Assembly (NCBI GenBank): GCA_963722075.1
Contig: CAVRJM010000001.1
Location: forward strand, 1,210,864 to 1,274,863
Direction: 5' to 3'
Source of the DNA: Candidatus Babeliales bacterium
GTDB lineage: Bacteria; Babelota; Babeliae; Babelales; JANWKD01
Length of the DNA: 64,000 nt
In this document: one piece after another, positions 1 through 64,000 of the stretch
Position numbering within the stretch: the first letter of the stretch is position 1
Layout of the letters: every line of letters begins with the position of its first letter
Position numbers and translations under genes: made by a program
Notes under the pieces: generated by a model
The model's input: only the letters and a program-made list of their open reading frames with translations
What the model was told of the DNA's origin: nothing
The model's database searches: none

Positions 1-145
1 TATTGATTTTCATTGTTGACTTCTTTTTTATTCATTGTTTAGATTATAAAAAAGGAAGAAATAATCGTGGTGGGCTTAGTTAAAAATATTTTTTTGCCAT
101 AAGCACCTGTAGCCCAACAAATCTTGAACTATTCAGGAGAGATTA

Positions 146-325
146 ATGAAGTGCAAAAAATGTTCTGGGCTTATGGTATTGCAATCATTTTTTGATCATT
201 TTTTAAATTTTGAAGGCTGGAAATGCCTTAATTGTGGCAAGGTGATTGCAAAAAAAGAAAAAACAATAGAATATGATGCTTTTAGTATTTTTTATCAACA
301 GCAAAAATGTAAAAACAAAAATTAA
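146..325 (+). CDS. small zinc-ribbon protein (59 aa), hypothetical
   Basis: Below the ORF-track cutoff and read by eye. ATG is preceded by AGGAGA. Two CxxC pairs (CKKC...CLNC) are present. TAA lies just upstream of the tsaB-like gene. Confidence 0.4.
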   Translation: MKCKKCSGLMVLQSFFDHFLNFEGWKCLNCGKVIAKKEKTIEYDAFSIFYQQQKCKNKN

Positions 326-337
326 TTAAATGACAAA

Positions 338-1012
338 ATGCCTTATTTTTTAACGCTACAAGCACATTATACTAATTTTGAAGTGGGGATATTCTCCGAT
401 AATACCCTGCTAAGCTATTATACTGATGATAAAAAATATGCAAGTCGTGATTTAGTTCCTATCATTCAATCTATTCTTACAAAAAATAAAATCAATGTTA
501 CGGATCTTGATGGTATTATCGTTAATAAGGGTCCAGCGCCCTTTACGAGTTTGCGGGTGATTATTACCACTGCTAATGGTCTTTCATTTGCAGATAATGT
601 TCCCTTAATTGGTGTTAATGGGCTGGAAGCATTATTGCTAGAGCATAAAAACCTTGCATGGCCTATTACCGTGGCTTTATTAAATGCATTTAATAATGAT
701 GTTTATTATGGAATAGATGCTCACGATGCAATTGAAATAGGTTGTGAAAATGGCGAGCATTTTTTATTAGCGCTTAAAGAGCGCTATAAAAATAGGTCTA
801 TTCGATTTATTGGTAATGGTGCCCAATTATTTATCCAGCAAATAAAAGCGACATTTGGTACACAAGCCTTTATACAAGAACCATTCGTTGATGCGCCTTC
901 GCTTCAAATAATAACGCACAAAGGAATCGAGATGTTTGAACAAAAACAGTATATCCAATCTCCATTACTTCCACTTTATTTAAAAAATATCCGCTATACG
1001 CCCGCTATTTAA
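338..1012 (+). CDS. tsaB: tRNA threonylcarbamoyladenosine biosynthesis protein TsaB (YeaZ-like)
   Basis: 224 aa. The motif DLDGIIVNKGPAPFTSLRVIITTANGLSFADNVPLIGVNGLEAL matches the TsaB/YeaZ core (GPGSFTGLRIG...P..gV..Leal). Confidence 0.75.
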   Translation: MPYFLTLQAHYTNFEVGIFSDNTLLSYYTDDKKYASRDLVPIIQSILTKNKINVTDLDGIIVNKGPAPFTSLRVIITTANGLSFADNVPLIGVNGLEALLLEHKNLAWPITVALLNAFNNDVYYGIDAHDAIEIGCENGEHFLLALKERYKNRSIRFIGNGAQLFIQQIKATFGTQAFIQEPFVDAPSLQIITHKGIEMFEQKQYIQSPLLPLYLKNIRYTPAI

Positions 1013-1343
1013 GTTCAATATCCCCATAGATATCAGATGTTCCATACATATGTGAAAAACCAGCGATCTCTTTTTCACGTGCTGATAGCATGCTTTCATC
1101 TGTTTGATTAATTGGTTGCTGTGTTTGTTGTTCGGTATCTGATGGTTGAGTAATAGGTCGTATTCTCATGGAGCCAGGCGTTGTCACTAATGCATGTGCC
1201 GGTGCATGTTGCGTTGATACTGATGGATGATCATATGTTTTAAGAATTCTTATATAAGAAGGGTTTGCTGTTCGATCGCCTAAAATAGTGGCATCTACTG
1301 AAAAAAATAATGATAAGAATATTAGAAAATAACTATATTTCAT
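1005..1343 (-). CDS. secreted hypothetical protein
   Basis: 112 aa with a Sec-like N-terminus (MKYSYFLIFLSLFFSVDA). No domain recognised. Confidence 0.5.
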   Translation of the reverse strand: MKYSYFLIFLSLFFSVDATILGDRTANPSYIRILKTYDHPSVSTQHAPAHALVTTPGSMRIRPITQPSDTEQQTQQPINQTDESMLSAREKEIAGFSHMYGTSDIYGDIELK

Positions 1344-1460
1344 ACATAACCCCTTCTGTCTATAGTATGATTATATCAAATAGAATTAACGCATTTCAAT
1401 TATTTTTTAATTGATTTCTGGGTGTATATTTTTGTACACTGTAAAAGAAGGAGTTAGATC

Positions 1461-1733
1461 ATGAAAAAAATAGAAAAAAATAAAAGAAAAGCTAAAAAAG
1501 AAGTTCATAAAGAGCAAAAAATTACCCAAGCGCAAATGAAGGAAAAACTGGATAGTAAATGGGAAGAATTGATGCATTCTCCACAACAAAAAAAATTATC
1601 TGCAGGGGCAGAAGCTATTTTTGAAATAAAAAGAACAAGAAACCATTGGGGTAACAAGCAATTATGGGGCTATAAAGATAAAGGCCGGCACAAGCCAGGC
1701 CATGCAACACCTAAGGTAAAGAAAAAGAAATAA
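1461..1733 (+). CDS. small lysine-rich basic protein, hypothetical
   Basis: 90 aa. AAGGAG lies 8 nt upstream of the ATG. The stop abuts the start of the next gene (1735). The antisense ORF 1407..1589 is judged spurious. Confidence 0.5.
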   Translation: MKKIEKNKRKAKKEVHKEQKITQAQMKEKLDSKWEELMHSPQQKKLSAGAEAIFEIKRTRNHWGNKQLWGYKDKGRHKPGHATPKVKKKK

Positions 1734-1734
1734 T

Positions 1735-2763
1735 ATGAATTATGTTCGTATGGGTTTCCTGCTGATTGCCATAATGGTATGTGCGGGTACGTTCGCTGCT
1801 GATGTCACGATCGGCTTTATGGGCGATGTAATGGTTGGTCGTGCAGTAAATCAGTTATTGGTACAATCGAAAAATTATAATAAGATATGGGGCAATTTAT
1901 TGCCCCTATTGAAATCTACAGATTTCAATATTGCAAATCTTGAAACAACATTTTCAAAGAATGGGATAAAAGTACCTAAAGCATTTAATTTTCAATCTGA
2001 TCCAGCCAATGTAGAGACATTGCTTGCTGCAAATATAAAAATAGTAAATACCGCTAATAACCACATTCTTGATTATGGGGTAAAAGGATTAAAGGAAACG
2101 ATAAAAACGCTTGATAATGCTTATATAAAACATGTTGGTGTTGGACTTACTTTAAAGCAATCACAATATCCCGTTTACTTAAGTAAAAAAGGGTTAAATA
2201 TTGCAGTTCTTGGCTTTACCGATAATGAACCCGGTTGGGCTGCACAAGCTCATAAAGCTGGTATTAATTATATTTCAATTGACCCAAAAAAAATTGAAAC
2301 TATTAAATCTCTTCTAGAAAGCACCAAGAAAAAAGTTGATTTTCTTATCGTTTCTTTACATTGGGGCGGCAATTGGGAAGAGCGGCCCTCCAGGGATTTT
2401 CAAAAATTTGCGCATCTGCTTTTAGATAATGGTGTAGATCTTGTTCATGGGCATAGTGCACATATTTTTCAGGGTATAGAAATTTATAAAAATAAGCTCA
2501 TTATGTATAGTACTGGCGATTTTATAGATGATTATGCAGTAGATCTTATAGCAAAAAATAATCAGTCATTCTTTTTCTTGGTAACTATTGACGCTAAAGG
2601 CCTTAAAGAGCTTCGGTTGATCCCAACTACTATTACTAATATGCAGGTAAATGAAGCATCAACCGCTGATGGAAGAGCCAGTTTGCGGGCAATTAAGGAT
2701 CTTTCTGAGGAATTAGGAACGTTTATCCCTGCCAATGGGATTTGGCATCGAATGGAAGAATAA
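1735..2763 (+). CDS. CapA-family (PGA_cap) metallophosphoesterase-like protein
   Basis: 342 aa with a signal-like N-terminus. Motifs GFMGDVMVGR, IANLETTF, NTANNHILDYG, VSLHWGGNWE and HGHSAHIFQGIE...YSTGDFIDDY are typical of CapA/PGA_cap. Confidence 0.8.
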   Translation: MNYVRMGFLLIAIMVCAGTFAADVTIGFMGDVMVGRAVNQLLVQSKNYNKIWGNLLPLLKSTDFNIANLETTFSKNGIKVPKAFNFQSDPANVETLLAANIKIVNTANNHILDYGVKGLKETIKTLDNAYIKHVGVGLTLKQSQYPVYLSKKGLNIAVLGFTDNEPGWAAQAHKAGINYISIDPKKIETIKSLLESTKKKVDFLIVSLHWGGNWEERPSRDFQKFAHLLLDNGVDLVHGHSAHIFQGIEIYKNKLIMYSTGDFIDDYAVDLIAKNNQSFFFLVTIDAKGLKELRLIPTTITNMQVNEASTADGRASLRAIKDLSEELGTFIPANGIWHRMEE

Positions 2764-2852
2764 ATAATTGACAATTAATAATAAATATAATCATTATAGT
2801 AATAAGTAGTGATTTTCAACCGTTTTTATTAATTTATTTAAGGAGTGGCCAT

Positions 2853-3002
2853 ATGGCTTCTTACTATTCAGTCCCTTTGACAAGTATTACCAGTCTATCT
2901 GGTGGTAATACTGTATTTATTCTTTTTATTTCACTTTCAGTAATAATCATTTCTATCGTACTATTCAGTTCAGTAATCAATTCTTGGTGGCCTTGCGCCT
3001 AA
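2853..3002 (+). CDS. small (49 aa) single-pass membrane peptide, hypothetical
   Basis: Read by eye. AAGGAG lies 7 nt upstream of the ATG. It has a hydrophobic core (VFILFISLSVIIISIVLF). There is no homology evidence. Confidence 0.3.
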   Translation: MASYYSVPLTSITSLSGGNTVFILFISLSVIIISIVLFSSVINSWWPCA

Positions 3003-3137
3003 AATTTACCATTTATAACTAATTGCCTTTAAGCAATTTTTGCATTAATATATTCATGGATATATTTGTACGTTGCATTATTTAGGCTATGTAAAAAAAT
3101 GATACAGGTCTTAAAGAAGTTGCTTTTTCAATAACTC

Positions 3138-3575
3138 TTATTTTTTCAGTGCAAGCCAAGTGAAAAGAGCAATTAAGCTAGCGCCGCCGACTCCCAACCC
3201 GGTAGCAATTTGCACTTTTTTATTTTTATAAAATGGCAGTATCTGTCCGCTGTTGCCAGGAGCAACATTATTCGTGTGTGATGTAGGATTTTTTAAATAT
3301 TCTTGAGACTCGATTGATGGTGCTTCTTGATCTGCTGGTGGCGTTAACAGTTGTTGCAAGGTAGAATGATCAGCTGAATTGCTCATGGGAAATTGTGGCT
3401 GATTAATTTTTGGCGAAGGAAGTACCTCAGGTGCTGGTATATTAGTATCTACTTTGTGCCATTCAAGTGAGTCTGTTAATTTCTCGAGTTCTTTTTGTTT
3501 ATCTTGCTCCATTGCAAACATAGACAATGGTAAAAATAGAGCAAAACCGGTTAAAAATTTAGTAAGCATGTTCAT
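3138..3575 (-). CDS. secreted Pro/Gln-rich protein with C-terminal membrane anchor, hypothetical
   Basis: The ORF track gives 3138..3653. The internal ATG at 3575 (MNMLTKFLTGFALFLPLSMFA) has AAGGAG upstream and begins a signal peptide. The C-terminus GLGVGGASLIALFTWLALKK looks transmembrane. Confidence 0.55.
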   Translation of the reverse strand: MNMLTKFLTGFALFLPLSMFAMEQDKQKELEKLTDSLEWHKVDTNIPAPEVLPSPKINQPQFPMSNSADHSTLQQLLTPPADQEAPSIESQEYLKNPTSHTNNVAPGNSGQILPFYKNKKVQIATGLGVGGASLIALFTWLALKK

Positions 3576-3739
3576 AATTAATAACTCCTTTATCAAATAA
3601 TTATGATATTTTTTTCCAAGTATATGCACACAAAGCAATAAAAGGCAAGACAAGATATTATTGCTGGCTTGGATAGAGAAATGTTATACTGATTAAAAAG
3701 GGCTATTTATTGCTATTTTTATTATAAAATGGAGAGGTT

Positions 3740-4408
3740 ATGAAGTCTATTAAAATTATGTTTTTTCTTAGTTCGGTTTTTCTAATAATATCATTGCAAT
3801 CTAATGGTTTAAAAACTCCCGATGATTTCTTGTTTTTTGCCATTAAACAGTTTGGGCCAAGTTGGGATTCTTCTCCGGCTGTTAGAGAGCAATTAGAAAA
3901 AGGTGCCAACCCTAATGCTCAAAAGAAGGGCAAAACGGCGATTATGCAGGTAATTGAAGAAAAGTATGCCGGGAAAAACCGTATTAAACCATTGCTATTA
4001 TTATTAGAACGTACAAATAATGTTGACTTTGTTGCTGATAATGGGATGACTGCGCTTACCTTTGCGGCATCATTAGGTGACGATGATATGGTTAATGTAT
4101 TATTAGAAAATGGTGCTAATCGTTATAAGAAAGATGCCTACGGCATGGATTATCTCGATTATATTGTGGAAAATGAGATCTATGAAAATAAACCAAATGA
4201 GCTAAAAGCAATTAGAATAGAACGAGAAAAAAATCTTTTAAATAAAGAATTATCAGAGTTTGAGGTTATTCGTTTGCGCCATGAAATTGAAGAAGAAGAA
4301 TATGAGCGGCGCGAACAAAAAGAATGGGAAAAAGTTAGAGAGCTTGATAAAATTATACGAAAAGAATTAAGAGAACTTGAAGAAGGGTGGGAGTTGGTAG
4401 AGGAATAA
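3740..4408 (+). CDS. secreted ankyrin-repeat protein with Glu-rich coiled-coil tail (paralog 1)
   Basis: It has a signal-like N-terminus. ANK motifs include NGMTALTFAASLGDDDMVNVLLENGAN. The tail ends ...ELEEGWELVEE. The stop overlaps the photolyase ATG (TAATG). Confidence 0.8.
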   Translation: MKSIKIMFFLSSVFLIISLQSNGLKTPDDFLFFAIKQFGPSWDSSPAVREQLEKGANPNAQKKGKTAIMQVIEEKYAGKNRIKPLLLLLERTNNVDFVADNGMTALTFAASLGDDDMVNVLLENGANRYKKDAYGMDYLDYIVENEIYENKPNELKAIRIEREKNLLNKELSEFEVIRLRHEIEEEEYERREQKEWEKVRELDKIIRKELRELEEGWELVEE

Positions 4409-5766
4409 TGTATAAAAAAAGCTTATTTATCTTTCGTCGAGATTTGCGCTTAGAAGATAATATTGGCTTAAATGAAGCATTACGAAATTCAGCCCATGTT
4501 ATTCCTTGTTTCATTTTTGATCTACGCCAATTATCACCGGATAATGAATTCCGTTCATTACGTGCTATTACCTTTATGATAGAATCTTTGCTTGATTTAC
4601 AAAAACAACTTAAACACGTCAATGGAAAGCTTTATTTTTTTTCGGGTATTGCTGAAGAAGTAGTAAAGAAAATAATAAAACAAGAGTCAATAGAAGCGGT
4701 ATATTTTAATCGTGATTATACGCCATTCAGTATAAAGCGTGACGAAGCAATAAAAAAAGCGTGTATTCAAAATAATGTTGATTTTTTTATATGTGACGAT
4801 GCGCTTTTAAATCCACCTGAATCAATAAAAACGCAAAAAAATGAACCGTTTTCAAAATTTACTCCGTATTATAAAAAAGCACTACTGTATTCCGTTGATA
4901 AACCTGCTTTTTTAGCAGGTGCTCATTTCTATCACAAACCCATAAACGATACGCTTTCAGGTAATATAGACCCATTAATAGAAATTAAAAATGAGGTCAT
5001 TAAGGGCGGCTCTAAAGAAGCAGCAAAGATTTTACGATCATTAAAGAAATTTAAAAATTATGCGCATGAACATGATTTTCCTTCAATTGCTACCACCCAT
5101 CTTTCAGCGCATAATAAATTTGGCACCGTTTCAATTAGGACTGTTTATCATGCAATAAAAAAGCAACTAGGAGCAGGGCATCCGCTGCTACGTCAATTAT
5201 ATTGGCGCGACTTTTTTACCTATGTTGCCTATCATTCTCCCTTTGTTTTTGGTGAGTCATTTTATAAAAAATATGAAAAGTTGTGGTGGAGTGATAATAA
5301 AAAATTATTTACATTGTGGTGCGAAGGCAAAACAGGATTCCCTATTGTTGATGCAGGAATGAGAGAATTAAATCAAACAGGGTTTATGCATAATAGGGTG
5401 CGATTGCTAGTTGCATCATTCTTAGTAAAGGATTTGCATATAAACTGGCTCTGGGGAGAACGCTATTTTGCCCAACATTTAATTGATTATGATCCAGCCG
5501 TAAATAATGGTAATTGGCAATGGTGTGCTTCTACTGGGTGTGATGCGCAGCCCTATTTTAGAATATTTAATCCCTGGTTACAGCAAAAAAAATTTGATGC
5601 TGAATGTGTATATATTAAAAAATGGATACCTGAACTCAAAGATGTAGAGAACGCTACTATTCATACCTGGTATGCGCAAAAGCAATCGATCAACAATTAT
5701 CCATTACCAATTGTAGATCATGCTTATGAGAGCAAAATAGCTAAAAAACTCTTTAAAAACCTCTAA
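4408..5766 (+). CDS. phrB: deoxyribodipyrimidine photolyase (class I CPD photolyase/cryptochrome family)
   Basis: LFIFRRDLRLEDN at the N-terminus; the FAD-binding region reads WRDFF..., GFPIVDAGMRELNQTGFMHNRVRLLVASFLVKDL, DYDPAVNNGNWQW. The start is placed at the internal ATG 4408 rather than the track's GTG 4387. Confidence 0.9.
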   Translation: MYKKSLFIFRRDLRLEDNIGLNEALRNSAHVIPCFIFDLRQLSPDNEFRSLRAITFMIESLLDLQKQLKHVNGKLYFFSGIAEEVVKKIIKQESIEAVYFNRDYTPFSIKRDEAIKKACIQNNVDFFICDDALLNPPESIKTQKNEPFSKFTPYYKKALLYSVDKPAFLAGAHFYHKPINDTLSGNIDPLIEIKNEVIKGGSKEAAKILRSLKKFKNYAHEHDFPSIATTHLSAHNKFGTVSIRTVYHAIKKQLGAGHPLLRQLYWRDFFTYVAYHSPFVFGESFYKKYEKLWWSDNKKLFTLWCEGKTGFPIVDAGMRELNQTGFMHNRVRLLVASFLVKDLHINWLWGERYFAQHLIDYDPAVNNGNWQWCASTGCDAQPYFRIFNPWLQQKKFDAECVYIKKWIPELKDVENATIHTWYAQKQSINNYPLPIVDHAYESKIAKKLFKNL

Positions 5767-5830
5767 TATTGCAATTTGAAACTATAAAATAGTATAATTA
5801 TAGTAGCTATTTATCTGAAAAGGAGTTATT

Positions 5831-6448
5831 ATGAATAAAAAATCACCTATTATAACCTTTCTTTTATCAACTGTTTTATTTTCTTTAGAAGCAAATCATA
5901 ATATTGAAAAATATATTCCAAAGATTGCTGAGCAAATTAACGCTCTAGAGTTTTATCACCCAAAAGTTCAAGGATGGACGCCTTTTGAGCAGATAAGTTT
6001 ATTTTTACACCAAGCAGGTTTTAAACAAGAAAAACCAAACCCAAATATTCAAATTGATGGAAAAACTCTTTTGATGTATTTCATGGAAAAAGTAACAGGA
6101 AATCGTATCGAAGCGCTTAAACGTTTATTAAAAGTTTTAAATAATTATATGATGGATATAAATGTAATTGCTGATAATGGGATGACAGCACTTACATTTG
6201 CTGCCTCAAGAAATGATAATGAAATGGTAGAAGGATTAATCACGTATGGCAAAGCTGATGTTAATCAGCCTGATGCATTTGGCAAAACATATAGGGATTA
6301 TTTAATAGAAAATGAAATAAAAAGAAAAGAAAAAGTGGAAGAGGAATTGCGAAGGGAATTTGAGTTTATTCGTACCAAAGAAGAATTGGAAGAAGAGCGG
6401 GAAAAAGAATTAGAAAAAGAACTTGAAGAATGGGAAATAATTGGTTAA
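5831..6448 (+). CDS. secreted ankyrin-repeat protein with Glu-rich tail (paralog 2)
   Basis: It has a signal-like N-terminus. NGMTALTFAASRNDNEMVEGLITYGKADVN is nearly the same ANK as in 3740..4408. The tail ends ...ELEEWEIIG. Confidence 0.8.
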   Translation: MNKKSPIITFLLSTVLFSLEANHNIEKYIPKIAEQINALEFYHPKVQGWTPFEQISLFLHQAGFKQEKPNPNIQIDGKTLLMYFMEKVTGNRIEALKRLLKVLNNYMMDINVIADNGMTALTFAASRNDNEMVEGLITYGKADVNQPDAFGKTYRDYLIENEIKRKEKVEEELRREFEFIRTKEELEEEREKELEKELEEWEIIG

Positions 6449-6473
6449 CCAATTACTATAAATGGAGTGTTGT

Positions 6474-7031
6474 ATGAAAATTAATAAATTATTTTTATTG
6501 GTATCGATGAGTTTTATTGCAAATTTATTTTGTTCATATTCTTTACGCCAAGATATTCCAAACAAAGCATTATTTGATGCTATTGAAAATGCGAATGTTA
6601 ACGCGGTGAGAGTATTGTTAGCAGAAAAAAGAATTAATCCAAATATACCATATCAAGGGAAATCTGCGCTTATTAAAGCAATTACGTTATCAGATCCTAA
6701 TGCAAAAGCAATTGTGGAATTGCTCCTAAAGCATGATGCTAATCCCGATTACATTGATGATTCGGGAATGACTCCTTTAGTAGCTGCTAAATATGTTAAT
6801 AAGCCGGATATTGTTTTGCTGCTATTGCAATATGGGGCTCGGGTAACCACTGATAAAACATTACGTGAAGAGAAAAAGCCTAAAATTACCTGTCCGTATG
6901 AAAAAGGCCTTAAGAAATTAGAAAAAGAATTTTATATGGTGCCTGAAGAGCCTAAAAAAGAAGAAGAGGAATGGACGGTAATCGAAAGCCCTAAATCTGC
7001 ATGGGAGACATTAAAGCGCTGGCTCTATTAA
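6474..7031 (+). CDS. secreted ankyrin-repeat protein with acidic tail (paralog 3)
   Basis: ANK motifs include AVRVLLAEKRINPN, ELLLKHDANPD and SGMTPLVAAKYVNKPDIVLLLLQYGA. The tail reads KKEEEEWTVIESPKSAWETL. The start is moved to ATG 6474 (GGAG upstream; MKINKLFLLVSMSF looks like a signal). Confidence 0.8.
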   Translation: MKINKLFLLVSMSFIANLFCSYSLRQDIPNKALFDAIENANVNAVRVLLAEKRINPNIPYQGKSALIKAITLSDPNAKAIVELLLKHDANPDYIDDSGMTPLVAAKYVNKPDIVLLLLQYGARVTTDKTLREEKKPKITCPYEKGLKKLEKEFYMVPEEPKKEEEEWTVIESPKSAWETLKRWLY

Positions 7032-7034
7032 AAA

Positions 7035-7063
7035 TTGACAAATAAGATAAAAAATTATATGAT
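7035..7063 (+). promoter_or_regulatory. putative sigma70-like promoter of ssrA (TTGACA-N17-TATGAT)
   Basis: The hexamers were read from the sequence about 30 nt upstream of the tmRNA 5' end. AT-rich background makes chance matches likely. Confidence 0.3.
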
Positions 7064-7092
7064 TATTGTTACTAAGAATCTTTGAAATATTT

Positions 7093-7517
7093 GGGGGCGT
7101 ACTGGCTTCGACGTGGTATCGATAGGTTAAAGAGCATGCCAAGTTTTGACTGAAAACTTGTAAAAGAATTGGTCGAAATATAAATGCAAACACTGTTAAA
7201 AGTGATGTTCCTGCAGCTTTATTTGGTTCAATCCAAAATTCAGTATTTGGTGCTCAAGCAGCAGCTTGTGCTTAATTACTGAATAGTTCAGGACACTTGT
7301 TAGCATAACGTGCTTATCAGCGGTGCTAACACGTATTACAAGAGATAAGACTTTCTCGCGTAGATTACATAATTTTGTAGCGAGAAAAAACACTAAATTA
7401 TCCTTACTTTCTATCTGTGTTTTCGAGGTGAAGTAACGGTATATTCGAAAACTGAGCATGGAGTACTTTAAGCTTGACATATTGCGGACATGGGTTCGAT
7501 TCCCATCGCCTCCACCA
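7093..7517 (+). ncRNA. ssrA: tmRNA (SsrA), one-piece
   Basis: The 5' end GGGGGCGTACTGGCTTCGACG pairs with the 3' end ...GGTTCGATTCCCATCGCCTCCACCA (acceptor stem, T-arm and CCA). An internal frame from GCA 7186 to TAA 7273-7275 encodes ANTVKSDVPAALFGSIQNSVFGAQAAACA. The resume codon is uncertain. Confidence 0.85.
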
Positions 7518-7564
7518 GTCTTCGCCCTTCGGGCTACGCCTGGCACGGCCAGTTTCTTTAGCGG

Positions 7565-8671
7565 CTAATAATTATGATCCAATACATCAATATATGGCTT
7601 AAACTTAAATAAACGGCCTCTTTTTTGTTGCGTTTCTTCTACTAAGATCCCATTTGCCATAAAATCAGTAATAATTTTATGAGCCGTATTATACGAAGTA
7701 TTGAGCTGCTTACTGAGTTCTTGAATATTAATAATCGGTATCCTAAAAAAAATTGATAATGCTTTTAACCGTGTACGCATGGTTGCGGTTGACTGTTTTT
7801 CTTGCGTAATTTGATCCCGCAGTGAGTGTTCTAATGAAGCGATATCTTTTGCGCGTCGGTGAGCATCAATGCTTGTTTCTTTGATAGCGGTTAAATAAAA
7901 AAGCACCCATCCTTCAAAATCGCCTTTGGTACGTACTTGATCAAGTCGTTGATAATACTCAAGTTGATTCTTTTTAAAATAATAAGAAAGATACAAAATG
8001 GGTTCATCAAGTAATTTGTTATCAATGAGCATAAGTGCGATTAATAATCTACCAATACGGCCATTGCCATCTAAAAAAGGGTGTATGGTTTCAAATTGAA
8101 CATGGGCAAGACCTGCTTTAATAAGCGGCATAGGTTCTTCGCTGTTAATATACTTTTCTAAATCGGTCATTAAATCTGGAATTAATTGTGGTGGTGGTGG
8201 AATTAGAGCGCCCACGCGTACTGGTTGTTTTCGATAATGACCTGGATTGGCTTTTTCGCCTTCTCCTTTCTCCATCAATGTTTTATGCGCAGCAAGAATT
8301 ACGCGCGAAGAAATAGGCAATCCCTCTTTTTTGACCATATCAACTGCTTTATAAATAGCGGTACAGTAGTTCATCACTAGTTGTGTATCCTTACCTGCCT
8401 TGCCGCCGCTTAATGGTTGAGTAAAAACATCTAAAAGCGTAGTGTGAATTCCTTCAATTGAAGAGGATAAAAGCGCTTCTTTAATGACATATGATTTGAT
8501 AAATCGCTTTGGATCGGGTAAACTATTAGTCATCTCGTTTAGTTTGCCCAATTGAAGCATCGCTTCTCCGTATGCATCTATGATTTTTTCATTTAGTAAT
8601 AATGGCGGTTCGTGGGGCGGTAATGAATCAGGTATAAAATAGCTATCTTCGTAATGGCCCGTTATACGCAT
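7565..8671 (-). CDS. Fic-family protein (AMPylase-type) with N-terminal inhibitory helix and C-terminal wHTH
   Basis: The Fic active-site motif HPFLDGNGRIGR is present. An inhibitory-type motif S-x-x-x-E-G (SSSIEGI) lies upstream of it. The C-terminus IQELSKQLNTSYNTAHKIITDFMANGIL is HTH-like. Confidence 0.9.
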   Translation of the reverse strand: MRITGHYEDSYFIPDSLPPHEPPLLLNEKIIDAYGEAMLQLGKLNEMTNSLPDPKRFIKSYVIKEALLSSSIEGIHTTLLDVFTQPLSGGKAGKDTQLVMNYCTAIYKAVDMVKKEGLPISSRVILAAHKTLMEKGEGEKANPGHYRKQPVRVGALIPPPPQLIPDLMTDLEKYINSEEPMPLIKAGLAHVQFETIHPFLDGNGRIGRLLIALMLIDNKLLDEPILYLSYYFKKNQLEYYQRLDQVRTKGDFEGWVLFYLTAIKETSIDAHRRAKDIASLEHSLRDQITQEKQSTATMRTRLKALSIFFRIPIINIQELSKQLNTSYNTAHKIITDFMANGILVEETQQKRGRLFKFKPYIDVLDHNY

Positions 8672-8879
8672 TTTTATCCCTTTTTACGGCATTTTGTTTC
8701 AATAAATAGTTCTTAATTGAAATAATCATTCAAATTGCTCTCTTTTATTTAATAAAATAATTATACAATGAAATAAAGAATACAAGAAGGTTGATTTTAT
8801 GCGACCAGAATTTCGGATAAATAATTGACTTTTAGAATTGTATAATTTACAATTAGAATATAAAAATATATTGAAATTA

Positions 8880-8990
8880 GGGGGCGTACAGCTTCGACGC
8901 GCTCATGAAAACGGGAAGGGGATGCCGAGTTTCGACTGATTTCATTTTCAATATCACGAGCTTGTAAAAAGAAAAACTCTTGATTCAAAC
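8880..8990 (+). pseudogene. orphan 5' fragment of a second tmRNA gene
   Basis: GGGGGCGTACAGCTTCGACG...GGATGCCGAGTTTCGACTGA...CTTGTAAAAAGAA parallels ssrA positions 7093-7170 (GGGGGCGTACTGGCTTCGACG...GCATGCCAAGTTTTGACTGA...CTTGTAAAAGAA). No tag ORF or 3' tRNA-like half follows. Confidence 0.5.
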
Positions 8991-9038
8991 AAGCTGTTTT
9001 AGGTATACTTAAATTAGGTATGATAAAGGGAGGGTACC

Positions 9039-9425
9039 ATGAGATCACATTTTAATTTTACTTTTCTTTTTTTGCTTTTCATAAATTTCTTTTTTAATAG
9101 CTACTCATTTGATATTGGTGCTGATGATGAAGGGTTTGAAGATATTTTTAGTGAAGATATGGGTGGCAGAGTAAATTTTTCTGAGGATATTATTAATCCT
9201 GAAGTTGGTCCAGACCAAAAAAAGGAAGAAGCGCCACGTCCTATTGAATATCCTGAAGTTCGTTATAAAGTTATTAATCCGGAACAGGAAATTAGTGAGC
9301 CAGCAGTTGATACGTCTATAAAAATTCCTTTAGAAGATGTTCCTGTAGAAGATATTTCTTTAGAAAATGATGAAAGTGATGGAATTGTAACAATTCCTGA
9401 GCTTGAAATTATTGAAGATCAATAA
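9039..9425 (+). CDS. acidic secreted hypothetical protein
   Basis: 128 aa with GGGAGGG upstream. The N-terminus is hydrophobic (FTFLFLLFINFFFNSYSF) and the body is rich in E, D and P. Confidence 0.5.
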   Translation: MRSHFNFTFLFLLFINFFFNSYSFDIGADDEGFEDIFSEDMGGRVNFSEDIINPEVGPDQKKEEAPRPIEYPEVRYKVINPEQEISEPAVDTSIKIPLEDVPVEDISLENDESDGIVTIPELEIIEDQ

Positions 9426-9448
9426 TTGCATAGAGATAAAAATGAAAA

Positions 9449-9484
9449 GGGCCGATATCAGTAATGATATCGGCCCTTTTTTTT
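9449..9484 (+). terminator. rho-independent terminator
   Basis: An 11-bp perfect stem (GGGCCGATATC / GATATCGGCCC) with a 6-nt loop is followed by a T8 run. It lies immediately after ORF 9039..9425. Confidence 0.7.
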
Positions 9485-9491
9485 ATAATGA

Positions 9492-10617
9492 CAGGACTTA
9501 CGCATAAGTAGCACCAATATAACGATCTAATCGAGTGAACATACGATTTAGAGAAGAAGGATTTTTATTCTTAAAGGCTGTGATAGCGGCTTCTGGATTC
9601 TTATAAGAATCCAATTGAGCGATTGAATAAGCTAAGAAGACAGCGCAGATATGATCAAATTGCGTAACTATTTTTCTGGAAAAGCATTCTTGAAGGCCTA
9701 AGCTTTGCTTAGAAGTTCTGATTAATTTTTCTATTCCCCAACGATTTTTATAATTAGTAGCATGTTGCTTTGGAGTGGCTTTATACGTTGCAGCCTGGTA
9801 AACAATAGTTTCATTACCATGCTTATCAATGCGCCTTACGGCAGTAATGTAAAGGGAAAGACCATGCCAAACAATGGTTATAGTGCGAGCCATCTGCCGG
9901 CCCTTTGGGCGTATTTCTTTAATTTCATGCAACTTTCTTTTTTTCCCTTTATATTCAACTACACGGTTACTATGCATACGCACTTCGGTTGCAATATTAT
10001 TTTCTATAGCCCATTTTAAATATTCCACCGAAGCAAATGCACCATCCAAAACTGCAATAATTCTTGCATTGGGAAAAAGTTTTTGAGCTTCGATGATAAA
10101 TAGTTGTACCGTGATTATTAATGCTTGCTTGGGATTCTGATAAAACTCTTTTCCAAATGTAAAAACAGTATTGATTGGCACAGTAAATTTACCATCGGAA
10201 ATGGCACTAATAAGCAATTTATATGCGTTAATGGATCTACCAATTTTTGTGTCAAAAAACCAACACGTACCATCCATCATTTGGGAGTAAATTTTCTTAA
10301 TAGTTGTTTCATCTATGATTACTAATAGCTCTTTTTTATGAGCAAAAATTTGTTGGGCAATTCTTTTTGATTGTTCAAGGCTTTCACGTCCTGATCGCAA
10401 CATGCGATTAACAGTGTCACCACTTTTTTTGATGAGCTTACCCATATTTTCAAAACTTCTTTTTCCAATATTGGTAAGGATTGTAAGTAATGGATAAGTT
10501 GCTATATTATTAACAATGATCATTTAGGTTCTCCTTCGATTTAGTTGTTTTAGGAGAGCCTATTATTTTTTTAAAATACGTCTAGATCATATCTTTAAGT
10601 TATTTGCGCAAGTCCTG
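9492..10617 (-). mobile_element. insertion sequence (IS4 superfamily), copy IS-a
   Basis: Terminal inverted repeats are CAGGACTTACGCA (left) and TGCGCAAGTCCTG (right). They are flanked by the direct repeat TAATGA (9486-9491 and 10618-10623). A single transposase ORF lies inside. Confidence 0.75.
9498..10523 (-). CDS. DDE transposase, IS4 superfamily
   Basis: 341 aa. The signature Y-x2-R-x3-E-x6-K is present as YKNRWGIEKLIRTSK. Confidence 0.85.
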   Translation of the reverse strand: MIIVNNIATYPLLTILTNIGKRSFENMGKLIKKSGDTVNRMLRSGRESLEQSKRIAQQIFAHKKELLVIIDETTIKKIYSQMMDGTCWFFDTKIGRSINAYKLLISAISDGKFTVPINTVFTFGKEFYQNPKQALIITVQLFIIEAQKLFPNARIIAVLDGAFASVEYLKWAIENNIATEVRMHSNRVVEYKGKKRKLHEIKEIRPKGRQMARTITIVWHGLSLYITAVRRIDKHGNETIVYQAATYKATPKQHATNYKNRWGIEKLIRTSKQSLGLQECFSRKIVTQFDHICAVFLAYSIAQLDSYKNPEAAITAFKNKNPSSLNRMFTRLDRYIGATYA

Positions 10618-10688
10618 TAATGAAGCTGCTAGCGCGGATAAAAAACAGGCGAGAGATATAATTATTTCAATTAATTTGACTCATTTTA

Positions 10689-11921
10689 CTTAAGTTTGGA
10701 CAACTTCATTGTTAATAACTCCTAAAGGCATCAAACGCAATATACTTAGCCGAAATATTGTCGCGCAGGTAAAATTGAACTTGGCATATTGCTTTCCTAA
10801 GCTTGTGACGAGTATATGAATAAATCATATTAAGCAGAACATGCAATCCACTGAATTTGAGCCGCTCGCGCTTAGAAAGCACCTGATTACGTACTATTTC
10901 TCCAATCAAAATCAATAAGTTGTAAGCTATTAAGCCGATTAGAAGCAATTTATGAAGATTATTCACCGTTTTGTTCATAAGTTTTGTAAAGCCCAATTTA
11001 TCTTTTATGTCTTTGAAACTTTCTTCAATTTTCATACGTTTTTTATAGTATTTTAAACCTTCGCATGGTTCACAATTTGTAATTACATATAAAGCTTCAT
11101 GCATATTGGATTGCCATTCAGCAGCTATATTTACTTTGACATTTCCCTTATAATAAACTTCTTTCCAATTCTTCTTTGAACCTCGTGTAATAGAAATATC
11201 GATTTTACGGTACTTTTTATCAGTTATATTCACTGTATGCCTTCCAGAATTAACTTTTAAGCGTATTGCATAATGAATTTGACGTGTGGTAAAGAATTTA
11301 ATCATCTCTTCATTAGATAATTCTCGATCAGCAATAATTATCTTATTGCAAAGCAAGTCAAATAATGGCTGTAAGGCATTTTGTAGAAACTTCCATTTGC
11401 CAATATTAGTCTGATCGATTGTTGAAGAGGATATTATATCTGCGAATATCACTTTTGATCGTCCTTTGAATGGTACACTTAATGCCAAAATATTGTACCC
11501 ATGCGTTTTTCCATCTTTTAAATAACCAACATAATTAGTTTTATTAGCGCCTTTTCGAACCATCTCAGTAAAATCCAATAATATCATTTTGCTTGTTGAA
11601 TCAATAAATGTTAAAAGAGCTTCTGACAGCTGCGATACATCTAGCTTATTAAGCATCCTCGTAATCTTTTTATAATTCGTTTCATAATTGCCGGGCAACG
11701 CTGCAGAAATACTGGAAATTCTAAGTCTTCTTGTTTGCTGAAAGCTCCAAATCATTGATCCGATCAATTCTGCGAATTCTATTTTGAATATTTTTAGTGA
11801 ATTAATCATTTTTATGATACAATTTTTAGCAATCATGATTTCTCCTGATTTTGGCGTTTTTTCTTGTTTTTTAAAAAATACACCAGATCAGGAGTTTCTT
11901 CTATTTATGTCCGAACTTCAG
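10689..11921 (-). mobile_element. insertion sequence (IS4 superfamily, different family from IS-a), copy IS-b
   Basis: Imperfect 14-bp terminal inverted repeats are CTTAAGTTTGGACA and TGTCCGAACTTCAG. They are flanked by the direct repeat ATTTTA (10683-10688 and 11922-11927). Confidence 0.7.
10712..11836 (-). CDS. DDE transposase, IS4 superfamily
   Basis: 374 aa. The Y-x2-R-x3-E-x6-K signature is present as YKKRMKIEESFKDIK. Confidence 0.85.
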   Translation of the reverse strand: MIAKNCIIKMINSLKIFKIEFAELIGSMIWSFQQTRRLRISSISAALPGNYETNYKKITRMLNKLDVSQLSEALLTFIDSTSKMILLDFTEMVRKGANKTNYVGYLKDGKTHGYNILALSVPFKGRSKVIFADIISSSTIDQTNIGKWKFLQNALQPLFDLLCNKIIIADRELSNEEMIKFFTTRQIHYAIRLKVNSGRHTVNITDKKYRKIDISITRGSKKNWKEVYYKGNVKVNIAAEWQSNMHEALYVITNCEPCEGLKYYKKRMKIEESFKDIKDKLGFTKLMNKTVNNLHKLLLIGLIAYNLLILIGEIVRNQVLSKRERLKFSGLHVLLNMIYSYTRHKLRKAICQVQFYLRDNISAKYIAFDAFRSY

Positions 11922-11930
11922 ATTTTAATA

Positions 11931-11960
11931 TTGACATTTAAAATAAATTAATTTTAACCT
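11931..11960 (+). promoter_or_regulatory. putative promoter (TTGACA-N18-TAACCT) of fibre paralog 1
   Basis: The block TTGACATTTAAAATAAATTAATTTTAA(C/T)CTATCTTAAT is duplicated upstream of both paralogs (also at 15494). This conservation is the main evidence. Confidence 0.3.
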
Positions 11961-12023
11961 ATCTTAATTCCATTAAAATACAAAAAAGAGAGTATACTTT
12001 TTAAAAAAAGGAAAGAGGGTTAA

Positions 12024-15000
12024 ATGAAGAATAGAAGGCTTAAAGTCTTTATTGCCAGAATGGTGATGGTAGGTTTGCTTGTGCAACATGCTGTGCCGTT
12101 GATGGCTGCCTATGAACAAGATTCAGTAAGCGAACAACCAGCTGAAAACTTACCGATTAAGAATAAAAGAGTAAAATCAGAAGACTCTATAGATCCTCAT
12201 GCGCTCATACCAACTGCCGATACGAGTGAACAAATAGTAGTTATTGATGATGAGCAGTTAGAACATTTTATTGCATCTATAGTAAAAACCGTTGCTAGAA
12301 ATGGAACACAGGAAACATTGTCAGAAGAAATGATGATTTTTTGTGAACAATTACTAACCGGTAAAAAAGAATTTTCAGTTGGATTCTTGTGCAAAGTTGT
12401 TCCTCAATTATTAACGCTCGCAAATAAAAGCATGGAAGAAGAACGTGCCATGCGACCGAACGTTGGGTTTCAAGATGGGTCAATAGTTGGTCCATTACTT
12501 TCTTGCAACTTTGACCAAGTTCTTGCCTTGCTTCATCAAATTTTTAATTTTTTAATGCAATGTTGTGCTACCATAGAATTTGATTTAAATGGTGTGTTTA
12601 CCTTATTAAATACTGATTTTAATGGAACCTTTACCTTTCTTAATGAAATAGAAAATACCTTAACTACGTGCTGTGCTACCATAGAAAATGATTTAAATGG
12701 CGTATTTACCTTATTGAATACAGATTTTAATGGAACTTTTACTTTTCTTAATGAAATAGAGAACACCATAACTACATGCTGTGCAATTGTAGAAAATGAC
12801 TTGAATGGGGTATTTACGTTATTGAATACAGATTTTAATGGAACCTTTACCTTTCTTGATGAAATAGAAAATACCTTAACTACGTGTTGTGCAATTGTAG
12901 AAAATGATTTGAATGGAGTATTTACGGCACTTGCAGCTTTAACAGTAACGGTTACGGTTGATTTTACGGATGTATTCACCACGCTTGATGATATTAATAA
13001 TACACTAACTACCTGTTGCGCAATCGTAGAAAATGATTTAAATGGCGTATTTACCGTACTCAATACTGATTTTAATGGGGTTTTTACCGCATTAGCTGAT
13101 TTATCAGTAACGGTCACGGTTGATTTTACGGATGTATTTACCACACTTGATGAAATTAATAATACATTAACTACTTGCTGTGCGATCGTAGAAAATGATT
13201 TAAATGGTGTCTTTACCGCCCTCAATGATATAAGTACATCGTTTACTGTTGATATTACAAATATATTTACCACACTTGAGGATATTAATAATACATTAAC
13301 TACGTGTTGCGCGATTGTAGAGAATGATTTGAATGGCGTATTTACGGTATTAAATACCGACTTTAATGGTACCTTTACTATGTTAACAGATATATTTAAT
13401 ACCCTGACTACTGGTTGTGCATCAATTACACCTTGTAATCCTGTCTTTATTACTCAGGCAGATGTGGGAACGACTGGTTATACCATTACACAATCTGGAG
13501 TGTACTTTCTAAAAGAAAATATTGTATTTAGTCCAGCAACAATATCTGATGCCATTACTATAGAAGCTGATGATGTGCAATTAAATTTACAATGTTTTAT
13601 TTTATCACAAGGTAATGCGCAACCATCTGTGACTGGTATTGTTGTTGTGCCTGGGGTTAATAGCACTACTATCGAAAATGGTACCATCTCGGGATTTACT
13701 AATAATGGTATTAGTGTTGATCTGAGTGTATCGGATTTTACTCTCTTAAATACTGTTATACGTCGAAATGGCTCTGGTCTATTTTTAGATGGAGTAGTAG
13801 GATCCCCTGTTTCAAATTTTATTGTTAGAAATGTGGAATTTAATTCCAATCTTATTGGGTTGGTTATGACAAATGCTAATAATGGGATTATCCAAGGTTC
13901 AATTTTGTCACGTAACAAAACTGGTATAATGATGACTGATTGCTCTGGCAATGTTATTTCACAATGTGATATTAATCAAACGGTACAAACTGATCAGGAA
14001 AGCGCGTATGGTATAATTGCTCAAGGGGGATCTAATAATCGATTTGAAAGATGTATAATCGATGGCACTTCAACAATGGCAACCACATCAGCATTTGAGG
14101 CAACTGGTTTGTATATTGGGAGTGATGAGCAAGGCGATCTTATTGTGTGGAATCAAATAAGCAATTCAACGACATCTTCAAATGCTTTTGCCTATGGTAT
14201 CCATATGGATTACACCTTTATTGGGACTAGTACAGAAGGCATGCCGAGCATTGTAAGTACTAATACTATTATGAAGCTTGCTTGGTCACCAAGCGATAAA
14301 TACTTAGGAGTCAATTTTGGCTTTTCGGAAAAGATATACGAATTTGACCTTGCTAATGATCAATTTGTACAAGTAGCAAGCGTTACAACACCAAGTGCTA
14401 CTTCTGGATTAAGCTGGTCACCTGATGGATCATTTATAGCTTTTAGCGATCAATCGGGTGCGATAAATATCTATTCATTTGCCGGTACTACACTTAATTT
14501 TGTAACAAGTTTTGATGTTTCACCCAACATCCCACAAGCTGTCGCATGGTCACCTGATGGGCGATTTATAGCGGTAGGGACATCGGCAGGATCTTCTGGT
14601 GAAGAGATTATATTGGAATTTAATGGATCCTCATTAAGTCAAGTAGCAAGTTTTAGTTCGACCTTTGCACCATTATCAATAGCATGGGCTCCTGAGGGAG
14701 ATTTTCTTGCAGTTGGAACGACCGAAAATGTGATAGTGCTTAAATTTGTATCGGGTATTACTTTAACGCAGGTCGCTATTGCTACTCCTTTTGCACCAGT
14801 ACCTGCAGTTGATTGGGCAGTCGATGGAAGATCGATTGTTACTGCTCAAAATACAGGAACGCAAAAAGTGGTTGTATATTCATTTTCAGGAACATCGCTT
14901 ACTATCCAAGCCACGGTTAATAATTCTATAATCATTAATGATGTAAAATGGAGCCCTGACGGCAACTATGTAGTTATGGTTAGTGATACAGGGGGAGTAA

Positions 15001-15419
15001 ATGATACGCATATATTTAAATATACTGGAGTGTCCTTAGTAGATGTAGCTGATATAAATCATGGTGCTAACATAAATAGTGCTTCATGGTCACATGGCGG
15101 TGCCTACATAGCCATTGGGGGACAACCACCATCTAATGAAGCAGAACAAACGCTCAATCCATTTTTATTCCCCGTAAATATTATTCGTAATAATGAAATT
15201 TATAATATTCATGGACCAGCGCTTGCAGCAGGAATTCCAGGATATTCTACTGGCAGAGCGTTAAGTGCTTCATCTAATACCAGTTTAATTATACAAAATA
15301 CTGCATTTAATAATGATGTTAATTATGTTTTTGTTACTAATACATATCAACAATTTTTAGCAAATACACAAAGTATGTTCCCTAACTTATTATCCAACAT
15401 GTTCTTTCCACCGCTATAA
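12024..15419 (+). CDS. secreted repeat-stalk / parallel beta-helix / 7-blade beta-propeller protein (paralog 1)
   Basis: 1131 aa with a signal/anchor (FIARMVMVGLLVQHAVPLMAA). It has 7 vicinal-Cys repeats. Beta-helix-type repeats include NGTISGF..NGISV, VIRRNGSGLFL and ILSRNKTGIMM. Seven AWSPDGxxIA-type blades follow. The C-terminus is shared with paralog 2 (LIIQNTAFNNDVNYVFVTNT). Confidence 0.85.
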   Translation: MKNRRLKVFIARMVMVGLLVQHAVPLMAAYEQDSVSEQPAENLPIKNKRVKSEDSIDPHALIPTADTSEQIVVIDDEQLEHFIASIVKTVARNGTQETLSEEMMIFCEQLLTGKKEFSVGFLCKVVPQLLTLANKSMEEERAMRPNVGFQDGSIVGPLLSCNFDQVLALLHQIFNFLMQCCATIEFDLNGVFTLLNTDFNGTFTFLNEIENTLTTCCATIENDLNGVFTLLNTDFNGTFTFLNEIENTITTCCAIVENDLNGVFTLLNTDFNGTFTFLDEIENTLTTCCAIVENDLNGVFTALAALTVTVTVDFTDVFTTLDDINNTLTTCCAIVENDLNGVFTVLNTDFNGVFTALADLSVTVTVDFTDVFTTLDEINNTLTTCCAIVENDLNGVFTALNDISTSFTVDITNIFTTLEDINNTLTTCCAIVENDLNGVFTVLNTDFNGTFTMLTDIFNTLTTGCASITPCNPVFITQADVGTTGYTITQSGVYFLKENIVFSPATISDAITIEADDVQLNLQCFILSQGNAQPSVTGIVVVPGVNSTTIENGTISGFTNNGISVDLSVSDFTLLNTVIRRNGSGLFLDGVVGSPVSNFIVRNVEFNSNLIGLVMTNANNGIIQGSILSRNKTGIMMTDCSGNVISQCDINQTVQTDQESAYGIIAQGGSNNRFERCIIDGTSTMATTSAFEATGLYIGSDEQGDLIVWNQISNSTTSSNAFAYGIHMDYTFIGTSTEGMPSIVSTNTIMKLAWSPSDKYLGVNFGFSEKIYEFDLANDQFVQVASVTTPSATSGLSWSPDGSFIAFSDQSGAINIYSFAGTTLNFVTSFDVSPNIPQAVAWSPDGRFIAVGTSAGSSGEEIILEFNGSSLSQVASFSSTFAPLSIAWAPEGDFLAVGTTENVIVLKFVSGITLTQVAIATPFAPVPAVDWAVDGRSIVTAQNTGTQKVVVYSFSGTSLTIQATVNNSIIINDVKWSPDGNYVVMVSDTGGVNDTHIFKYTGVSLVDVADINHGANINSASWSHGGAYIAIGGQPPSNEAEQTLNPFLFPVNIIRNNEIYNIHGPALAAGIPGYSTGRALSASSNTSLIIQNTAFNNDVNYVFVTNTYQQFLANTQSMFPNLLSNMFFPPL
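12561..13412 (+). repeat. in-frame tandem repeat array: 7 units of 36/43/54 aa starting with Cys-Cys
   Basis: Units read CCA(T/I)(I/V)ExDLNGVFTxLNTDFNGTFTFLxEIENTLTT. Counted lengths are 36,36,36,43,54,43,36 aa (284 aa total), built from roughly 11-aa sub-repeats. Confidence 0.85.
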
Positions 15420-15438
15420 TATATGAGGTAGTTAGCAA

Positions 15439-15475
15439 GGGTCTCATCTATTAATGCATGAGACCCTTTTTATTT
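15439..15475 (+). terminator. rho-independent terminator
   Basis: The stem GGGTCTCAT/ATGAGACCC is followed by a T-rich tract directly after the stop of paralog 1. Confidence 0.65.
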
Positions 15476-15493
15476 TTATAAAAATTTAATGTA

Positions 15494-15523
15494 TTGACAT
15501 TTAAAATAAATTAATTTTAATCT
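15494..15523 (+). promoter_or_regulatory. putative promoter (TTGACA-N18-TAATCT) of fibre paralog 2
   Basis: This is a duplicate of the block at 11931. The downstream RBS AAAGGAGAGAGGG is also conserved. Confidence 0.3.
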
Positions 15524-15581
15524 ATCTTAATCCAACACAAAAAAGAGAGTATATTTTTTAAAAAAAAGGAGAGAGGGTTAA

Positions 15582-18500
15582 ATGAAGAATAGAAAGCTTA
15601 AAATCTTTATTGCCAGAATGGTAATGGTAGGTTTGCTTGTGCAACATGCTGTGCCGTTGATGGCTGCCTATGAACAAGATTCAGTAAGCGAACAACCAGC
15701 TGAAATAACCTTATCAGTTCAAGGTAAAAGAGTAAAATCAGAAGATTCTATAAATTCTAATGTACTCATACCAACTGCCGAGACGAGTGAACAAATAGTA
15801 GTTATTGATGATGAGCAGTTAGAACATTTTATTGCATCTATAGTAAAAACCGTTGCTAGAAATGGAACACAGGAAACATTGTCAGAAGAAATGATGATTT
15901 TTTGTGAACAATTACTAACCGGTAAAAAAGAATTTTCAGTTGGATTCTTGTGCAAAGTTGTTCCTCAATTATTAACGCTCGCAAATAAAAGCATGGAAGA
16001 AGAGCGTGCCATGCGACCGAACGTTGGGTTTCAAGATGGGTCAATAGTAGGCCCATTACTTTCTTGCAACTTTGACCAAGTTCTTGCCTTGCTTCATCAA
16101 ATTTTTAATTTTTTAATGCAATGTTGTGCTACCATAGAATTTGATTTAAATGGTGTGTTTACCTTATTAAATACTGATTTTAATGGAACTTTTACTTTTC
16201 TTAATGAAATAGAAAATACCTTAACTACATGCTGTGCAATTGTAGAAAATGACTTGAATGGGGTATTTACGTTATTGAATACAGATTTTAACGGAACCTT
16301 TACCTTTCTTGATGAAATAGAAAATACCTTAACTACGTGTTGTGCAATTGTAGAAAATGATTTGAATGGAGTATTTACGGCACTTGCAGCTTTAACAGTA
16401 ACGGTTACGGTTGATTTTACGGATGTATTCACCACGCTTGATGATATTAATAATACACTAACTACCTGTTGCGCAATCGTAGAAAATGATTTAAATGGCG
16501 TATTTACCGTACTCAATACTGATTTTAATGGGGTTTTTACCGCATTAGCTGATTTATCAGTAACGGTCACGGTTGATTTTACGGATGTATTTACCACACT
16601 TGATGAAATTAATAATACATTAACTACTTGTTGCGCGATTGTAGAGAATGATTTAAATGGTGTCTTTACCGCCCTCAAGGATATAGGTATAACGTTTACT
16701 GTTGATATAACAAATATATTTACCACACTTGAAGATATTAATAATACGTTAACTACGTGTTGTGCCAATATTGAATTCGATTTTAATGGCATATTTACCA
16801 CAGTTACCGATATAATTGCATCAGTATCGACTGATTTTACGCTAGCCCTTACAACGCTAATAGAAATTAATAATACCTTAACGGAATGCTGCGCAAATAT
16901 TACCAATGAATTTAATGGTACCTTTACCGTGCTCAATGATATTGAAAATACCCTTACAACATGCTGTGCAACCGTAGAAACTGATTTGAACGGGGTATTT
17001 ACGTTATTGAATACAGATTTTAACGGGACCTTTACCTTTCTTAATGAAATAGAGAATACCTTAACTACGTGCTGTGCAATTGTAGAAACTGATTTGAATG
17101 GGGTATTTACGCTATTAAATACCGATTTCAATGGTACCTTTACGGTACTTGCAAGTTTAATGCCTGCCTGCCCTAACACAGTAATTACACAATCGGCGGT
17201 AAATGCGAGTGGTGGCACCTATACCATTTCTAATCCTGGTAATTATTCTTTATCTTCAGATATTACCTCAACAGCAGCAACCATTATTGTTATTGATGCT
17301 GATCAAGTAACGTTAGATCTGTGTGGACGTTCAATTATTGGGGCCGGCGTAGATAGTGGTGATCAAATTGGAATTACCGTAGAAGCGGGCCTTTCAGATA
17401 TTGCAATCACGAATGGTGATATAACTAATATGAGTATGGACGGTATTTTTGTAAATAGCGGCGTTTCCGATTTAAGCATAAGCAATATTGCGGTAAATAA
17501 TACCGGAAGATCAGGTATTAATCTTGAAGGAAACAGTGAATCATTAATTACCGAAGTAGTTATTAATAACTGCACAATTTCTTTAACGGCAACGGGGGCT
17601 ACAGGAATTGCAGGGCTAGTTTTAAATAATTGTGATACGGTAGCGGTGCAAGGTGGAAATTTTGATCGTAATGGATCACTAACTAATGTTGCAGGAATAT
17701 TAGTTAATGCATGTAATGATTGTGTAATCGATGCAGCCACTATGAATCTTAATACCAGTACCGGGTTATTATTAGTAGATTCTCAAAATTCAGTAGTCAA
17801 TAATGTGGTAATATCAAGAAACACGGGAGCAGGTATCGATCTTTCAGGAAGCTCATTTAATACATTTAATAATTGCGCTATAACGCGTACTGTTGCAACT
17901 GCTAATAACAGTGCTTATGGTATTAGAGCATTAGGCGGTGGTAGCAATAGATTTGAAAATTGTATAATTGATGGTACCTCGACTGCCGCAACAAGTTCAG
18001 ATTTTGAAGCAACAGGTATCTTGATTGGTAGTGACGAACAAGCGGATATTATTATAAATAATCAGGTCTCTAATTCTACAGCTTCATCATCAGGATTACC
18101 ATTTGGCATTCATATGGATTATACCTTTACTGCATTAAGTAATTCAAGCCTTCCATCAATTACTATTGGCACTACTATTGATAAAGTAGCATGGTCTCCT
18201 AATGATAAATATTTGGCAGTAAGTTTTGGAACTTTGTCTACAACCATTGCAGTTTATGCATTTGATAGAGATATCTTAGATTTAGTACAAGTCGCTACAG
18301 TTGCTCTTACTAACGCATGTCAAGATTTAGCGTGGTCCCCTGATGGCACTTATTTAGCAACGGTTGAGCCAAATGGTGTTAATGGTTTATTGCGAGTGTT
18401 CTTATTTAATGGTGTAAGTCTAAATCAAATAGCAACAGCAGCAGTAGGAACCGATGGTGGGGTTCCTGAATCGGTAAGTTGGAATGCTAATGGTAGATTT

Positions 18501-19367
18501 ATAGCGGTTGTTGGAAATGCGACTTCATTAACGCGTGTAAATGCAGACCCTACCGTTTATGTTTTTGAGTTTACTGGTTCTTTACTTAATCAAGTTGCAA
18601 CTACTGGTGTAGCAGGTACCGTAAATGCTGTTGCATGGGGCCCGCAAAATAATTATCTTGCGGTGGGTGCAATAGGGCTTTTAGATGTATTTAAATTTAC
18701 TGGTGGAACCACCTTAACGCTTGCTGCATCATTGTCCCTTGGTACTGATTCAGCCAATTCTGTTGATTGGGCGGTTGATGGTCGAACCTTGGTAATAAGT
18801 AATACTACTGGAATCTCAGTTGTTGAATTTACTGGAGTTGCGTTAACGCCAATAACAAGCGTATCAACTGGTGTTCAAGTGAATGATGCCCACTGGAGTT
18901 CTGATGGGCAATATGTGGTTATTGGGCAAAATGAAATAGCGGGAGGCGATGTAAAAGCGTATCTATATAATGGTACTTCTTTAACGCTTGAAAGTTCATA
19001 TACGCATGGAGCTAATGTCAGTTCAGTTGCTTGGTCTCGTGGTGGTGAATTTATTGCTATCGGTGGAAATGTATCTGGTGGTAAAACGGAAGAAACACTT
19101 TTTGGGTTAGTGTTTCCTGCTAATACCATTATAAGAAATAATGAAGTTTCAGGAGTGAGCGGGCCAGCGCTTGCAAGTGGAACTCCTGGGTTTTCAACGG
19201 GTCGCGGGATTAGTGCATCTTCAAATTCGAATTTAATTATACAAAATACGGCATTTAATAATGATGTTAATTACGTATTTGTGACGAATACCTTTTCCCA
19301 ATTTATTGCAAATACAGCAAGTCAATTCCCAAGTAATTTAGCTAATTTATCATTCCCTCCATTGTAA
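15582..19367 (+). CDS. secreted repeat-stalk / parallel beta-helix / 7-blade beta-propeller protein (paralog 2)
   Basis: 1261 aa. After residue ~66 the N-terminus up to the repeat array is identical to paralog 1. It has 9 Cys-Cys repeats, a longer beta-helix, seven AWSPDG-like blades, and a conserved C-terminus. Confidence 0.85.
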   Translation: MKNRKLKIFIARMVMVGLLVQHAVPLMAAYEQDSVSEQPAEITLSVQGKRVKSEDSINSNVLIPTAETSEQIVVIDDEQLEHFIASIVKTVARNGTQETLSEEMMIFCEQLLTGKKEFSVGFLCKVVPQLLTLANKSMEEERAMRPNVGFQDGSIVGPLLSCNFDQVLALLHQIFNFLMQCCATIEFDLNGVFTLLNTDFNGTFTFLNEIENTLTTCCAIVENDLNGVFTLLNTDFNGTFTFLDEIENTLTTCCAIVENDLNGVFTALAALTVTVTVDFTDVFTTLDDINNTLTTCCAIVENDLNGVFTVLNTDFNGVFTALADLSVTVTVDFTDVFTTLDEINNTLTTCCAIVENDLNGVFTALKDIGITFTVDITNIFTTLEDINNTLTTCCANIEFDFNGIFTTVTDIIASVSTDFTLALTTLIEINNTLTECCANITNEFNGTFTVLNDIENTLTTCCATVETDLNGVFTLLNTDFNGTFTFLNEIENTLTTCCAIVETDLNGVFTLLNTDFNGTFTVLASLMPACPNTVITQSAVNASGGTYTISNPGNYSLSSDITSTAATIIVIDADQVTLDLCGRSIIGAGVDSGDQIGITVEAGLSDIAITNGDITNMSMDGIFVNSGVSDLSISNIAVNNTGRSGINLEGNSESLITEVVINNCTISLTATGATGIAGLVLNNCDTVAVQGGNFDRNGSLTNVAGILVNACNDCVIDAATMNLNTSTGLLLVDSQNSVVNNVVISRNTGAGIDLSGSSFNTFNNCAITRTVATANNSAYGIRALGGGSNRFENCIIDGTSTAATSSDFEATGILIGSDEQADIIINNQVSNSTASSSGLPFGIHMDYTFTALSNSSLPSITIGTTIDKVAWSPNDKYLAVSFGTLSTTIAVYAFDRDILDLVQVATVALTNACQDLAWSPDGTYLATVEPNGVNGLLRVFLFNGVSLNQIATAAVGTDGGVPESVSWNANGRFIAVVGNATSLTRVNADPTVYVFEFTGSLLNQVATTGVAGTVNAVAWGPQNNYLAVGAIGLLDVFKFTGGTTLTLAASLSLGTDSANSVDWAVDGRTLVISNTTGISVVEFTGVALTPITSVSTGVQVNDAHWSSDGQYVVIGQNEIAGGDVKAYLYNGTSLTLESSYTHGANVSSVAWSRGGEFIAIGGNVSGGKTEETLFGLVFPANTIIRNNEVSGVSGPALASGTPGFSTGRGISASSNSNLIIQNTAFNNDVNYVFVTNTFSQFIANTASQFPSNLANLSFPPL
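16123..17150 (+). repeat. in-frame tandem repeat array: 9 Cys-Cys units (25-54 aa)
   Basis: The unit family is the same as at 12561-13412. Some blocks are nearly identical at DNA level to paralog 1. Units 6-9 have no counterpart there. Confidence 0.85.
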
Positions 19368-19386
19368 TATAATAAGCTAAAATCAA

Positions 19387-19416
19387 AGCCGAGTAGTTTT
19401 CTACTCGGCTTTTTTA
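19387..19416 (+). terminator. rho-independent terminator
   Basis: A 10-bp stem (AGCCGAGTAG/CTACTCGGCT) with loop TTTT is followed by T5, after the stop of paralog 2. Confidence 0.7.
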
Positions 19417-19419
19417 TTG

Positions 19420-19550
19420 CCCATACCGCTTTCTATTTGTAATGCACCAACATTGATGAAAGAATTAGGGTATGGAGCGGGGACCAAAAGTATACCAGTA
19501 AGGATTTATTACTTGAAAAATTAAAAGGTAAAAAGTATCTTAACCTATAA
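19420..19550 (+). pseudogene. rarA: 3'-terminal remnant of rarA/mgsA (replication-associated recombination protein A), frameshifted
   Basis: Read by eye. PIPLSICNAPTLMKELGYGAG in one frame and DLLLEKLKGKKYLNL* in the next match the conserved RarA C-terminus (vP.hLrNAPT.LMK.lGYG.gY ... YLP..L.G..YY.P). No upstream part of the gene is present. Confidence 0.55.
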
Positions 19551-19657
19551 AATCTTGTTTTTATCCTTAAATAATTGCTATTATTAAATTAAATAATAAG
19601 TACGCGAATTCGATGAAAGAGTATGATGAAATAACTGATGATCAGACAAAAACCACT

Positions 19658-19752
19658 GTCATTCTGAGATCTTGCTTTGCAAGATCGTAAGAATCCAGTT
19701 ATAAAGATTTTTCATTTTATTCACTGGATCCTTACGCTGCGCTCAGGATGAC
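19658..19752. repeat. GC-rich palindromic intergenic element (copy A)
   Basis: GTCATTCTGAG...GAATCCAG, an AT-rich spacer, then CTGGATCCTTACGCTGCGCTCAGGATGAC. The two arms are inverted repeats of each other. Confidence 0.7.
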
Positions 19753-19831
19753 ATATGTAAAGTAGCATTGTTATTAGTTAAATAATTAATATTAAATTGT
19801 CGAAACTCACCTTATAAAAAAAGGAGAAAAA

Positions 19832-20236
19832 ATGGTTAATATAAGAAATTTTTTACTTTTAATAATGATAACTTTTATTGGTTTAATAAGCGCTGTTGCT
19901 AAATATAAGGTTCCGGTAATAACGGAAAAAGAAGTAATGGCTATTTTAGCACCGATTGAAGTACCAGTGGAAACAGCTCAGAAAGTTAAATGTTATTGTT
20001 CATTTAAATGTGGGCCACGAGATGTTAAGCCTGATGATACGCCATTTTATGATGAAGAAGTTGGTGTCTGTTTTTGCAAAAAACGTGACCAAGAAGCCTA
20101 TGCGCAACCAGTTCATGAATGTCATAAAAAAAAGAATGTTGATTTTCCTAATTCATGTGGTAGAAAGCAGTTCTTTAGAACGCCTAAAAATATTCCGGCT
20201 ACTACTTCTTCAACTACTGTTCCGGCAAATAAGTAA
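19832..20236 (+). CDS. small secreted Cys-rich protein, hypothetical
   Basis: 134 aa with AGGAGA upstream and a signal-like N-terminus. Eight Cys residues occur in KCYCSFKCG...GVCFCKK...HECH...NSCG. Confidence 0.6.
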   Translation: MVNIRNFLLLIMITFIGLISAVAKYKVPVITEKEVMAILAPIEVPVETAQKVKCYCSFKCGPRDVKPDDTPFYDEEVGVCFCKKRDQEAYAQPVHECHKKKNVDFPNSCGRKQFFRTPKNIPATTSSTTVPANK

Positions 20237-20249
20237 TAATTATCAAAAT

Positions 20250-20341
20250 GTCATCCCGAGCGAACGCGTGGGGATCCAGGTTCCATTAAAAATGTTTTGA
20301 TTTATTTATTCACTGGATCCTTACACTCCGTTCAGGATGAC
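20250..20341. repeat. GC-rich palindromic intergenic element (copy B)
   Basis: GTCATCCCGAGCGAACGCGTGGGGATCCAG, a spacer, then CTGGATCCTTACACTCCGTTCAGGATGAC. It has the same layout and orientation as copy A. Confidence 0.7.
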
Positions 20342-20572
20342 ATTCATAGGTTTCATTAGATTATAATTATTCTTATTAATTAATGAGCTAAAAAAGATTA
20401 ATTATTCTATTTCTTAGTCAAAACTTATCTTGATCGAATGTACGTCTAATTAGTTAAGAATCAAATATTTATTAATTCTTAAACACTTTTCAATGAAGTC
20501 TTGATTTTTTAAATTCCCATTTCTTAAGGTGGGCATAGAAAAATTTAAGATATCAATTGTTAAGGTGTTTAT

Positions 20573-23500
20573 ATGCAATTTTTTTTATTAATTCTATTAA
20601 CATTTTTTGTTTCGCTTTACAGTGAAGGTTCCCTTAAAGAATTATCGTCCCAGAACAGCTTCATAGAGATTGGCGTAGTGCGTGCACCACGACCATCAAC
20701 TACTGAGGGCGGATTTATTGGTTTAGCAGGCCTCTTTACAACAACTCCTTCTATTACTGAAATAGAAAATATTGTATTTAATAGCGGATTCATCCAGGGC
20801 CCGATAGCTTCTACTATAGATGCGGTACCTCGTTTTGCTAATACAACCGGAAACCTTTTAAAAAATTCATTAGTGTTGGTGGATGATGCAGGTAATATTA
20901 CGATTAATGGCATCACTAAAAATGGTAATACGGTATCATGGCCTTCTATTGTAGGAGCTGCAGGAACTTTTTTAGGAAGTGATGGTGTTGGGAATTTAAT
21001 TTATTCAACACCTGTTGGTAGTGGCAACGTATCAACAGCACTTCCTTTCACCACTAATGATGCTATTACTACCGTAGATATATTAAGCGGTTCACATGAT
21101 ATCAAGCAAACAAGCGTTACCATTGATAGTAGTGATAATATTAATGGCATTAATTCTCTCAATGCTAATGTAGTCAATGCTCCCGCCTTAAATGGAAATG
21201 CAACATCTGCAACAACTGCAGGAAGTTTTACTGGTGTACTTGCTGGTGACGTAACAGGGCCGCAAAGTGCGACGGTGGTAAATTTTGTCGGAGGCCAATC
21301 GGCAGCAAATGTAGCAGCGGCAACCGTGCTTGCCAATGCGGCAACAAGTAGTGACGTGCCAAATACATTGGTGTTACGTGATGGATCTGGCAACTTTGAA
21401 ACTAATATGATTACTATTGATGGTACGGTAACCAATCCAACTGATGTGGCCACCAAACAATATGTGGATGATGCGGTATTAACTGGTTTTGTTATTAAGG
21501 CGCCTGCTGTTGCATATGGTGCATCTAATATTACATTGTCTGGTCTTCAAACTATTGATGGGGTGGCACTTAATTCTAATGATCGCGTGTTGTTGAATGC
21601 TCAAACAAATCCGGTACAAAATGGCTTATGGTTAGCTCAAGTGGGTGCATGGACGCGGCCTGCTGATTTTGCTTCAGGGACTCAAGCGGAACGATCATAT
21701 GTACTTATTACTTTAGGCACTGTTTTTGAAGGATCAAGTTGGGTTTGTGCTACACCAAATGCGATTATTGATACCGATCCTATAACATTTATTGAATTTT
21801 CGTTACCCAATCAGACGACGGGGGCAAACGTTGGTGTGGGTCAAGGACAGATATTTCAAAGTAAAACCGGAAATACACTCAACTTTAGAACAATTCTTGC
21901 TGGTCCACATATAGTGGTGACTAATGATCCCAATGATGTCATGATTTCTACGGATGCTACGAATGCAGATACGCCCAATACAATAGTGCTCCGTGATGGC
22001 TCAGGCAATTTTTCTGCCAGTACTATTACGGCGGCCTTAACCGGTGCTGCATCATTAAACGTACTTAAAGCCGGTGATACGATGACGGGCAACCTCAATT
22101 TAGCGTTGCAATCACAGCTTCGTTTGCAAGATTCAACGGGTAGCGGCAGTTATGTTGGCTTGGATGCACCTGCTGTTGTTCCAGTAAGTTATACCGTAAA
22201 TTTACCAGCAAGCGCGCCGACAACGGGCCAAGTGTTACAAGCAACCTCACCAACGGCATTACAATGGGCGACTGTTGGTGGTTCGACTATTAGTGAGGCA
22301 TATTATGTGGAGCTTAGTGGTAGTGATGCAAATAACGGTTCTTTCTCAGCCCCATTTAGAACGGTAGCGCATGCCGTAAATGTGGCAAATGGCGTTGCGA
22401 GCCTAGCTAATCCGATAGTTATTCATGTAGGAGCGGGTATATTTGTAGAAAATAACAGCGGTGGCCCAATAACTATTAGTGCAGATGGCATTAGCATTGT
22501 AGGAAGCTCCAATTCTGGTACCACGATTGTGCCAACTTCATTAACCAATGATCTATTTAATATAGCCGCGGCAAATGTTGAATTTGATAATTTTACCATT
22601 TCAATATCTAATTCTACCTCAACCGGAAATGCAATTACATTATCAACGAGCAGCGCTGGGTTAGCAACTTTTAATACCATAACTATTATTGGTGCATTTA
22701 ATAATGGTTTTAATTTAAGTACCAGTGTGGGATCATCGTCAGTAGCCTTTAATAACATTTTAACAGGCGGATGCACTACCGCGATCTCATTAAATAATAT
22801 GCAATGCGTAATCAAAAATTCACTTTTTCAAGGATCATTAACAACAACGCCAGCTAATACCGGTTTTTCAATTACGGGAACCAATTCAATCATTTATGTA
22901 CTTGGGAGTTTATTACGCTTATGTAATACCGCATTATCAATTACGGGGGGTGCTAATATTCATGTTATTGGAACTACTATAGAATCTAGTATTAATGGCA
23001 TAGTGGCAAACGGTGGCAGTATTGTAGAAATGGTGGGCGATAACTTTTCGTTTAATAGTCCTAGCTCTATAAATGTATTTGCATCGGGTGCTAACACGAA
23101 CGTAACGGTTGATGGTTGCCAATTTGCCTGCGCTGATATGGCGGGAAATTCACAAGGCACTGCGGTGCAAGCAACTAATCAAGGGACCATATTGCTTGTT
23201 GGATCAAGTATTGAATATGCAGTATTAGGGATACAATGTGGCGCGGTGAGTGATACCAGTGCTACTTCTATCCGCGCAAATGCTACAACGCTTATAGGAT
23301 GTACTACCGATATACAACAATTAGGAAGTTCTACTTTTAGATTTGTAGGCGGGGTATTTGATGTTAATAAAATAAGCATAGCTAATGCAACAAATGTTAC
23401 CTTTGCTGCTTTTGATCGCACCAACAATGAAACATTAGCATTAGGTAGTAATGCTGACACTAATCAAACATTATTTGAGGTATTAAATGCACAACCGACG

Positions 23501-26500
23501 TTGCCTTATCTTCAATATATGTCAAATTATTATGGTGCAAAAGGACCGGTATATGTAAATCCAAATGCTGATCCTACCTTAAACGGTGTTCAGGCGCAAA
23601 GTAATAACGCTTCTTATTTTGTGGTGACGGGTGACAATACCAAACAAACAGGAATTAATTTATTTTCTGATACCGCAAATTTTGGCAATTCAGATAATAT
23701 ACGTGGTTGGGGAATCACCAAAGTAGGATCCTCTGCGGCATTAACATTTGTTTATACTAATAATGATTCTTCAGGCCAAGCATTACGTGGCTCAAATACG
23801 GTAATGCAACTTAACGGATTTGATAATCAAGTGGAATTCCCCCTTGCAACTAATGCACCGCTGCCAACTAATACGGTGGCAAAACTTGTGTGGGCAGGTG
23901 ATACCGATTTATATCGCTCTGCCGCTAATACTTTACAGACAGATGGTAATTTAGTTGTTGGTAGCTTAACACCAGCGGGAGTGGTCCATAATAATAATAC
24001 CGGTTTACTATCTACTTCACTCATAGTAAATGCCGATATAAGTAACAGCGCAGGAATTACTGATAATAAATTAGCAACCATTAGTACACCAGGAAAAGTA
24101 GCAAACTCAGCAACCACCGCAACGAGTGCGAATGTTCCAAATACCATTGTATTGCGTGACGGTTCAGGAAATTTTGCAGCAGGCACTATTACGGCATCAT
24201 TAATTGGTGCTGCGTCACTGAACGTGCTGAAGACCGGTGACACCATGACTGGCAACTTATTAATGGCAAACCAATCACAACTGCAATTCCAGGATAGCAC
24301 GAGTGGTAATTATGTAGCGATAGATGCACCAACAACCGTAGCTGCTACTTATACCGTTAGTTTACCCGCAACGGCACCACTGAGCGGTCAAGTATTGCAA
24401 GCAACATCGCCAACTACCCTCACCTGGGCATCGGTAGGTGGTTCCCCTGCGGTTGCTAAAACATATTATGTTGCTTTAAATGGTAATGATAGCAATGACG
24501 GATCATTTGATGCGCCATTTAGAACCGTTGCGCATGCAGTGAGCGTAGCAAATGGGGTTGCAAGTAGCGCAAATCCTATTGAAATTAGTATTATTGGAGC
24601 AGGAATATTTATTGAAAATAATTCAGGAGGTCCAATTACCGTAACTGCTGAAGGTATAAATATTATTGGTAGTTCAAATCAAGCAACTATTATAATGCCC
24701 ACAACGGCGGCAAATGACCTTTTTAGTATAGTAGTTCCCTCAGCAAAATTTGAGGCTTTTCAAGTAGCGTTATCGGGAGTTGGGTCGACCGGGAATGCGG
24801 TTACGTATAATGCAGGTCCTATCGGTGTTGTTACTATCGATAGAGTTGCGGTAAACGGGTCTTTTAATAATGCTTTTGCAATAAACGCAACTTCTGGTAC
24901 TCCAACAATAATATTAAATAATATTTTATGTGGCGGCTGTGTTAATGCCATTTCGATTACTAATGCGCAATGCGTTATTAAAAATTCTATTTTTCAAGGA
25001 TCATTGACAGCAAGCCCAGCAAATAATGGTATAAGCATTACCGGAACGAATGCTATTGTATTTTGTCTGAGTAACGTATTTAAATTATTTGCTAATGCTA
25101 TAAGTGTAACGGGTGGTGCAAGTGTTCGCATCTTGGGATCTAATTTTGAATCTACTACTAATGGATTAGCTGCATTAGGAGATAGTAACTTAACGATTGT
25201 TGGTTGCAACTTCATACTTAATAATCCAAGCTCAATAAATATTGCAGCTGCAGGGGCAAATACTGCTATTACGGTAGATGGATGTCAATTTCAATGCAAT
25301 GATGCAACGGGCAATCCACAAGGGACGGCACTTAAAGTAACAACAGGTGCATCAATACTTGCCGTTGGATCTTCTATTACAAATGCTGTAGTAGGTATTC
25401 AATGTGGTACAGCGGGAGACGCCAATACCACCGTAATGCGTGCGAATGCTACTACTTTAATTGGCTGTACTACTGATATTGTACAAACAAGTAGTTCAGC
25501 ATTATTTTTTATTGGTGGGGTATTTGACTCAAATAAGTTATCTTTTGCAAATCCAGCAAATGTTAGTTTTAGCGCATTTGATAGAACAAATAATGATGCA
25601 TTGACGCTCGGCAATGATGCTGATACTAATCAAATGTTAATACAAGTTTTAAACGGTGAGTCACTATTTCCAAATTGGGCATATCGATCGAATTATTACG
25701 GTACTAAAGGAGTTGTTTACGAAAATCAAAATAGTGACGCAACCTTTAATGGCGTGCAAGCGCAAAGTAATAATGCATCATATTTTGTAGTTACGGGAAA
25801 TAATGCCGCTCAAGCGAGCATAAATCTTTTATCCGATACAGCAAATTTTGGTAACCCTAACTCCGAGAATGTTCGTGGCTGGAGCATTGTTAAAACAGGT
25901 ACATCTGCCGACTTAGCATTTACCTATACTAATAACGATTCATCAGACCAAGCATTGCGCGGTTCTAATACCGTGATGCAACTTAATGGTTTTGATAATC
26001 AAGTAGAATTTCCTATTGCAACTAATGCACCGCTGCCAACTAATGCGGTAGCAAAATTAGTATGGGCTGGAGACACCGATTTATACCGTTCAACTACAGC
26101 AACGTTAGCAACTGATGGTAATTTAATTGTTGGCGCATTAACGCCTGCTGGTGTAGTGCATAATAGCAATACAGGATTACTTTCTACCTCGCTAATTGTA
26201 AATGCTGATATCAGCCCAGCCGCTGGGATTACTGATGATAAACTGGCAACCATTAGCACACCAGGAAAAGTTGCCAATTCTGCTACCACCGCAACGAGTG
26301 CTGATACGCCAAATACCATTGTACTGCGCGATGGTTCAGGAAATTTTGCAGCCGGCGCTATTACGGCATCATTAATCGGTGCTGCATCATTGAATGTGCT
26401 CAAGACTGGCGACACGATGACCGGTAATTTATTAATGGCAAACCAATCGCAAATACAATTCCAGGATAGTACCAGCGGTAATTATGTTGCAATAGATGCA

Positions 26501-29500
26501 CCAACAACGGTAGCTGCAACATATACCGTAAGCTTGCCTGCAAATGCGCCAACAACAGGCCAAGTATTGCAAGCAACATCACCAACAACACTCACCTGGG
26601 CATCGGTAGGCGGCTCACCAGCAATAGCAGAAACCTATTATGTTTCCCTTGCTGGTAGCGATAGTAATGATGGGTCTTTCTCGGCGCCATTTAGAACGGT
26701 AACTCATGCGGTGAACGTAGCTAATGGCGTAGCTAGTCTTGCTAATCCTATTGTTATTAATGTGGGTGCCGGTAATTTTGTTGAAAATAATACCGGTGGG
26801 CCAATTATTATTTCTGCTGATGGCATTAGTATTGTGGGGGCTACGCTTGTAGCTACTACCATTATACCAGCAAGTAGTACTGTCGATTTATTTCATATAA
26901 CAACAGGCAATGTTGAATTTCAAAATATATCATTGACGACACCGTTTCCTGGCTCTACAGCAAGTGCCGTTGTTATTACTATTTCGTCGGGGACGCCCCA
27001 ATTTAATACTATAACAGTGGGGCAATTCCAAATGGGATTTGACTTAAGCAGCTCAGTAATAACAAACATTCCTACTGTGGTATTTGAAAATATGCAATGT
27101 GCCGGTAATGGTACGAATATTATAGCTAATAATATCAATGCGGTGATTAAAAATTCTGTATTCCAAGGGCCATTATTCTTTGGGAGTGCAGCAAATAACG
27201 GCATTATATTAACAGGTGCAAACACACAAGCATTAATTTTAAGTTGCGCATTAAAATCATTTGACAATGCGCTACAAATTACCAACGCTGCACAAGCACG
27301 AATTCTCAGTGTTGATATTGAAAGCTCTACCACAGGCATTTTGTGCAATGGTGTATCAGATGCTTCAATTATTGGTTGTAATTTCTTTATCAATAATGCA
27401 AATTCGATCAACGTAAGTGTCTCAGGAGCAGGTACCAATATTACAGTAGAAGGTTCTCACTTTGAAGGATCTCTTGCGGGTGATACGCCATTGGGTACTG
27501 CACTTCAAGTAATTAATGGAGCAGTACTTTCAGTTGATTCTTGTGCTATCGAAAATGTTGCGGTAGGAATTCAATGTGGTAATCCGGGTGATACGGTTAC
27601 CACATTCTTAGAAGCAAGCGGTGTCGTTCTATCTGGCTGTACGGTAGATATTCAGCAAAATGGTGCTTCAAAACTTAATTTTTTTAGCGGCGTAGTTGAT
27701 ATCGATAAAACATTTATAAACGACCCAACCAATGTGAGTATTGCTGCATTTAATGATCAATCAGAATTAGTAATAGGGTCAGGAGCTAATACTGAACACC
27801 TGCTTTATGAGGTGCTTAATGGTCAAGTGCCAAGACCAAGTCTTACCTATGAGCCGGATTATTATGGAAAAATGGGTACGGTATTTGTAAATAGTAATAC
27901 GGGACAAACATTTAATGCAACGCAAGCACAAAGTGATAATGCTGCCTATTTTGTAATTACCGGCGATAACACTAAAGAAGCAGGACTTAATTTATTTTCA
28001 GATACTGCAAATTTTGGTGATCCAGATAATGTACGCGGGTGGGGAATCATAAAAACAGGGACATCTGCCGATTTAGCATTTACCTATACTAATAATGATT
28101 CGTCAGGACAAGCATTACGCGGTTCTAATACCGTGATGCAGCTCAATGGCTTTGATAATCAAGTAGAATTTCCTATTGCAACGAATGCACCATTGCCAAC
28201 TAATACGGTAGCAAAATTGATATGGGCTGGAGACACCGATTTATATCGCTCAACTACAGCAACGTTAGCAACGGATAGTAATTTTGTGGTTGCGCAGAAC
28301 GTAACCATTTCAAGTTTAACACCGGCTGGCGTAGTGCATAATGATAATACTGGTTTGCTTTCGACATCATTAATTGTAGACGCCGATATTAGCGCAAGTG
28401 CAAATATTGCTGATACAAAATTGGCAACGATTAGCACGCCCGGTAAAGTAGCAAATTCCGCTACTACAGCAACCAGTTCAGATGTGCCAAATACTATTGT
28501 GCTTCGCGATGGGTTAGGAAATTTTGAAACCAACATGATTACCATTGATGGAACTGTTAGTAATCCAACTGATGTTGCAACAAAGCAATATGTGGATAAT
28601 GCAGTAACAACCGGATTTGTGGTAAAGACAGCTGCTTTAGTGACCAGCACCGTTGATGTTGCCATTAGTGGGTTACAAACAGTTGATGGTGTGATGCTGA
28701 CCACCAGCGATCGAGTATTATTAGTTGGGCAAACAGATGGCGTAGAAAACGGATTATGGCTCGCTGAAGTAGGAAATTGGATGCGCCCAACTGATTTTTC
28801 TAGTGGTACTTCGGCTGGTAATTCATATGTACTTACCCTTTCAGGTACCGTAAATGGCGGGTCCAGTTGGATTTGTATTACGCCAACATCAATTATAGAT
28901 ACTAATACGATAGAATTTACTCAATTTGCATTAGCAAGCCAAACTACCGGCGCCAATGTGGGAGCAGGTACGGGGCAAGTGTTTCAAAGTAAAACCGGAA
29001 ATGTGTTGAATTTCAGAACACTTCTTGCCGGAACTCATATGGTAATAACAACTGACCCAAATGATGTAGCAATCGCAACTGATGCAACAAGCGCGAATAC
29101 ACCAAATACGCTTGTGGCGCGTGATGCCTCGGGAAATTTTGCTGCCGCGACTATTACGGCAAATTTATCGGGTAATGCTTCAACCGCAACATCCGCCACC
29201 AATTTTACCGGGGCGCTTGCTGGTGATGTTACTGGAACACAAGGAGCAACGGTGGTAAATTTTGTGGGTGGGCAAAGTGCAGCCAATGTTTCTTCAGCAA
29301 CGGTAGCAGCAAATGCAGCAACCAATTCTAATACACCAAATACGATCGTATTGCGCGATGGATCTGGTAATTTCTCAGCAGGCACGATTACGGCAAATCT
29401 CACCGGAAATGTTACCGGGAACTTAACTGGTAATGCCACAACTGCAACTAATGCAACGACGGCGGTAAATTTCAGCGGTTCGCTAAATGGAGATGTAACC

Positions 29501-31789
29501 GGAACGCAAGGCGCAACGGTAGTGAGCAACGTTGGTGGGCAAAGTGCTGCAAATGTAGCGGCAGCTACGGTGCTTGCAAGTGCATCCACAAGTGCAGATA
29601 CGCCAAGTACTATTGTGCGCAGAGATGCATCAGGAAATTTCTCAGCTGGTACAATCACCGCAAATTTAAATGGTAATGCAACCACCGCAACTACGGCAAC
29701 TACTGCAACAACTGCCGGATCGGCAATAAATTTTACGGGATCACTCAGTGGCGATGTAACGGGTACACAGGGAGCAACGGTGGTGAGTTTTGTTGGTGGG
29801 CAAAGCGCAGCAAGCGTAGCAGCAGCAACGACATTAGTTGGAACGGCAACGAGTAATAATATTCCAAGCACCTTAGTATTGCGTGATACATCAGGGAATT
29901 TTAGTGCCGGCACGATTACAGCGAATTTATCAGGGAATGCAACCACCGCAACAACTGCAACCAATTTTACCGGATCGTTATCGGGTGATGTAACGGGCAC
30001 GCAAAGTGCTACGGTGGTAAGTACCGTTGGTGGGCAAAGTGCAGCAAATGTTGCTTCAGCAACGGTGGCAGCAAATGCAGCAACCAATTCTAATACAGCA
30101 AACACCATTGTAAAACGTGATGCGTCAGGAAACTTTAGTGCTGACACAATAACGGCAAATTTAACAGGTAACGTGACGGGTAATTTAAGTGGTAATGCCA
30201 CCACGGCAACAACAGCCGGATCGGCAACAAACTTTACCGGATCACTTGAAGGAGATGTAACCGGAACCCAAGGTGCTACGGTAGTAAGTTCAGTTGGTGG
30301 GCAAACAGCAGCAAACGTGGCAGCAGCCACCGTGCTTGCCAATGCTGCAACCAACGCTGATACGCCAAGCACTATTGTACGCCGTGATGCATCAGGTAAT
30401 TTTAGTGCAGGTACAATTACTGCAAGTCTAAATGGTAATGCTACCACAGCAACCACAGCAACTAGTGCGACAACGGCAACTACCGCAACAAATTTCACTG
30501 GATCACTGAGCGGCGATGTAACGGGAACACAAGGTGCAACGGTGGTTAGTTTTGTGGGTGGGCAAAGCGCAGCAAGCGTAGCAGCAGCAACGTCACTGGT
30601 AAATACTGCTACCAGCAATAATGTAGCAAATACCATTGTAAAACGTGATGCATCAGGAAACTTTAGTGCTGGCACCATTACAGCAAATTTAACCGGTAAT
30701 GCAACCACTGCGACAACAGCAACCAATTTTAGCGGATCGCTATCAGGTGATGTAACGGGCACGCAAGGTGTAACGGTGGTAAGTACTGTTGGTGGGCAAA
30801 GTGCCGCCAATGTAGCATCAGCAACGGTGGCAGCAAACGCAGCAACGAATGCAGATACCGCAAGCACCATTGTAAAACGAGATGCATCAGGCAATTTTAG
30901 CGCTGGCACGATCACCGCAAATCTTACTGGTAACGTTACGGGGAATTTGAGCGGTAATGCAACCACGGCAACAACAGCCGGATCGGCAACAAACTTTACC
31001 GGCTCACTTTCAGGAGATGTAACCGGTACGCAAAGTGCAACGGTGGTCAGTTCAGTTGGCGGACAAAGTGCGGCAAATGTAGCAGCAGCTACCGTACTTG
31101 CCAATGCAGCAACAAGTGCTAATACGCCAAGTGCTATTGTGCGTCGTGATGCTTCGGGGAACTTCTCTGCGGGTGTTATTACGGCATCGCTTACGGGTGG
31201 TGTACTGACGGGGAATTTAACCTTGCCAGCAGGAACGGCAGCAGTGCCATCATTACAATTTTCAGGAAGTACTAATACCGGTATATCAGCACCGGCAGCA
31301 AATACGCTATCACTTGATACCAATGGCACCCAGCGGTTGAGTATTGATTCCACCGGAAGTGTTACGTACCATTCCAATTATAAAATGTATGCTTATTTAT
31401 CATCAAATCAAACTGTTAATGATACTACCGCAACGATTATTTTTAATACCGAATTATTTGATACCAATTCTAATTATAATAATACTACTGGTGTATATAC
31501 GGTACCAGTGACGGGAGTTTACCTAGTTGGCGTTACGGTGAATACCCAATCTTCTCATTCATCAGGTGCAACCCAAACGGTGAATATTGGACTAAACGGG
31601 ACAACTCCAATAACAGGAGCTTCTGTTTCACAAATTTCAAACTCAAGTGCTCAAAAATTGCCGATGACTTTATGCATATTGCTTTCATTAACGGCTGGCA
31701 ATACTATTCAAGTTCAATATACTACAAATCAGGACGATACGATTCAGTCGGGTGATACGCATTTGGCGATTCATTTTATGTCATTCTAA
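20573..31789 (+). CDS. giant secreted fibre-like protein (3,738 aa) with tail-fibre-like repeats, three beta-helix modules and a C1q/TNF-like C-terminal domain
   Basis: A single open frame of 11.2 kb with a Sec-like N-terminus. The PNTIVLRDGSGNF motif occurs 13 times. YYV..GSD.NDGSF.APFRTV.HAV...VGAGIF.ENN occurs three times. The C-terminal pattern IIFNTELFDTNSNYNNTTGVYTVPVTGVYLVGV...TAGNTIQVQY...HLAIHFMSF is C1q-like. Confidence 0.9.
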   Translation: MQFFLLILLTFFVSLYSEGSLKELSSQNSFIEIGVVRAPRPSTTEGGFIGLAGLFTTTPSITEIENIVFNSGFIQGPIASTIDAVPRFANTTGNLLKNSLVLVDDAGNITINGITKNGNTVSWPSIVGAAGTFLGSDGVGNLIYSTPVGSGNVSTALPFTTNDAITTVDILSGSHDIKQTSVTIDSSDNINGINSLNANVVNAPALNGNATSATTAGSFTGVLAGDVTGPQSATVVNFVGGQSAANVAAATVLANAATSSDVPNTLVLRDGSGNFETNMITIDGTVTNPTDVATKQYVDDAVLTGFVIKAPAVAYGASNITLSGLQTIDGVALNSNDRVLLNAQTNPVQNGLWLAQVGAWTRPADFASGTQAERSYVLITLGTVFEGSSWVCATPNAIIDTDPITFIEFSLPNQTTGANVGVGQGQIFQSKTGNTLNFRTILAGPHIVVTNDPNDVMISTDATNADTPNTIVLRDGSGNFSASTITAALTGAASLNVLKAGDTMTGNLNLALQSQLRLQDSTGSGSYVGLDAPAVVPVSYTVNLPASAPTTGQVLQATSPTALQWATVGGSTISEAYYVELSGSDANNGSFSAPFRTVAHAVNVANGVASLANPIVIHVGAGIFVENNSGGPITISADGISIVGSSNSGTTIVPTSLTNDLFNIAAANVEFDNFTISISNSTSTGNAITLSTSSAGLATFNTITIIGAFNNGFNLSTSVGSSSVAFNNILTGGCTTAISLNNMQCVIKNSLFQGSLTTTPANTGFSITGTNSIIYVLGSLLRLCNTALSITGGANIHVIGTTIESSINGIVANGGSIVEMVGDNFSFNSPSSINVFASGANTNVTVDGCQFACADMAGNSQGTAVQATNQGTILLVGSSIEYAVLGIQCGAVSDTSATSIRANATTLIGCTTDIQQLGSSTFRFVGGVFDVNKISIANATNVTFAAFDRTNNETLALGSNADTNQTLFEVLNAQPTLPYLQYMSNYYGAKGPVYVNPNADPTLNGVQAQSNNASYFVVTGDNTKQTGINLFSDTANFGNSDNIRGWGITKVGSSAALTFVYTNNDSSGQALRGSNTVMQLNGFDNQVEFPLATNAPLPTNTVAKLVWAGDTDLYRSAANTLQTDGNLVVGSLTPAGVVHNNNTGLLSTSLIVNADISNSAGITDNKLATISTPGKVANSATTATSANVPNTIVLRDGSGNFAAGTITASLIGAASLNVLKTGDTMTGNLLMANQSQLQFQDSTSGNYVAIDAPTTVAATYTVSLPATAPLSGQVLQATSPTTLTWASVGGSPAVAKTYYVALNGNDSNDGSFDAPFRTVAHAVSVANGVASSANPIEISIIGAGIFIENNSGGPITVTAEGINIIGSSNQATIIMPTTAANDLFSIVVPSAKFEAFQVALSGVGSTGNAVTYNAGPIGVVTIDRVAVNGSFNNAFAINATSGTPTIILNNILCGGCVNAISITNAQCVIKNSIFQGSLTASPANNGISITGTNAIVFCLSNVFKLFANAISVTGGASVRILGSNFESTTNGLAALGDSNLTIVGCNFILNNPSSINIAAAGANTAITVDGCQFQCNDATGNPQGTALKVTTGASILAVGSSITNAVVGIQCGTAGDANTTVMRANATTLIGCTTDIVQTSSSALFFIGGVFDSNKLSFANPANVSFSAFDRTNNDALTLGNDADTNQMLIQVLNGESLFPNWAYRSNYYGTKGVVYENQNSDATFNGVQAQSNNASYFVVTGNNAAQASINLLSDTANFGNPNSENVRGWSIVKTGTSADLAFTYTNNDSSDQALRGSNTVMQLNGFDNQVEFPIATNAPLPTNAVAKLVWAGDTDLYRSTTATLATDGNLIVGALTPAGVVHNSNTGLLSTSLIVNADISPAAGITDDKLATISTPGKVANSATTATSADTPNTIVLRDGSGNFAAGAITASLIGAASLNVLKTGDTMTGNLLMANQSQIQFQDSTSGNYVAIDAPTTVAATYTVSLPANAPTTGQVLQATSPTTLTWASVGGSPAIAETYYVSLAGSDSNDGSFSAPFRTVTHAVNVANGVASLANPIVINVGAGNFVENNTGGPIIISADGISIVGATLVATTIIPASSTVDLFHITTGNVEFQNISLTTPFPGSTASAVVITISSGTPQFNTITVGQFQMGFDLSSSVITNIPTVVFENMQCAGNGTNIIANNINAVIKNSVFQGPLFFGSAANNGIILTGANTQALILSCALKSFDNALQITNAAQARILSVDIESSTTGILCNGVSDASIIGCNFFINNANSINVSVSGAGTNITVEGSHFEGSLAGDTPLGTALQVINGAVLSVDSCAIENVAVGIQCGNPGDTVTTFLEASGVVLSGCTVDIQQNGASKLNFFSGVVDIDKTFINDPTNVSIAAFNDQSELVIGSGANTEHLLYEVLNGQVPRPSLTYEPDYYGKMGTVFVNSNTGQTFNATQAQSDNAAYFVITGDNTKEAGLNLFSDTANFGDPDNVRGWGIIKTGTSADLAFTYTNNDSSGQALRGSNTVMQLNGFDNQVEFPIATNAPLPTNTVAKLIWAGDTDLYRSTTATLATDSNFVVAQNVTISSLTPAGVVHNDNTGLLSTSLIVDADISASANIADTKLATISTPGKVANSATTATSSDVPNTIVLRDGLGNFETNMITIDGTVSNPTDVATKQYVDNAVTTGFVVKTAALVTSTVDVAISGLQTVDGVMLTTSDRVLLVGQTDGVENGLWLAEVGNWMRPTDFSSGTSAGNSYVLTLSGTVNGGSSWICITPTSIIDTNTIEFTQFALASQTTGANVGAGTGQVFQSKTGNVLNFRTLLAGTHMVITTDPNDVAIATDATSANTPNTLVARDASGNFAAATITANLSGNASTATSATNFTGALAGDVTGTQGATVVNFVGGQSAANVSSATVAANAATNSNTPNTIVLRDGSGNFSAGTITANLTGNVTGNLTGNATTATNATTAVNFSGSLNGDVTGTQGATVVSNVGGQSAANVAAATVLASASTSADTPSTIVRRDASGNFSAGTITANLNGNATTATTATTATTAGSAINFTGSLSGDVTGTQGATVVSFVGGQSAASVAAATTLVGTATSNNIPSTLVLRDTSGNFSAGTITANLSGNATTATTATNFTGSLSGDVTGTQSATVVSTVGGQSAANVASATVAANAATNSNTANTIVKRDASGNFSADTITANLTGNVTGNLSGNATTATTAGSATNFTGSLEGDVTGTQGATVVSSVGGQTAANVAAATVLANAATNADTPSTIVRRDASGNFSAGTITASLNGNATTATTATSATTATTATNFTGSLSGDVTGTQGATVVSFVGGQSAASVAAATSLVNTATSNNVANTIVKRDASGNFSAGTITANLTGNATTATTATNFSGSLSGDVTGTQGVTVVSTVGGQSAANVASATVAANAATNADTASTIVKRDASGNFSAGTITANLTGNVTGNLSGNATTATTAGSATNFTGSLSGDVTGTQSATVVSSVGGQSAANVAAATVLANAATSANTPSAIVRRDASGNFSAGVITASLTGGVLTGNLTLPAGTAAVPSLQFSGSTNTGISAPAANTLSLDTNGTQRLSIDSTGSVTYHSNYKMYAYLSSNQTVNDTTATIIFNTELFDTNSNYNNTTGVYTVPVTGVYLVGVTVNTQSSHSSGATQTVNIGLNGTTPITGASVSQISNSSAQKLPMTLCILLSLTAGNTIQVQYTTNQDDTIQSGDTHLAIHFMSF
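21359..21973 (+). repeat. module A, copy 1 (205 aa) of the giant gene
   Basis: PNTLVLRDGSGNFETNMITIDGTVTNPTDVATKQYVDDAV...DRVLLNAQTNPVQNGLWLAQVGAWTRPADF... It is repeated at 28487-29101 with the same length. Confidence 0.85.
21974..28486 (+). repeat. three tandem B units (721, 724 and 726 aa) of the giant gene
   Basis: Unit boundaries fall at 21974, 24137, 26309 and 28487. They were set by the in-frame PNTIVLRDGSGNF motif. The units are diverged but collinear. Confidence 0.85.
28487..29101 (+). repeat. module A, copy 2 (205 aa) of the giant gene
   Basis: PNTIVLRDGLGNFETNMITIDGTVSNPTDVATKQYVDNAV...DRVLLVGQTDGVENGLWLAEVGNWMRPTDF... Confidence 0.85.
29102..31126 (+). repeat. eight short tandem units (78/89/87 aa) with a 254-aa higher-order period
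   Basis: Counted unit lengths are 78,89,87,78,89,87,78,89 aa (675 aa, 2025 bp). The consensus is xxTIVxRDxSGNFSAGTITANLxGN..ATTAT..NFTGSLSGDVTGTQxATVVSxVGGQSAANVAxATV.ANAAT. Confidence 0.85.
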
Positions 31790-31843
31790 TTAAAAATCAA
31801 GAGAAAAGTTTCTATATCATTTCCCTTGATTTTAAGATAGATA

Positions 31844-32287
31844 TTACTTTTTGCGCGGTTTAATTTTCTTGCTAAAATACTCTTGACTAAATTCTTCACT
31901 GGTTTGGTATCCGTCTACTTCTCCTTCACCATCTTGATAGCGAATAGAATTGTTCTTCTTGCAGCATTGAGAAAATGTTTTTGCCATCTCACAACTGCGA
32001 AATATACAACATGATACTATCCCTACCGAAAGACCGAAGACGCTTCCCGTGAATAAAACCAGGGGATCTATATCCGTATATTTATAAAATACTAACGCTT
32101 CTAGCGTTACTGCTGCGGTAAGAGAAGTTCCTGCGCCGAATATTTTCCATAGCCACGCCACTTGAGCAGACCGTTGACTATTAGAGGCAGTTGAATCAAC
32201 CGTATAATCTTCATCTATATATGGTTCCATTCCATAGTTAAGAGTGCTATAAAAAAATAAACAAACAAGAAAAAAGTTTTTTTTCAT
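31844..32287 (-). CDS. membrane protein, hypothetical
   Basis: The track ORF extends to 32356. ATG 32287 (MKKNFFLVCLFFYSTLNYG) starts a signal peptide. Two further hydrophobic segments follow. Confidence 0.5.
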   Translation of the reverse strand: MKKNFFLVCLFFYSTLNYGMEPYIDEDYTVDSTASNSQRSAQVAWLWKIFGAGTSLTAAVTLEALVFYKYTDIDPLVLFTGSVFGLSVGIVSCCIFRSCEMAKTFSQCCKKNNSIRYQDGEGEVDGYQTSEEFSQEYFSKKIKPRKK

Positions 32288-32399
32288 TATGATCCCCTTT
32301 TTATTTGCCCTAAAATCTCTATTAGTATATTTCTTCTGATGAGATAAAATCAGCAATTTAAAAAGAAGAGGTATATTTTTCGTTTGTAGCTTTATTTTA

Positions 32400-33125
32400 T
32401 TATTTTAAAATTGTTTGTTTGATTTCAAAAATTTTCTTAAAAAGTTCAAGGTCTTCTTGATGAGTAAATACAAAATATACTTTTTTAATGAAATGGTGCT
32501 TTCGTTGTGTTTCATTGATAATCGTCTTTATAGCAATTTCAGCGGCTTCTTGTTTGGGGAATCCATAAATGCCACTTGAAATAAAGGGGAAGGCTATAGA
32601 TTCATTCTCTTTATATTCCCCGGCAGATCGAAAGGCTTCTTGGTAACAATTAATTAAAATCTGCTGTGCCTGTTTTTTATCTGAATAAGCCGAATAAATA
32701 GGCCCCACCGCATGTACAATGAACTTAATGCCGTAATTAGCTTCTAAATTAAAACTCGGTGTTATAACGGCTTCTCCTGGCTCTATGCCTTTAGGAAAAT
32801 GAGTTTTAATATATTCTTCTAGGGCGTGTGTTTTGCCTTGTGCAGCTTCAAAAATGGCGCCACAAACGCCGCCACCAGGTAATAGGTATTTATTGGCTGC
32901 ATTTACAATAGCATCAATTGGCAACGTAGTAATATCTTTTTTGATCAATACAAAAGTAACCTTATTGATAATGAATTCATACTGATTAGCTGGTTGCGCT
33001 GTTGAGGCAACGGATTGGTGTTGAATAAGATATTCAGGATCTTTATGATGAAGTGCAAAATCAGGAAGAATGGCATGAGCGGTTTTAAATAAATGCAAAA
33101 AGAAAATAAATGTTAAAGATTTCAT
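32400..33125 (-). CDS. macro domain protein (ADP-ribose binding/hydrolase family) with signal peptide
   Basis: The macro-domain signature AIVNAANKYLLPGGGVCGAIFEAAQG and the later FPFISSGIYGFP are present. The N-terminus MKSLTFIFFLHLFKTAHA is Sec-like. Confidence 0.8.
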   Translation of the reverse strand: MKSLTFIFFLHLFKTAHAILPDFALHHKDPEYLIQHQSVASTAQPANQYEFIINKVTFVLIKKDITTLPIDAIVNAANKYLLPGGGVCGAIFEAAQGKTHALEEYIKTHFPKGIEPGEAVITPSFNLEANYGIKFIVHAVGPIYSAYSDKKQAQQILINCYQEAFRSAGEYKENESIAFPFISSGIYGFPKQEAAEIAIKTIINETQRKHHFIKKVYFVFTHQEDLELFKKIFEIKQTILK

Positions 33126-33249
33126 GATATCACCATTAAAAAAAACTAATTATTATTTCAGTATAGTTTCTATAAGAAGAAAAGAAAAATGGGTGTACTA
33201 TTATGGATACAAAATAATTGTTTAAAAAAATAATAAAAAGGATTGAGAC

Positions 33250-34563
33250 TTGATTATTGATTATGCGAGCTCTTTAGTGCCAATAGCGGACTGCAAAAAA
33301 CGGTTTGATACGTTATTGCCTGAAATTAATATCTGTAAAAAGATTATACAAGATCTTGATTATTCTTCTGGATATTCGTTTCTTAACTTGCCGCAACAAA
33401 ACATAAAACCGATTATAGAAACAATTAATCAAAAAAAAGCATTAAAGCCGTCACTGCTCATTGTTATAGGTATTGGTGGGTCAAATTTGGGAACATTGGC
33501 GGTGCAGGAAGCATTATATGGAAAATTATATAATGATAGTAATCCAGAAATAAAAATATATTATGCCGATACGGTTGATACAGAATATATGACCGCTTTA
33601 CTAACGATAATGGAAAGCTACTTATCTCAACAAAAAGTAATCTTATTAAACGTGGTAACTAAATCAGGAACTACTACCGAGACGGTTGCCAATTTTGAGG
33701 TATTACTGGAGGTATTAATTAAATACTATCCAACTAATTATCGTGATCATGTAGTAGTAACAACTGATAAAGATTCATTATTGTGGAATAAAACAATGGA
33801 AGAAGGATATACGCTTCTAGAGATACCACGCTTTGTTGGTGGTCGTTATTCAGTATTAAGCGTCGTTGGTTTATTTCCATTGGGGATGATCGGATGCGAT
33901 ATACAACAATTGCTCGCTGGGGCTCAATCGATGCTTGATCGATGTACTTCTGCTACTTTTGAAGAAAATAAGGCGGCAACTACCGCAACTATTATGTATG
34001 AACAATATAAGCAATGCATTACAATACAAGACATGTTTTTATTTGTACTACAATTGGAAGGCTTGGGAAAATGGTATCGACAATTAATGGGTGAAAGTAT
34101 CGGCAAAGAATTTGATAAGCATGATAATAAGGTTGAAATCGGCATAACGCCTACGGTGTCAATTGGTTCAATTGATTTACATTCGGTGGGACAACTTTAT
34201 TTAGGTGGTCCACATGATAAAAATAGTACTTTTGTTTCAGTCGAAAAGCACAAGAATAATCTTCTGGTACCAGCTGATGCTTCATTTGATACCTTGGTTC
34301 CGGGCATTAATAATAAATCTTTTGCTGAAATTATGGATGCTATTTTGCAAGGCGTAAAAAAGGCATACCAAAAGCAACGAAGACCATTCATATCGATAAC
34401 ATTATCTGAATGCAATGAGTATTATATAGGTCAATTTTTACAATATAAAATGATAGAAATGGTGTATTTAGGTTACTTACTCAATATAAATCCTTTTGAT
34501 CAACCAAACGTAGAATTATATAAAAAAGAAACGCGTACCATTTTAAATAAAACAATTGTTTAA
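33250..34563 (+). CDS. pgi: glucose-6-phosphate isomerase (short bacterial/archaeal type)
   Basis: 437 aa. Motifs include IGIGGSNLGTLAV, VVTKSGTTTETVANF, GGRYSVLSVVGL and GQLYLGGP. The start is an apparent TTG. Confidence 0.85.
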   Translation: MIIDYASSLVPIADCKKRFDTLLPEINICKKIIQDLDYSSGYSFLNLPQQNIKPIIETINQKKALKPSLLIVIGIGGSNLGTLAVQEALYGKLYNDSNPEIKIYYADTVDTEYMTALLTIMESYLSQQKVILLNVVTKSGTTTETVANFEVLLEVLIKYYPTNYRDHVVVTTDKDSLLWNKTMEEGYTLLEIPRFVGGRYSVLSVVGLFPLGMIGCDIQQLLAGAQSMLDRCTSATFEENKAATTATIMYEQYKQCITIQDMFLFVLQLEGLGKWYRQLMGESIGKEFDKHDNKVEIGITPTVSIGSIDLHSVGQLYLGGPHDKNSTFVSVEKHKNNLLVPADASFDTLVPGINNKSFAEIMDAILQGVKKAYQKQRRPFISITLSECNEYYIGQFLQYKMIEMVYLGYLLNINPFDQPNVELYKKETRTILNKTIV

Positions 34564-34679
34564 GTGTTTAAATTATTGCATACCCTTTATCTAACGATAT
34601 ACTCTTTTAATATTAAACAGGGCAAATGCATTAATGTTAAATATTTAAGCTAAAAAAATTAAAAAGTTTAATTTTTAAT

Positions 34680-34757
34680 CTGGATCCCCACGCTGCGCTC
34701 GGGACGACGATAGTGGAAAACAAAAGACGTTGTTGCGAGCTTGTCGAAGCAATCCAG
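34680..34757. repeat. GC-rich palindromic intergenic element (copy C, permuted arm order)
   Basis: CTGGATCCCCACGCTGCGCTCGGGACGAC-N20-GTTGTTGCGAGCTTGTCGAAGCAATCCAG. It lies between pgi and zwf. Confidence 0.65.
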
Positions 34758-34845
34758 CATTCTATTTAAACCTTTTGAATTCGATACTTTAAATGCGTTT
34801 ACACCCTGGTACTAATCATTAATTATTTGCAAAAATGAGTTTTGT

Positions 34846-36264
34846 ATGGGTAATACGGGAATAACTAATAACGATGGTTTATTTATACTATTTGGTGCTA
34901 CGGGTGATTTATCAAAACGACGAATTCTTCCAGCATTGTATGCATTAAGTTTTCAACATAAAATAGGAAACATTTCTATAATCGGGGTAGGGTTAGAAGA
35001 CCGCTCTTCTTTAGAAGTAATAAATGCAAGTAAGCAGTATATTGAACATCTGGATTCGGCACATTGGGCAGCTTTTGAATCTAGATTTTTTTACTATCAA
35101 ATGGATATAACAAAATCAACTGAATTTCAACAATTTAAACAATTTATTGAGCATCATGAAAAAGAGCATTCTTTTTTGGGTAATCGGTTGATATATTTAG
35201 CAGTTCATCCCAAATTTTTTGCGCCCATAACGCAACAACTAGCGCAAATAAATCTTATCCAAAAAATGGCAAACTTGTCTGATACACCTTGGTGCCGCGT
35301 TGCATATGAAAAACCGTTTGGCCTTGATAAAAAATCTGCTCATGAAATAAATGAAACCATCGCGCATTATTTGCAAGAATTTCAGATATTTCGAGTTGAT
35401 CATTATCTAGCCAAGGATATTATTGGCACTTTAGCTTTGCTACGCTTTACCAATTGCATTTTTGAGCCATTGTGGAATCATGAGCATATTGATTGGATTG
35501 AAATTGCATTAAGTGAGACAGTTGCAATGGGTGGTAGAGGTACTTTTTATGACGCCTGTGGTGCGCTTAAAGATGTAGTGCAAAATCATATGTTGCAAAT
35601 TGTTGCCTTACTTGCGATGGAAGCTCCTGAATTCTTGAGTGGTGATTACATTCGTGAACAAAAATCACTCATTTTAAAAAAAATTGAGCCTGTGGATGGT
35701 TTTCTGGCGCAATATGATGGATATAGAGTTGAAGATGGGGTAAGGCCCAATTCAACTACCGAAACCTTTGCAGCACTTAAATTATTAATTCATACACCGC
35801 GATGGAAAGATGTTCCGTTTTATTTAAGAACGGGCAAAGCATTAAACAAAAAAGAAACTATTATTACTATTCAATTTAAACCAGTTACCTGCTTATTAAG
35901 TACCAATTGCCCCAGCAATGCTGATTACCTTTCTATAAGAGTAATGCCTGAACCAGGATTTTCTATTATGTTAAATGTTAAAAAACCGGGTATGAAAATT
36001 GAAGTGATGCCAGTTGAAATGGATTTTTGTTATGAATGTAAATTTGGCGAAATACCCGAAAATGTATATCAACTAGTACTACAAGAATTATTTATAGGCG
36101 AACAAGGGATATCGGTGCGCTTTGATGAAGTTGAGCGTGCTTGGGAGATCATTGATAAGGTAAAAAAATTATCATTACCATTGTATCATTATGAAAAAGG
36201 CACTCAAGGGCCACGAGAATTGTATGAATTTGCTCAAAAAAATAAAATGAAATGGCGATTATGA
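34846..36264 (+). CDS. zwf: glucose-6-phosphate 1-dehydrogenase
   Basis: Motifs FGATGDLSKRRILPALY (NADP site), EKPFG and RVDHYLAKD (active-site RIDHYLGKE equivalent). Confidence 0.9.
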   Translation: MGNTGITNNDGLFILFGATGDLSKRRILPALYALSFQHKIGNISIIGVGLEDRSSLEVINASKQYIEHLDSAHWAAFESRFFYYQMDITKSTEFQQFKQFIEHHEKEHSFLGNRLIYLAVHPKFFAPITQQLAQINLIQKMANLSDTPWCRVAYEKPFGLDKKSAHEINETIAHYLQEFQIFRVDHYLAKDIIGTLALLRFTNCIFEPLWNHEHIDWIEIALSETVAMGGRGTFYDACGALKDVVQNHMLQIVALLAMEAPEFLSGDYIREQKSLILKKIEPVDGFLAQYDGYRVEDGVRPNSTTETFAALKLLIHTPRWKDVPFYLRTGKALNKKETIITIQFKPVTCLLSTNCPSNADYLSIRVMPEPGFSIMLNVKKPGMKIEVMPVEMDFCYECKFGEIPENVYQLVLQELFIGEQGISVRFDEVERAWEIIDKVKKLSLPLYHYEKGTQGPRELYEFAQKNKMKWRL

Positions 36265-37162
36265 AAATTGGTATTATTGGGCTGGGTAAAATGGGCAATG
36301 TGCTGGTGTATCGCTTAAAAAAAGCACACTTTGAAGTGGTGGGATTTGACCCTCAATTAAAAGCCCGTACTGCTATTAATAAATATGGTGCAAGCACTGT
36401 TTCTTCGATCGAAATGATTTCTGCGCATGCGCGCATTATATGGTTGATGGTGCCAGCTGGGGCCGCGGTTGATGCTGTTTTAAAAGAATTAGAGCCGCAT
36501 TTAAAAAAGGGCGATATTATTATCGATGGTGGTAATAGTTACTTTAAAGATTCAATAAAACATGCGCAGCAATTAAAAAAAAGGGAATTCATTTTATTGA
36601 TTGCGGCACTTCTGGTGGTCTTGCAGGTAAGAAAAAGGGTTTTTCCTTAATGATAGGAGGAGATGAAAAAATTTTTAATTATCTAGAGCCACTCTTTAAA
36701 GCATTAGCTGCTCCTAAGGGATATGGGTATATGGGCGATTCAGGTGCAGGGCATTACGTTAAAATGGTACATAATGGTATTGAGTATGCATTATTACAAG
36801 CATACGCAGAAGGATTTCATTTATTAAAAAATGGTTCTTATAAGGATTTAGATTTAGAAAAAATAACCGGCGTATGGGACCATGGTTCCATTATTCGTTC
36901 GTGGATTTTGCATTTGGCTCATGATATTTTTAAAAAAGATCAGCAATTGAAAGATGTGGTAGGCATAATACAGGAGAGTGGTATGGGGCAGTGGACGGTG
37001 GATGAAGCGCATGAAAAAAAGATTCCCGTAAAGCTAATCGAAGATGCTTTAACAATTCGTGCATGGTCACGTGAAACTGGTGGTGATTATGCTACTAAAG
37101 TGGTTGCCTTACTGCGGCATGCTTTTGGCGGACATGCAATAACAAAAAGGAAAAAGAAATGA
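36261..37162 (+). CDS. gnd: 6-phosphogluconate dehydrogenase (short YqeC/Gnd-like), reading frame interrupted at an A8 run
   Basis: The track splits it into 36252..36650 and 36650..37162. The N-part reads MKIGIIGLGKMG...IIDGGNSYFKDS and the C-part reads MIGGDEK...GAGHYVKMVHNGIEYALLQAYAEG. Reading one extra A at 36575-36582 gives LKKKGIHFIDCGTSGGLAGKKKGFSLMIGGDE. Confidence 0.8.
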
Positions 37163-37788
37163 AAATTATAGATATTAGTTGGCCGCTTTCAGAAAACATG
37201 ACGCAATATAAAGATGTAGATTTATTTTCAGCTACTCATATTACAAAGCCGACTAGTGGTGCGATGGAAACGCACGTTTCTCTTTCCTCTCATACCGGTA
37301 CGCATGTTGATGCGCCAGCGCATTTTATAGCAGATGGTAAAACAATTGATCAAATTCCCTTGCAACAATTATTAGGTGAATGCCGGGTGCTTGATTTAAC
37401 GCATGTAACAGAAAAAATTACCCATAATGATCTTGCTGCTCATGCAATAAATGAACATGAAATCATACTTATTAAAACCACTAATAGTTTCATTAGCTCT
37501 GTTGATCGTTTTAATCCGGCATTTGTATATGTAACAGCAGACGCAGCCCATTTTTTGGTAGCAAAGAAAATTAAAGCACTGGGCTTTGATTATTTAGGTA
37601 TTGAACGCAATCAGCCCGATCACCCGAGCCATAAAGCACTAATGATGGCCAATATTCCTATTGTTGAAGGGTTGCGGTTAGTGGATGTGAATGCTGGGAT
37701 CTATTTTTTTTGCTGTATGCCGTTATTATTACCCGGTGCCGATGCAGCACCTGCACGTGCTATTTTAATTGAAGATATCATTAAGTAG
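37159..37788 (+). CDS. cyclase-family metal-dependent hydrolase (kynurenine formamidase-like fold)
   Basis: SSHTGTHVDAPAHF is the family motif. The ATGA start overlaps the gnd stop. Confidence 0.75.
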   Translation: MKIIDISWPLSENMTQYKDVDLFSATHITKPTSGAMETHVSLSSHTGTHVDAPAHFIADGKTIDQIPLQQLLGECRVLDLTHVTEKITHNDLAAHAINEHEIILIKTTNSFISSVDRFNPAFVYVTADAAHFLVAKKIKALGFDYLGIERNQPDHPSHKALMMANIPIVEGLRLVDVNAGIYFFCCMPLLLPGADAAPARAILIEDIIK

Positions 37789-37795
37789 CATTAAT

Positions 37796-38974
37796 TTATT
37801 GTTGATTGGGCAAATGCAAGGTGGAGCAATACCCGCATTCTTTAAATACGGTTAGGAGTGGCTCAAAGGTCTTTCGTTTAGACGGAGTAAGCAAATATGG
37901 TTTATCATGGAACTCATTTATATCTTTTTGGAGATTTTGAATTGCCGAATGCTCATTTTGTTCTTCATCTTCGGGATCAATATTCTTGTATAATTTATTA
38001 GGATTAGCCTCATTTGATAATAAGAATTTAATAAATCCTAACCAGTTATTGCGCCTTGTTTTACAATTGTCAGTACAAAAATATTCAATAGCGGCCATTA
38101 GCAATGGTAATCTGCGGAATGTATATTTTTTTCTACACTGATAATAGATTCCAGGTCCAATAAATAAATTATTTGGATTTACGCCATATTGTAATAATTT
38201 CTGGACAAATAAATTCAATTCTTGAAATGTTTTATTCAAAGCTATTGTTTTACAGCACTTACATTCATAAAAATTAAAAACATTCCTTTTCTTGCAGTTA
38301 TCACAAAAAATGCCGACAGGATAGTTTGAATCCCAAAACAACGTATAGATGGTTTTTGGATCAATAGTGGCTTTTCTGTTCATTAAATCAGTACTAAGTT
38401 CAAAATCACCAATCAAAAGCGAGAAAAATAATATCGATTTTCCTTGAATTAAAAAATTACTTTGCATATTGTTCTTTAGAAGAATAGTAATTGCATCGAG
38501 CACCGGTAAAATATGCATCTGTGCACATTCTCGCTCATCTCTATTTTTAAGATTAGGAAACTTCTTTAAAGTTTCTACTATATAATTTGCATTAATACAA
38601 AAACTATTTTTTGTAGTGTCACTTTTTTTATTAAGTTGTTCCATAATTTCAGTCAATACACAATCAGAAGCGATATTCCATGGGAAGTTTTTGTGGATGA
38701 GCGGGTCTTGTGCTATCGAGTGATTATGATGTGAGCATAAACTGAAACTTAAAAGAGACTTATATGAATTAAGTGCACGTTCAAATTGCTTATAATTTTC
38801 AATGGTCGCGGGCATTCCGCAAACAAAGCCTGCTACATGATAGCTTAATTCATTAGGCAAGAAAGTGAAAAAATCAATTGCAATAGAAGTTTGATTAGTA
38901 TTACTTGCTTGCTCCATGAGTAAGCTTTTTGTGGGCAACATTAATACTATTAATAATATTATGCATTTTTTCAC
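37796..38974 (-). CDS. secreted protein with ankyrin-like segments and a Cys cluster; possible F-box-like N-terminal motif
   Basis: It has a signal-like N-terminus. LLQYGVNPNN and LLSNEANPNK look like ANK ends. The cluster CDNCKKRNVFNFYECKCCK is present. FLPNELSYHVAGFV weakly resembles an F-box LPxE core. Confidence 0.55.
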   Translation of the reverse strand: MKKCIILLIVLMLPTKSLLMEQASNTNQTSIAIDFFTFLPNELSYHVAGFVCGMPATIENYKQFERALNSYKSLLSFSLCSHHNHSIAQDPLIHKNFPWNIASDCVLTEIMEQLNKKSDTTKNSFCINANYIVETLKKFPNLKNRDERECAQMHILPVLDAITILLKNNMQSNFLIQGKSILFFSLLIGDFELSTDLMNRKATIDPKTIYTLFWDSNYPVGIFCDNCKKRNVFNFYECKCCKTIALNKTFQELNLFVQKLLQYGVNPNNLFIGPGIYYQCRKKYTFRRLPLLMAAIEYFCTDNCKTRRNNWLGFIKFLLSNEANPNKLYKNIDPEDEEQNEHSAIQNLQKDINEFHDKPYLLTPSKRKTFEPLLTVFKECGYCSTLHLPNQQ

Positions 38975-39103
38975 GTAAAATCCTTTATTAATGCTTTTAT
39001 TAAAAATATGATTGATAGTATTCTATCGAAAAGAAGTAATTATATCAAAATATTACAATATGGAAATTTCCATGAAGAAGGTATGAGTCCGAATCTAAAA
39101 GTT

Positions 39104-39155
39104 CCTTGTAAAATTAAAATCATAATTAAAATTTACAAGGAATTTTTGTTTTTTT
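39104..39155 (+). terminator. orphan hairpin plus T-tract (terminator-like) in a divergent intergenic region
   Basis: A 9-bp stem (CCTTGTAAA/TTTACAAGG) is followed by AATTTTTGTTTTTTT. No plus-strand gene lies upstream. Confidence 0.3.
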
Positions 39156-39168
39156 AAGTCAATAGGGC

Positions 39169-39208
39169 ATTATGATTATGGTCATAGATAATTGACCATA
39201 ATCATAAT
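39169..39208. promoter_or_regulatory. perfect 16-bp inverted repeat (candidate operator) upstream of the SOD gene
   Basis: ATTATGATTATGGTCA-tagataat-TGACCATAATCATAAT, ending 48 nt upstream of ATG 39256. The spacer contains a -10-like GATAAT. Confidence 0.45.
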
Positions 39209-39255
39209 AAAATGGTATTTTTTTGTACGAAATTATAGTTATAAAGGAATAAACA

Positions 39256-39993
39256 ATGAAAAAAATTGCTATTATTATTGGCTGCATATTAGTAATTACC
39301 ATACAGGCGAGCTTTCTTTCTGAATCTTTGATAGGTAAAAAAGAAAAAAATGAACTACAAAAGCTTCCTCTGCCCCATTATGAATCAAAAAAGTTTGATT
39401 TACAGGCAACATTGAAGGGTTTTAGCAAAAAACAAATTGACGAGCATAAAGAGCTGTATCAGGGATATGTTAATAAAAGAAATGAAATAACAGAGCGCTT
39501 ACAAGATGCTGATCGCTCACCTGCCAATAAAAGTTATTCATCATTCAGAGCTCTTAAGACCGCTGAAACGTTTGCTATGAATGGTGACATTTTACATCGT
39601 TTATATTTTCAAAATATGGGATCAACGGGCAAGAAAATAGGCCCAAAAACAGAAGAATATATTATAAAAAATTTTGGTTCTGTAGGTGCCTTCAAAGAGG
39701 ATTTGTTTGCTACTGCTAAAGCAGCACGCGGCTGGGCGGTAACTGCCTTTACTCCCGATGATGGACGCATTAATAATTTTCTTTTTGATACGCATAATCA
39801 AAAAGTTCCTGCACTTGCTATACCTATTTTAGTTCTTGATGTGTATGAACATGCATATATGATCGATTTTGGCATTAAAGTAGTCTCTTATCTAGATGTT
39901 TTTTGGGATAATATTAATTGGGACGTTATAGAACAACGCATGAATTTCATCGATAAGTACCATAATGTATGGAGCGAATATTTTATTGATTAG
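39256..39993 (+). CDS. Fe/Mn-family superoxide dismutase with signal peptide
   Basis: The metal-ligand context is conserved: IDEHKELYQGYV, NGDILHRLYF and LDVYEHAYMIDFG (the DVWEHAYY equivalent). The N-terminus MKKIAIIIGCILVITIQA is Sec-like. Confidence 0.8.
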   Translation: MKKIAIIIGCILVITIQASFLSESLIGKKEKNELQKLPLPHYESKKFDLQATLKGFSKKQIDEHKELYQGYVNKRNEITERLQDADRSPANKSYSSFRALKTAETFAMNGDILHRLYFQNMGSTGKKIGPKTEEYIIKNFGSVGAFKEDLFATAKAARGWAVTAFTPDDGRINNFLFDTHNQKVPALAIPILVLDVYEHAYMIDFGIKVVSYLDVFWDNINWDVIEQRMNFIDKYHNVWSEYFID

Positions 39994-40576
39994 TACCTGA
40001 ATCGTCTTTACAGCAAATCTTTAATAGTTGATGAGCCCATAACATTCTTTGGTCTCTAAAACTTTCATGACAATTAGGGCAGTTGAATATACTTTCATGC
40101 TTATGGTTAAAAATATGTTCATCGAATAGGGTCTGTTTGTAAAATTGTTTGGCACAGTAATGACAGACCTGTAATTTTCTTGTGGGCATAGTTTTTGTAG
40201 GTTTTTTGTATTTTCTTTTTGGCTTTGTTTGTGAAGCTACTTTCTTATTGGACGTTTTATTAATAATTAGTTTATTAACTGTTAGAATATGAGTCTTTTT
40301 TAGAATTGTGTCATTGAAACAGTTTGTTGATTGAGGTGATGGAGTTATAGTTTGATTTGATTTATTTTGTAACGGTCCAGTTGCAATGGGACTCAACATA
40401 GAATCATTTTGAATTGAAACCGGAGTTTGTGAGGGTACTGTAAAATCACTTAGAAATGGTAATAATGTAGCATCTTCTACCTTTTCTGCATCAGGAAATT
40501 CGTAAATCCAGGTTAAATTATCCATTGCTTCAAGATAACCGATAAAAAAGATTAGTATAAAAAAATTTTTTTTCAT
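39983..40576 (-). CDS. secreted protein with two eukaryote-type C2H2-like zinc fingers and a basic NLS-like patch
   Basis: It has a signal-like N-terminus. The basic patch is KPKRKYKKPTKTMPTRK. Finger 1 is C-x2-C-x12-H-x3-H (CHYCAKQFYKQTLFDEHIFNH). Finger 2 is CPNCHESFRDQRMLWAHQLLKIC. Confidence 0.7.
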   Translation of the reverse strand: MKKNFFILIFFIGYLEAMDNLTWIYEFPDAEKVEDATLLPFLSDFTVPSQTPVSIQNDSMLSPIATGPLQNKSNQTITPSPQSTNCFNDTILKKTHILTVNKLIINKTSNKKVASQTKPKRKYKKPTKTMPTRKLQVCHYCAKQFYKQTLFDEHIFNHKHESIFNCPNCHESFRDQRMLWAHQLLKICCKDDSGTNQ

Positions 40577-40715
40577 AATTACTTATTCCTTATTAAATTT
40601 AATTCTTAATAATGATACTGTTTTTTACAAAAAATTCCATTTGTTGTTTTTTATGAACGGTTTTTGCTAATATAATATATGTAAATTTATATTTGCAATT
40701 AAAGGAAAGAAGAAT

Positions 40716-41270
40716 ATGAAATTAATTAAGTATATTTTTTTTACATATATATTATTACTTAGCTTTTTTATTAAGGCATCAGAAGTCAATATTAATGGTT
40801 TAAAATCTAAAAATGCTAAAATTACCGAGAAAGTTGAATTAATTTCACGTAAAAATGTGACCGAAATATTGAAACTTGGATTTCCGAGATTTTATGAATT
40901 ATTAGGCAAAACGGGATATCTTCCAGCTTTAGAAGGTGCTAACGCTGTTACGATATTTGCCCCAACCGATGATGCGGTGAAAAAATTAAATGACATTTTT
41001 GGTGGAAAAGAGGCATTTAATAGGATTTTTGGTACTTCCGAAGGTATAGAAAAATTAAAAAAGATAGTGCGATTACATATTGCTCCTGATACTACGATGG
41101 CAGCAGATATTATGGAAATGAGTTCCATTCAGCCTTTTGGGGGTGGGAAATTGAATTTAAAAACCAAAAATGGTGTTATAACCATTAACGATAGCTCCGC
41201 AGTAATTCAAGCAGACATTTTAGGTAGTAATGGCGTAGTTCATGCAATTGATGCGGTAATTATGCCTTAA
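40716..41270 (+). CDS. fasciclin (FAS1) domain protein, secreted
   Basis: TIFAPTDDAVKKL, HIAPD and NGVVHAIDAVIMP are FAS1 hallmarks. It has a signal-like N-terminus. Confidence 0.8.
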   Translation: MKLIKYIFFTYILLLSFFIKASEVNINGLKSKNAKITEKVELISRKNVTEILKLGFPRFYELLGKTGYLPALEGANAVTIFAPTDDAVKKLNDIFGGKEAFNRIFGTSEGIEKLKKIVRLHIAPDTTMAADIMEMSSIQPFGGGKLNLKTKNGVITINDSSAVIQADILGSNGVVHAIDAVIMP

Positions 41271-42010
41271 AACCCAAAAAGACGAATAGTGCTTATAAAA
41301 TCATTATAATTTCCGGTGACGATCCATTGTACTTTTGAATCGGTAAGTGGATTGGCATGCAATTCAAATAATACGGTGCGTATGAGTAATTCAGGGGAGA
41401 CTAGGGAAATAGTGGCATGGTAATTGCTTACTATCAACTCTTTAATCAAAGCATAATGAGTACAACCAAGAAGTAACGTATCAATATTGGTATTAAGAAA
41501 TATCTTAAAATAAGATCGTAGTAAAGAAACGATTTTCTGTTGATTTGTATACTGCTTTTCTATAGCGCTTGCCAATTGAGGACATGCTTTATCCAAGATT
41601 GTTAAATTGGCATTATATTGTAACAACTTTTTCTTATGAAGTTGGGTAGCAATAGTTGCTTTTGTTCCTACAATACCAATGATGCCATTTTTAGTAGTAG
41701 TGAGCGCTTCTTGAATGATAAGTTCAACGATATCGATAAAATAGATAGTTGGAAATTGTTCTTTTAAGTAATTTAATGCATTAGTTGATGCAGTATGGCA
41801 GGCAATAATGATAATGGTACATCCTTGTTGTACTAAATGATTCACTGCAATATAGGTCAGATTTTGAATTTCTAGCGCACTTCGTTTACCGTAGGGCATA
41901 TGAAGGGTATCAGCAAAATAAATGAATTCAAAGCCTGGTAACGATATGATTTCCTTTAAAATTGATAAACCACCAATGCCTGAATCAAAAATGCCAATTT
42001 TTTTTAACAT
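41267..42010 (-). CDS. murI: glutamate racemase
   Basis: IGIFDSGIGGLSILKEI, IIIACHTAS and LLLGCTHY give both catalytic Cys contexts. Confidence 0.85.
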   Translation of the reverse strand: MLKKIGIFDSGIGGLSILKEIISLPGFEFIYFADTLHMPYGKRSALEIQNLTYIAVNHLVQQGCTIIIIACHTASTNALNYLKEQFPTIYFIDIVELIIQEALTTTKNGIIGIVGTKATIATQLHKKKLLQYNANLTILDKACPQLASAIEKQYTNQQKIVSLLRSYFKIFLNTNIDTLLLGCTHYALIKELIVSNYHATISLVSPELLIRTVLFELHANPLTDSKVQWIVTGNYNDFISTIRLFGF

Positions 42011-42058
42011 GACAACTTATTAAGTTTAATTCTTCTTTGACTCTTTATTTTTTATAAA

Positions 42059-42141
42059 TGGATCCAGCCTTCGTTAATCCAGCCGCCGCTAACGTATAGG
42101 ATATTATTAATTAATGGATCCCCACGCAAGCTCGGGATGAC
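42059..42141. repeat. GC-rich intergenic repeat (copy D, composite)
   Basis: TGGATCCAGCCTTCGTTAATCCAGCCGCCGCTAACGTATAGG resembles the left part of copy E. TGGATCCCCACGCAAGCTCGGGATGAC resembles the arms of copies A-C. Confidence 0.55.
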
Positions 42142-42216
42142 GATTGCCGGAATATTGACCATACCAAATGATAATGTCTAAAAACAAAGAAAGTCATTTT
42201 AAATGCATTTGCCTGG

Positions 42217-42741
42217 TTAATAAGAAAAGTCTGGGTAAAACACTTTTATTTCTTTTTTAGCATTTTCAATCGAATCAGAACCATGTATCGCATTGTGGGT
42301 GATATCAGTGCCAAAAAGTTTTCTAATGGTCCCTTCTTCTGCCTTAGCCGGATCAGTAGCTCCCATGAGCGTACGCCAATCTTTAATGGCATTTTCTTTT
42401 TGCAATACCATAATAACGCTTGGTCCTGAGGTAATGTAATTAATTAACTCCTTAAAGAAAGGGCGTTCTTTATGGATTGCGTAAAATTCTTCTGCTTGTT
42501 TTTTTGAAATTACCACTTTTTCTATTTTTAATAGTACAAAATCATGATGTTCAATACTATCAATAATTTTGCCGGTATTTTTTGCCGTTACGGCATCGGG
42601 TTTAATAATAGCAAATGTTTTTTCAAAGGGTTCACAACTTGTTTTAACGTCTAATAATTTTTTAAAATTACTCACATTTAACAGAATAAACAGCGCTAAT
42701 CCAGCAATAAAAACTGAAATTACCATCATTGTTTTATTCAT
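42217..42741 (-). CDS. nucleoside diphosphate kinase paralog with N-terminal signal/anchor
   Basis: The full NDK core is present (FAIIKPDAV...RTLMGATDP...NAIHGSDS). It is preceded by a 38-aa extension, MNKTMMVISVFIAGLALFILLNV... Confidence 0.8.
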   Translation of the reverse strand: MNKTMMVISVFIAGLALFILLNVSNFKKLLDVKTSCEPFEKTFAIIKPDAVTAKNTGKIIDSIEHHDFVLLKIEKVVISKKQAEEFYAIHKERPFFKELINYITSGPSVIMVLQKENAIKDWRTLMGATDPAKAEEGTIRKLFGTDITHNAIHGSDSIENAKKEIKVFYPDFSY

Positions 42742-42761
42742 AGTTATGCCCCGTTATAGAG

Positions 42762-42788
42762 AACGAGGCGGGATAAACCCGCCTCGTT
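42762..42788 (-). terminator. GC-rich hairpin between the two ndk genes (terminator/attenuator candidate)
   Basis: An 11-bp perfect stem (AACGAGGCGGG/CCCGCCTCGTT) with a 5-nt loop. The U-tract on the minus strand is weak. Confidence 0.4.
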
Positions 42789-42793
42789 TATTA

Positions 42794-43204
42794 TTACATT
42801 ACTGTTGGAAAAAATTGCTTAATTTCTATAAGTGCATTTTCTGAAGAATCAGATCCGTGCACCACATTAAAATCAATCGATTCACCAAAGAGCTTACGCA
42901 AAGTACCTGGTTCAGCTTTTAAGGGGTCAGTAGCTCCCATAAAATCACGCCATGCTTTAATAGCGTTATCCTTTTGCAATACCAAAATAATGGCAGGGCC
43001 CATGGTAACGTTAGAAACTAAGTTAGGAAAAAAAGGCTTTTCTTTATGAATTGCATAGAATTGCTCAGCTTGTTTTTTAGATAAATGGATCTTCTCCATT
43101 GCTAAAATTTCAAAGCCATTTTTTTCTATAAGATCAATAATAGCGCCTGTTTTTTTACCGGTAACGGCATGTGGCTTAATAATTGCTAAGGTTTTCTCTA
43201 TCAT
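42794..43204 (-). CDS. ndk: nucleoside diphosphate kinase (cytoplasmic)
   Basis: 136 aa. Motifs LAIIKPHAV, RDFMGATDP and NVVHGSDS. Confidence 0.9.
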   Translation of the reverse strand: MIEKTLAIIKPHAVTGKKTGAIIDLIEKNGFEILAMEKIHLSKKQAEQFYAIHKEKPFFPNLVSNVTMGPAIILVLQKDNAIKAWRDFMGATDPLKAEPGTLRKLFGESIDFNVVHGSDSSENALIEIKQFFPTVM

Positions 43205-43226
43205 GAAAAACTCCTGTTGTTATATA

Positions 43227-45035
43227 TTATTCTTCGGATTCATTATCACGGCGTGCGGCATGTTTTTCAAGCTCAATTTGAAGCATTGATTTTGGCTTAG
43301 TTGTTTGTTCAGATCTTTTATCTTTATTGCGTGATGGTTTTTCGCTGATGAAAGATTCTTTTTTTGCTTTCTTTTCTCTTGATTCATCTTCATCCGTTAA
43401 TTTTAAGCTTAAGCCAAGTTTATGTTCTTCTTTGCTTACCTTAATAACACGGAATGGATATTTTTGGCCAACTTTAAGAATGTCATTAACATTATCAACA
43501 TTATTCTTAGAAAGTTCAGAAACATGAACGAGGCCTTCGATACCGATCGGAAGCTTAATGAAGGCACCAAAATTGGTTATTTTAGAAACTTCACCTTCAA
43601 TAATAGTTCCTATTGGATATTGTTGTTCGATGAGTTCCCATGGATTAGGCTGTAACTGTTTGATTCCTAATGCGATGCGTTTATTTTCTTCATCAACACT
43701 GAGAACAACTGCTTCTACTTCTTGACCCTTTTTATAGATATCTGCTGGATGAGTAATGTGTTCGGTCCAAGAAAGATCTGAAATATGAACAAGGCCATCG
43801 ATACCAGGCAGTAATTGTACAAAAATACCAAAATCGGTAATGTTACTGATTTGGCCTTTTATTCGTTGCCCTACTTTAAATTGTTCACCAATTGCTTGCC
43901 ATGGATTTTTTTGAAGCTGCTTAATACTGAGCGACATGCGGCGATTGTCTTTATCTAAGGAAACAATTAACACCTCAATAGTGTCGCCAACTCTAAAATG
44001 TTTATGAAGATCATGAATACGATCGGTCCAAGAAATTTCTGAAATATGAACAAGGCCTTCAACGCCTTTTTGAATTTCTACAAAGAGACCGTAATCAGTA
44101 ATGCTTGAAATTCTTCCTTTAACCTGTGCGCCCACTTTAATATCTTCAGGAATGGTTGCCCATGGATTATCAGTAAGCTGCTTCATGCCAAGGGAGATCT
44201 TTTCAGTATCTTTATCAAAGGAAAGTACTTTAACGGTAACCTTATCCCCGATTTTTACTAGTTCACTTGGATGGGTTATTCTACCCCAGGTCATATCAGT
44301 AATATGAAGGAGGCCGTCAACGCCACCAATGTCTATAAAGACACCATAATTGGTAATGTTTTTAACGATTCCCTGAATAACGGAGCCTTCTTTAAGTCCT
44401 TCAAGGATCTTCTTACGTGATTCTTGTCGTTGGTCATTGAGGAATTTACGACGAGAAATAATAACATTTCCACGTTTTTGATTAATTTTTATAATGTACG
44501 CGGTAATAGATTGGCCTACGTATTGATCAAAATCAGCAACGCGCTGTACATCAACTTGCGATCCAGGCAAGAATGCTGGGATGCCAATATCGACGCTTAA
44601 GCCACCACGTACCTTGTGGGTTACAATACCTTCTACCGGTTTATTTTCTTCAAATAGTTTAGTGATATGATCCCACGCACGTAATGCTTTAGCTTTTTCA
44701 TAAGAGAGGCTTAAATTGCCTTCAATATTCTCAATCTCATCAAGAATTACTTCTATTTCTGATTGTGGGGCTAATTTTTTGAGCTCATGTTCAGAGAATT
44801 CATATAATGGAATTAAACCAAGGGATTTATAACCAATATCAACTAAAACACCATTTTGATCGATAGAAACAGCTCTTCCTATAACTATTTTACCTGGTTT
44901 GAATTTATCTACGATACCATTGTAAATAGCGTTTAATTCTTGCAGTTGTTCTTGATTAAAATCGACTAATGGTTCGTTACTCCAATCTTTTTTAATATGG
45001 GCAAATTGGGTACTTTTTATGACTTCTTTGGACAT
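43227..45035 (-). CDS. rpsA: 30S ribosomal protein S1
   Basis: 602 aa with six S1 domains, seen as a repeated G.V..i..fG.F..l..g..GL.H.S pattern. The C-terminal tail is charged. Confidence 0.9.
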   Translation of the reverse strand: MSKEVIKSTQFAHIKKDWSNEPLVDFNQEQLQELNAIYNGIVDKFKPGKIVIGRAVSIDQNGVLVDIGYKSLGLIPLYEFSEHELKKLAPQSEIEVILDEIENIEGNLSLSYEKAKALRAWDHITKLFEENKPVEGIVTHKVRGGLSVDIGIPAFLPGSQVDVQRVADFDQYVGQSITAYIIKINQKRGNVIISRRKFLNDQRQESRKKILEGLKEGSVIQGIVKNITNYGVFIDIGGVDGLLHITDMTWGRITHPSELVKIGDKVTVKVLSFDKDTEKISLGMKQLTDNPWATIPEDIKVGAQVKGRISSITDYGLFVEIQKGVEGLVHISEISWTDRIHDLHKHFRVGDTIEVLIVSLDKDNRRMSLSIKQLQKNPWQAIGEQFKVGQRIKGQISNITDFGIFVQLLPGIDGLVHISDLSWTEHITHPADIYKKGQEVEAVVLSVDEENKRIALGIKQLQPNPWELIEQQYPIGTIIEGEVSKITNFGAFIKLPIGIEGLVHVSELSKNNVDNVNDILKVGQKYPFRVIKVSKEEHKLGLSLKLTDEDESREKKAKKESFISEKPSRNKDKRSEQTTKPKSMLQIELEKHAARRDNESEE

Positions 45036-45149
45036 TCAGTGCTCGTAAAGGGTTTAAGGGTTAACAAAATACAAATATTGTAAAGTTTAACATCAAATTG
45101 AGAAATTGACAAATCTCATAAGTGCTTTATTGAATATTTGCAACGATTT

Positions 45150-46952
45150 TTATTCGGCTTGGGAATGGTCACTATTTTGGGTTGCTTGTTTTTTCCATAA
45201 GCGAGCATAAAGACCGTCCTTTTTAATGAGTTCTTCATGGGTACCTTGCTCCACAATAATACCGTGTTCCAGCACTATAATAGAATCAGCATGGGTTACC
45301 GTGGAAAGGCGATGGGCAATAATCACCGTGGTTGATCCAGCAGAAATTTCCTCTAGATTCTTTTGAATTTCCCGTTCCGTTTTAGTGTCTAAGGCAGAAG
45401 TAGCCTCATCAAACACATAAATAAGGGGCTTCTTTAATAATACACGAGCGATGGCTACGCGTTGCTTTTCACCGCCTGAGAGTTTAAGCCCCCGCTCACC
45501 AACAACTGTTTTTAAGCCTTCGGGTAACTGTTTAATAAACGTATCAAGATGTGCTAAATAAGCAGCATGTTCTATTTCTTGGGCAGTGGCGTCAGGGCGC
45601 CCGTAGGCGATATTGTAATAAAGCGTATTATTAAAAAGAACGGTATCTTGAGGGACAATACCAATCAATTTTTGTAATGATTGTTGGGTAATAGTGCGGA
45701 CATCATGCTTATTAATTAAAATAGAACCGCCCGTAACGTCATAAAATCGATATAATAACCGTGCAATGGTCGATTTGCCTGACCCACTGGGGCCTACAAT
45801 TGCTACTGAAGAACCAGCAGGAACATTAAAGGAAACATTTTTTAAAATGGGCCGTAAGGGATTATACCCAAAGCTTACTTTGTCAAAGATAATTTCAGCA
45901 TGATTTGTTTTAAGGGTAATCGAATTGGGTGCATCGACTATTTCGGGTTTAATATGGAGCATAGCAAAAATATTCTCCATATCAGTTAATCCTTTGCGAA
46001 TTTTACGTAAAAAATAGCCAAACCAACTTAATGGTTGAACAAATTGTAAAAGATATCCATTAACTAAAATAAAATCCCCAACATTCATGGTGCCATTTAT
46101 GACGCTATTTCCTGAAAACCAGGTTAAAATAATAAGTCCGGTGCCTATAACGACGCCTTGTATTAAATGAACCGATTCAGAAGCAACATATTTCTTTGTG
46201 GTGGCATCTTCAACTTCTTGTAATAGCTGATCCACTTGCTGACGTTCAAATTCTTGGTTGCCAAAATATTTTACGGTTTCAAAGTTTAAAAGGCTATCAA
46301 CGATACGTGCTTGCGCTGAAAAATGCTTTTCATTGCTTATGCGCTGTACATTTGCTGACCATTCAGAACCAATAATGCTAAAAGCGGTATAAATAACTAA
46401 AATAATTAATAAAATGAGTCCATAGAGGCTGCCATAAAATGACCATAAAATAGTAATGGCAACTAAAATTTCGATAATGGTTGGAATCAATGATAAAAAG
46501 AGACCCCAAAAAATATCAGGAAATGAATCTTGTGCTCGTTCAATAGCGCTGGTAATGGCGCCCGTACGGCGATCTAAATGGAAACGCAATGAAAGGTAAT
46601 GAAAATGCGCAAATATTTTAATACTAATTAAATGAATTGCATGTGACATTACCCTAAATAAAACTATTTCTCGTAATTGAAAGGTAATCTGGCTCAATAG
46701 CCATAAAAAGCCATATGACAATAATAATAGTTGTATATAAACGGGGGCAGCTTGAGCAGTAAAGAGGGTGATAATTTTTTTTAATATAAGCGGCACTGAA
46801 ATATTTAATACCATAGTGGTGATAATAAAAAATATGGAAATAAAAATACGTAATCGTAAATGCCAACTATGGGTCCATAAATAAGGGAATAATTGCACAA
46901 TTATTTTTAATGGGCTTCGCTGAGATTGTTTTTTAGAAAGTAATCGAGTCAT
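45150..46952 (-). CDS. ABC transporter permease/ATPase, ABCB/ATM1-like exporter
   Basis: 600 aa with an N-terminal 6-TM region. Walker A is GPSGSGKST, the signature is LSGGEKQRVAIARVLLKKP, and Walker B is IYVFDEATSALD. Confidence 0.85.
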   Translation of the reverse strand: MTRLLSKKQSQRSPLKIIVQLFPYLWTHSWHLRLRIFISIFFIITTMVLNISVPLILKKIITLFTAQAAPVYIQLLLLSYGFLWLLSQITFQLREIVLFRVMSHAIHLISIKIFAHFHYLSLRFHLDRRTGAITSAIERAQDSFPDIFWGLFLSLIPTIIEILVAITILWSFYGSLYGLILLIILVIYTAFSIIGSEWSANVQRISNEKHFSAQARIVDSLLNFETVKYFGNQEFERQQVDQLLQEVEDATTKKYVASESVHLIQGVVIGTGLIILTWFSGNSVINGTMNVGDFILVNGYLLQFVQPLSWFGYFLRKIRKGLTDMENIFAMLHIKPEIVDAPNSITLKTNHAEIIFDKVSFGYNPLRPILKNVSFNVPAGSSVAIVGPSGSGKSTIARLLYRFYDVTGGSILINKHDVRTITQQSLQKLIGIVPQDTVLFNNTLYYNIAYGRPDATAQEIEHAAYLAHLDTFIKQLPEGLKTVVGERGLKLSGGEKQRVAIARVLLKKPLIYVFDEATSALDTKTEREIQKNLEEISAGSTTVIIAHRLSTVTHADSIIVLEHGIIVEQGTHEELIKKDGLYARLWKKQATQNSDHSQAE

Positions 46953-47016
46953 ACGTTTTTCCTTAGTAGGTATTGTAATGAGTATAACTCGTAAGCAAGA
47001 GAAACAACAATGTTAT

Positions 47017-47316
47017 TTATTGATTAGAGTTTTGACCTGTATTTGGGGTAATAACATTTCTGACCGCTTCTTGATAAGGAACTCTTCCTTCTAATTCCGC
47101 GTCTTTGATTTTTTGAAAGTACTCCATTGCTTCAACCTGTTTATCGACGGGGATTAAATGATATTGATCTTCAAGTTCCGGGATTTTACTGAATCGTTTT
47201 GCTGATTCAGGACGATCGGGAGAACGAACCACGTATGATCTTTTTCTATTAATGATGGCGATGATGTATGAAAAGGTGAATGCTATCATCATTAAAAACA
47301 GTAGTTTTTTTGTCAT
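47017..47316 (-). CDS. membrane-anchored hypothetical protein
   Basis: The start is moved to ATG 47316 (MTKKLLFLMMIAFTFSYIIAII). No domain recognised. Confidence 0.45.
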   Translation of the reverse strand: MTKKLLFLMMIAFTFSYIIAIINRKRSYVVRSPDRPESAKRFSKIPELEDQYHLIPVDKQVEAMEYFQKIKDAELEGRVPYQEAVRNVITPNTGQNSNQ

Positions 47317-47448
47317 GATACAATCGCTTTGCTCGAATAGAAGTTGAAAATAAAACGTCGTTACGATCCGCCCCATACTAAGATTTGGCGAATATGTCTT
47401 TGCCAAAACAATCCAGCTTAATATTACATCAATAAAGTGAATATTATA

Positions 47449-47624
47449 GCCTGGAGCCGCCTTCGCTAAATCCAGCCGTCGCTAAAGCTATGGCGGAGTA
47501 AACAGCTTCGACGCCCAGGTCCCCACGACGCCTTGTTCGCCGAAACCTATAGGTGAAGACTGGATCGGGACGACGATGGTCGAAAACAAAAGAACGTCGT
47601 TGCGAGCTTGTCGAAGCAATCCAG
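47449..47624. repeat. GC-rich intergenic repeat cluster (copy E, composite)
   Basis: The left part resembles copy D. The right part, CTGGATCGGGACGAC-N21-GTCGTTGCGAGCTTGTCGAAGCAATCCAG, is nearly identical to copy C. The 72-aa ORF 47444..47662 is an artefact of this repeat. Confidence 0.6.
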
Positions 47625-47695
47625 GAATATTTTAAACATCGATGACTTATTACTAATAACAATAATAACTAAAAACAAACACCAAAAACAATGCT

Positions 47696-47866
47696 TTAAC
47701 TGATTAATTGAGGTAATTCTTGCAAGGCTTCTTGAAACGGCATCACGGTAATACCGTCATGGTATTCTTTATGAGAACCTAAAAGCAAACAATATAATTT
47801 TGCTTGTGGGTAATCTTGGGCAAATTCTTTAAGGCATTGGGCGTAATGCACAATAAACACCAGCAT
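47696..47866 (-). pseudogene. possible C-terminal gene remnant (57 codons)
   Basis: Read by eye: MLVFIVHYAQCLKEFAQDYPQAKLYCLLLGSHKEYHDGITVMPFQEALQELPQLIS*. It begins inside a perfect hairpin (AAACACCAGCATCAAAAA/TTTTTGATGCTGGTGTTT). The family is not identified. Confidence 0.25.
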
Positions 47867-47983
47867 CAAAAAAATAGAATTTTTGATGCTGGTGTTTATC
47901 GTTTGGCTCGATGAGTAAAAGGAAAAATTCTATTTGCTAGTAGTAAGTCAAATTTGTTGGATTGCCTATCAAAAATTTAAAAT

Positions 47984-48388
47984 TTAATTATCAAATGCTG
48001 ATTTGTGGCCATTATATTGGAATGGGCGGTAAATGCCATATGCCATATCATCCCATATTTCATGAGCTCTTTTTTCTATATGAGGGTAAATATGGTTATA
48101 ATAAAACCTATCAGGTGATTGGTTGGTTTCGCCTACATATCCTTCAATCATGAATCGAACTTCTCTTTGAATTGCGCGTGTTACATACTGATGTGATACC
48201 CAGGCATTGTTCTTAACAGCTGCTTTGGCAGTCATCCCTGCGTCCTTTACACACTGATCGATAATAGGTTTGAATTGGGTTACTCTGTTTTGTAAGATTT
48301 CTAATGAGCTACCATAGGGTAGGATAGTTGCAATAGTTGTGTTAATTAATAAACAGATAAAAAGAAGTCTTTTTAAAGATATAAACAT
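47984..48388 (-). CDS. secreted hypothetical protein
   Basis: The start is moved to ATG 48388 (MFISLKRLLFICLLINTTIA) with AAAGGAAC upstream. Confidence 0.5.
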   Translation of the reverse strand: MFISLKRLLFICLLINTTIATILPYGSSLEILQNRVTQFKPIIDQCVKDAGMTAKAAVKNNAWVSHQYVTRAIQREVRFMIEGYVGETNQSPDRFYYNHIYPHIEKRAHEIWDDMAYGIYRPFQYNGHKSAFDN

Positions 48389-48619
48389 TGGATTGTTCCT
48401 TTCATAGCTCCTTTTATAATAACAATATATCACAATATTAAAATTTGTGAAAAAGGCTATTGGAACAGTGTTCTCGCTAAAGTCATAATTTCCTAAACAA
48501 TTGCGATTTAATGCTTGTTATAATTGAATAATTGACATATTTTCTATTAATTGTATATTTGAATATATCTAGGTAATCAAATCGAAATCTTACAATAAAA
48601 ATGAAAATGAAGGTTACAT

Positions 48620-49147
48620 ATGGTTAAGTTCAAGGTTCGTATTAGCTTATTTTTGCTATTATTCATCTCTCTTTTTTCTAATACTTTTGCCATGTCGCGC
48701 TTAGGCGTGCTGAATATTTTCCAGCAAGGAATTAAGAAAATTATACCTTATAAATACACAATTTGTGCTGGAATAGGGTTAACTGGGGCAGGAATTATAG
48801 GTTATTTATTATATAACAAGTTTTATCAGTCCATAATGCTAAAACACATTACTTATACGTTAAATTTAAATATGCCTTATGAATATGGTAACGGTTATTT
48901 TTATACAAAAAGCACAGATCTCTTTAAAGGCAAACGTGAGGAAATTACCTTACAAAAATATATAAGTGAGTGTGACTATATTAACGTAGTTTTAAAAAAA
49001 CAACATGAACTGGATGAAATTGACTGGACATTTAGAAATCAATTTTATGGACGATATATAGACAATGATAAAGAGCCATCAGATGACTTTCATCTGCACT
49101 ATTTAACAGGACTTACGCATTGGTCGAAAGTTCTGATTGGGACTTGA
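48620..49147 (+). CDS. membrane hypothetical protein, 3' end fused to/truncated by an IS
   Basis: The last 14 codons (TGLTHWSKVLIGT*) are encoded by the left end of IS-c, beginning at its terminal inverted repeat. Confidence 0.5.
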   Translation: MVKFKVRISLFLLLFISLFSNTFAMSRLGVLNIFQQGIKKIIPYKYTICAGIGLTGAGIIGYLLYNKFYQSIMLKHITYTLNLNMPYEYGNGYFYTKSTDLFKGKREEITLQKYISECDYINVVLKKQHELDEIDWTFRNQFYGRYIDNDKEPSDDFHLHYLTGLTHWSKVLIGT

Positions 49148-50253
49148 AATAAATAAAAAAGGGTGCTTCAATTTTGTGAATTAAACAACAAAAGCAAAAA
49201 AGAAGGACACCCGAAATGAGAATAACAAATACAAATGAAGAATCAAGCACACCAAAATATGTAATGGGTTTATTAAAAACAACGGCACGAAAAGTTTGCA
49301 CAAATATTTCTGAAACACTGGGAATAATGCATGATGTGCTCAATAGGGAAGTTGAAAAAGCAGCCCAGAATGCAGCAGAAATAACAAGCTCATTACAAAA
49401 TGTTGCTCTAGAAAGTCTTAGCAATTGCGAAAGATATTTGATAATCGATGATACTCCCGTAAATAAGCAATATGCTAACGATATTGAAGGATTAGAAATT
49501 GTTTATGATAGTAGTGAGAAAAGATCAGCTTTGGGATTACGGTCTGTAATTGGCATGATCACTGATACCAGAGTAAGAATACCGATTGATGCGGAGATTA
49601 TGATAAGCAAAGTATTTGGAGAAACCAATTACAAGACAAAAAGTGAAATTGCTTACATTATTATAGAGCGTGTTCTAGGATCAATTCGGTTTAATTGGTT
49701 AATTGCAGATGCCCATTATGCGACTGAATACCTTCTGCCAAAGCTTTTTAACAGGTCAATAAAATTTCTGATGAAAATTCCCAGAAATCGCGTTGTTACT
49801 ATTAACAATAAAACAGGACAATTGCAAAAAATTTTACGTTTGAAAAAAAATAACAGATTTGCTTGTGGATACGGCACTATTTTTGGTCTTTCCTGTTATT
49901 TCTATGTGTTAAAAATTGATAAGGAAAAAATTATGTATCTTATCAGTAGCCATCAGCTCGGCAAAGAGAAGCTAATTTCTACATATAAGATTCGTTGGCA
50001 AATTGAATGCTTCAATAGAACTGCCAAACAACTTCTTGGATTCAGCGAATGCCAAATGCGTTCTTTTAACATGCAGCGTGCGCATTTACTTTTCGTGTTA
50101 TGGGCTTATGCTTTAGCCGACATAAGGCGGGTAAAAGATAATTTCGACAATACTGAACAAGCTGTCAGATCCTTTCGGGTCGCAAAACCCCCTACACCAT
50201 CTAGTTTATTTTATGCTTTTAAAGAGAACTCTTATGCTCTTGCGTAAGTCCTG
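49107..50253 (+). mobile_element. insertion sequence related to IS-a (copy IS-c)
   Basis: The terminal inverted repeats (CAGGACTTACGCA ... TGCGTAAGTCCTG) match those of IS-a. The flanking hexamers differ (ATTTAA vs TGAGGA), so there is no target-site duplication. Confidence 0.7.
49216..50247 (+). CDS. DDE transposase, IS4 superfamily (diverged paralog of 9498..10523)
   Basis: 343 aa. The Y-x2-R-x3-E-x6-K signature is present as YKIRWQIECFNRTAK. Confidence 0.85.
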   Translation: MRITNTNEESSTPKYVMGLLKTTARKVCTNISETLGIMHDVLNREVEKAAQNAAEITSSLQNVALESLSNCERYLIIDDTPVNKQYANDIEGLEIVYDSSEKRSALGLRSVIGMITDTRVRIPIDAEIMISKVFGETNYKTKSEIAYIIIERVLGSIRFNWLIADAHYATEYLLPKLFNRSIKFLMKIPRNRVVTINNKTGQLQKILRLKKNNRFACGYGTIFGLSCYFYVLKIDKEKIMYLISSHQLGKEKLISTYKIRWQIECFNRTAKQLLGFSECQMRSFNMQRAHLLFVLWAYALADIRRVKDNFDNTEQAVRSFRVAKPPTPSSLFYAFKENSYALA

Positions 50254-50377
50254 TGAGGAGTAGAATTGATCGAAAACAGGTAAAAAACATATTTGGCTCC
50301 TTTTTTAAAAATATATGAATATAATTAACATGATTGATGAGAAAAAAGATAGCATTGAATAACTGCTAAGGAAAGTT

Positions 50378-50629
50378 ATGGATTTTGAAAAACTAAAACC
50401 ATTTTCTATGCAAGCGCAATCGCTGCAAAAGGGAAAGTACCGACATTATAAAGGGGATGATTATGAAGTTCTTTTTGTGGGCCGCCATACTGAGACGTTG
50501 GAAGAGTTGGTGGTATACCGTGCTTTATATGGTTCATATGACGTGTGGATACGGCCAATAACGCTTTTCTTTGAAGATGTAGAATTTAAAGAGGCAATAG
50601 TGCCGCGGTTTGAGCGTATTGGTGAATAA
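50378..50629 (+). CDS. DUF1653-like small protein
   Basis: YRHYKGDDYEVLFVGRHTETLEELVVYRALYG...WIRPITLFFEDVE matches my recollection of the DUF1653 consensus. Confidence 0.7.
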   Translation: MDFEKLKPFSMQAQSLQKGKYRHYKGDDYEVLFVGRHTETLEELVVYRALYGSYDVWIRPITLFFEDVEFKEAIVPRFERIGE

Positions 50630-50637
50630 ATTATAAG

Positions 50638-50976
50638 TTATCTTCCTCGTTGCATTGCAGCGGCATAACCAAATTCATTAAAATACTTTTGCCAAAATTC
50701 GTCAGTAAAAGAATATTGATTATCGTACATGAAGTAATCAATGAGGCATTCACGAGTGCGCAGTATTTCTTTAAGTCGTTTTCTATTTTTAGGATCAGCA
50801 ATTGTTAAATCTAACAATTCAATTACTCGTTCAAATGCAGATTGGCTATATTGAAGATCCCCTTTTTTTCTCCATTGGATTGTTCGCTCAACATCGCTCC
50901 CAATATTTGCTAATTGTTCCATAAGAGAGAACTTAAACCATCTGCCGGCTGCTAAGGTAGGATGATATACTTTCAT
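50638..50976 (-). CDS. conserved-looking hypothetical protein (112 aa)
   Basis: The ATGA start overlaps the stop of the upstream DUF5674-like frame. The protein is helical and charged. The family is not recognised. Confidence 0.55.
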   Translation of the reverse strand: MKVYHPTLAAGRWFKFSLMEQLANIGSDVERTIQWRKKGDLQYSQSAFERVIELLDLTIADPKNRKRLKEILRTRECLIDYFMYDNQYSFTDEFWQKYFNEFGYAAAMQRGR

Positions 50977-51313
50977 TTAATCACCAATTTATTAACGATA
51001 GTAATTATTTTTTTTCGAATTATTGGATCATCAATGTAACGGCTTCTATTATTTTGCGAAGGCCGAATATTTATCATAGAATCAAATTCTATCCAATCTT
51101 CAGAGGTTTTGAGGGGATAAATATTTATCCCCCAGAGATTTTCTTGTTGAGAGCCCATTTCTAATAGGAGTTCTTCTTGATCTGCATGAAGTCTGCATCA
51201 ACAACCATGATTTCTTTTTCAATATCAACAACAGCCTTTACCAAGTTGTTAAACATTTTGGATGCCATTGGCTTTAATTCTTCTAAGGAAATAGGTTCCT
51301 TGACAATATGCAT
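50973..51313 (-). pseudogene. DUF5674-like gene with a 1-nt frameshift
   Basis: The N-part (read by eye) is MHIVKEPISLEELKPMASKMFNNLVKAVVDIEKEIMVVDAD. The alternate frame continues LHADQEELLLEMGSQQENLWGINIYP...FDSMINIRPSQNNRSRYIDDP, which is the track ORF 50973..51158. The shift lies near 51185 and is not in a homopolymer. Confidence 0.6.
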
Positions 51314-51875
51314 AGACCCTCAAAATATTAAATATTTTAAATGCTCTTTAATTATACTACCGTTTTTATAGATTGTCTTGAGTATGCAATAGGTGGGGTT
51401 CTATAAGATTTTTATTATAAAAAATCAATCACTAGCAAGTACTACAAAACAGCAATAGCATGCTAAACAGGGAGTCATTAAGCATTTAGTGAATTTTTAA
51501 CAAAAACAATAAGCGTCTTCATTTCTCCCAACAATTACTGCAATCTCGCTGGGAATCGAGTGGAACATCTACTAAATTCTGCTGGTCTTCATTTAATAAT
51601 TGTATTGTTACATGATTACTTTTATTATCCATCCCATACATTTATATATAGGAAAATAACATTACAAACCAGAAAAGTTTTTTTTGCATAAGCTTCCTTT
51701 CTTTAAATTTCTGACCAATCTAGTAATCGATTAATGGATTTGTCAGAAAAAATATCATAAAAACAGGTTAGGAGGCAAAAAATATAAATTATCGTTTTCC
51801 TTCATTTTTTATTTTTTTATACTTGCTTTTAGAATTTATGGTATAAAATTCTGCTATTTCTGATATTAATAAAGG

Positions 51876-53138
51876 TTAGTTGATTTGGCCCATAAATTGT
51901 AACAAGTTAAGCCACTGCGAATCTTGGGCAAAAGTCGTTTTATAATAAGAACTATCAATAACATTGTATGGAAGATATATCGAAAGCCCGTACGCATTGT
52001 TTCTTGATTTAAATCCGCCACAATGAGCCACTGCCATATGAGAAACGGTTTCGTAAAAATCGTTAAAAGCTTTTTTTAAATGATCATCGTAATATTCTAA
52101 TGGTAATTGTTCTTCTACTAATTTGATGAATGCAACCATATCGGTATACATTGGCCACATGCAAAAGCGAGGAGCTCTATTGCATGCCTGTTCTAGGATT
52201 GGTTTAATTTCAGGAATTTCAAGTAATAAAGTAAGTACCGCATCAAATTTTTCACGAACTTGATTTACTACTGAAAGATCTACGGCGGCATGGGTATAAA
52301 CTCCTGATACATCATTTTTTGTGTAATAAGAATCAAAAGCTTTTACCATCTGTGCAGCTAATTGAGCGGGTGAGGGATTAGAATTTATGAAACTAATGAT
52401 TGGTTCATAATTAAACCCATCGCGTAATGAACAACTTTGGTTGCCTACTAAATAGTGTGCATAGGGAGCACATTGATAGGCAATTTCAACCATGGCTCCC
52501 ATGCAGGTATCAAAAGCAAGGATATCGATTTTTTTGCCATTAAGAATGTTTTGAGTAATAAATGCTAAGCTTTTTATCAATTTTTTATTTGTAAGATATT
52601 GGTGAGCATTGTCGTTAAACATAAAGCCGCGATGATTTTTATGTTCTTCTAATTGCTGAACAAATGAACGCTTAATGCTGCAGGGGCCTTCAATAGGGCA
52701 TGAGTTATTGCTTGCATTATGTACCGATTCCCATTGTTCTGATTCAGTATTCCATATGGGATCTAAGATGCCCCAGCCATGATTAGATAAAATGAGCATG
52801 GTGTGTTCTGCGTCGTCATTTTTAAATGCCCATTGAGCTGCATTAATAAAATCATTAAAGGGATTACCGCTTAAATTAACTTCTTCAATAAAATGTAAAT
52901 TATTATTGCTGATGCGGTATCGTAGCCCTGCATTATAATAGGCATGTACCTGAATAAGAAGTTCTATGGAATCATTTGGGTTGCCGCGCATCATATCAGT
53001 GATATTTTTAATTGCCATGTCACTCAAATCATCACTTGAATCCATGTAAATAAAAATATTCCAGGAATGTGCTATTAATGGATTGTAAGTAAATGATGCG
53101 ATAATCAATGCAAGAAAGAAAATAGATGTGCGATTCAT
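51876..53138 (-). CDS. secreted clostripain-like cysteine peptidase (family C11)
   Basis: The start is moved to ATG 53138 (GGGAGA upstream; MNRTSIFFLALIIASF). WNIFIYMDSSDDL, LILSNHGWG (His-Gly) and ILAFDTCMGAMVE (catalytic Cys context) are present. Confidence 0.75.
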   Translation of the reverse strand: MNRTSIFFLALIIASFTYNPLIAHSWNIFIYMDSSDDLSDMAIKNITDMMRGNPNDSIELLIQVHAYYNAGLRYRISNNNLHFIEEVNLSGNPFNDFINAAQWAFKNDDAEHTMLILSNHGWGILDPIWNTESEQWESVHNASNNSCPIEGPCSIKRSFVQQLEEHKNHRGFMFNDNAHQYLTNKKLIKSLAFITQNILNGKKIDILAFDTCMGAMVEIAYQCAPYAHYLVGNQSCSLRDGFNYEPIISFINSNPSPAQLAAQMVKAFDSYYTKNDVSGVYTHAAVDLSVVNQVREKFDAVLTLLLEIPEIKPILEQACNRAPRFCMWPMYTDMVAFIKLVEEQLPLEYYDDHLKKAFNDFYETVSHMAVAHCGGFKSRNNAYGLSIYLPYNVIDSSYYKTTFAQDSQWLNLLQFMGQIN

Positions 53139-53314
53139 AATAATTCTCCCTAAAAATTTATCCCTATCCAAATAAATATAATTAATGATGTAAATTTTTC
53201 TCAATAAAATGTTATTTTCCACGGCATTCATACAGCTGTAAACGTTTGATCTTACCATATAAAAATGGTAAATCTTGAAAAGTTGAATTCAATTTTTGTT
53301 TAAAGGGAATAGTA

Positions 53315-54019
53315 ATGCACAAACACAAACATACAATTATATTTTTGTTTTCAATTTTTTGTATCTTTGAATCACTATATTCAATGAAATGTAATCGGAA
53401 AAAAGTTTTTGCGATGGTGTTTAATTCAGTGCAACAAAACCGGTCATCAGCCAATCTTTTTAGGCCATTATGTCATTATAATGCGATAGCAGAAAATGAT
53501 TTAAGTATAAGTCAACCATATAGAACATATTCAACTAATAATGAAGAAAATATACCTGAAGACCCTTATATTTCTTTTTGTACTGATCGAGAACTATTAA
53601 AAGAACTTATTGATGCTCGACTAAAAATGGTAAGAGAATTTAATAATGAACGTATCCAGGCTCATTCGGATGGGCTATTTGATTTATTCCTAGGAGGAGT
53701 GTTAGTTATACCAGCTTTTGGATTAGGTGATCTTCTAACAGAATTTTATAGCTGTTCTTTATCGTTAAGTTGCCCCCTAAAATCTATTTTGGCTCTTATA
53801 ATAAGTTCTCCGTTTGCTGCATTTGACGGAGCGCTTTTAGGCGGATCGGCATTTTGCATTTTGGCTGGGATATATTGGACAACCAAACCGTTTATTTCAA
53901 TTCCTGCGGAAATTAAAGCACGATCAATTGCGCGTCAAGCAGTTAAATCTCAAGAAAAAAAGCTAAAAGAAAAAGCAAAATTACTTGGTTTATCTGAAAA
54001 CGCAATAAAAACGAAATGA
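53315..54019 (+). CDS. membrane hypothetical protein
   Basis: 234 aa with a hydrophobic N-terminus and two central TM-like segments. No domain recognised. Confidence 0.45.
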   Translation: MHKHKHTIIFLFSIFCIFESLYSMKCNRKKVFAMVFNSVQQNRSSANLFRPLCHYNAIAENDLSISQPYRTYSTNNEENIPEDPYISFCTDRELLKELIDARLKMVREFNNERIQAHSDGLFDLFLGGVLVIPAFGLGDLLTEFYSCSLSLSCPLKSILALIISSPFAAFDGALLGGSAFCILAGIYWTTKPFISIPAEIKARSIARQAVKSQEKKLKEKAKLLGLSENAIKTK

Positions 54020-54051
54020 TGTAACATTATTTTCCCTAAAAATTTATTTCC

Positions 54052-54531
54052 CTATACAGCTCTTGGCCAATTCCCGTGACCAAGAGTAAGACTTTTTCTT
54101 TCATGAGATTGTTCTTCATTATTATTCTCTTGTATAGATTCGCTATCTGTTGATATATTTTTATAAATTATAAATTTTGCTGTTGCATAGGAAACACCGA
54201 TTGTTGATAACCCCCATAAAAAACCAAGTAAGCCCCTATAGGTCGTATAAAATGATTGGCTGTTTTGAGCTTCACGACATAAGCATAATTCTAGCTTTCT
54301 TATATCGTACGTATTATTAGAGTTATATGTTAATGTTTGTTCGATAGTTTCTTTGTATGGTGCAAGATTAAAATAAGAAGTTACAGAAGTTTCTTTTCCA
54401 CCAATAAAAAATTTATTCGTAAAAAAATCACCGGCCTTATCAGCTTTTACTGCTCTTTTAAAAATTCGATGCATGCCAAAATTAGTGCTGAAAGATATTA
54501 TAAGAAGCAATAGCAAAAATAGTTTATTCAT
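54052..54531 (-). CDS. secreted/membrane hypothetical protein
   Basis: 159 aa with signal MNKLFLLLLLIISFSTNFG and one internal TM-like segment. Confidence 0.45.
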   Translation of the reverse strand: MNKLFLLLLLIISFSTNFGMHRIFKRAVKADKAGDFFTNKFFIGGKETSVTSYFNLAPYKETIEQTLTYNSNNTYDIRKLELCLCREAQNSQSFYTTYRGLLGFLWGLSTIGVSYATAKFIIYKNISTDSESIQENNNEEQSHERKSLTLGHGNWPRAV

Positions 54532-54609
54532 GACCGTCCTTTTTAGTTAGATCTTAATGATATTGAAGATACTGTAGCAAATAATAATTTAAACTACAAC
54601 GCGACTTAT

Positions 54610-55038
54610 TTATTTCTGCCAACCATGTTCAGAATAGATGATATTTTGCTGAATCATCTCTAATGCATGTCGATGAGCAGGGACCATATTTTCAGGCAAT
54701 TTATCTAATGAAAACCATTGCATATCATCATGACGATCGGGTTCATTATTACATAAGTTGCCATTCCATTGCGATACGGTAAAAACACAAGCAAAAAATT
54801 CAGGCTCATTGCATTTGCGATACATTACATGAATAAATTCCAAATCATCGTGGTTAATAATTAAGCCAAGACTATTTTTTGCTTCGCGCACTAGAGTATC
54901 GCGTGCGGTTTGGCCTACTTCTATTTGCCCGCCAGGTAATGAATAACAATTGTTACAAAAAGGTGTGTTGATTCTTCTGAGTAAAAGAATTTCATGATTA
55001 AGATTAAATAAGAGTAAGAGTGCAAAATTTGGAAACAT
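54610..55038 (-). CDS. NUDIX-fold protein with a degenerate Nudix box
   Basis: LPGGQIEVGQTARDTLVREAKNSLGL aligns to GGx2ExGEx7REUxEExGU. Substitutions are GE to GQ and EE to NS. Confidence 0.75.
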   Translation of the reverse strand: MFPNFALLLLFNLNHEILLLRRINTPFCNNCYSLPGGQIEVGQTARDTLVREAKNSLGLIINHDDLEFIHVMYRKCNEPEFFACVFTVSQWNGNLCNNEPDRHDDMQWFSLDKLPENMVPAHRHALEMIQQNIIYSEHGWQK

Positions 55039-55192
55039 ATCTTTTCTTTAATTAATTATCGTTTAAGTAACACTATATATAAAATTCTTATTTAAAAATC
55101 AAAATAATTTTTTTAAAACTTCCTATACATTTCTATTGTTTCTATTAGACTCGAAACAATTGCGGTGATTTACTTTAACATAAGGGGTTTTT

Positions 55193-56626
55193 ATGAATTT
55201 ATTTATATTGGCATTTTATTTTGCGGTTTCTTTTGGCGGTGTTATTAATGCAATGGAAGACGCAAGCGATGTAAATAATGACCCACATTTTTTAGCACTG
55301 AAATCAATGCCACCTTTAGTTGATGGAATAATAAAGGCTAATGAATGTCCTTTTGTAACTGAGCGATCCATACAGCCTTTAACGAGATTATGTATTCCCG
55401 CGCTGAATGCGTATGTTCGAGCTCAAATTCAGCATAACCCTCAATTTAATGTAACGCAATTTGAAAATTTGCTTTTATTAATTGGTGAGCATAGTTCTTA
55501 TTTACAACAATCTCTTGCGCAAGAAATTGATACGGTGCCGCTTGAAATACAATATGAAGAAGACAAAAACGAAAAGGAAAACTATATATATGAAATAAAA
55601 CTTGCGGGTTCAAATATGATTATCAGTCAAAAGGAGAAAGCTTTATTTACAAGAGAAAATAAATTAAAAAAAATTGCGAGCAAAAAACGGTCTCATATAA
55701 CATCTATTAATGATAATACATTTGTTGATGGGAGAAAATATTTTTCTATTTCAAATAATGGCAGGGTAGCATATCTCGATAAGACTTCTTTATATTTACA
55801 ACTACCGTCGGATATAAATGATTGGTTACCAATAAGCTTTTTAAATGAATTATCACTATCTGAATCTTCTTCACCGGGATCTACTAAAGGACGTAATAGC
55901 TGTGCATGTGTTACATTTAGCCCCAATCAAGATTATTGCTTTGTAGGTACTACCGGTGGGGAAATTTTTAGGATTAATTTTCCTGCAGTGCTAGAATTAA
56001 CCAAGAAAATATCTAAACATAGCATTAAGGCACTTTATTGCGCAACTAATGGCTGTGTGTATGTTTCAGATGATAATGAGAAAAACTTCGTCTGGTATAA
56101 TGAGGATATATTTGAATTACCATTTAAACAGCATACTAAAGAGATAATAAGTTCTGCAGATAATAATCTTGTTGCATTTCAACATCAAAACAATGAAGAA
56201 GTTTCAATAGTTGATTGGCATGCTCGTTCTATCGTTACTCTCAAATTAGGTAAAATAGTAGCCATTACCCCCGATCATACAATTATAGCATCACGTGGTG
56301 AAGAGTTATTATTCTATAATATTCATGGCGAACTATTAAACAAAATCCAATTGTCTGCGGGGAGCACCGTATTTGGCAATACCGTTCCTTCATTTGATCC
56401 TCAAACCCCCTTATATGTGGTTGCAACAAAAGAAGAGCAAATTATCGTAGTTGATGATTATGAAACTTATGATGATACATGGATTCCAAGCATGAGTAGA
56501 GCTCCTAATTGCAAAAAAGTTGGTTCGCATACAGAAAAAAAATTAAAAAATTGCTTATGGTTTCCAAAGCAACTTTCAACTCAAGAATTATTTGATGAAC
56601 TTAGTAAATTGCGTAAAAAAGAGTGA
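55193..56626 (+). CDS. secreted hypothetical protein (possible beta-propeller-like C-terminal half)
   Basis: 477 aa with signal MNLFILAFYFAVSFGGVINA. The N-terminus resembles that of the next ORF (…FSGVINAMEA). Confidence 0.5.
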   Translation: MNLFILAFYFAVSFGGVINAMEDASDVNNDPHFLALKSMPPLVDGIIKANECPFVTERSIQPLTRLCIPALNAYVRAQIQHNPQFNVTQFENLLLLIGEHSSYLQQSLAQEIDTVPLEIQYEEDKNEKENYIYEIKLAGSNMIISQKEKALFTRENKLKKIASKKRSHITSINDNTFVDGRKYFSISNNGRVAYLDKTSLYLQLPSDINDWLPISFLNELSLSESSSPGSTKGRNSCACVTFSPNQDYCFVGTTGGEIFRINFPAVLELTKKISKHSIKALYCATNGCVYVSDDNEKNFVWYNEDIFELPFKQHTKEIISSADNNLVAFQHQNNEEVSIVDWHARSIVTLKLGKIVAITPDHTIIASRGEELLFYNIHGELLNKIQLSAGSTVFGNTVPSFDPQTPLYVVATKEEQIIVVDDYETYDDTWIPSMSRAPNCKKVGSHTEKKLKNCLWFPKQLSTQELFDELSKLRKKE

Positions 56627-56672
56627 TTTTAAGTTTATACTATTATTAAAGGCTTATTGAAAGGAATTTGAT

Positions 56673-57077
56673 ATGAAATCATTTATAGCATTATTTTATT
56701 TTTCTGTATTATTTTTTTCTGGAGTGATAAATGCAATGGAAGCTAGTGAAGCGAAAAAAGTTGCTGAAGCAGCAGAAATAAAGGTAACAAAGGAGGCGTC
56801 TCTTATTGCCATAGTTGCAGCACAAGAAAAACAAAAACATGATGCTTGTTATGATAAATGCCCCGGTATGAAGAAAATAGATACCAGTAAAAAAAAGAAT
56901 AACGATGATGATTTTGATTATACTAAGTGGTGTCCTGGTATGAGACCACCTACAAGAAATGCAACTGAATCAGCTAACAATAAATCAAACGATAATGATT
57001 TTGGTGAACGATGGTGGCCTTCATATGAATCTACTCATACAAAAAATGATAGTAAGCATTATGATTGGGTTCCGTAA
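56673..57077 (+). CDS. secreted hypothetical protein
   Basis: 134 aa. The signal MKSFIALFYFSVLFFSGVINA is paralogous to that of 55193. Confidence 0.45.
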   Translation: MKSFIALFYFSVLFFSGVINAMEASEAKKVAEAAEIKVTKEASLIAIVAAQEKQKHDACYDKCPGMKKIDTSKKKNNDDDFDYTKWCPGMRPPTRNATESANNKSNDNDFGERWWPSYESTHTKNDSKHYDWVP

Positions 57078-57104
57078 AAGATCTATAAATTAATGGAGGT
57101 TATT

Positions 57105-57347
57105 TTACACATTTGCTTTGCAATTCTTGCAATCCCTGCAGCCTCTACAATCTTTGCAATTACTATTAATAGCCAAATTTTTTGAATTAATATTTTTGCG
57201 TATTTCTGAAATTTTTTTATCAGAGCGTGCTAATCGTTCGGTTACCGTAGCATTTATACGAATGGTAACAATTATAGACAATAAAAATATTACTATTTTA
57301 TCTTTCATTTTTTTCTTCTTCGCAAAGTAGTTTTGTTTGTTATTCAT
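57105..57347 (-). CDS. small secreted peptide with CxxC-repeat C-terminus (paralog 1)
   Basis: The conserved core is TVTERLARSDKKISEIRKNINSKNLA. The tail is NCKDCRGCRDCKNCKANV. It lies directly downstream of ORF 57349. The true start may be the internal Met (MKDKIVIFLLSIIV). Confidence 0.5.
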   Translation of the reverse strand: MNNKQNYFAKKKKMKDKIVIFLLSIIVTIRINATVTERLARSDKKISEIRKNINSKNLAINSNCKDCRGCRDCKNCKANV

Positions 57348-57348
57348 T

Positions 57349-57843
57349 TTAACACATATCTAAAAGCCAAATAGAATTAATTTCTTCTTGAAAAGTTTCC
57401 TCATAGTTTTTGATAAATGCTTGAAAATCATTACGAATTTCTTCTAGTTTTTCCGGTGTTGTATTCTTATTTGTTTCAGGAATATGATGTATAAAATGGT
57501 TGCAAAATTTGCTACAAAAATCTGCATAATCCTTGGTAAATAAAATGAAAGAGTGCCATAAATTATCAACATCTTTACTATACATGCCAACACCTGATCC
57601 ATTGTTAGTAATAAGTGCTGAAAGTATTAGATATTTTTTTAATTCCTTTTCAAGAATAATCATATCTTCATTTGTATAATTATGATCTTTCTGACATCTT
57701 TTAATGATATCATCCATGGGGTAATCTAATATACCTTTGATAATCTGCTTTTTATTAACTTCTTTCGTTGAATAGCTATATAAACAAACAACAGTTACTA
57801 ATCCTATCGTAGCAAACAATAATATTTTATTGATTATTTTCAT
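57349..57843 (-). CDS. membrane-anchored protein with a D-x2-WH-x2-ILFT-x2-Y-x2-FC...HH motif
   Basis: The track starts at TTG 57861; ATG 57843 (MKIINKILLFATIGLVTVVCLY) is preferred. DNLWHSFILFTKDYADFCSKFCNHFIHHIP resembles a conserved bacterial/plant domain. My recollection is the glycine-rich-domain/DUF1399-like family, but this is uncertain. Confidence 0.55.
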   Translation of the reverse strand: MKIINKILLFATIGLVTVVCLYSYSTKEVNKKQIIKGILDYPMDDIIKRCQKDHNYTNEDMIILEKELKKYLILSALITNNGSGVGMYSKDVDNLWHSFILFTKDYADFCSKFCNHFIHHIPETNKNTTPEKLEEIRNDFQAFIKNYEETFQEEINSIWLLDMC

Positions 57844-57958
57844 GATTAAATTCTTATGCAAATGATGGTACAGTATGGTTTTGATTATGAATTATTAGAA
57901 TATAAAGATGATTGAGTTATTAGCAATTAAATAACTCAATTATCTTTATATAAACATG

Positions 57959-58156
57959 TTATATAGATTTTTTACAGCCAGAGCAGCTTTTACAACTTTG
58001 TCTACAATCAGAAGCTGCTGCTAAATTTTTTGAATTAATATTTTTGCGTATTTCTGAAATTTTTTTATCAGAATGTGCTAATCGTTCAGTTACTGAAGCG
58101 CGAATTTGCGCAGTGAAGATTAAAGTAATTGCTGTTAATAGTAATGTATTGTTCAT
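57959..58156 (-). CDS. small secreted peptide with Cys-rich C-terminus (paralog 2)
   Basis: It has a signal peptide, then SVTERLAHSDKKISEIRKNINSKNLA, then the tail SDCRQSCKSCSGCKKSI. The core DNA is nearly identical to 57178-57250. Confidence 0.5.
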   Translation of the reverse strand: MNNTLLLTAITLIFTAQIRASVTERLAHSDKKISEIRKNINSKNLAAASDCRQSCKSCSGCKKSI

Positions 58157-58416
58157 TAACGTCCTTTGTGTTTATGTTTATTTAACCATACGTTTAATAA
58201 CATTTTTTATTTGAGTGTGCAAGCAAAGATGAGGTTTTTATTGTACAATAAACAAAAAATTATAAGGAGTGGTAAGCTATTTGGTGGAAGTTGTTTTACT
58301 ATTATTTTTTTTGGTATTTTTACAATTTTAACAATTGCCGTCTGTTACCATTAAATTTTTTGAAACTGATTTTGCTAGTAGCATTTCAGTTGTTGAAATG
58401 AAGGGTTTAACAATTT

Positions 58417-58731
58417 TTATTCGTGCCAGCTACATAATTCATATATAAGCTTCTCATGCTCCTCGCTCTTTTGTATCTGAAGGCTTAGTGCATTGAGTTT
58501 GTTATTATATTCATTCTGTGCCTGATGCATATCCATCCCATGTTTTATATTTTCTGCTATTAATGCTTGTTCATTATCCAAAAAATATTGATGGTATTTT
58601 TTTAAGTCTGCACTTGCTGTTTGATTAGTTGTTTGGTTATTATCTACCCAATTAAACAAGCTTTCTTCCATTGAAAAAATAAAGTTACTATACGTTAGTA
58701 CGGATAAATAAAAAATTCTTACTGTTTTCAT
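58417..58731 (-). CDS. secreted hypothetical protein
   Basis: 104 aa with signal MKTVRIFYLSVLTYSNFIFS and a helical body. Confidence 0.45.
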   Translation of the reverse strand: MKTVRIFYLSVLTYSNFIFSMEESLFNWVDNNQTTNQTASADLKKYHQYFLDNEQALIAENIKHGMDMHQAQNEYNNKLNALSLQIQKSEEHEKLIYELCSWHE

Positions 58732-58778
58732 ATTAATAAATCGACTAATTTTGAGTAAAAAACTGGTGATTAAAACTT

Positions 58779-58934
58779 TTATTTTTTTGTAGTTCTACAA
58801 TCTTTGCAGTTATTCTTACCATGTTTACAGTGACCTGCTAGAACATTTTTTGTTGGATCGGTTTGTTTTTGGGTAGTTAGGGAATGGGCTGATATCATGA
58901 TGCATACTAGCGCTAGGAATAATGTCTTTTTCAT
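58779..58934 (-). CDS. small secreted Cys-containing basic peptide (51 aa)
   Basis: Below the track cutoff and read by eye: MKKTLFLALVCIMISAHS-LTTQKQTDPTKNVLAGHCKHGKNNCKDCRTTKK*. It shares the NCKDCR motif with 57105..57347. Confidence 0.35.
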   Translation of the reverse strand: MKKTLFLALVCIMISAHSLTTQKQTDPTKNVLAGHCKHGKNNCKDCRTTKK

Positions 58935-59006
58935 TTTTTGATTTCTTTCTGCTCGTTGAAGTTTATTTTAGTATTAATATTTTTTACTAAAATATGCCAT
59001 AGGTAA

Positions 59007-61453
59007 CTACTTGATTGCAATTTTTGCTTTATATACTTCCTGATCTTTAACTAATAGTGATTCAGAAAGATCTGAAATCTGATAATGTATCATTTCTGCT
59101 TGCGTTACCCCTTTAATAAGTTGTTCTAAGGGAGCTAAAGCATCCAATTTTTTTTGTTCAGCGCTGTAAATTTCGAGTGCTTTTAAAGGTGTTTTTAATG
59201 ATAGTTGCTGTGCAGTTTTTAATGTACGAACTTCACTAATTACTTGTAACGCAATGGTCATTGTTAGTGCGCTTGCTTCAAAGGTATATGCTCGTTGATC
59301 AAATTCAGTATTATGAATAGATGGATTTTTTATGGTTGATTTATATAGTTCTTGATAAATCGCTTCGGTAATATATGGTATGTACGGTGCAAATGGTTGC
59401 AATATATTCAATCCTACCGTATAAAGCGTCCATCGGGTACCAGCAATTTCTTGTGGTGAATACAATTCTGGTTTGAATAACTGTTCCTTAATTATTTCAA
59501 TATAATTATCACAAAAATCGTTCCAAAAAAACTGCTCAATAGCATCAAGCGCTAAGCTAAATTCATACTCATCAAAATAATGTCTGTAATTTTTAAAACA
59601 AAGCGTCTTTTGATGTAACAGCCATTCATTAGCTGCACCTAAATATGCCGGTTGCTCAGTAGGAATATCGCGCATATGTTCATGAATAAAACGAAATGCA
59701 TTCCATAATTTTGTAATAAGGCGTTGACCAATTTTGAGTTGATTTTCTGAAAATGCAACATCGCTGCCCAATCGTCCAGATGCTGTCCAATAACGGATAA
59801 CATCTGCTGGATATTGTTCTAGCAATTGTTCAGGAGCTAAGCGAGCATTTTCTTTTGATTTTGATAACTTTTCTTTTGCGTCACTTAATACGTGACCAGA
59901 AATAACAATCGTACGCCAAGGAATTTGTTCATAATGCATCCAAGATTTTACGACGGTGTAAAATGCCCAGGTGCGAATAATATCATGCGCTTGGGGCCGC
60001 ATACTCATGGGTATAAATTCTTTAGCCGCGTCTCCAAACGGGCTTTCTTGCGGATTATATAATGAAAAACAAAGTTGTGGTGTTAATGAAGAAGTGTTCC
60101 AGGTGTCCATTACATCAGTATCTGGTTCAATAATACTGCTTTGGCAGGTAGGGCAATTTGCAGTATATGCTGTTTCTTGCGGATCAATAGGCAGCTGTTT
60201 TTCATCTGCTAAAATGACATGCCCATTATTACAATGCCAAGCTGGAAATGGGATACCATAAAAGCGTTGACGCGATAAGCACCAATCCCAACTTAATGAT
60301 TCAACCCAATTAACATAACGTGACCTCATAAAATGTGGGAACCATTCTATTTGATCAGCAAGCTCAATAAAATTCTTTTTATAAGGAAGAAGCTCTAAAA
60401 ACCATTGTGTTAATGCTAAATATTCAATCTCTTTTTTGCAGCGTTCGTGTACATTTACGGTATGCATAATTGGTTTTTGATTGAGCAATTTACCGTGCTC
60501 TTTAAGCTCAGCTAATACCTTTTCTCGTGCTTGGTGTACTTTTAACCCAGCTAAAATACCGGTATCTTCATTCCACCGGCCATCTTTACCAATTGATGGT
60601 TTATACGGTAAGTTATACTTTTTAATCCACTGAATATCTGTTTTATCGCCAAAGGTACAACACATTACCAACCCAGTTCCTTTTTCAATAGACACTGCAT
60701 CATCGGCTAAAATAGGAACCGTATAATTATAGAGCGGGACAATTGCTTTTTGCCCAGCCAGGTGCTGGTAACGGGGATCATGAGGATTATAAAAAAGCGC
60801 TACACAGGAAGGTAGCAATTCAGGTCGGGTAGTTCCCACAATAAGCGGACTACCATCAGCAGCGCTGAATGCAATATCATTAAAAAAAGATGATTTCTCT
60901 ACATCGTCCAATTCTGCTTGCGCGACTGTGGTGCGGCAGGTGGTACAATATAGAGCTGGTTCATGTTTACGATAAATAAAGCCTTTTTTATATAAGGCGA
61001 TAAATGATTCTTGTGAGATTCTTCGCGATCTAGTATCAATGGTGGAATAGCTTAACTGCCAATCAACAGAAAGTCCCATCCGTTGCCACAAGCTTTTAAA
61101 TTGTTCTTCAACTTCATGCGTTTCGAGTAAGCACAGTTGAATAAACTCTGAGCGCTTCATAGCATGGGCGCTTATTTCTTTTTTTTCTCTACAAATCGTT
61201 CAGTCGGTAGACCGTTATCATCAAAACCAAAGGGATAAAAAACAGAAAAACCGGTCATTCGTTTATAACGAGCTATAATATCGGTTTGTGTATAAGAAAA
61301 AATATGCCCTATATGTAAAGATCCTGACACCGTTGGTGGTGGGGTATCAATGCTGTAGGGAGGCTTATCAGCGGATGCTTTGTAAATATGCTCCTTATCC
61401 CAAAGCTCATTTATTTTTATTTCATATTTTTTATTATCGTACTGTTTTTCCAT
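59007..61453 (-). CDS. valS: valine--tRNA ligase, reading frame interrupted at an A8 run
   Basis: The N-part (61172..61453) carries PPPTVSGSLHIGH (HIGH motif) and GFDDNGLPTERFVEKKKK*. The C-part (59007..61160) carries the class I core with KLSKSK (KMSKS). One extra A in the run at 61179-61186 gives ...ERFVEKKKEISAHAMKRSEF... Confidence 0.85.
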
Positions 61454-61670
61454 AAAATATCATTTTTTTATTGGAGAAGTTTTGTGCCGTTGTTCTTCTT
61501 GCATCTGTTTTACCAGCGGATTGTGTAAATCAGCATTGCATATGAAAGTAGTTAAGAAAATAGAAATGTTTAATAAAAGAATCTGTTTTGTAATCATGAA
61601 TGTTGCCTTATCTTTTTAAAAATACCTTGTATGTATTTTATCGCGTGCAGGCTATAAAGTAAAGTTGGCC

Positions 61671-63926
61671 TTAGGTGCGACCGGAACGAGCCATTGCTAA
61701 TTCATTGCGGGCAACTACTTTAAATTGCTCTGGTGTTGCATTGTCCTTTATAATATTTTCTAAAAGACGTTCCATTTGGGGAATCTGGTTAAGAAGCTTA
61801 TGGCAATATGCTATCCTCAACGGTAAATTAGGAATTGCGTGATTAAGCTCCTTAGCCTTATTAAAGGAATATAATGCCTTTTGCGGGTTATTTACTTTTA
61901 AGTAGACTTCGCCCAAATTATACCAAGCATTTTTTTCTGCGGGAAAATTCTTTAAAAGTTTTTCATATATTTGTATAGAGCCGGTAAAGTTTTCATTTAG
62001 AAAATGCGCATGTGCTAAATTAAATATATTGTCTTTGGTTGGCTGTAATTCTACCAATTTACTATAGGCAAAGGCAGCCTCGCTGTATTTTTTTAAGCGC
62101 ATGGACATATGCCCATATAATTGAAACCCTGATTCATTATCTAAATCAGCTTGAGTACAAGCGGCTTTAAAACATTCAAAGGCTTTTTCTGCATTATCTT
62201 TATACAGATATACTTTGCCTAGATTAAAAAATGCTTTCCCATAATAAGGGCGTAATTTAATTGCATATTCTAATGCTTTTTCTGCTTGGTCATATTCTTT
62301 TTTAGTTATTAAGAATGAAGCAAGGTTGTTATAGGCTTCAGGGTACATAGGTTGAATCATAATGCTTTGGCGTAATGCAGCGATTGCCTTATCAAGATCG
62401 CCTAAAAAAGAATAAGCTACCGCAATATTATTAAGAGGATCTGGATATGAATTATCCATAGCAATTGCTTTATGATAATAAGGAAGCGCTTCTTTATATT
62501 GTCCTTTTTCAGATAATGCTACGGCATAATTATTATATGCGCGTGCTTTTCCGGGAGCATTTCTGATAATATTGCCCCAAAAATCCTCTCCTGAGCGCCA
62601 GACTTTATTTCGTTCATTGGTGGACCACCCTAATGACAGGGCTATAAGAAATAAAAAAAGATAATGAAAGTGTTGTTTATATTGTAGAAATTGTTCATAT
62701 TTTATTTTTTCAATCAGATAAATAAGCCCTTTTATGATAAAAATTGCAAGGAAAAAAGCCATACCAATTGAACCAACATACGTTTTATAATCAGTGAGTA
62801 GTTCTGAAGAAGGAATAAATGAAGAACGTGGCGCAATGCTGATTAAAAACCATAATAATCCCATAACATATAAGTTAACGGGATCATATCGTAACTGTTT
62901 GAAAATTATATAAGCAAGAGCACATAAAAGTAAAAAGGGAAAAAAGCAATCTAAGGAAAAGAAGCTATGAACTAATTTCCAATCATATTCTACACAAATA
63001 TCAAAAGGCCAAATAAAAATATAAAGATAATGCAGTATTACTTTAAATTGTGAAATGAAAAAATGGAGCGGTAGAATTTTATCCGTTGCTTTTTCAGTCA
63101 AAATATTACCAATGTTATTACGAGCTTCCATTTTAAAACCAAAAAGATTTACAAAAAATGATGGTTTTAAATAATAGATATATAATCCTATGATTAAAGA
63201 AGAGAACATAAGATGTATTAACAGTCGTTGTTTAAGCGATTCTATTGATCCTTGGGCGATAAAAAACCAATCAAAGAGAATAAGTAGTATCGGTGATATG
63301 ATAGCTATTTCTTTGGTGCCGCATGAAAAAGCGCCAAAAATGAATACTAAAGTTCCTAATAGATATTTTATTCCTGTTGAGGATGTTTTTGAATATCCTA
63401 AAAAGCATAAAACAATGAGCGCTATAAAAAAAGCAGCAAAACCTTCTAGCTGCCCTTGAATAACATAAGATACCGTTTGTGTTTGTACCGGATGGAGTAA
63501 AAAGATTGTTGCTGAAATAAATGCTAAAGAGAATGCATTATGGGTAAAAAATGATTTTTTCTTCAATCCGGTAAGCGCATAGTAAAATATAAAGAAAATA
63601 GTAATGCTGGTTAAAGAATGTATCGCTACATTTAATAATCTATAACTAAAGGGATCAAATTTTCCAATGGAATAATGAACAGTATTTACCCAATAACTGA
63701 TCCAACGAGAATGCCCAAAAAAAAGATCTTTAAGTGAAGCATGCCGTATACTAAAAAGTTTGGTAATGTTAGCTAAATCATCAAATTGAAAATTATAATG
63801 GAGTGATGATTTATAAAAAATAAATGAAAGAAACGATAAAATGATGGGAGAAATGATTAAATATATAAAAGAAGTGGGATGTGCTTCTTCTATAATTACG
63901 GCCTTTTGTGCCTTAATTTTTTTCAT
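61671..63926 (-). CDS. polytopic membrane protein with C-terminal TPR array (TMTC/PMT_2-like GT-C architecture)
   Basis: 751 aa with about 11 TM segments. The early motif is YNFQFDDLANITK. The C-terminal half has at least 8 TPR-like repeats (AYNNYAVALSEKGQYKEALPYYHKAI..., AYNNLASFL...). Confidence 0.75.
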   Translation of the reverse strand: MKKIKAQKAVIIEEAHPTSFIYLIISPIILSFLSFIFYKSSLHYNFQFDDLANITKLFSIRHASLKDLFFGHSRWISYWVNTVHYSIGKFDPFSYRLLNVAIHSLTSITIFFIFYYALTGLKKKSFFTHNAFSLAFISATIFLLHPVQTQTVSYVIQGQLEGFAAFFIALIVLCFLGYSKTSSTGIKYLLGTLVFIFGAFSCGTKEIAIISPILLILFDWFFIAQGSIESLKQRLLIHLMFSSLIIGLYIYYLKPSFFVNLFGFKMEARNNIGNILTEKATDKILPLHFFISQFKVILHYLYIFIWPFDICVEYDWKLVHSFFSLDCFFPFLLLCALAYIIFKQLRYDPVNLYVMGLLWFLISIAPRSSFIPSSELLTDYKTYVGSIGMAFFLAIFIIKGLIYLIEKIKYEQFLQYKQHFHYLFLFLIALSLGWSTNERNKVWRSGEDFWGNIIRNAPGKARAYNNYAVALSEKGQYKEALPYYHKAIAMDNSYPDPLNNIAVAYSFLGDLDKAIAALRQSIMIQPMYPEAYNNLASFLITKKEYDQAEKALEYAIKLRPYYGKAFFNLGKVYLYKDNAEKAFECFKAACTQADLDNESGFQLYGHMSMRLKKYSEAAFAYSKLVELQPTKDNIFNLAHAHFLNENFTGSIQIYEKLLKNFPAEKNAWYNLGEVYLKVNNPQKALYSFNKAKELNHAIPNLPLRIAYCHKLLNQIPQMERLLENIIKDNATPEQFKVVARNELAMARSGRT

Positions 63927-64000
63927 ACAATCCTCTTTTTTTTGTAAATTTTTAATAATCTATATGATCTATAAAAAACCTAACCCTTTTTTTGAGTTCA

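Follow-up and report, generated by a model that had tools for sequence, protein, structure and literature searches.

Three small ankyrin proteins encoded in a 64,000-nucleotide stretch of DNA (the window) from an uncultured protist-parasitic bacterium of the Babeliales/Dependentiae (TM6) may act as two-part adaptors, in which a Sec-exported ankyrin domain is joined to a C-terminal tail that mimics the eukaryotic LIR/AIM. On the sequence evidence set out below, the case for this function is considered about evenly balanced. The proteins would be exported by the Sec pathway and released presumably by a type II secretion system or in outer-membrane vesicles, and the ankyrin domain, with its three to four repeats, would then bind a target. 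The flexible acidic tail is thought to present two or three tandem acidic-[F/W]-x-x-[I/L/V] short linear motifs and most likely mimics the LIR/AIM, such that the aromatic and +3 aliphatic residues would insert into two hydrophobic pockets of a host Atg8 and the flanking Glu residues would pair with its basic surface. The same motifs may double as FIP200/Atg11-binding FIRs. The outcome would be either the tethering of the ankyrin-bound target to the host autophagy machinery or the blocking of an Atg8 docking site. Export to the host cytosol, Atg8 binding and the downstream effect are steps that we infer, and the LIR-like tails suggest, but do not prove, that the parasite plugs into host autophagy.

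All three genes lie on the forward strand. ANK1 (3740..4408, 222 aa; delineated by its ORF, Pfam matches and an AlphaFold model) is preceded by the ribosome-binding site GGAGAGG, and its TAA stop codon shares bases with the ATG of a DNA photolyase gene (TAATG). The photolyase gene (4408..5766, +) separates ANK1 from ANK2 and is context that falls outside the motif system, although the ANK1-photolyase-ANK2 arrangement recurs in a related contig (L029/L030). ANK2 (5831..6448, 205 aa) has a GGAG ribosome-binding site 7 nt upstream and a promoter-like site at 5769-5798. For ANK3 (6474..7031) the longest ORF runs from 6462, the start adopted in an earlier sequence-only reading of this DNA; the most likely start is instead 6474, where the protein begins MKINK, GGAG is found 6 nt upstream and a product of 185 aa results. 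ANK1 shares 50% identity with ANK2 (E 9e-22) and 34% with ANK3 (E 2e-12), and by sequence the three are paralogues. The ORFs and the C-terminal sequences, which end LEEGWELVEE in ANK1, LEEWEIIG in ANK2 and KKEEEEWTVIESPKSAWETLKRWLY in ANK3, are exactly as the sequence-only reading described them, and its picture of three paralogous, secreted-type ankyrin proteins flanking a photolyase is borne out by the ORFs, the Ank_2 matches, the pairwise identities and the Sec-type N-termini.

In ANK1 a signal peptide (~aa 1-22) and an ankyrin domain (~aa 27-147) are followed by a helical hairpin rich in Lys and Glu (aa 152-215) and then by a C-terminal motif. ANK2 likewise has a signal peptide and an ankyrin domain followed by an acidic helical tail, and in ANK3 the same two elements precede a tail with three aromatic-x-x-aliphatic motifs. 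The Pfam Ank_2 profile scores 37.6, 36.7 and 69.6 bits in the three proteins, respectively, where the cut-off is 27.3, and no non-ankyrin Pfam family, WH2 included, matches ANK1-3 at E values up to 0.1. The ankyrin cores are modelled by AlphaFold with a pLDDT above 90 and match DARPins over ~120 residues. Both hallmarks of an ankyrin domain, a profile match above the curated threshold and a helix-turn-helix repeat fold, are hence present.

The wider family, which was assembled to 22 members, all of them from Babeliales-like (Dependentiae/TM6) genomes, shares the Sec-type N-terminus throughout. A Sec signal peptide is recognised by a basic n-region, an h-region of ~10-16 residues, a polar c-region and a small residue at -1. 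A heuristic based on the K/R count and the length of the h-region called such a signal in 22/22 members, with 1-4 K/R residues before an uncharged core of 11-20 residues that mostly ends in A or S and is then followed by N or T; besides this core, none of the 22 has a second hydrophobic segment. As read from sequence, the family has signal peptides of the Sec (type I) kind. In this respect it resembles the ankyrin proteins of cultured Dependentiae, which belong to the same phylum-level lineage, combine a Sec signal with ankyrin repeats and have a presumed role in host interaction. Babela massiliensis has 126 ankyrin proteins, 79 with a signal peptide, and Chromulinavorax destructans has 98, of which 78% have one; most Dependentiae ankyrin proteins bear signal peptides and are regarded as secreted effectors. 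The papers on these two organisms mention neither a conserved C-terminal motif nor a connection with autophagy.

Two motifs can be followed through the tails. Motif A, E-F/W-x-x-[ILV], lies 8-40 residues upstream of motif B, an acidic W-x-x-[ILV]. Motif A of ANK1 is SEFEVI (aa 172-177; 4253..4270, +), in the loop that joins the two helices of the tail, and motif B is EGWELV (aa 215-220; 4382..4399, +), followed only by EE and the stop codon. ANK1 also has an extra internal xLIR match, KEWEKV (aa 194-199; 4319..4336, +), which falls within a predicted helix and which the ANK1 orthologue P0002 does not conserve. The corresponding motifs of ANK2 are REFEFI (aa 175-180; 6353..6370, +) and EEWEII (aa 199-204; 6425..6442, +), the latter one residue before the stop codon. 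In ANK3, KEFYMV (motif A; aa 151-156; 6924..6941, +) is followed by a Pro, and the pattern [FW]xx[LV]P is kept in all ANK3-type members; EEWTVI (motif B; aa 165-170; 6966..6983, +) follows a run of four Glu residues; and SAWETL (motif C; aa 175-180; 6996..7013, +) sits in a terminal W-x-x-[ILVF]-K-x-[WY]-L-(G)-Y element common to ANK3-type members. The sequence-only reading had placed a single acidic W-x-x-[I/V] at the extreme C-terminus of each protein. The W-x-x-[ILV] motif itself stands, and for ANK1 and ANK2 so does its terminal position, but EEEEWTVI in ANK3 is 15 residues from the end, and the second motif, E-F/W-x-x-[ILV], had been overlooked; ANK3-type members have a third.

A scan of the GTDB species-representative genomes found relatives of these proteins only in two Candidatus Babeliales MAGs, and in no other genome of that collection. 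The loci in the two MAGs likewise hold tandem triplets of such genes. The best explanation is that this family of small ankyrin proteins is restricted to the Babeliales (Dependentiae/TM6). Within it, an acidic [WFY]xx[ILV] is found in the last 40 aa of 22/22 members and an acidic-Trp motif in 21/22 tails, although the members are related by descent and such counts are not independent events. In most tails the core [W/F/Y]-x-x-[L/I/V] occurs two or three times at aligned positions. The Glu-Phe pair of motif A is invariant in alignments of 13 and of 15 sequences, and the Trp of motif B is invariant in the former and at least 90% conserved in the latter. The expectation of the sequence-only reading that orthologues should retain the motif was thus upheld for the general form in every member, whilst motif B itself is lost in P0017, the closest ANK3 orthologue, which has EEGRIEVEYP in its place and retains EFYMV upstream and AWQRF at its terminus. 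Motif B of ANK3 is found in P0018 and in L032 6202-6828, and is missing, as well as from P0017, from the ANK3-type genes of L002 and L003.

Such motifs could be a functionless by-product of an ancestral Glu/Lys-rich low-complexity tail. Composition-preserving shuffles of a single Glu-rich tail give an acidic-Trp motif at p ~0.1-0.3 per protein, so that one protein alone proves nothing, and the family is both small and related by descent. Nevertheless, F and W hold their aligned positions, even at 27-30% overall identity, in tails that are otherwise poorly conserved in sequence and length; I, L or V stands at +3 of 28 of the 30 tail Trp residues, against 5.7 expected; and the motif has been multiplied independently in ANK3-type members. 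A functionless origin is consequently regarded as very improbable. The background is sparse too: among the 76 ORFs of at least 80 aa in the window only ANK1-3 have the acidic-Trp motif, and the strict motif occurs in 0/105 non-family ORFs from 130 kb of Babeliales loci and in 1/245 ORFs from unrelated ankyrin loci.

The AlphaFold models place the two motifs in different settings. Motif A falls at a predicted helix end or helix-helix loop, and in ANK1 the Lys/Glu-rich hairpin that carries it in its loop has a pLDDT of 91-96. Motif B is predicted to lie in a disordered segment of the tail, with residues 162-181 of P0007, which include it, modelled as coil at pLDDT 46-50 and the terminal residues of ANK1 at pLDDT 46. 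The tail might instead act within the molecule or in oligomerisation, for instance as a pseudo-ligand that occupies the ankyrin groove and autoinhibits the protein, or as a segment that pairs with another copy; the confidently predicted hairpin speaks for this. Ankyrin grooves do take extended peptides, and residues on the ankyrin surface (NPNAQ..GKTA.M, ADNGMTALTFAA) show strong conservation along with the tail. AlphaFold, however, leaves the low-confidence coil of motif B undocked, and both the linker between the motifs and the distance to the ankyrin domain vary from 6 to ~40 residues, as is usual for linear motifs but not for a packed element. Such a role for the tail is held to be distinctly improbable.

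As linear motifs, the tails have the attributes of a LIR/AIM, namely the core, the acidic flank, an xLIR match and a high PSSM score. According to a review of LIRs, positions -1 to -3 relative to the aromatic should be acidic or phosphorylatable; here 33 of the 44 motifs have Glu or Asp at -1, and -2 to -4 are mostly Glu. The iLIR xLIR expression matches 20/22 tails, 10 of them at least twice, and in four members a Pro at -1 of motif B prevents a match there. LIR expressions are degenerate and readily give false positives. In the iLIR benchmark, none remained at a score threshold of 17. A scoring matrix was rebuilt from the iLIR paper's 27 verified LIRs (r = 0.91 against the published scores). 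By this matrix most motif B hexapeptides score 18-23 (EEWEII of ANK2 is estimated at 21), motif A scores 14-17, or 8-11 in ANK3-type members, and scores of 18 or more are reached by 13/22 family tails versus 0/105 background tails. Most of the Trp motifs are rated as high as verified LIRs, in keeping with the LIR/AIM identity.

Individual motifs are also close to eukaryotic ones, with which the tails share the core, the acidic flank and a frequent terminal, disordered position. WTVI of ANK3 is identical to the LIR core of CCPG1, and EEWELL, from the protein encoded at L002 6988-7545, is the same as a predicted, unverified xLIR of TBC1D2B (published iLIR score 20). EEWEMV of STBD1, a verified LIR, and the C-terminal DEWEVI of TECPR2, which is predicted and high-scoring, are near-identical, and p62 DDWTHL, TBC1D25 EDWDII and the C-terminal LTWEEL of Atg19 are further comparators. 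Unlike eukaryotic LIRs, the ANK motifs, which are candidate LIRs by sequence, are bacterial, are carried on an exported ankyrin domain and occur as two or three tandem copies at conserved spacing.

A host-directed linear motif could nonetheless have a partner other than Atg8, such as the Claw of FIP200/Atg11 or another partner bound by beta-strand addition, for example SUMO or an adaptor complex; this is thought unlikely, the Claw being the likeliest of these candidates. Motifs A and B both satisfy the published FIR core consensus, the frequent Glu or Asp at -1 suits it, a stricter form with two acidic residues is matched by 14/22 tails, and many true LIRs also act as FIRs. FIRs such as CCPG1 FIR2 and the phospho-Optineurin LIR share the acidic-hydrophobic-x-x-[LIV] core with preceding acidic residues, and the Glu at -1 in the ANK motifs would render FIR-type binding independent of phosphorylation. 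A FIR, however, tolerates I, L or V at the first position, whereas the family keeps W or F almost without exception, which better suits the HP1 pocket of Atg8.

The remaining partners fit poorly. Acidic dileucine and SIM patterns are each found in 5/22 tails and the KLC W-acidic motif in 3/22, whilst clathrin-box, FFAT, DPW and COP1 motifs are each found in 0/22. The KLC W-acidic expression of ELM is [LMTAFSRI]-x-W-[DE] with a hydrophobic residue 3-5 positions on, and in 10 of the 44 family motifs the residue after Trp is Thr; this candidate was rejected. An Arp2/3-activating, WASP-type A region was discarded as well. Such a region is an acidic C-terminus with one Trp, preceded by a WH2 and a connector (C) helix; ANK1-3 give no WH2 match at E values up to 0.1, and the conserved aliphatics at +2 and +3 form no part of the A-region pattern. 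By sequence the LIR/AIM fits far better than the other classes tested, FIR apart, from which it is indistinguishable for these tails. The LIR/AIM identity put forward by the sequence-only reading is accordingly supported in part, by conservation, predicted disorder, iLIR-type scores and the comparison with seven other classes, but a FIR fits equally.

The tail might alternatively serve the bacterial side, in crossing the outer membrane (by type II secretion or vesicle loading), in surface attachment or in binding a periplasmic partner. Every member carries the motifs near its C-terminus and is a predicted Sec substrate; a type II system alone has to serve the very large secretome of Dependentiae, which makes unrecognised sorting cues plausible; and ANK3-type members finish in an aromatic-rich K-x-[WY]-L-(G)-Y. 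A general sorting tag, however, should be widespread because ~44% of C. destructans proteins carry signal peptides, and the motif is confined to the family in the 130 kb of Babeliales sequence. To our knowledge the tail matches no C-terminal sorting signal (LPXTG, PEP-CTERM, GlyGly-CTERM or the T9SS CTD), and type II substrates are not known to rely on linear signals, both of which also count against a bacterial-side role. We judge it improbable. An acidic Dot/Icm E-block secretion signal, the alternative named in the sequence-only reading, is disfavoured because the proteins have Sec signal peptides and secretion systems in the described Dependentiae are limited to type II, with two gspD copies and no type IV system. 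An E-block is a Glu-rich stretch in the last 20-30 residues of a protein that lacks a Sec signal and is encoded in a genome with Dot/Icm; the tails are Glu-rich, but all 22 members have the Sec signal, and no type IV secretion genes were found within the 64-kb window. The Sec signal takes proteins to the periplasm, and Babela grows inside a vacuole, a point against delivery to the host cytosol.

The nearest functional parallel for a LIR/AIM mimic is RavZ of Legionella pneumophila, an effector of an amoeba-dwelling intracellular bacterium with several acidic F-x-x-[L/I] LIRs, tandem (two) and C-terminal, that bind host Atg8-family proteins. The ANK tails are LIR-like by sequence, but the proteins share no sequence similarity with RavZ, which lacks a Sec signal and is a substrate of Dot/Icm (type IV). 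The LIRs of RavZ act for a cysteine-protease domain that delipidates Atg8, alongside a PI3P-binding domain, whereas the ANK proteins have a Sec signal peptide and an ankyrin domain but no catalytic domain. Working LIR motifs are known from only a few bacterial proteins, none of which has both a Sec signal and an ankyrin domain together with tandem C-terminal LIRs. A more far-reaching proposal, which we think rather unlikely, is that the ANK proteins are bacterial mimics of selective-autophagy receptors, in which the tandem LIR/FIR tail would recruit FIP200/Atg11 and Atg8 and so trigger autophagosomes on a chosen target. The ankyrin domain would select a protein or structure of the host, each of the three paralogues would bring the shared handle to a cargo of its own, and the induced autophagy would supply the parasite with host material as food or help it to build or protect its niche. 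Were this true, the phylum Dependentiae would have its first proposed effector mechanism, and LIR mimicry by Sec/type II-exported proteins its first case.

As obligate protist parasites, the Dependentiae are widespread, and exported ankyrin proteins account for a tenth or more of their genes; a short conserved motif that can be tested with peptides offers the first concrete hypothesis for one such family. Should the tails bind Atg8 tightly, they would be compact natural probes or inhibitors of protist autophagy. The giant ankyrins AnkB and AnkG are also ankyrin-repeat proteins with acidic Trp-type LIRs, of very high affinity, but they are unrelated eukaryotic proteins in which a great distance separates the LIR from the repeats and a long amphipathic helix comes after it; any resemblance to the ANK proteins is convergent.

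ANK1, ANK2 and ANK3, the paralogous small ankyrin proteins of the window, consist of an exported ankyrin domain followed by an acidic tail, predicted to be flexible, that carries two or three conserved motifs of the LIR type, the Atg8-interacting motif [W/F/Y]-x-x-[L/I/V]. Their genes form, with a DNA photolyase gene, a run of four in one orientation on the + strand: ANK1 at 3740-4408 (222 aa), the photolyase between ANK1 and ANK2 at 4408-5766, ANK2 at 5831-6448 (205 aa) and ANK3, whose longest open reading frame (ORF) spans 6462-7031. The true start of ANK3 is most likely at 6474, giving 185 aa, because a GGAG lies 6 nt before this ATG and because it is the choice of gene callers. The ribosome-binding site of ANK1 is GGAGAGG, and ANK2 has a GGAG 7 nt upstream as well as a promoter-like site at 5769-5798. 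The TAA stop of ANK1 overlaps the photolyase ATG as TAATG (4406-4410), an overlap suggestive of coupled translation of an effector-like protein and a DNA-repair enzyme. One related contig (L029/L030) has the same order as the window, namely TsaB-like, PGA_cap, a 152-aa ORFan on the opposite strand, ANK1, cryptochrome-like, photolyase, ANK2 and ANK3. The ANK triplets of both Candidatus Babeliales MAGs (L002 and L003) are without a photolyase, and for this reason the photolyase is a mere neighbour of the ANK genes and no functional partner.

Just upstream of ANK1, the ORFan at 3138-3653 (- strand; conserved as L029 9384-9842, - strand) combines an N-terminus resembling a signal sequence, a middle part of low complexity rich in Ser/Asn/Pro, and a hydrophobic C-terminal segment that ends in KK, with neither a Pfam match nor the tail motif. 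Directly 3′ of ANK3 lies a tmRNA gene (7093-7517, + strand; Rfam 149.5 bits) with an unusually long tag peptide, ANTVKSDVPAALFGSIQNSVFGAQAAACA, and near it is a sigma-70-like promoter match (11/12) at 7035-7063. The tmRNA gene is adjoined by the gene for a Fic/DOC protein (7565-8671, - strand), which comprises Fic_N and a C-terminal winged-helix region.

The paralogy proposed in the sequence-only reading holds, since all three proteins exceed the Pfam threshold for Ank_2 and their identity is 50% over 96 residues for ANK1 and ANK2 (E 9e-22), 34% for ANK1 and ANK3 (E 2e-12) and 32% for ANK2 and ANK3 (E 5e-06). With the 10 proteins (170-221 aa) returned by a homologue search with ANK1, 2 from a search with ANK3 and 7 from the neighbours in related loci, the family has 22 distinct members, whose genes mostly stand in tandem pairs or triplets. 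When one genome of each GTDB species was scanned, relatives turned up only in OY969622.1 and CAVXJH010000003.1, both Candidatus Babeliales MAGs. On the basis of these relatives and of its genome style, the window is placed in Babeliales (phylum Dependentiae/TM6). A profile of the whole-protein alignment gave no new members in a library of 1.84 billion representatives, giant multi-repeat ankyrin proteins dominating the list, and a profile of the tail only retrieved from a set of 5.8 billion proteins just a fragment of the family member P0007. Scanning metagenome contigs with family peptide patterns gave 25 loci, mostly from high-GC organisms and all encoding generic ankyrin proteins without the tail motif, which serve as a negative control only.

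All 22 members have a Sec-type N-terminus with 1-4 Lys/Arg, a core 11-20 residues long that lacks charges and then a polar stretch, mostly with A or S at its end followed by N or T; a second hydrophobic segment is present in none of them. Ankyrin proteins with signal peptides typify the Dependentiae, whose cultured representatives parasitise amoebae and flagellates obligately and have around 100 ankyrin proteins per genome, signal peptides in most of these, and a secretion repertoire of Sec and the type II secretion system only. The Sec signal peptides and this described repertoire are at odds with an E-block secretion signal, which had been put forward as an alternative role for the acidic C-terminus, and on these grounds, as far as the 64-kb window shows, an E-block or type IV signal is rejected.

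In alignments of 13 and then 15 members the tails vary in length and sequence except for a fixed Glu-Phe, invariant in both, and a fixed Trp, invariant in the first and nearly so in the second. The tail ends quoted in the sequence-only reading are correct. Motif B, in which W-x-[ILVMF]-[ILV] comes after an acidic run, ends 0-15 residues from the stop codon (EGWELV, EEWEII, EEWTVI, EDWTLI, EPWTII, EEWIMI, GEWEMI, EEWVIL). Upstream is motif A, overlooked in that reading, with the form E-[F/W]-x-x-[I/L/V], often with Pro next (SEFEVI, REFEFI, KEFYMV, EEFEEI, KEFIEI, KEFEII, KEWEFL, EEWELL). ANK3-type members have a third, terminal element, W-x-x-[ILVF]-K-x-[WY]-L-(G)-Y, and some contain three acidic Trp/Phe motifs, as in the gene at 6202-6828 of the related locus L032 (EFYFV, EDWTMI, EEWQML). 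Family tail peptides of 15-25 residues include KEFIEINPEEEDWTLIEVGG; RREFEFIRTKEE...LEEWEIIG; and KEFYMVPEEPKKEEEEWTVIESPKSAWETL. Conservation of the motif in orthologues, a check proposed in the sequence-only reading, largely holds: 21 of the 22 tails have an acidic-Trp motif. The notable exception is P0017, the nearest orthologue of ANK3 at 69% identity, in which EEEEWTVI is missing while motif A and the terminal AWQRF are kept. An aligned motif B is also missing from the ANK3-type genes of the two MAGs, their motif A being itself an acidic Trp motif.

Expressions for different motif classes were compared on the last 40 residues of the 22 tails. An acidic LIR is found in every tail, the iLIR xLIR expression in 20, two or more xLIRs in 10, and the two-acidic form of the FIR, the FIP200/Atg11 Claw-binding motif, in 14. 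Acidic dileucine and SIM (5 tails each), YxxPhi (4), KLC W-acidic (3), WxxF (1) and the clathrin box, FFAT, DPW, COP1 and GIM motifs (0 each) were rejected. As a stand-in for the iLIR server, a PSSM was rebuilt from 27 verified LIRs (Table 1 of the iLIR paper) and its scores were converted to the iLIR scale, with r = 0.91 against 87 published hexapeptide scores. Scoring of this type, proposed earlier as a check on the LIR-like assignment, comes out in its favour: motif B scores 14-23, mostly 18-23, and the iLIR benchmark had zero false positives at a threshold of 17. Motif A scores 14-17, with 8-11 in ANK3-type members. Scores of at least 18 occur in 13 of the 22 family tails, whilst in the background 3 hexapeptides in 33,951 residues reach 18, and none does so within the last 45 residues of 105 background ORFs.

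Several family hexapeptides are the same as known ones or close to them. WTVI is the core of the CCPG1 LIR, and GEWEMI and EEWEII are near the verified LIRs EEWEMV of STBD1 and EDWDII of TBC1D25. EEWELL is identical to a predicted, experimentally unverified xLIR of TBC1D2B, and the high-scoring but unverified C-terminal DEWEVI of TECPR2 is also near the family sequences. The FIR consensus (acidic, bulky hydrophobic, x, x, L/I/V, with acidic residues before it) is likewise present in the family tails; many LIRs double as FIRs, and the two are inseparable by sequence alone. That W or F is so strictly kept tilts the balance towards Atg8, and a partner in the host that is not Atg8 (chiefly FIP200/Atg11) is considered rather unlikely.

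In one tail alone the acidic-Trp motif is no more than chance (p = 0.1-0.3 by composition-preserving shuffles), but across the family it is more than chance. Within the last 40 residues, I/L/V stands at +3 of 28 of the 30 Trp (5.7 expected) and of 44 of the 58 Trp and Phe together (10.8 expected), and Glu/Asp at -1 in 33 of 44 motifs, all being counts from members of common ancestry that are non-independent. The aromatic residues remain fixed amid tails that diverge down to 27-30% overall identity, and a functionless motif is scarcely credible. None of the 105 non-family ORFs (each at least 100 aa long) in 130 kb of Babeliales sequence has the strict motif, which occurs in one of 245 ORFs of unrelated loci and, within the window, is confined to the three ANK genes. 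The absence of the motif from other ORFs, and the lack of a matching known signal, count against a sorting or anchoring signal acting on the bacterial side, which seems improbable.

With the family alignment, AlphaFold models the ankyrin cores confidently. In P0007 the pLDDT is above 90 over residues 21-150, the last helix (141-161) ends ...KEF, and residues 162-181 (IEINPEEEDWTLIEVGGKYEV) are coil of pLDDT 46-50, with the signal peptide likewise of low confidence. The longer, Lys/Glu-rich tail of ANK1 is modelled confidently as two helices (152-172 and 180-215), with motif A in the loop that joins them and a pLDDT of 46 for the final seven residues. Foldseek against the PDB matched only DARPin-type three-repeat ankyrin domains and no specific effector. 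Motif B is therefore predicted to lie within a flexible tail, like linear motifs, although for motif A, at a helix end, flexibility is less clear. A docked or folded tail, for which AlphaFold gives no support, was rejected. An intramolecular or oligomerisation element would have to accommodate both this undocked tail and a linker that varies from 6 to ~40 residues, and is improbable.

The prospect that the tail engages Atg8 and the autophagy machinery is judged to be about evenly balanced. After Sec export, the ANK proteins would leave the bacterium by type II secretion or in vesicles to reach the host cytosolic face, where the tail would add a beta-strand to Atg8, docking its aromatic residue into HP1 and the +3 residue into HP2, with its Glu residues against the basic N-terminal helices. 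Tandem motif copies could raise avidity on Atg8-coated membranes, or also engage FIP200/Atg11, and the ankyrin domain may supply a second binding site. The outcome might be the recruitment of autophagic membranes, the degradation of a host component or the blocking of the docking site to escape xenophagy. Known pathogen LIR proteins include RavZ, with tandem LIRs, and Salmonella YhjJ, with a candidate in Burkholderia. The papers found link the Dependentiae neither to autophagy nor to LIR motifs, and none reports a Sec signal combined with a small ankyrin domain and with conserved LIR/FIR-type motifs in tandem at the C-terminus; the novelty would lie in this combination within a lineage-restricted family. 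As drawn from sequence, the LIR-tail hypothesis appears attractive and cheap to test.

The window as a whole, part of a contig of 1,418,565 bp, has a G+C content of ~33% and contains a few housekeeping and pentose-phosphate genes, IS transposases, and numerous proteins with eukaryote-like repeats or domains (WD40/beta-helix, C1q, C2H2 zinc finger, TPR, macro and Fic). Three IS4-type DDE transposase genes are located at 9498-10523, 10712-11836 and 49216-50247. Two paralogues side by side at 12024-15419 and 15582-19367 (+ strand; 1131 and 1261 aa) share an unusual domain mix of eukaryote- or virus-like character, each containing a Baculo_PEP_C-like region, a right-handed beta-helix and a WD40 propeller. 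A giant ORF at 20573-31789 (+ strand; 3738 aa) has a C-terminal C1q domain (aa 3607-3723) as its sole Pfam match, and the G+C of 0.40-0.45 across it, against ~0.33 elsewhere, suggests repetitive or foreign sequence. 6-Phosphogluconate dehydrogenase is seemingly split into abutting + strand ORFs at 36252-36650 (NAD-binding) and 36650-37162 (C-terminal domain), which may reflect a frameshift, a pseudogene or a sequencing error; intact PGI and G6PD genes adjoin it. The ORF at 39983-40576 (- strand; 197 aa), with a C2H2 zinc-finger match at aa 164-184, may be a further eukaryote-like host-interaction protein. The Babeliales MAG locus L003 opens (1-2600) with repeat ORFs, nearly identical to one another, in a long array (…KVPLKPAPKIDHVCWNSELMLVQHALSALKVPLNPA…), probably a highly repetitive gene read in the wrong frame or strand.

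Follow-up and report, generated by a model that had tools for sequence, protein, structure and literature searches.

The tmRNA gene, ssrA, is a classical integration site of genomic islands, and integration at ssrA displaces 3' fragments of the gene. Islands and prophages integrated at the tmRNA gene have reportedly been described by Williams in 'Traffic at the tmRNA gene', with CP4-57 of E. coli and VPI of Vibrio cholerae as examples. Pseudogene relics and reductive decay are features of host-dependent bacteria such as Rickettsia and Mycobacterium leprae, while the Rickettsia palindromic elements and the Correia elements of Neisseria are dispersed intergenic repeats of ~100 bp that form hairpins. 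Among surface proteins, BclA of Bacillus is an example of a C1q-headed bacterial fibre. Here, we analyze a region downstream of ssrA in a Dependentiae genome and compare it with each of these systems.

The window, the whole 64-kb stretch of DNA that was analyzed, has a G+C content of ~33 % and comes from a 1.42-Mb genome of the Dependentiae (Babeliales); the best named relatives of its Pgi protein are from Candidatus Babeliales/Dependentiae. An initial annotation had proposed that accessory DNA begins downstream of ssrA, that the fibre locus within it was probably acquired or rearranged, and that this DNA replaced most of an ancestral rarA gene. All of the listed features were found at or near where that annotation had placed them (Table 1). 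Our reading of them is that 8.7-31.8 kb is a Dependentiae-specific surface-protein locus, not an island at ssrA, which already lay beside pgi-zwf-gnd in the common ancestor of the window and its relative L126 and has evolved in place; we give this reading a probability of about 70 %. What remains is the ordinary plasticity of a small, IS-bearing, host-dependent genome, plus two small relics. The proposed switch from housekeeping to accessory genes stands as far as the accessory content is concerned, but the boundary is not sharp. Housekeeping genes and genes for secreted ankyrin, TPR and hypothetical proteins lie on both sides of the region, three secreted ankyrin proteins being encoded upstream of ssrA, and mobile or accessory DNA outside the region also includes a third IS, with the third transposase of the window at 49.2 kb, and further palindromic repeats.

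Table 1. Features of the region, in window coordinates
Feature	Position	Strand	Description
ssrA (tmRNA gene), resident	7093..7517	+	ARAGORN; Rfam RF00023, 149.5 bits
Fic-family gene, convergent with ssrA	7565..8671	-	Pfam Fic and Fic_N
Left edge of L126 collinearity	8751..8835	.	Matches L126 3440-3517; sensitive blastn E = 3e-5; common AATAAAATAATTAT motif
ssrA 5' copy, 62 nt	8881..8942	+	From alignments
Acidic secreted ORF, 128 aa	9039..9425	+	pI 4.05, 32 D+E, hydrophobic N-terminus
IS-A, 1126 bp	9492..10617	-	IS701/IS4-like DDE transposase, 341 aa; 13-bp IRs; DDE_Tnp_1
IS-B, 1233 bp	10689..11921	-	IS4-like DDE transposase, 374 aa; 14-bp IRs; DDE_Tnp_1
par1, surface protein	12024..15419	+	Signal/TM segment, ~36-aa CC repeats, beta-helix, beta-propeller (Pfam)
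par2, ortholog of the single L126 par gene (62 % aa)	15582..19367	+	CC repeats, beta-helix, beta-propeller (Pfam)
rarA (mgsA) 3' stub, 134 nt	19417..19550	+	Last ~44 codons, one frameshift near 19480, one codon missing
Palindromic element E1	19657..19757	.	Long hairpin, fold z = -6.8
Cys-rich secreted ORF, 134 aa, 7 Cys	19832..20236	+	L126 homologue, 65.5 % aa identity
Palindromic element E2, E1 family	20247..20345	.	Long hairpin, fold z = -3.5
Giant fibre gene, 3738 aa	20573..31789	+	C-terminal C1q domain (Pfam); tail fibre phrog_5342
Right anchor	31844..34563		Membrane protein (-), macro-domain gene (-), pgi (+), then zwf, gnd, cyclase; block kept in L126, L002 and L004

The evidence that carries this reading comes from synteny with one informative relative, L126 (ENA ERZ27237304), which was found through par2 and shares 74 % identity in Pgi, 81 % in Zwf and 91 % in the cyclase; when genome contigs were scanned with the single protein Pgi, no relative emerged. 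Direct alignment shows L126 to be collinear with the window from ~8750 to 43204, in the order acidic ORF, par, Cys ORF, a short frameshifted C1q fibre gene, membrane protein, pgi, zwf, gnd, cyclase, sod, fasciclin, murI and two ndk genes. Leftward of the acidic ORF stand tRNA-Lys and tRNA-Glu genes and unrelated genes, and the 4.4 kb between par and the end of the L126 contig contain neither ssrA nor Fic. The synteny break thus falls between the start of Fic and about 8750, and Fic (1.1 kb) is the only gene that separates ssrA from the collinear block. Because the surface-protein locus is collinear in L126 without ssrA and Fic, it must predate the split between the two lineages and is not tied to ssrA. 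The initial annotation had suggested asking whether the fibre genes are absent, and rarA intact, at the orthologous site of related genomes; the locus is present there and collinear, with tRNA genes on its left, which contradicts a recent acquisition at ssrA, and this site has no rarA. Compared with L126, the window alone has a ~145-bp stretch containing the ssrA copy, IS-A, IS-B, par1, the rarA stub, E1, E2, most of the giant gene, the macro gene and two hypothetical genes. We infer the direction of each of these indels; the macro gene, for example, was probably lost by L126, since the distant L004 has one.

More distant Dependentiae place the block elsewhere. Relatives found through Pgi (60-62 % identity) have the macro-pgi-zwf-gnd-cyclase block in common with the window; in L002 and L004, ruvA and a Na/Ala symporter gene precede pgi, and the par homologue is ~100 kb away. 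Since this arrangement differs, the block either came to lie beside pgi or disappeared from that position before the lineages of the window and L126 diverged. An older translocation or acquisition of the block is therefore possible, with other genes preceding pgi in L002 and L004, and the claim of an 'acquired or rearranged' locus can be kept only at that deeper level, where the block has moved relative to L002 and L004; it fails between the window and L126. Distant par homologues (L127-L130) lie in non-syntenic contexts without rarA.

Composition and a search for integration machinery lead in the same direction. GC3 is 0.29 for fic, 0.24 for par1, 0.235 for par2 and 0.27 for the giant gene, compared with 0.20-0.30 for the flanks; in synonymous codon usage, the same four genes correlate with pooled housekeeping genes at r = 0.92-0.97, as highly as housekeeping genes do among themselves. 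The comparison of composition and codon usage with the flanks, which the initial annotation had also put forward, thus returns a native region that is indistinguishable from its housekeeping flanks in both measures. The dinucleotide signature of the par genes plus the giant gene does depart from the flanks, a point against our reading, though one confounded by repetitive, biased amino-acid composition. As the initial annotation had noted, no integrase is present: Pfam detected no recombinase or integrase domain in the ORFs of the region or in six-frame translations of its three largest intergenic gaps, a search with low sensitivity to very short remnants. An att-type query covering the 3'-terminal 90 nt of ssrA and the next 40 nt gave no exact repeat of the ssrA 3' end of at least 12 nt in the 64 kb, and none of 20-24 nt with up to 3 mismatches; the only ssrA-like piece besides the resident gene is a 5' fragment. 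What marks an island at the tmRNA gene, namely an integrase, an attR-type repeat, deviant composition and absence from the orthologous site, is thus lacking here, with 8.7-31.8 kb present in L126.

The resident ssrA, the only tmRNA gene found by ARAGORN and Rfam in the window, is flanked by a promoter-like site at 7035-7063 and a terminator-like hairpin at 7540-7552, both from a promoter/terminator scan. The convergent Fic gene matches the phage protein family phrog_5978 (3.5e-76), with at most 32 % identity to phage Fic/MloA proteins and NCBIfam scores under the cutoff; its GC3 (0.29) and codon usage (r = 0.92) are both native. The tmRNA 5' fragment reported beyond Fic is real and corresponds to the first 62 nt of the gene, with GGGGGCGTAC-AGCTTCGACG followed at the correct spacing by ATGCCGAGTTTCGACTGA. 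Identity to the 5' end of the resident gene is 73 %, and similarity stops after nt 62, within pseudoknot 1. Both share a GACTGA loop that is absent in other Dependentiae, and the copy has the TTGAAA that stands just upstream of G1 in all sampled Dependentiae ssrA genes. Moreover, a sigma70-like site (8825-8853, 10/12), the second-best such site in 6.9-12.1 kb, lies about as far from G1 of the copy as the resident promoter lies from its own G1. Rfam makes no call on the copy, which has no complete tRNA-like domain or tag reading frame and is thus not a functional tmRNA gene. It sits in the ~145-bp stretch without counterpart in L126, with the match to L126 3440-3517 on one side and the conserved acidic-ORF leader on the other. 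Its 5' origin and its place within the collinear block rule it out as an attR-like boundary of an island; the simplest reading would be an old local partial duplication. A scan of genomes with an ssrA 5' pattern returned mostly other phyla and four Dependentiae loci (L011, L016, L017 and L076), which were too distant; ARAGORN found a tmRNA in three of the four, and the two that were read (L016 and L017) have no Fic or rarA gene downstream of ssrA. A metagenome search with a clade-specific ssrA pattern gave no match.

The acidic ORF is followed by a bidirectional terminator hairpin (9444-9481) and has a homologue in L126 (3570-3920). Between it and par1 lie the two insertion sequences, whose anatomy can be read directly from their ends. 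The IRs of IS-A (CAGGACTTACGCA / CAGGACTTGCGCA) match at 12/13 bases and those of IS-B (CTTAAGTTTGGACA / CTGAAGTTCGGACA) at 12/14, and each element is flanked by an exact 6-bp TSD: TAATGA at 9486-9491 and 10618-10623 for IS-A, and ATTTTA at 10683-10688 and 11922-11927 for IS-B. Both therefore have the DDE transposase, terminal IRs and flanking TSD that define the IS4 superfamily. The best NCBIfam matches are IS701 for IS-A and IS4 for IS-B, at scores far below the cutoffs (87 vs 250 bits and 75 vs 152 bits). The ends of IS-A are supported by a ~99 % identical copy on another contig (L132), in which the limits of homology coincide exactly, and the source genome has at least three further transposase variants of this element. 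The insertion point of IS-B lies directly upstream of the promoter of par1 (TTGACA); par2 and the L126 par gene have this promoter region conserved upstream, both without an IS. With the TSDs exact, both elements absent from the orthologous site of L126, and IS-A multicopy at ~99 %, the proposal that these are recent simple insertions is well borne out. The L132 copy of IS-A has no TSD, which we take as uninformative, as a recombinant or chimeric short contig could explain it.

The two genes that follow had been described as fibre paralogs. They are indeed paralogs (54 % aa identity), but Pfam shows a beta-helix plus a beta-propeller in each, and they are not homologous to fibres. A search with par2 collected a family of 44 proteins, nearly all named members of which are from Dependentiae/Babeliales, with the genes often in tandem. 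The par1 protein shares 39 % aa identity with that of L126, against 62 % for par2. At the DNA level, the upstream 100 bp plus the first 720 nt of par1 and par2 are 90-97 % identical, and the last 1.5 kb are 59-68 % identical. This contrast of near-identical 5' and divergent 3' parts argues for old paralogs with gene conversion at the 5' end, and since par1 and par2 differ more in their 3' parts than par2 differs from the L126 gene, the duplication predates the window-L126 split.

Just beyond the par2 terminator hairpin (19387-19415) lies the stretch assigned to rarA, and the assignment as a genuine frameshifted 3' remnant proved sound. By tblastn its frames are 19417-19482 and 19479-19541, with the stop at 19548-19550. 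A phmmer search of 1.84 billion proteins with the frameshift-corrected 44-mer gave 35 proteins at E <= 0.001 (best 1.2e-9, 76 % identity), with alignments that span both halves of the query and reach the C-termini of the matched proteins; all four of the matches scanned (P0173, P0178, P0189 and P0195) contain MgsA_C (Pfam), and the three longer ones AAA_assoc_2 as well. Identity to residues 340-369 of the intact Dependentiae RarA of L133 is 73 %. Other searches were weaker: E. coli RarA (query sequence checked against 3pvs) gave a best tblastn match in the window at 19423-19479 with E = 0.05, phmmer against the PDB joined the stub to the C-terminal domain of H. influenzae RarA with E = 0.28, Pfam did not detect it, and a word-indexed search with the 43-aa stub gave no candidates. 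Without an AAA+ ATPase domain or an intact frame, the stub is not a functional gene. As had been claimed, no 5' part accompanies it: tblastn with the E. coli, H. influenzae and full Dependentiae RarA proteins found no other piece in the 64 kb.

Did the DNA to the left of the stub replace the rest of rarA, as had been concluded from its presence? It did not, because that DNA, par2 and its terminator, is orthologous to the par gene and terminator of L126. There, the par terminator joins directly to the sequence that in the window comes after the stop codon of the stub; the stub is absent from this orthologous spacer, so that the difference at this spot is an indel of the stub itself. The stub is also too well preserved for the age of the window-L126 split, and so at least one recent event at this spot is needed, which we count against our preferred reading. 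A possible clue comes from L133, a 1.52-Mb Dependentiae genome reached through the match P0174. There, downstream of an intact rarA, comes a DUF1016/YhcG-like nuclease gene in the opposite orientation, and after it the 3' end of rarA recurs as a 131-bp direct repeat. Overall identity between the two 3' ends is 94 %, with no difference in the final 92 nt, and the first codon of the repeat, the L of LPIPL, is also the one with which the window stub opens. The match P0175 was considered as a second stub and rejected as a frameshift-fragmented rarA in a noisy assembly.

The palindromes said to bracket the Cys-rich ORF are both present. The arms of E1 have the consensus TGTCATCCYGAGCG..GCGTAAGGATCCAGT, and related arms occur at ~34.7, 42.1 and 47.6 kb of the window and in L127. 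Both elements are absent from the orthologous spacers of L126, and they combine a stable long hairpin, several related copies and presence or absence between relatives, the traits of REP/MITE-like repeats. A scan of metagenomes with the Cys-rich ORF returned one distant, non-syntenic locus only.

The giant gene deserves the name of fibre gene given to it, with its C1q domain and its match to the tail-fibre family. It is laid out as three ~720-aa modules, about ten ~85-aa repeats and the C-terminal C1q, and the DNA identity of the internal repeats (67-80 %) would fit amplification in place. The L126 counterpart (8328-9543) occupies this position too and shares the start context; it is a frameshifted C1q fibre version of ~400 aa. 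The G+C content of 42 % was considered as a foreign sign and rejected: since the excess is located in codon position 2 (0.517), it points to amino-acid composition.

How do other explanations fare against these findings? The initial view was that Fic, the IS elements, the par genes and the giant fibre gene arrived on a genomic island at ssrA, now degraded, that most of rarA was overwritten in the process and that the integrase has been lost since. Such an island would suit a region that adjoins a classical integration site, carries accessory content and gene relics, and contains a block that is not beside pgi in distant relatives. Nonetheless, it is already largely refuted by the position of the block beside pgi in L126 without ssrA, and it is difficult to reconcile with native codon usage, with the lack of an att repeat or integrase remnant, and with the orthology of par2 and its terminator. 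Moreover, what integration at ssrA leaves behind is a 3' fragment, but the nearby relic comes from the 5' end of the gene. We consider this explanation very improbable. A narrower version would regard the ssrA-Fic segment (7.5-8.9 kb) alone as a decayed mobile module, with the ssrA copy as the record of a rearrangement or partial duplication linked to its arrival and with the surface-protein locus ancestral. The synteny break exactly between Fic and the collinear block speaks for this version, as do the match of this type of Fic to a phage protein family, the ssrA-type promoter of a copy that is missing from L126, and a degraded resolvase-like ORF on the corresponding side of L126. Yet Fic has native codon usage and low identity to phage Fic proteins, the copy lies inside the collinear block rather than on its edge and has diverged considerably from the resident gene, and the window holds no recombinase, all of which make a mobile module unlikely.

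For the rarA stub, the alternative to a remnant of a gene destroyed in place is that an element inserting at the 3' end of rarA displaced or duplicated this piece, which a rearrangement then parted from rarA. The rarA-nuclease-repeat arrangement of L133, with the start codon in common, and the good preservation of the stub argue for such an origin. However, the comparison involves a single genome, the window has no nuclease gene or rarA near the stub, the common boundary could simply mark where conservation begins, and the left edge of the stub lies directly against the par2 terminator, which is equally what a plain deletion would leave. We hold this origin to be a tentative possibility, one that we lean against. 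A bolder pair of proposals is that the last ~44 codons of rarA are a recurrent insertion site in Dependentiae and that, in addition, the ssrA promoter and first 62 nt were copied into the leader of the acidic gene, which they may drive or regulate. That both hold is distinctly doubtful. If they did, an undescribed element that targets the 3' end of rarA and a co-option of a tmRNA-derived promoter and leader would both adjoin a host-attachment locus of Dependentiae, in which the C1q fibre has about ten times the length of its counterpart in a relative.

The preferred reading, a surface-protein locus inherited beside pgi, would account for the region by a series of modest events. Two active IS would have inserted into the spacer that separates the acidic ORF from par1, and two small palindromic elements would have come to flank the Cys-rich ORF. 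The two old par paralogs would have been retained, with 5' ends homogenised by gene conversion, and the fibre gene would owe its length to internal repeats. The abutment of ssrA and Fic on the locus at a synteny breakpoint would reflect rearrangement, not the ends of an integrated island. Finally, we infer the events behind the 62-nt ssrA copy and the 134-nt rarA stub, which would be small relics of local duplication, insertion or deletion. The general lesson is that adjacency to ssrA, IS elements and a gene stub do not together make an island, and one moderately close relative sufficed to show that the 'fibre' locus is inherited. The conserved, fast-evolving locus (acidic, par beta-helix/propeller, Cys-rich and C1q fibre proteins) is thus a host-attachment candidate; in this small genome, both the IS elements and the small palindromic repeats are currently active, and the boundary common to two rarA 3' ends is a modest lead to an insertion site in a housekeeping gene.

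In comparison with the ssrA islands CP4-57 and VPI, the region is alike in having accessory genes directly downstream of ssrA and an ssrA-derived fragment nearby. It differs in lacking a tyrosine integrase and a repeat of the ssrA 3' end, and in its native codon usage; here the fragment is a 5' piece with a promoter-like site, inside a block that L126 has without ssrA. IS-A and IS-B resemble IS4/IS701-family elements in their single DDE_Tnp_1 transposase, short terminal IRs and short TSDs, and IS-A in being multicopy, but their transposases are divergent, unnamed members that score far under the NCBIfam family cutoffs. Elements E1 and E2 resemble REP/MITE-like repeats, such as the Rickettsia palindromic elements and the Correia elements, as ~100-bp, dispersed intergenic hairpins that are variably present between relatives; their arm sequence differs, and no transposase partner was identified. 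The giant gene is like phage tail fibres and C1q-headed bacterial fibres such as BclA in its repetitive shaft, C-terminal C1q/TNF-like globular domain and PHROG tail-fibre match, whereas it is chromosomal, encodes a signal peptide and lies in a conserved Dependentiae locus with beta-helix/propeller proteins and no surrounding phage genes. The closest parallel for the relics is the reductive decay of Rickettsia and M. leprae, with short frameshifted gene ends between intact genes, a split neighbour gene (gnd) and lineage-specific deletions relative to a relative; the rarA stub departs from that pattern in starting at the codon of the duplicated rarA 3' end of L133, which hints at a site-specific process, not a random deletion.

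The arrangement of rarA at L133, a locus of another member of the Dependentiae, bears on the frameshifted rarA stub (the last ~44 codons of the gene, 19417-19550). There, rarA is intact; next to it comes a nuclease gene, and beyond that the 3' end of rarA is repeated in direct orientation (Table). Sequence comparison reveals that the first codon of this repeat is also the first codon of the stub in the window. Judged from the L133 arrangement, the 3' end of rarA may be an insertion hotspot.

The paralogous surface-protein genes par1 and par2 are 90-97 % identical over 100 bp of upstream sequence and the first ~720 nt (11924-12745 versus 15485-16300), whereas identity in their 3' halves is just 59-68 %. 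This difference indicates that the promoter and N-terminal region of these old paralogs underwent gene conversion. The giant fibre gene (20573-31789, 3738 aa) corresponds in L126, a closer relative, to a frameshifted gene of only ~400 aa (L126:8328-9543), which shares both the start context and the C1q end with the window gene. Sequence comparison suggests that the gap in length reflects either a massive expansion of the window gene or a collapse of the L126 gene, although the short version may also result from repeat collapse in the L126 assembly.

A third DDE transposase gene lies outside the ssrA-adjacent region (7093-31789), and so IS elements are not restricted to the ssrA side; at the DNA level, this gene has no similarity to the two insertion sequences IS-A and IS-B. 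Sequences related to the arms of the palindromic elements E1 and E2 constitute a dispersed family of small repeats, also present in a distant Dependentiae genome (L127); besides partial arm copies, it includes a repeat pair of 74 nt, 89 % identical.

Features of the window and of related Dependentiae loci
Feature	Coordinates	Remarks
Intact rarA; nuclease gene; rarA repeat	L133:7604-10228	DUF1016/YhcG-like nuclease (minus strand); 131-bp direct repeat of rarA 3' end
Third DDE transposase	49216-50247	DDE_Tnp_1, DDE_5
E1/E2-related sequences and repeat pair	~34699-34771, ~42125-42170, ~47565-47637; L127:3662-3692	GTCRTCCYGAGCG... arm, partial copies
80-nt direct repeat pair	57172-57251, 58020-58099	92.5 % identical; AT-rich intergenic area
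Palindromes	47850-47902, 57900-57951	Noted with 80-nt pair
gnd-like gene	36252-37162	Two ORFs by frameshift (36252-36650, 36650-37162)
ndk tandem paralogs (two)	42217-43204	One with hydrophobic N-terminal extension
Short ORF	L126:1793-1981	Resolvase-like N-terminus, MKAIIIARVSTEEQ...; in degraded region adjoining tRNA-Glu, tRNA-Lys

To the right of the region, the gnd-like gene is split in the window and intact in L126 (303 aa); the split means that the window copy has become a pseudogene or that the sequence contains an error. The tandem ndk pair is also kept in L126.

In L126, the resolvase-like ORF occupies the site at which the window carries Fic and ssrA. The tag peptide of the resident tmRNA (7093-7517) is predicted by ARAGORN to be long, ending in ...AQAAACA, and differs strongly from those predicted for other Dependentiae tmRNAs (L011, L016, L017). 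A TTGAC -35 box and TTTGAAA directly upstream of G1 are common to all Dependentiae ssrA loci sampled (the window and these three).

Follow-up and report, generated by a model that had tools for sequence, protein, structure and literature searches.

How does the 5′ part of a tmRNA gene come to lie, in direct orientation, a short distance downstream of a complete tmRNA gene? This question is raised by the window analyzed here, a 64,000-nucleotide stretch of a 1.42-Mb contig of a Candidatus Babeliales bacterium. The intact gene of the window, ssrA (7093..7517, + strand), is recognized by ARAGORN and, over its full length, by the Rfam tmRNA model RF00023 with 149.5 bits, and it encodes the tag ANTVKSDVPAALFGSIQNSVFGAQAAACA. 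A second tmRNA-like sequence, GGGGGCGTACAGCTTCGACG, begins at 8880, which is 1362 nt past the ssrA 3′ end. The sole gene between the two is a Fic-family gene of 368 aa (7565..8671, − strand; Pfam Fic_N 2.3e-18, Fic 1.3e-21). The original prediction, according to which an orphan 5′ fragment of a second tmRNA gene is located about 1.36 kb downstream of ssrA with a Fic gene in between, was correct with respect to the nature of the fragment (Smith-Waterman z 9.6-23; nhmmer E 3.3e-15) as well as its position. Based on comparisons with related loci, we argue that the fragment is very probably a truncated pseudogene. It would derive from tm2, the downstream one of two tmRNA genes that form an old tandem in this branch of Babeliales (Dependentiae).

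The fragment comprises a solid core followed by a short colinear piece. The core (8880..8939, + strand) corresponds to tmRNA positions 1-61 and includes the 5′ strand of the acceptor, the UUCGACG motif, the 5′ strand of P2 and the start of PK1. Aligned to the first 61 nt of the window's ssrA, it reaches a Smith-Waterman score of 40, while 500 dinucleotide-preserving shuffles gave 17.3 ± 2.4 and a maximum of 31 (z 9.6). The similarity is, thus, clearly better than that of shuffled controls, and over all comparisons the fragment was homologous to part of a tmRNA gene with z values of 9.6-23. Beyond the core, the MAFFT alignment reveals an 18-nt insertion relative to all intact tmRNAs (8941..8958, + strand) and then a terminal piece of 14 nt, GAGCTTGTAAAAAG (8959..8972, + strand), corresponding to tmRNA positions 62-75 in PK1. 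This piece is colinear, is invariably the top local match beyond 8940 and falls within the match of the tm2 profile described below (8821-8971); taken alone, it is not significant (z 0.1-2.5). From 8973 onward, no tmRNA homology was found, i.e., the homology stops at 8972 or tmRNA position ~75. Accordingly, the ~110 nt of similarity proposed originally hold for 60 solid nucleotides and the 14-nt colinear piece, and this length was slightly generous. A Logan contig from an independent assembly (run ERR10755947) is identical across the entire overlap, which extends from the ssrA 3′ end through the Fic gene and the fragment into the open reading frame starting at 9039 (ORF 9039). Therefore, this arrangement is not an assembly artefact.

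The stump lacks the resume codon, the tag frame, PK2-4, the 3′ strand of P2, the T-arm and the 3′ strand of the acceptor. A tRNA-like domain requires both acceptor strands, G3:U70, the T-arm and CCA; of these elements, the fragment has the 5′ strand GGGGGCG alone. Moreover, no tag frame is present within 8880-9038. ARAGORN and the Rfam covariance scans detected a single complete tmRNA, at 7093-7517 (+ strand), and no second complete gene. At E ≤ 10, RF00023, for which the gathering threshold is 47 bits, matched neither 8600-9500 nor 8880-8985, the latter scanned alone to permit a 3′-truncated match. Similarly, the permuted-tmRNA model RF04321 had no match at gathering score in the window and none at E ≤ 1 on 7380-9060. 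The search for the 3′ half of tm2, i.e., the tag frame, PK2-4, T-arm and CGCCUCCACCA, covered the 64 kb of the 1.42-Mb contig, and in these 64 kb it has no counterpart; blastn-short with the whole ssrA returned only chance 10- to 13-mers and no second ssrA 3′ piece. With ARAGORN, Rfam and blastn-short in agreement over the 64 kb, the notion that the tag-coding region, pseudoknots 2-4 and the 3′ tRNA-like half are missing is well founded. A 20-nt match between 8937-8956 and 51208-51227 involves an unrelated stretch and was taken as chance. The remaining part of the gene has also changed. Among the 45 columns in the first 61 positions that are invariant in five intact genes (the window's ssrA and four genes of relatives), five are altered in the fragment in the MAFFT alignment, one of them by a 1-nt deletion in the D-loop-like segment. 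Together with the 18-nt insertion, these alterations point to relaxed constraint on the fragment. Because the 3′ acceptor strand, T-arm, tag frame and PK2-4 are missing, the stump is expected to be incapable of alanylation and trans-translation. Ribosome rescue in this organism should, therefore, rest on the product of the intact gene alone.

Two relatives carry two complete tmRNA genes in tandem. A scan of a genome collection (one genome per species) with the 5′ motif GGGGGCGTACN{2,3}CTTCGACG matched at least 119 loci in many phyla and was too unspecific; among the matches listed, L112 was the sole informative locus, and the window's own genome was absent. L112 is from a MAG of a Candidatus Babeliales bacterium (905,774-bp contig; G+C content of the 8-kb locus, 34.8%). 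The second locus, L121, is a metagenome contig that was found with a clade-specific pattern on a metagenome collection. In both, the two genes lie on one strand with tm1 upstream. In L112, tm1 (5383-5822, − strand) encodes the tag ANAVKGDSSLAHLGYVSANAFGTWSAAAAA and tm2 (3232-3599, − strand) the tag ANFGLAAPALALS, and the spacer is 1.78 kb; in L121, tm1 (1331-1758, − strand) encodes the tag AKNAVDHVNGRINAFNGSFLGTNASCVAAA and tm2 (565-929, − strand) the tag ANFGLAAA, and the spacer is about 400 nt. Thus, the tag is ~30 aa for tm1 and 8-13 aa for tm2. The four genes have RF00023 scores of 148-160 bits, and the RNAalifold consensus of the five intact genes contains 84 pairs, of which 13 have compensatory changes, some of these tm2-specific (long P2 helix). 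Based on these scores and compensatory changes, both paralogs look like working genes in L112 and L121. At their 3′ ends, the five intact genes share 34 nt without a single difference.

The relatives are distant from the organism studied here: photolyase homologs have at most 64% amino acid identity (63% for that of L112) and the tm1 genes ~72% DNA identity. In the remaining Dependentiae-like loci that were fetched, three of which cover several kb downstream, there is a single tmRNA gene with a short tag, and therefore the tandem pair seems to be limited to a subclade. Of the two tag types, the short one is probably older. Since the intact pair is known from two independent relatives, both distant, the timing of the duplication and the ancestral state of the locus rest on few points. 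In the literature searched, we found no description of tandem tmRNA pairs or tmRNA duplication in Dependentiae, which is not proof of novelty. Two further features of L121 deserve mention. Its two ~80-nt 3′ trailers (480-564 and 1245-1330) differ by 2 mismatches, although the gene bodies are ~79% identical, which points to gene conversion or to a trailer under strong constraint. In addition, the junction between the tm1 3′ part and the tm2 5′ part (812-1394) scores 73.5 bits with RF04321, which is above threshold. A permuted arrangement is, thus, latent in a tandem pair, which can be mis-called as a permuted gene.

Several observations indicate that the fragment corresponds to tm2 and the intact ssrA to tm1. 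First, the Smith-Waterman score of 8880-8939 is 58-60 with tm2 of the relatives (z 20-23), 36-46 with their tm1 and 40 with the window's own ssrA, for which z was 12.9 in the comparison that gave 20-23 for tm2. Over the first 61 nt, the fragment is 80-82% identical to the relatives' tm2, 75-79% to their tm1 and 75% to its own neighbor. Of five paralog-diagnostic columns, three have the tm2 state in the fragment and none the tm1 state. Second, with nhmmer profiles of the relatives' tmRNA genes that include 70 nt upstream, the fragment matches the tm2 profile over 8821-8971 with 50 bits (E 3.3e-15) and the tm1 profile with 31 bits. The window's ssrA has the reverse preference, with 249 bits for tm1 and 215 bits for tm2, and its first 61 nt are 85-87% identical to the relatives' tm1. 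Third, the upstream region provides the clearest signal for the paralogy of the fragment. Within 6900-9600, the best promoter-like site is that of the intact ssrA (TTGACA-17-TATGAT, 7035..7063, + strand, 11 of 12 consensus positions), and the second best is a sigma-70-type site upstream of the fragment (TTGACT-17-TACAAT, 8825..8853, + strand, 10 of 12 positions). Each precedes the respective GGGGG by 26-29 nt, with the ssrA site 29 nt ahead of the mature 5′ end, and the two sites are in register in the alignment. The promoter signature TTGACT...TACAATTAGRATA is common only to the fragment and tm2 of L112 and L121, as is the combination of TTGACT, a 17-nt spacer and TACAATTAG(A/G)ATA, and the −10 regions of the tm1 genes differ.

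Gene order is consistent with this assignment. A photolyase gene is present upstream of tm1 in L121 and upstream of ssrA in the window (4387-5766), and the fragment has the position and orientation expected of tm2. Five other loci reached via photolyase homologs have no tmRNA nearby, and therefore this synteny is limited to the window and L121. Altogether, the long tag, the upstream photolyase gene as in L121 and the profile preference identify the intact ssrA as the ortholog of tm1, while the alignment scores, diagnostic columns, tm2 profile and promoter signature identify the fragment as the ortholog of tm2. As expected for a pseudogene, intact orthologs are found at the corresponding place in relatives, i.e., tm2 of L112 and L121. 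Judged from these comparisons, the duplication that gave rise to tm1 and tm2 would be older than the split of the three lineages. Around the photolyase gene, the window contains three ankyrin-repeat genes (3740-7031), two of which (5831-7031) are located between photolyase and ssrA; the stretch from photolyase to tm1 is about 1.5 kb in L121. The ankyrin genes, a G+C content of 35% and a contig of 1.42 Mb fit a host-associated Dependentiae genome.

We suggest that the ancestral layout was the one seen in L112 and L121, where a promoter and tm1 (tag of about 30 aa) are followed, after a spacer, by a promoter and tm2 (tag of 8-13 aa) in the same orientation. In the organism studied here, tm1 is intact, the Fic gene occupies the spacer, and tm2 is missing beyond about position 75. 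The surviving parts of tm2 are the promoter (8825-8853), the first 61 nt (8880-8939) and, beyond the 18-nt insertion, the last 14 nt (8959-8972). This loss may have happened by deletion or replacement, at a locus that appears rearranged in every relative. The spacer content differs in each genome, with the Fic gene in the window, two genes in L112 (one for a DnaJ-domain protein, the other for an unknown protein) and none in L121. Fic homologs with 60-67% identity occur in many Dependentiae, and in three of their loci that were inspected, no tmRNA was found nearby. A decayed tandem ssrA duplication, one of the two alternatives offered originally, was therefore essentially right; the refinement is that the decayed copy is an old paralog, tm2, and that both copies are intact in L112 and L121.

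Downstream of the fragment, ORF 9039 (9039..9425, + strand) encodes a protein of 128 aa with a hydrophobic N-terminus followed by an acidic region. Its ATG is preceded by a strong Shine-Dalgarno sequence, AAGGGAGGG; such a motif is present at 57% of the long ORFs in the window vs. 11% in the background. A word-indexed search among 5.8e9 proteins returned its own protein alone, and HMMER on 1.84e9 representatives returned a single weak homolog, P0242 (E 3e-4), to which BLASTP aligned 29 residues at 76% identity. In its own locus, L131, P0242 is preceded by tRNA-Lys and tRNA-Glu, and no tmRNA sequence was found near it or at the spot corresponding to the fragment. The L131 genes downstream of P0242 match the window at 12-31 kb, which indicates that ORF 9039 belongs to a conserved downstream syntenic block and not to the tmRNA. 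ORF 9039 has a promoter-like site, TTGATT-18-TATACT (8980..9009, + strand), and L131 has the same site upstream of P0242 at the corresponding place, in an alignment that is colinear and, alone, not significant. These findings speak against the other original alternative, in which the promoter and leader of ssrA were captured and now drive ORF 9039: this promoter is native to the lost tm2, ORF 9039 has a promoter-like site and Shine-Dalgarno sequence of its own, and its L131 homolog has the TTGATT-18-TATACT site without any tmRNA sequence.

On the other side of the fragment, a 47-nt block (8751..8797, + strand) resembles the region upstream of P0242 (L131 3440-3480), with a Smith-Waterman score of 44 compared to 24.7 ± 3.9 for shuffles (z 5.0; 1 of 500 shuffles reached 44). 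Between this block and TTGATT-18-TATACT, the window is ~146 nt longer than L131, an excess close to the combined length of the tm2 promoter and the stump; together, the excess and the block are suggestive only. Insertion of a tm2 piece at this spot would agree with the lack of tmRNA sequence at the corresponding spot in L131 and is a less parsimonious history. Downstream of ORF 9039, a bidirectional terminator-like hairpin has a 17-pair stem followed by a T run (9444..9481, both strands); weak Rfam matches to Thr_leader and to several enterobacterial sRNAs (9422-9483) represent merely this hairpin. Two DDE transposase genes (9498-10523 and 10712-11836, both − strand; both Pfam DDE_Tnp_1) interrupt the block between ORF 9039 and the genes for large repeat proteins and are absent from the syntenic stretch of L131. 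Self-BLAST revealed no clear inverted repeats bounding them.

Could selection have kept the stump, with its promoter and leader driving or regulating ORF 9039 or yielding a functional small RNA? The promoter remnant looks competent, matching the consensus at 10 of 12 positions, as do the tm2 promoters of the relatives, and between 8853 and 9444 no terminator-like site was found. For these two reasons, an unprocessed transcript that starts at the stump promoter and runs into ORF 9039 is plausible, as a by-product rather than a designed arrangement. ORF 9039, in turn, looks real given its strong Shine-Dalgarno sequence, distant homolog and conserved downstream block. Relative to tm2 of the relatives, the promoter hexamers show no change and the 60-nt core retains 80-82% identity, while the adjoining intergenic DNA is unalignable; the core is, thus, conserved better than its surroundings, and some retained constraint on the stump is possible. 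However, with ~11% change at constrained sites, the probability of finding no change in 12 promoter positions is about 0.25, so that the preservation of the promoter is weak evidence and within neutral expectation. Moreover, five constrained positions are mutated, the 18-nt insertion interrupts the remnant, the fold of 8860-9050 is unremarkable (z −1.8), and ORF 9039 has its own promoter-like site, the L131 counterpart of which lies in a region without tmRNA sequence. We, therefore, regard a selected role of the stump as quite unlikely. A more far-reaching scenario combines several such elements: two tmRNAs, one with a ~30-aa tag and one with the canonical short tag, would run side by side, possibly with different fates for the rescued proteins; this genome would be a natural knockout keeping the long-tag RNA; the stump would be retained as promoter and leader for the secreted-looking ORF 9039; and its truncation would be a first deletion step toward permuted genes. 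We consider this combination unlikely.

Three further explanations are far less probable than decay of tm2. If a copy of the neighboring ssrA's promoter and 5′ end had recently arisen 1.4 kb downstream and then diverged, the direct orientation, the proximity and a promoter register equal to that of the neighbor would follow; however, the fragment is nearer to tm2 of other genomes than to its own neighbor, it shows states specific to tm2 in the promoter and in P2 and none specific to tm1, and the profile scores are reciprocal, all of which makes a recent partial duplication highly improbable. Still less credible is an island or prophage that integrated into ssrA, with the Fic gene as cargo and the fragment as by-product. 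ssrA is frequently an integration site (PMC11915505), the genes around it vary among the relatives, and transposases are close by. Such an event is expected to leave a displaced 3′ direct repeat, whereas what is present here is a 5′ end preceded by a promoter of its own, and the 64 kb contain no 3′ repeat; the original view that classical island integration does not fit is upheld by these findings and by the lack of an integrase among the ORFs scanned with Pfam (3740-11836). From the geometry of integration, an element targeting the 5′ end would be expected to leave a displaced 5′ fragment upstream of the intact gene, and the supposed cargo belongs to a family whose members, like the housekeeping photolyase, occur widely in Dependentiae (60-67% identity). 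Finally, the 3′ region of the upstream gene and the 5′ piece might act together as a split or permuted two-piece tmRNA, for which the RF04321 score of the L121 junction could be cited. In the window itself, however, RF04321 has no match at either of the cutoffs given above, the stump has no tag reading frame, the 1.36-kb spacer contains a gene on the opposite strand, and the upstream gene is complete by itself, making this the least credible of all the explanations considered.

The tm2 remnant is of a known kind, i.e., a partial tmRNA gene beside a complete ssrA. As in the known cases, one terminus is missing and the piece was not made by island integration; it differs from them in that its origin is traceable, with the ortholog of the second paralog intact in relatives, and in that it has kept its own promoter. 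Like the ssrA 3′ fragments left by islands and prophages, it is a piece of ssrA that closely follows the intact gene and is separated from it by accessory genes, but those fragments repeat the attachment site, while this one is a 5′ piece with a promoter and has neither repeat nor integrase. Genomes with more than one complete tmRNA gene are also known, and L112 and L121 are further cases; here, by contrast, the two genes are in tandem on one strand with systematically different tag lengths (about 30 vs. 8-13 aa), and the pair is conserved in no fewer than two divergent lineages, while a third has kept a trace of it. As a separate observation, the uncultured gammaproteobacterial MAG CATOTD01 has a complete tmRNA gene with the tag ANEDNYALAA on each of contigs 3, 7 and 9 (L004, L026 and L068), which reflects either true multi-copy ssrA or assembly redundancy.

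Permuted two-piece tmRNAs (RF04321), found in Alphaproteobacteria, some Betaproteobacteria and Cyanobacteria, have the 3′ tRNA-like part ahead of the 5′ part, which is the order across the junction of a tandem pair. The locus studied here differs in that the upstream gene is whole and the stump has no tag frame, no covariance match and no sign of function. Keiler, Shapiro and Williams reportedly proposed in 2000 that permuted genes arose by tandem duplication followed by loss of the outer parts. The locus studied here displays one of the two losses in this duplication-and-loss model.

The stump itself changes little; its value is that it points to complete tandem tmRNA pairs with very different tag lengths in at least two related Babeliales lineages. 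Of such a pair, only the long-tag copy survives in this genome, and the canonical short-tag copy is gone. If the pair is functional, it would provide a natural system for studying the effects of tag length and sequence in trans-translation, with this genome as a one-partner comparison. For annotation, the implication is that 5′ tmRNA fragments located downstream of ssrA should not be taken for island scars.

Three minor observations concern related tmRNA sequences and the right part of the window. At L109 (2634-3023), in the MAG PBME01, which is labelled Epsilonproteobacteria and has a G+C content of 30.8%, the ends of a tmRNA are 82-86% identical to those of the window's ssrA; this tmRNA has an Rfam match of 146 bits and none with ARAGORN, and the taxonomic label may be wrong. 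In the window, 12024-19367 contains two adjacent paralogous genes of 1131 and 1261 aa, each with 108-nt repeats inside it; the sequences upstream of the two genes are 95-97% identical, and the genes match a beta-helix/WD40 protein of L131. Farther downstream, 21177-31440 contains repeat units at ~2.17-kb spacing (three copies), repeats of 234-267 nt and a recurring Thr/Ala-rich motif, and resembles a family of large proteins with repetitive sequence, either secreted or at the surface.

Follow-up and report, generated by a model that had tools for sequence, protein, structure and literature searches.

Two adjacent genes on the forward strand of the 64,000-nucleotide stretch of Babeliales DNA analyzed here (the window) each encode a protein with a long, regular ladder of vicinal cysteines, and the question that this locus raises is what such a ladder builds and how two paralogs came to carry nearly identical 5′ halves in front of diverged 3′ halves. 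The gene 1 product is identical to database protein P0057, and the gene 2 product is P0154 in our protein collection, both from the same contig of 1,418,565 bp (NCBI/ENA). From the N terminus, the gene 1 protein consists of a Sec-type signal peptide, a disordered linker, a small N-domain, a seven-unit Cys-Cys array, a beta-helix, a beta-propeller, and a tail (Table 1). Taken as a whole, the explanation that we rate as somewhat better than even is that both proteins are Sec-exported, with a parallel coiled-coil stalk closed by inter-chain disulfide rings and bearing a binding head, and that the stalk is homogenized by recombination.

Table 1. Features of the two paralogs and their flanks (positions in the window)
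Feature	Position	Strand	Details
Upstream region duplicated along with the gene	11942..12023	+	Pairs with 15505-15581, ~83-93% identity
Gene 1	12024..15419	+	ORF, 1131 aa
Homogenized tract A	12222..12668	+	Pairs with 15783-16229; 6 mismatches/447 nt; four-fold sites identical 49/53
Gene 1 small N-terminal alpha/beta domain	12228..12509	+	~aa 69-162; AlphaFold2 pLDDT 76-91 over aa 70-140
Gene 1 predicted continuous amphipathic helix	12510..13415	+	aa 163-464; ~45 nm if straight
Extra 36-aa unit u2, gene 1 only	12669..12776	+	86-91% identity to neighboring units
Homogenized tract B	12777..13177	+	Pairs with 16230-16630; 1 mismatch/401 nt; four-fold sites identical 64/64
Gene 1 right-handed parallel beta-helix	13437..14228	+	~aa 472-735; PF13229 32.8 bits, cut-off 25.9
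Gene 1 seven-bladed WD40-like beta-propeller	14229..15158	+	~aa 736-1045; Pfam WD40, ANAPC4_WD40, and PD40 above cut-offs
Gene 1 conserved C-terminal tail	15159..15416	+	Ends ...NMFFPPL
Gene 2	15582..19367	+	ORF, 1261 aa; architecture as gene 1, 9-unit array
Gene 2 predicted continuous amphipathic helix	16071..17162	+	aa 164-527; ~55 nm
Gene 2-only units u6 (43 aa), u7 (25 aa), u8 (36 aa)	16758..17069	+	From unit-to-unit DNA identity
Gene 2 head	17184..19100	+	Beta-helix ~aa 535-853, then beta-propeller ~aa 854-1173
Terminator-like hairpin directly 3′ of gene 2	19385..19412	+	12-bp stem, then T run; consensus scan only

Splitting the translated ORFs at Cys-Cys bore out a ladder of seven units in gene 1 and nine in gene 2, as the sequence-only reading of this DNA had described it. 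The gene 1 pairs lie at aa 180, 216, 252, 288, 331, 385, and 428 (six spacings of 36, 36, 36, 43, 54, and 43 aa), with the final unit continuing into a degenerate TTGC site; the gene 2 pairs run from aa 181 to 497 (eight spacings of 36, 36, 43, 54, 43, 43, 25, and 36 aa). The first units begin at 12561, within the predicted helix of gene 1, and at 16122 in gene 2. The unit lengths of 36, 43, and 54 aa given earlier are correct, as is the ~11-aa sub-repeat, but the 25-aa unit of gene 2 had been overlooked. Tandem Repeats Finder independently returned periods of 108, 129, and 162 nt. All other window ORFs of ≥150 aa contain just 5 CC dipeptides in 14,760 residues, and the array is therefore beyond chance. 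The stalk is composed of 21% Thr, 13% Asn, and 4 to 5% Gly, with no Lys or Arg and ∼40 to 48 acidic residues, giving a net charge of approximately −40 to −47.

Hydrophobicity along the array has a period of 3.60 in gene 1 (power 429 versus a median of 2.7) and 3.59 in gene 2 (478 versus a median of ∼3), and the gene 2 power at 3.6 was 378, compared to a maximum of 59 in 2,000 shuffles. The local phase is constant over the array (R = 0.95 for gene 1 and 0.84 for gene 2), and the Cys pair flanks the direction of the hydrophobic moment, at approximately −34/+66 degrees in gene 1. In 323 Cys-Cys-centered segments, hydrophobic residues occupy positions −10, −7, −3, 0/1, 4, 8, 11/12, 15, 18, and 22, a 3-4 pattern that is unbroken across the pair. 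The 625 Cys-Cys spacings of 153 retrieved proteins, most frequently 25, 36, 11, 29, 43, 18, and 54 residues, are locked in phase at a period of 3.6 (R = 0.60, with a mean phase of −8 degrees). Unit lengths correspond to nearly whole numbers of helical turns (25 aa = 7, 36 = 10, 43 = 12, and 54 = 15), and all Cys pairs would therefore fall along one nearly straight seam. AlphaFold2 monomer models of gene 1 (helices at 163-199, 205-233, 241-304, 315-336, 376-402, and 412-464) and of P0030, a cleanly aligned relative with a short array, likewise gave long helices by DSSP, with no confident intramolecular packing. Since pLDDT over the array is low in both models (∼30 to 60), the helix assignment rests mainly on the periodicity; most likely, each array is one uninterrupted amphipathic alpha-helix of ∼300 to 365 residues (∼45 to 55 nm). 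Counter to a helix are the high contents of Thr, Asn, and Gly, which are poor helix formers, and the TVTVTV inserts of the 43- and 54-aa units, which are beta-like and modeled as coil.

The same Thr richness, TxT-like motifs (TFT, TLT, and TVTVTV), and the position of the array directly next to the beta-helix would suit a Cys-laddered beta-solenoid of the insect antifreeze kind that prolongs the C-terminal beta-helix. We consider such a fold very improbable, given that the 3.6 period dominates, with power near period 2 several-fold lower, that the Cys-Cys spacings are coherent at 3.6 (R = 0.51 to 0.60) and not at 2 (R = 0.07 to 0.19), and that DSSP assigns helix to the array in both models. 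An array that folds back on itself, as an antiparallel helical bundle or zig-zag with intrachain bonds between Cys pairs, would instead form a compact, disulfide-rich monomeric domain; the several interruptions of the modeled gene 1 helix and the possible turns at NG dipeptides and TVTVTV inserts point in that direction. The interruptions are of low confidence, though, and lie at non-equivalent repeat positions; packing is never confident; and arbitrary loops would destroy the array-wide coherence of the hydrophobic phase. Moreover, the numbers of pairs are odd (7 and 9), variable unit lengths would leave Cys pairs misaligned in hairpins, and one-unit orthologs have no partner unit in their own chain, all of which makes the fold-back arrangement unlikely in our judgment.

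A stalk with inter-chain disulfide staples is a plausible fit to the 3.6 period, the placement of both cysteines at the core seam, and the helical models. Each array would form a single helix composed of both heptad and hendecad segments, ∼300 residues long in gene 1 and 365 long in gene 2, with the Cys pair at two adjacent core-flanking positions (d/e-like in a hendecad), and several parallel, in-register chains would make up a coiled-coil rod of ∼45 to 55 nm. Cys i of one chain would bond Cys i+1 of its neighbor, so that each pair would form a closed inter-chain disulfide ring. The rod probably has three or more strands rather than two: in a crude geometric model, the Cβ-Cβ distance from i to i+1 between neighbors is 3.6 to 5 Å in 3- to 5-stranded assemblies versus 5 to 6 Å in a dimer. 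Such staples would keep the stalk together despite its lack of Lys and Arg and its strongly negative charge.

C180 and C181 are conserved at ≥90% across 57 sequences. In a sister subfamily, Ile-Cys or Leu-Cys replaces Cys-Cys, indicating that a core-type residue is accepted at the first position and that the pair is not strictly required. This replacement, in which Cys acts as a hydrophobic core residue, is also what one would expect of a helical stalk without inter-chain disulfides, whose cysteines would be reduced core residues, metal chelators, or acylated by the host after delivery. Such a stalk would be in keeping with the ability of Cys layers to bind heavy metals in three-stranded coiled coils and with the typical use of Cys-Cys motifs for palmitoylation. 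The organism resides within eukaryotic cells (PMC6561590), whose cytosol is a reducing environment. Nevertheless, the Sec-type signal peptides imply passage via the periplasm or the cell exterior, the pair is nearly invariant family-wide and more strongly conserved than other core positions, and chains with ∼40 to 48 acidic residues and no Lys or Arg would repel each other unless covalently linked or bridged by cations. We therefore regard a disulfide-free stalk as improbable.

The only Pfam family that matches the array is Baculo_PEP_C (PF04513), at 46 to 55 bits in gene 2 (cut-off 38) and below the cut-off in gene 1 (32.5 bits) and in relatives (13 to 27 bits). The match falls in several registers, in up to 6 stretches, and this family is among the Pfam families most prone to spurious overlaps through coiled-coil convergence (PMC3695513). 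We regard the match as a similarity of period, a known coiled-coil artifact, and not as homology.

Among known systems, the extracellular domain of PLVAP is, in its crystal structure, a dimer whose parallel chains form a coiled coil linked by five inter-chain disulfides at intervals of 11, 25, 21, and 25 residues (PMC10083539). It shares with our model a long extracellular alpha-helical rod and core-position cysteines at phase-preserving spacings, which covalently staple parallel, in-register chains in PLVAP and may do so here. PLVAP, which has no sequence relationship to the array, is an animal membrane protein and a dimer with one Cys per layer, whereas the bacterial repeat has a vicinal pair at adjacent core-flanking positions, for which three or more strands fit better. 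The stalks of trimeric autotransporter adhesins and tetrabrachion are non-heptad, hendecad-containing coiled coils; the array resembles them in its period near 3.6, its 7- and 11-residue segments, its polar or unusual core residues, and its putative role as a rod that holds a head at a distance from an anchor, and differs in its C-terminal heads, its core ladder of Cys pairs, and its lack of Lys and Arg, which leaves the usual inter-helix salt bridges absent. A reference for such non-heptad structures is the work on alpha/beta coiled coils (PMC4786415). Family searches, including Pfam, matched neither a YadA-type membrane anchor nor any other adhesin family in the two proteins. Trimeric stalks with inter-chain knots of vicinal cysteines include collagen III, by its C-terminal Cys-Cys, and the collectins, by their N-terminal Cys. 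Two adjacent cysteines per chain permit a closed three-disulfide ring in a trimer, as may be the case here, and a short neck with a head resembles the one-unit orthologs; the knot occurs once, at the end of a collagen triple helix, while the Cys pair recurs 7 to 9 times within a predicted alpha-helical array here.

The C-terminal halves, previously taken to be enzymatic, proved to be a right-handed beta-helix followed by a 7-bladed WD40-like propeller, and no catalytic family matched. The gene 1 beta-helix was modeled with pLDDT of 87 to 98 (aa 471 to 660) and 71 to 95 (aa 661 to 730), and its propeller gave WDR61 among the Foldseek matches in the PDB (E = 1.5e-12; target TM-score, 0.76). In gene 2, the beta-helix matches PF13229 at 56.1 bits, and the propeller families match aa 860 to 1163 (Pfam). 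The tails are 70% identical between the paralogs, and the NLSFPPL ending of gene 2 also occurs in the head orthologs P0065 and P0155-P0162. In structure, the beta-helix of the family member P0030 comes closest to the tailspikes of Sf6 and Pam1 and to Klebsiella capsule depolymerases, with E values of ∼3e-5 to 1e-4 and low TM-scores (0.3 to 0.4), and a carbohydrate-active role is possible for the beta-helix of the two paralogs. Phage tailspikes and tail fibers resemble these proteins in joining a conserved proximal part to a divergent distal head, but the two genes sit among chromosomal housekeeping genes; a PHROG search matched no family, and a tblastn search of 50,697 phage records gave no hit. 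The N-domain, identical between the paralogs, has family-wide conserved Cys residues and the consensus motif RPxxxxxxxxVGPxxxC, and it has no match in a Pfam search. C1q heads are trimeric, and the next gene downstream encodes a fiber-like protein of 3,738 aa with a C1q domain at its end. A consensus scan found no terminator-like hairpin between genes 1 and 2. For the two proteins, we infer parallel oligomerization, disulfides, a surface location, and a binding function.

Aligned at the DNA level, the paralogs show clearly block-like identity and not uniform decay: their 5′ halves are 97 to 100% identical and their heads ∼55 to 65%. The protein identity that had been noted between residue ∼66 and the start of the repeats extends, at 100%, over aa 67 to 215. 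The unit after tract B is 91% identical and the last units of the arrays 73%. Four-fold synonymous sites are identical at 113 of 117 positions in the shared tract, compared to 38 of 123 in the heads (20/56 and 18/67); because such sites are nearly all identical in the tract and saturated in the heads, recombination or gene conversion, and not protein-level selection, accounts for the pattern. The same mosaic recurs in the MAG GCA_023379005.1, an unrelated Dependentiae genome in which three tandem paralogs share ∼450 nt of array at 100% identity and have heads of 40 to 70%. Together, the synonymous sites, the blocks, and this recurrence uphold the gene conversion or recombination suggested by the sequence-only reading.

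Unit-to-unit DNA identity confirmed that gene 1 has one additional 36-aa unit (u2) and showed gene 2 to have extra units as well, although three (u6 to u8) instead of the four proposed unless the 73%-identical last units are deemed non-orthologous. Since u2 differs from its neighbors at 13 to 15 of 108 nt, it is not a recent gain, and the indel is older than the last homogenization. Instead of ongoing conversion, the mosaic could reflect a single recombination that joined the shared 5′ module to a different head from another family member. The family is modular enough for this, with one head type following 1, 7, or 9 units and many different heads following similar arrays, and the same 1.42-Mb contig carries at least four other members. 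The layering of identity (100%, 97 to 99%, 91%, and 73%) and the older internal indel suggest that more than one event took place, the heads are clearly homologous over their full length with shared domain order and tail, and the independent genome has the pattern in three paralogs; we accordingly find a single head swap somewhat unlikely. Head swap and ongoing conversion are both recombination and differ just in direction and number of events.

The protein family, which matches no curated family, comprises ∼126 cluster representatives, and all named members but one come from Dependentiae. Candidatus Dependentiae (Babeliales) are intracellular parasites of protists, and the antigenic variation proposed earlier accordingly has no basis; the expected variation in cassette number between genomes is found, with 1, 7, or 9 units on the same head type. 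Minimal orthologs lack the N-domain and combine this head and the FPPL tail with just one Cys-Cys unit, and the motif is repeated up to ∼46 times in relatives. In the two tandem genes, conversion or recombination would keep the promoter-proximal region, the signal peptide, the N-domain, and the first five shared units nearly identical, leaving the beta-helix and beta-propeller head borne by the rod, a presumed ligand or glycan binder, free to diverge, while gain or loss of whole units would alter unit number and, with it, the length of the stalk.

Splitting the translations of gene 1 and gene 2, two tandem paralogs, at their Cys-Cys pairs gave 7 and 9 units (array segments starting at such a pair), respectively, the same counts as those of a sequence-only reading of this region; its unit lengths of 36, 43, and 54 amino acids (aa) were also recovered, together with a 25-aa unit that it had overlooked. 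Successive pairs of gene 1 are 36, 36, 36, 43, 54, and 43 aa apart (six spacings), with the final unit running into a degenerate TTGC site, and those of gene 2 are 36, 36, 43, 54, 43, 43, 25, and 36 aa apart (eight spacings); periods of 108, 129, and 162 nucleotides (nt) were detected with Tandem Repeats Finder. Only 5 CC dipeptides occur in the 14,760 residues of the remaining window ORFs of ≥150 aa, and this rarity, together with the unit counts, makes the array observation correct and far from chance. The arrays (positions 12561-13415 and 16122-17162) use ∼13 amino acid types, without Pro, His, Gln, Trp, or Tyr, and are rich in Thr (21%) and Asn (12 to 13%). They contain 0 to 1 Lys plus Arg and 40 to 48 Asp plus Glu residues, for a net charge of approximately −40 to −47. 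Their DFNGT motif presumably fits D/E-x-N-x-S/T, the sequon of bacterial glycosylation.

In each array, a single peak dominated the hydrophobicity spectrum, at 3.60 residues for gene 1 and 3.59 residues for gene 2 (power of 429 and 478, respectively, versus a median of ∼3), and none of 2,000 shuffles came close (shuffle maximum of 59 versus 378 observed). The hydrophobic moment kept a constant local phase over the whole array (R = 0.95 for gene 1 and 0.84 for gene 2), with a small drift consistent with a period slightly below 3.6. Both arrays thus display the sustained period of ∼3.5 to 3.67 residues at constant phase that marks a coiled coil. Each unit length is close to a whole number of helical turns (25 aa to 7, 36 to 10, 43 to 12, and 54 to 15), and at a period of 3.6, the 625 Cys-Cys spacings in 153 retrieved proteins were phase-locked (R = 0.60; mean phase, −8 degrees), with no coherence at periods of 2, 3, 4, or 5. 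Across 323 Cys-Cys-centered segments from the family, hydrophobic residues fall at −10, −7, −3, 0/1, 4, 8, 11/12, 15, 18, and 22, so that the 3-4 pattern is unbroken and the Cys pair replaces adjacent core positions. A β-solenoid array is contradicted by the 3.6-residue periodicity, and we regard it as extremely improbable.

In AlphaFold2 monomer models of gene 1 and of P0030, a relative with a short array (input alignments of 57 sequences and of 16 cleanly aligned sequences, respectively), DSSP assigned long helices to the arrays at a pLDDT of only ∼30 to 60. Packing of these helices into an intramolecular bundle is an alternative; intramolecular packing was nowhere confident in either model, and we consider such a bundle unlikely. 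Rather, the array is most likely a single uninterrupted amphipathic helix, with a predicted extent of ∼300 to 365 residues, or 45 to 55 nm at 1.5 Å per residue, and a long phase-coherent amphipathic helix is what characterizes oligomeric coiled-coil rods. The sole Pfam match on the array, Baculo_PEP_C (PF04513; cutoff, 38 bits), scored 46.3 and 54.8 bits in gene 2, 32.5 in gene 1, and 27.1 and 13.4 in the family proteins P0025 and P0001. We rejected it as homology because it exceeds the cutoff in gene 2 only, matches in several registers, is weak in relatives, and belongs to the families prone to spurious coiled-coil matches (PMC3695513). A sequence search of the array against the PDB returned nothing meaningful (best match, phosphoenolpyruvate [PEP] carboxylase; E = 1.2), and searches of NCBIfam and PHROG found no family for the array.

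The hydrophobic-moment direction falls between the two cysteines of a pair, which lie, e.g., −34 and +66 degrees from it. Conservation of C180 and C181 is ≥90% in the alignment of 57 sequences, and all four Cys pairs of the 16-sequence subfamily are invariant or nearly so. In a sister subfamily, Ile-Cys or Leu-Cys replaces Cys-Cys at the equivalent site, which is consistent with a core position of the pair; its members P0059, P0068, P0069, and P0086 carry a single Cys per unit in the motif TQTI(I/L)CEKFE.TW, and at least P0069 has the β-helix-plus-propeller head type of gene 1 and gene 2. Core cysteines at phase-preserving spacings, the sequence hallmark of a disulfide staple, are therefore present. 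A disulfide between adjacent cysteines of one chain is strained and not expected within a helix, and vicinal-Cys knots are known from collagens. In a crude geometry of straight parallel helices, which speaks only to the feasibility of interchain disulfides with 3 to 5 strands, the Cβ-Cβ distance from Cys i to Cys i+1 of the neighboring chain was 3.6 to 5 Å for 3 to 5 strands and 5 to 6 Å for a dimer, suggesting that the vicinal pair would suit closed interchain disulfide rings in bundles of at least three strands. Given the near absence of Lys and Arg and the excess of acidic residues, chains running in parallel would need covalent links or bound cations to overcome their mutual repulsion. Oligomerization and disulfide formation are our inference. 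An alternative is a helical stalk whose cysteines are reduced, metal binding, or lipidated; we judge it improbable. PLVAP (PMC10083539) is a precedent for a coiled coil in which phase-spaced core cysteines act as staples. What is new here is the recurrence of vicinal pairs at adjacent core positions, which sets the arrays apart from PLVAP, along with the composition nearly without basic residues and the lineage.

The N terminus of these proteins looks like a Sec signal peptide. In the gene 1 model, aa 29 to 68 have a pLDDT of <50, which we read as a disordered linker, and are followed by a small domain (aa 70 to 140; pLDDT, 76 to 91) without a Pfam match. Beyond the array, a right-handed parallel β-helix is indicated by both Pfam (PF13229; 32.8 bits in gene 1 and 56.1 in gene 2; cutoff, 25.9) and a confident gene 1 model (pLDDT of 87 to 98 for aa 471 to 660 and 71 to 95 for aa 661 to 730). 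It is joined in the head by a seven-bladed WD40-like propeller, for which ANAPC4_WD40, WD40, and PD40 exceeded their cutoffs and Foldseek matched solved propellers at E values of ∼1e-12 with target TM-scores of up to 0.78. These C-terminal halves had been called enzymatic in the sequence-only reading; Pfam and NCBIfam returned no catalytic family, so the term is unsupported. The folds closest to the P0030 β-helix were phage tailspikes and polysaccharide depolymerases, with modest scores, and glycan binding or cleavage by the β-helix is possible. The short C-terminal tails are 70% identical between the paralogs, versus 40 to 46% for the heads. The FPPL tail also occurs in the head orthologs P0065 and P0155 to P0162, being retained even where stalk and N-domain are absent, and other subfamilies have conserved C-terminal endings of their own, e.g., ...GLTGPFAGxNLF(I/M); the tail is a possible signal for sorting, anchoring, or assembly. 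Two known fiber types were considered and rejected. For a trimeric autotransporter adhesin, Pfam and NCBIfam searches of both proteins found no YadA-type β-barrel anchor, and the C terminus consists of propeller and short tail. For a phage tailspike or tail fiber, neither PHROG nor a tblastn search of phage genomes with N-domain plus array gave a match to phage receptor-binding proteins, and the likeness is limited to the weak fold resemblance of the P0030 β-helix.

Global DNA alignment of the paralogs, combined with direct comparison of segments, resolved into blocks of identity rather than a uniform decay. The first 120 nt are 97.5% identical and are followed by a short divergent patch with a 3-nt (one-codon) indel (12144-12221 versus 15702-15782; aa 41 to 66). 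Within this patch, which belongs to the predicted disordered linker, 10 of 26 residues differ, and 15 of its 16 codons for identical residues are unchanged; its changes are thus nearly all nonsynonymous, within an otherwise homogenized region. Two nearly identical tracts follow, with 6 mismatches in 447 nt (12222-12668 versus 15783-16229) and 1 mismatch in 401 nt (12777-13177 versus 16230-16630), separated by a 108-nt unit found in gene 1 only (12669-12776). The next unit is 91% identical, three units occur in gene 2 only (16758-17069), and the heads have ∼55 to 65% DNA identity. Of the four-fold sites, 49/53 and 64/64 were identical in the two shared tracts, versus 20/56 in the β-helix and 18/67 in the propeller. 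The genes therefore combine synonymous identity within tracts, saturation outside, and sharp boundaries, the pattern that identifies gene conversion. Since selection at the protein level cannot produce such a four-fold contrast (113/117 versus 38/123), recombination or gene conversion is required, and the earlier proposal of gene conversion or unequal recombination is borne out by this contrast and the block identity. The gene 1-only unit differs from its neighbors at 13 to 15 of 108 nt and has private substitutions, which rule out a clean hybrid from a recent unequal crossover and place the indel before the last homogenization.

In another Candidatus Dependentiae genome (MAG GCA_023379005.1), three tandem paralogs are 100% identical over ∼450 nt of their arrays, with β-helix parts at 40 to 70%; as judged from these sequences, this is an independent occurrence of the same mosaic. 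A single head swap in place of repeated conversion could also have produced the mosaic, and we consider this possible, if the less probable course; it concerns the mosaic only, is independent of the three structural alternatives, and is compatible with each of them or with the stapled coiled coil that we prefer. Homogenization of a stalk while the heads diverge is an evolutionary pattern that is already known, and it is cleanly documented here.

The neighborhood of the two genes is summarized in the table. The transposase genes immediately 5′ of gene 1 differ from each other and may have had a role in rearranging the locus. The 3738-aa ORF has large internal repeats, with many tail-fiber-like 'NTIVLRDGSGNF...TITA' segments, a GC content of 40 to 45% versus ∼33% in its surroundings, and a C1q domain (PF00386; 31.3 bits; cutoff, 23.7) at aa 3607 to 3723. 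C1q heads are trimeric, and the domain is unusual for a bacterium. The 134-aa ORF had no match in a Pfam search. The antisense ORFs, whose sequences mirror those of the repeats ('...NTPFKSFSTIAQ...'), are not genes but most likely artifacts of stop-free repetitive sequence. A terminator-like hairpin lies within the coding N-domain of both paralogs (12474-12496 and 16035-16057, plus strand) and is probably a chance match. Promoter-like sites were rarer than in shuffled sequence, and we therefore make no statement on promoters. Ankyrin-repeat proteins, three of which flank the locus, are abundant in Dependentiae genomes (PMC6561590).

Features of the gene 1/gene 2 locus and its surroundings (window positions)
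Feature	Position	Strand	Remarks
Ankyrin-repeat proteins (three)	3740-4408, 5831-6448, 6462-7031	+	Flank the locus
Fic-domain and macro-domain proteins (one each)	7565-8671, 32400-33125	-	Flank the locus
DDE-type transposase genes (two, different)	9498-10523, 10712-11836	-	PF01609; immediately 5′ of gene 1
Gene 1	12024-15419	+	1131-aa ORF
Gene 2	15582-19367	+	1261-aa ORF, in tandem with gene 1
C-terminal tails	15159-15416 (gene 1), 19101-19364 (gene 2)	+	∼85 residues; end in (A/S)N(L/M)(S/F)FPPL
Antisense ORFs through the arrays	12536-13273 (245 aa), 16097-17218 (373 aa)	-	Mirror the repeats
134-aa ORF	19832-20236	+	Between gene 2 and the 3738-aa gene; hydrophobic N-terminal segment, Cys-rich C-terminal half
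3738-aa ORF	20573-31789	+	3′ of gene 2; C-terminal C1q domain

A search with the gene 2 array against 1.84 billion cluster representatives returned 126 proteins at E ≤ 1e-3 (22 at E ≤ 1e-30), a few of the weakest being spurious Ser/Thr-rich proteins. All matches with a named organism were from Candidatus Dependentiae/Babeliales, except for one partial protein filed under Gammaproteobacteria. The gene 1 and gene 2 proteins are themselves in the collection (P0057 and P0154) and were missing from the first list of homologs, so that absence from the list proves nothing; an exact look-up of the two gave no recorded gene position. Both are encoded on one 1,418,565-bp NCBI/ENA contig, with at least four further members (P0030, P0033, P0043, and P0054). 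Two further public assemblies (L002 and L003; GCA_052916205.1 JBLFKQ010457127.1 and Logan ERR10755947) contain identical copies of P0030 on short contigs, indicating that sequencing reads exist for the same organism or a very close one. Queried with N-domain plus array, genome_contigs and metagenome_contigs yielded no close relatives of the locus, nor did a query with the head recover a near-identical head variant. Among the head orthologs, P0155, P0156, and P0158 to P0162 have one Cys-Cys unit, no N-domain, and the ...NLSFPPL end, and P0065, with the same head and end, has seven units in another length order. One head type thus occurs with 1, 7, or 9 units across genomes, and relatives have up to ∼46 Cys pairs; this large variation between genomes suggests that the stalk is a modular spacer of adjustable length.

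Taken together, we consider it reasonably probable that these proteins form an exported, fiber-like family in which a predicted coiled-coil stalk, probably of three or more strands and covalently stapled by interchain disulfides, would bear a binding head, with the stalk and 5′ part homogenized between tandem paralogs and the heads free to diverge. A far more speculative idea, to which we assign little probability, is that the irregular, phase-locked spacing of the Cys pairs is both a register code and a redox latch. As a register code, it could restrict the formation of every disulfide ring to chains whose units follow the same length order, so that paralogs sharing one N-domain sequence would have to assemble into homotypic, in-register rods. 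As a redox latch, the rings would lock the strongly acidic, self-repelling stalk, with its lack of Lys and Arg, outside the host, and the reducing host cytosol would open them, so that the stalk splays or the heads are released. If true, the stalk would represent a redox-triggered bacterial surface fiber of a new kind, loosely like the disulfide-cross-linked envelope of chlamydial elementary bodies. A natural coiled coil in which vicinal cysteines form a ladder at adjacent core positions and basic residues are absent would be an unusual covalently locked rod, readily testable, and could serve as a useful design motif. Dependentiae are widespread, barely studied parasites of protists. Term searches of selected Dependentiae genomics papers found no mention of a β-helix, adhesin, or coiled-coil protein family and, in one case, none of disulfides or cell surface proteins. 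With several copies per genome, modular heads, and a stalk length set by unit number, the family is a concrete candidate for a host contact apparatus.
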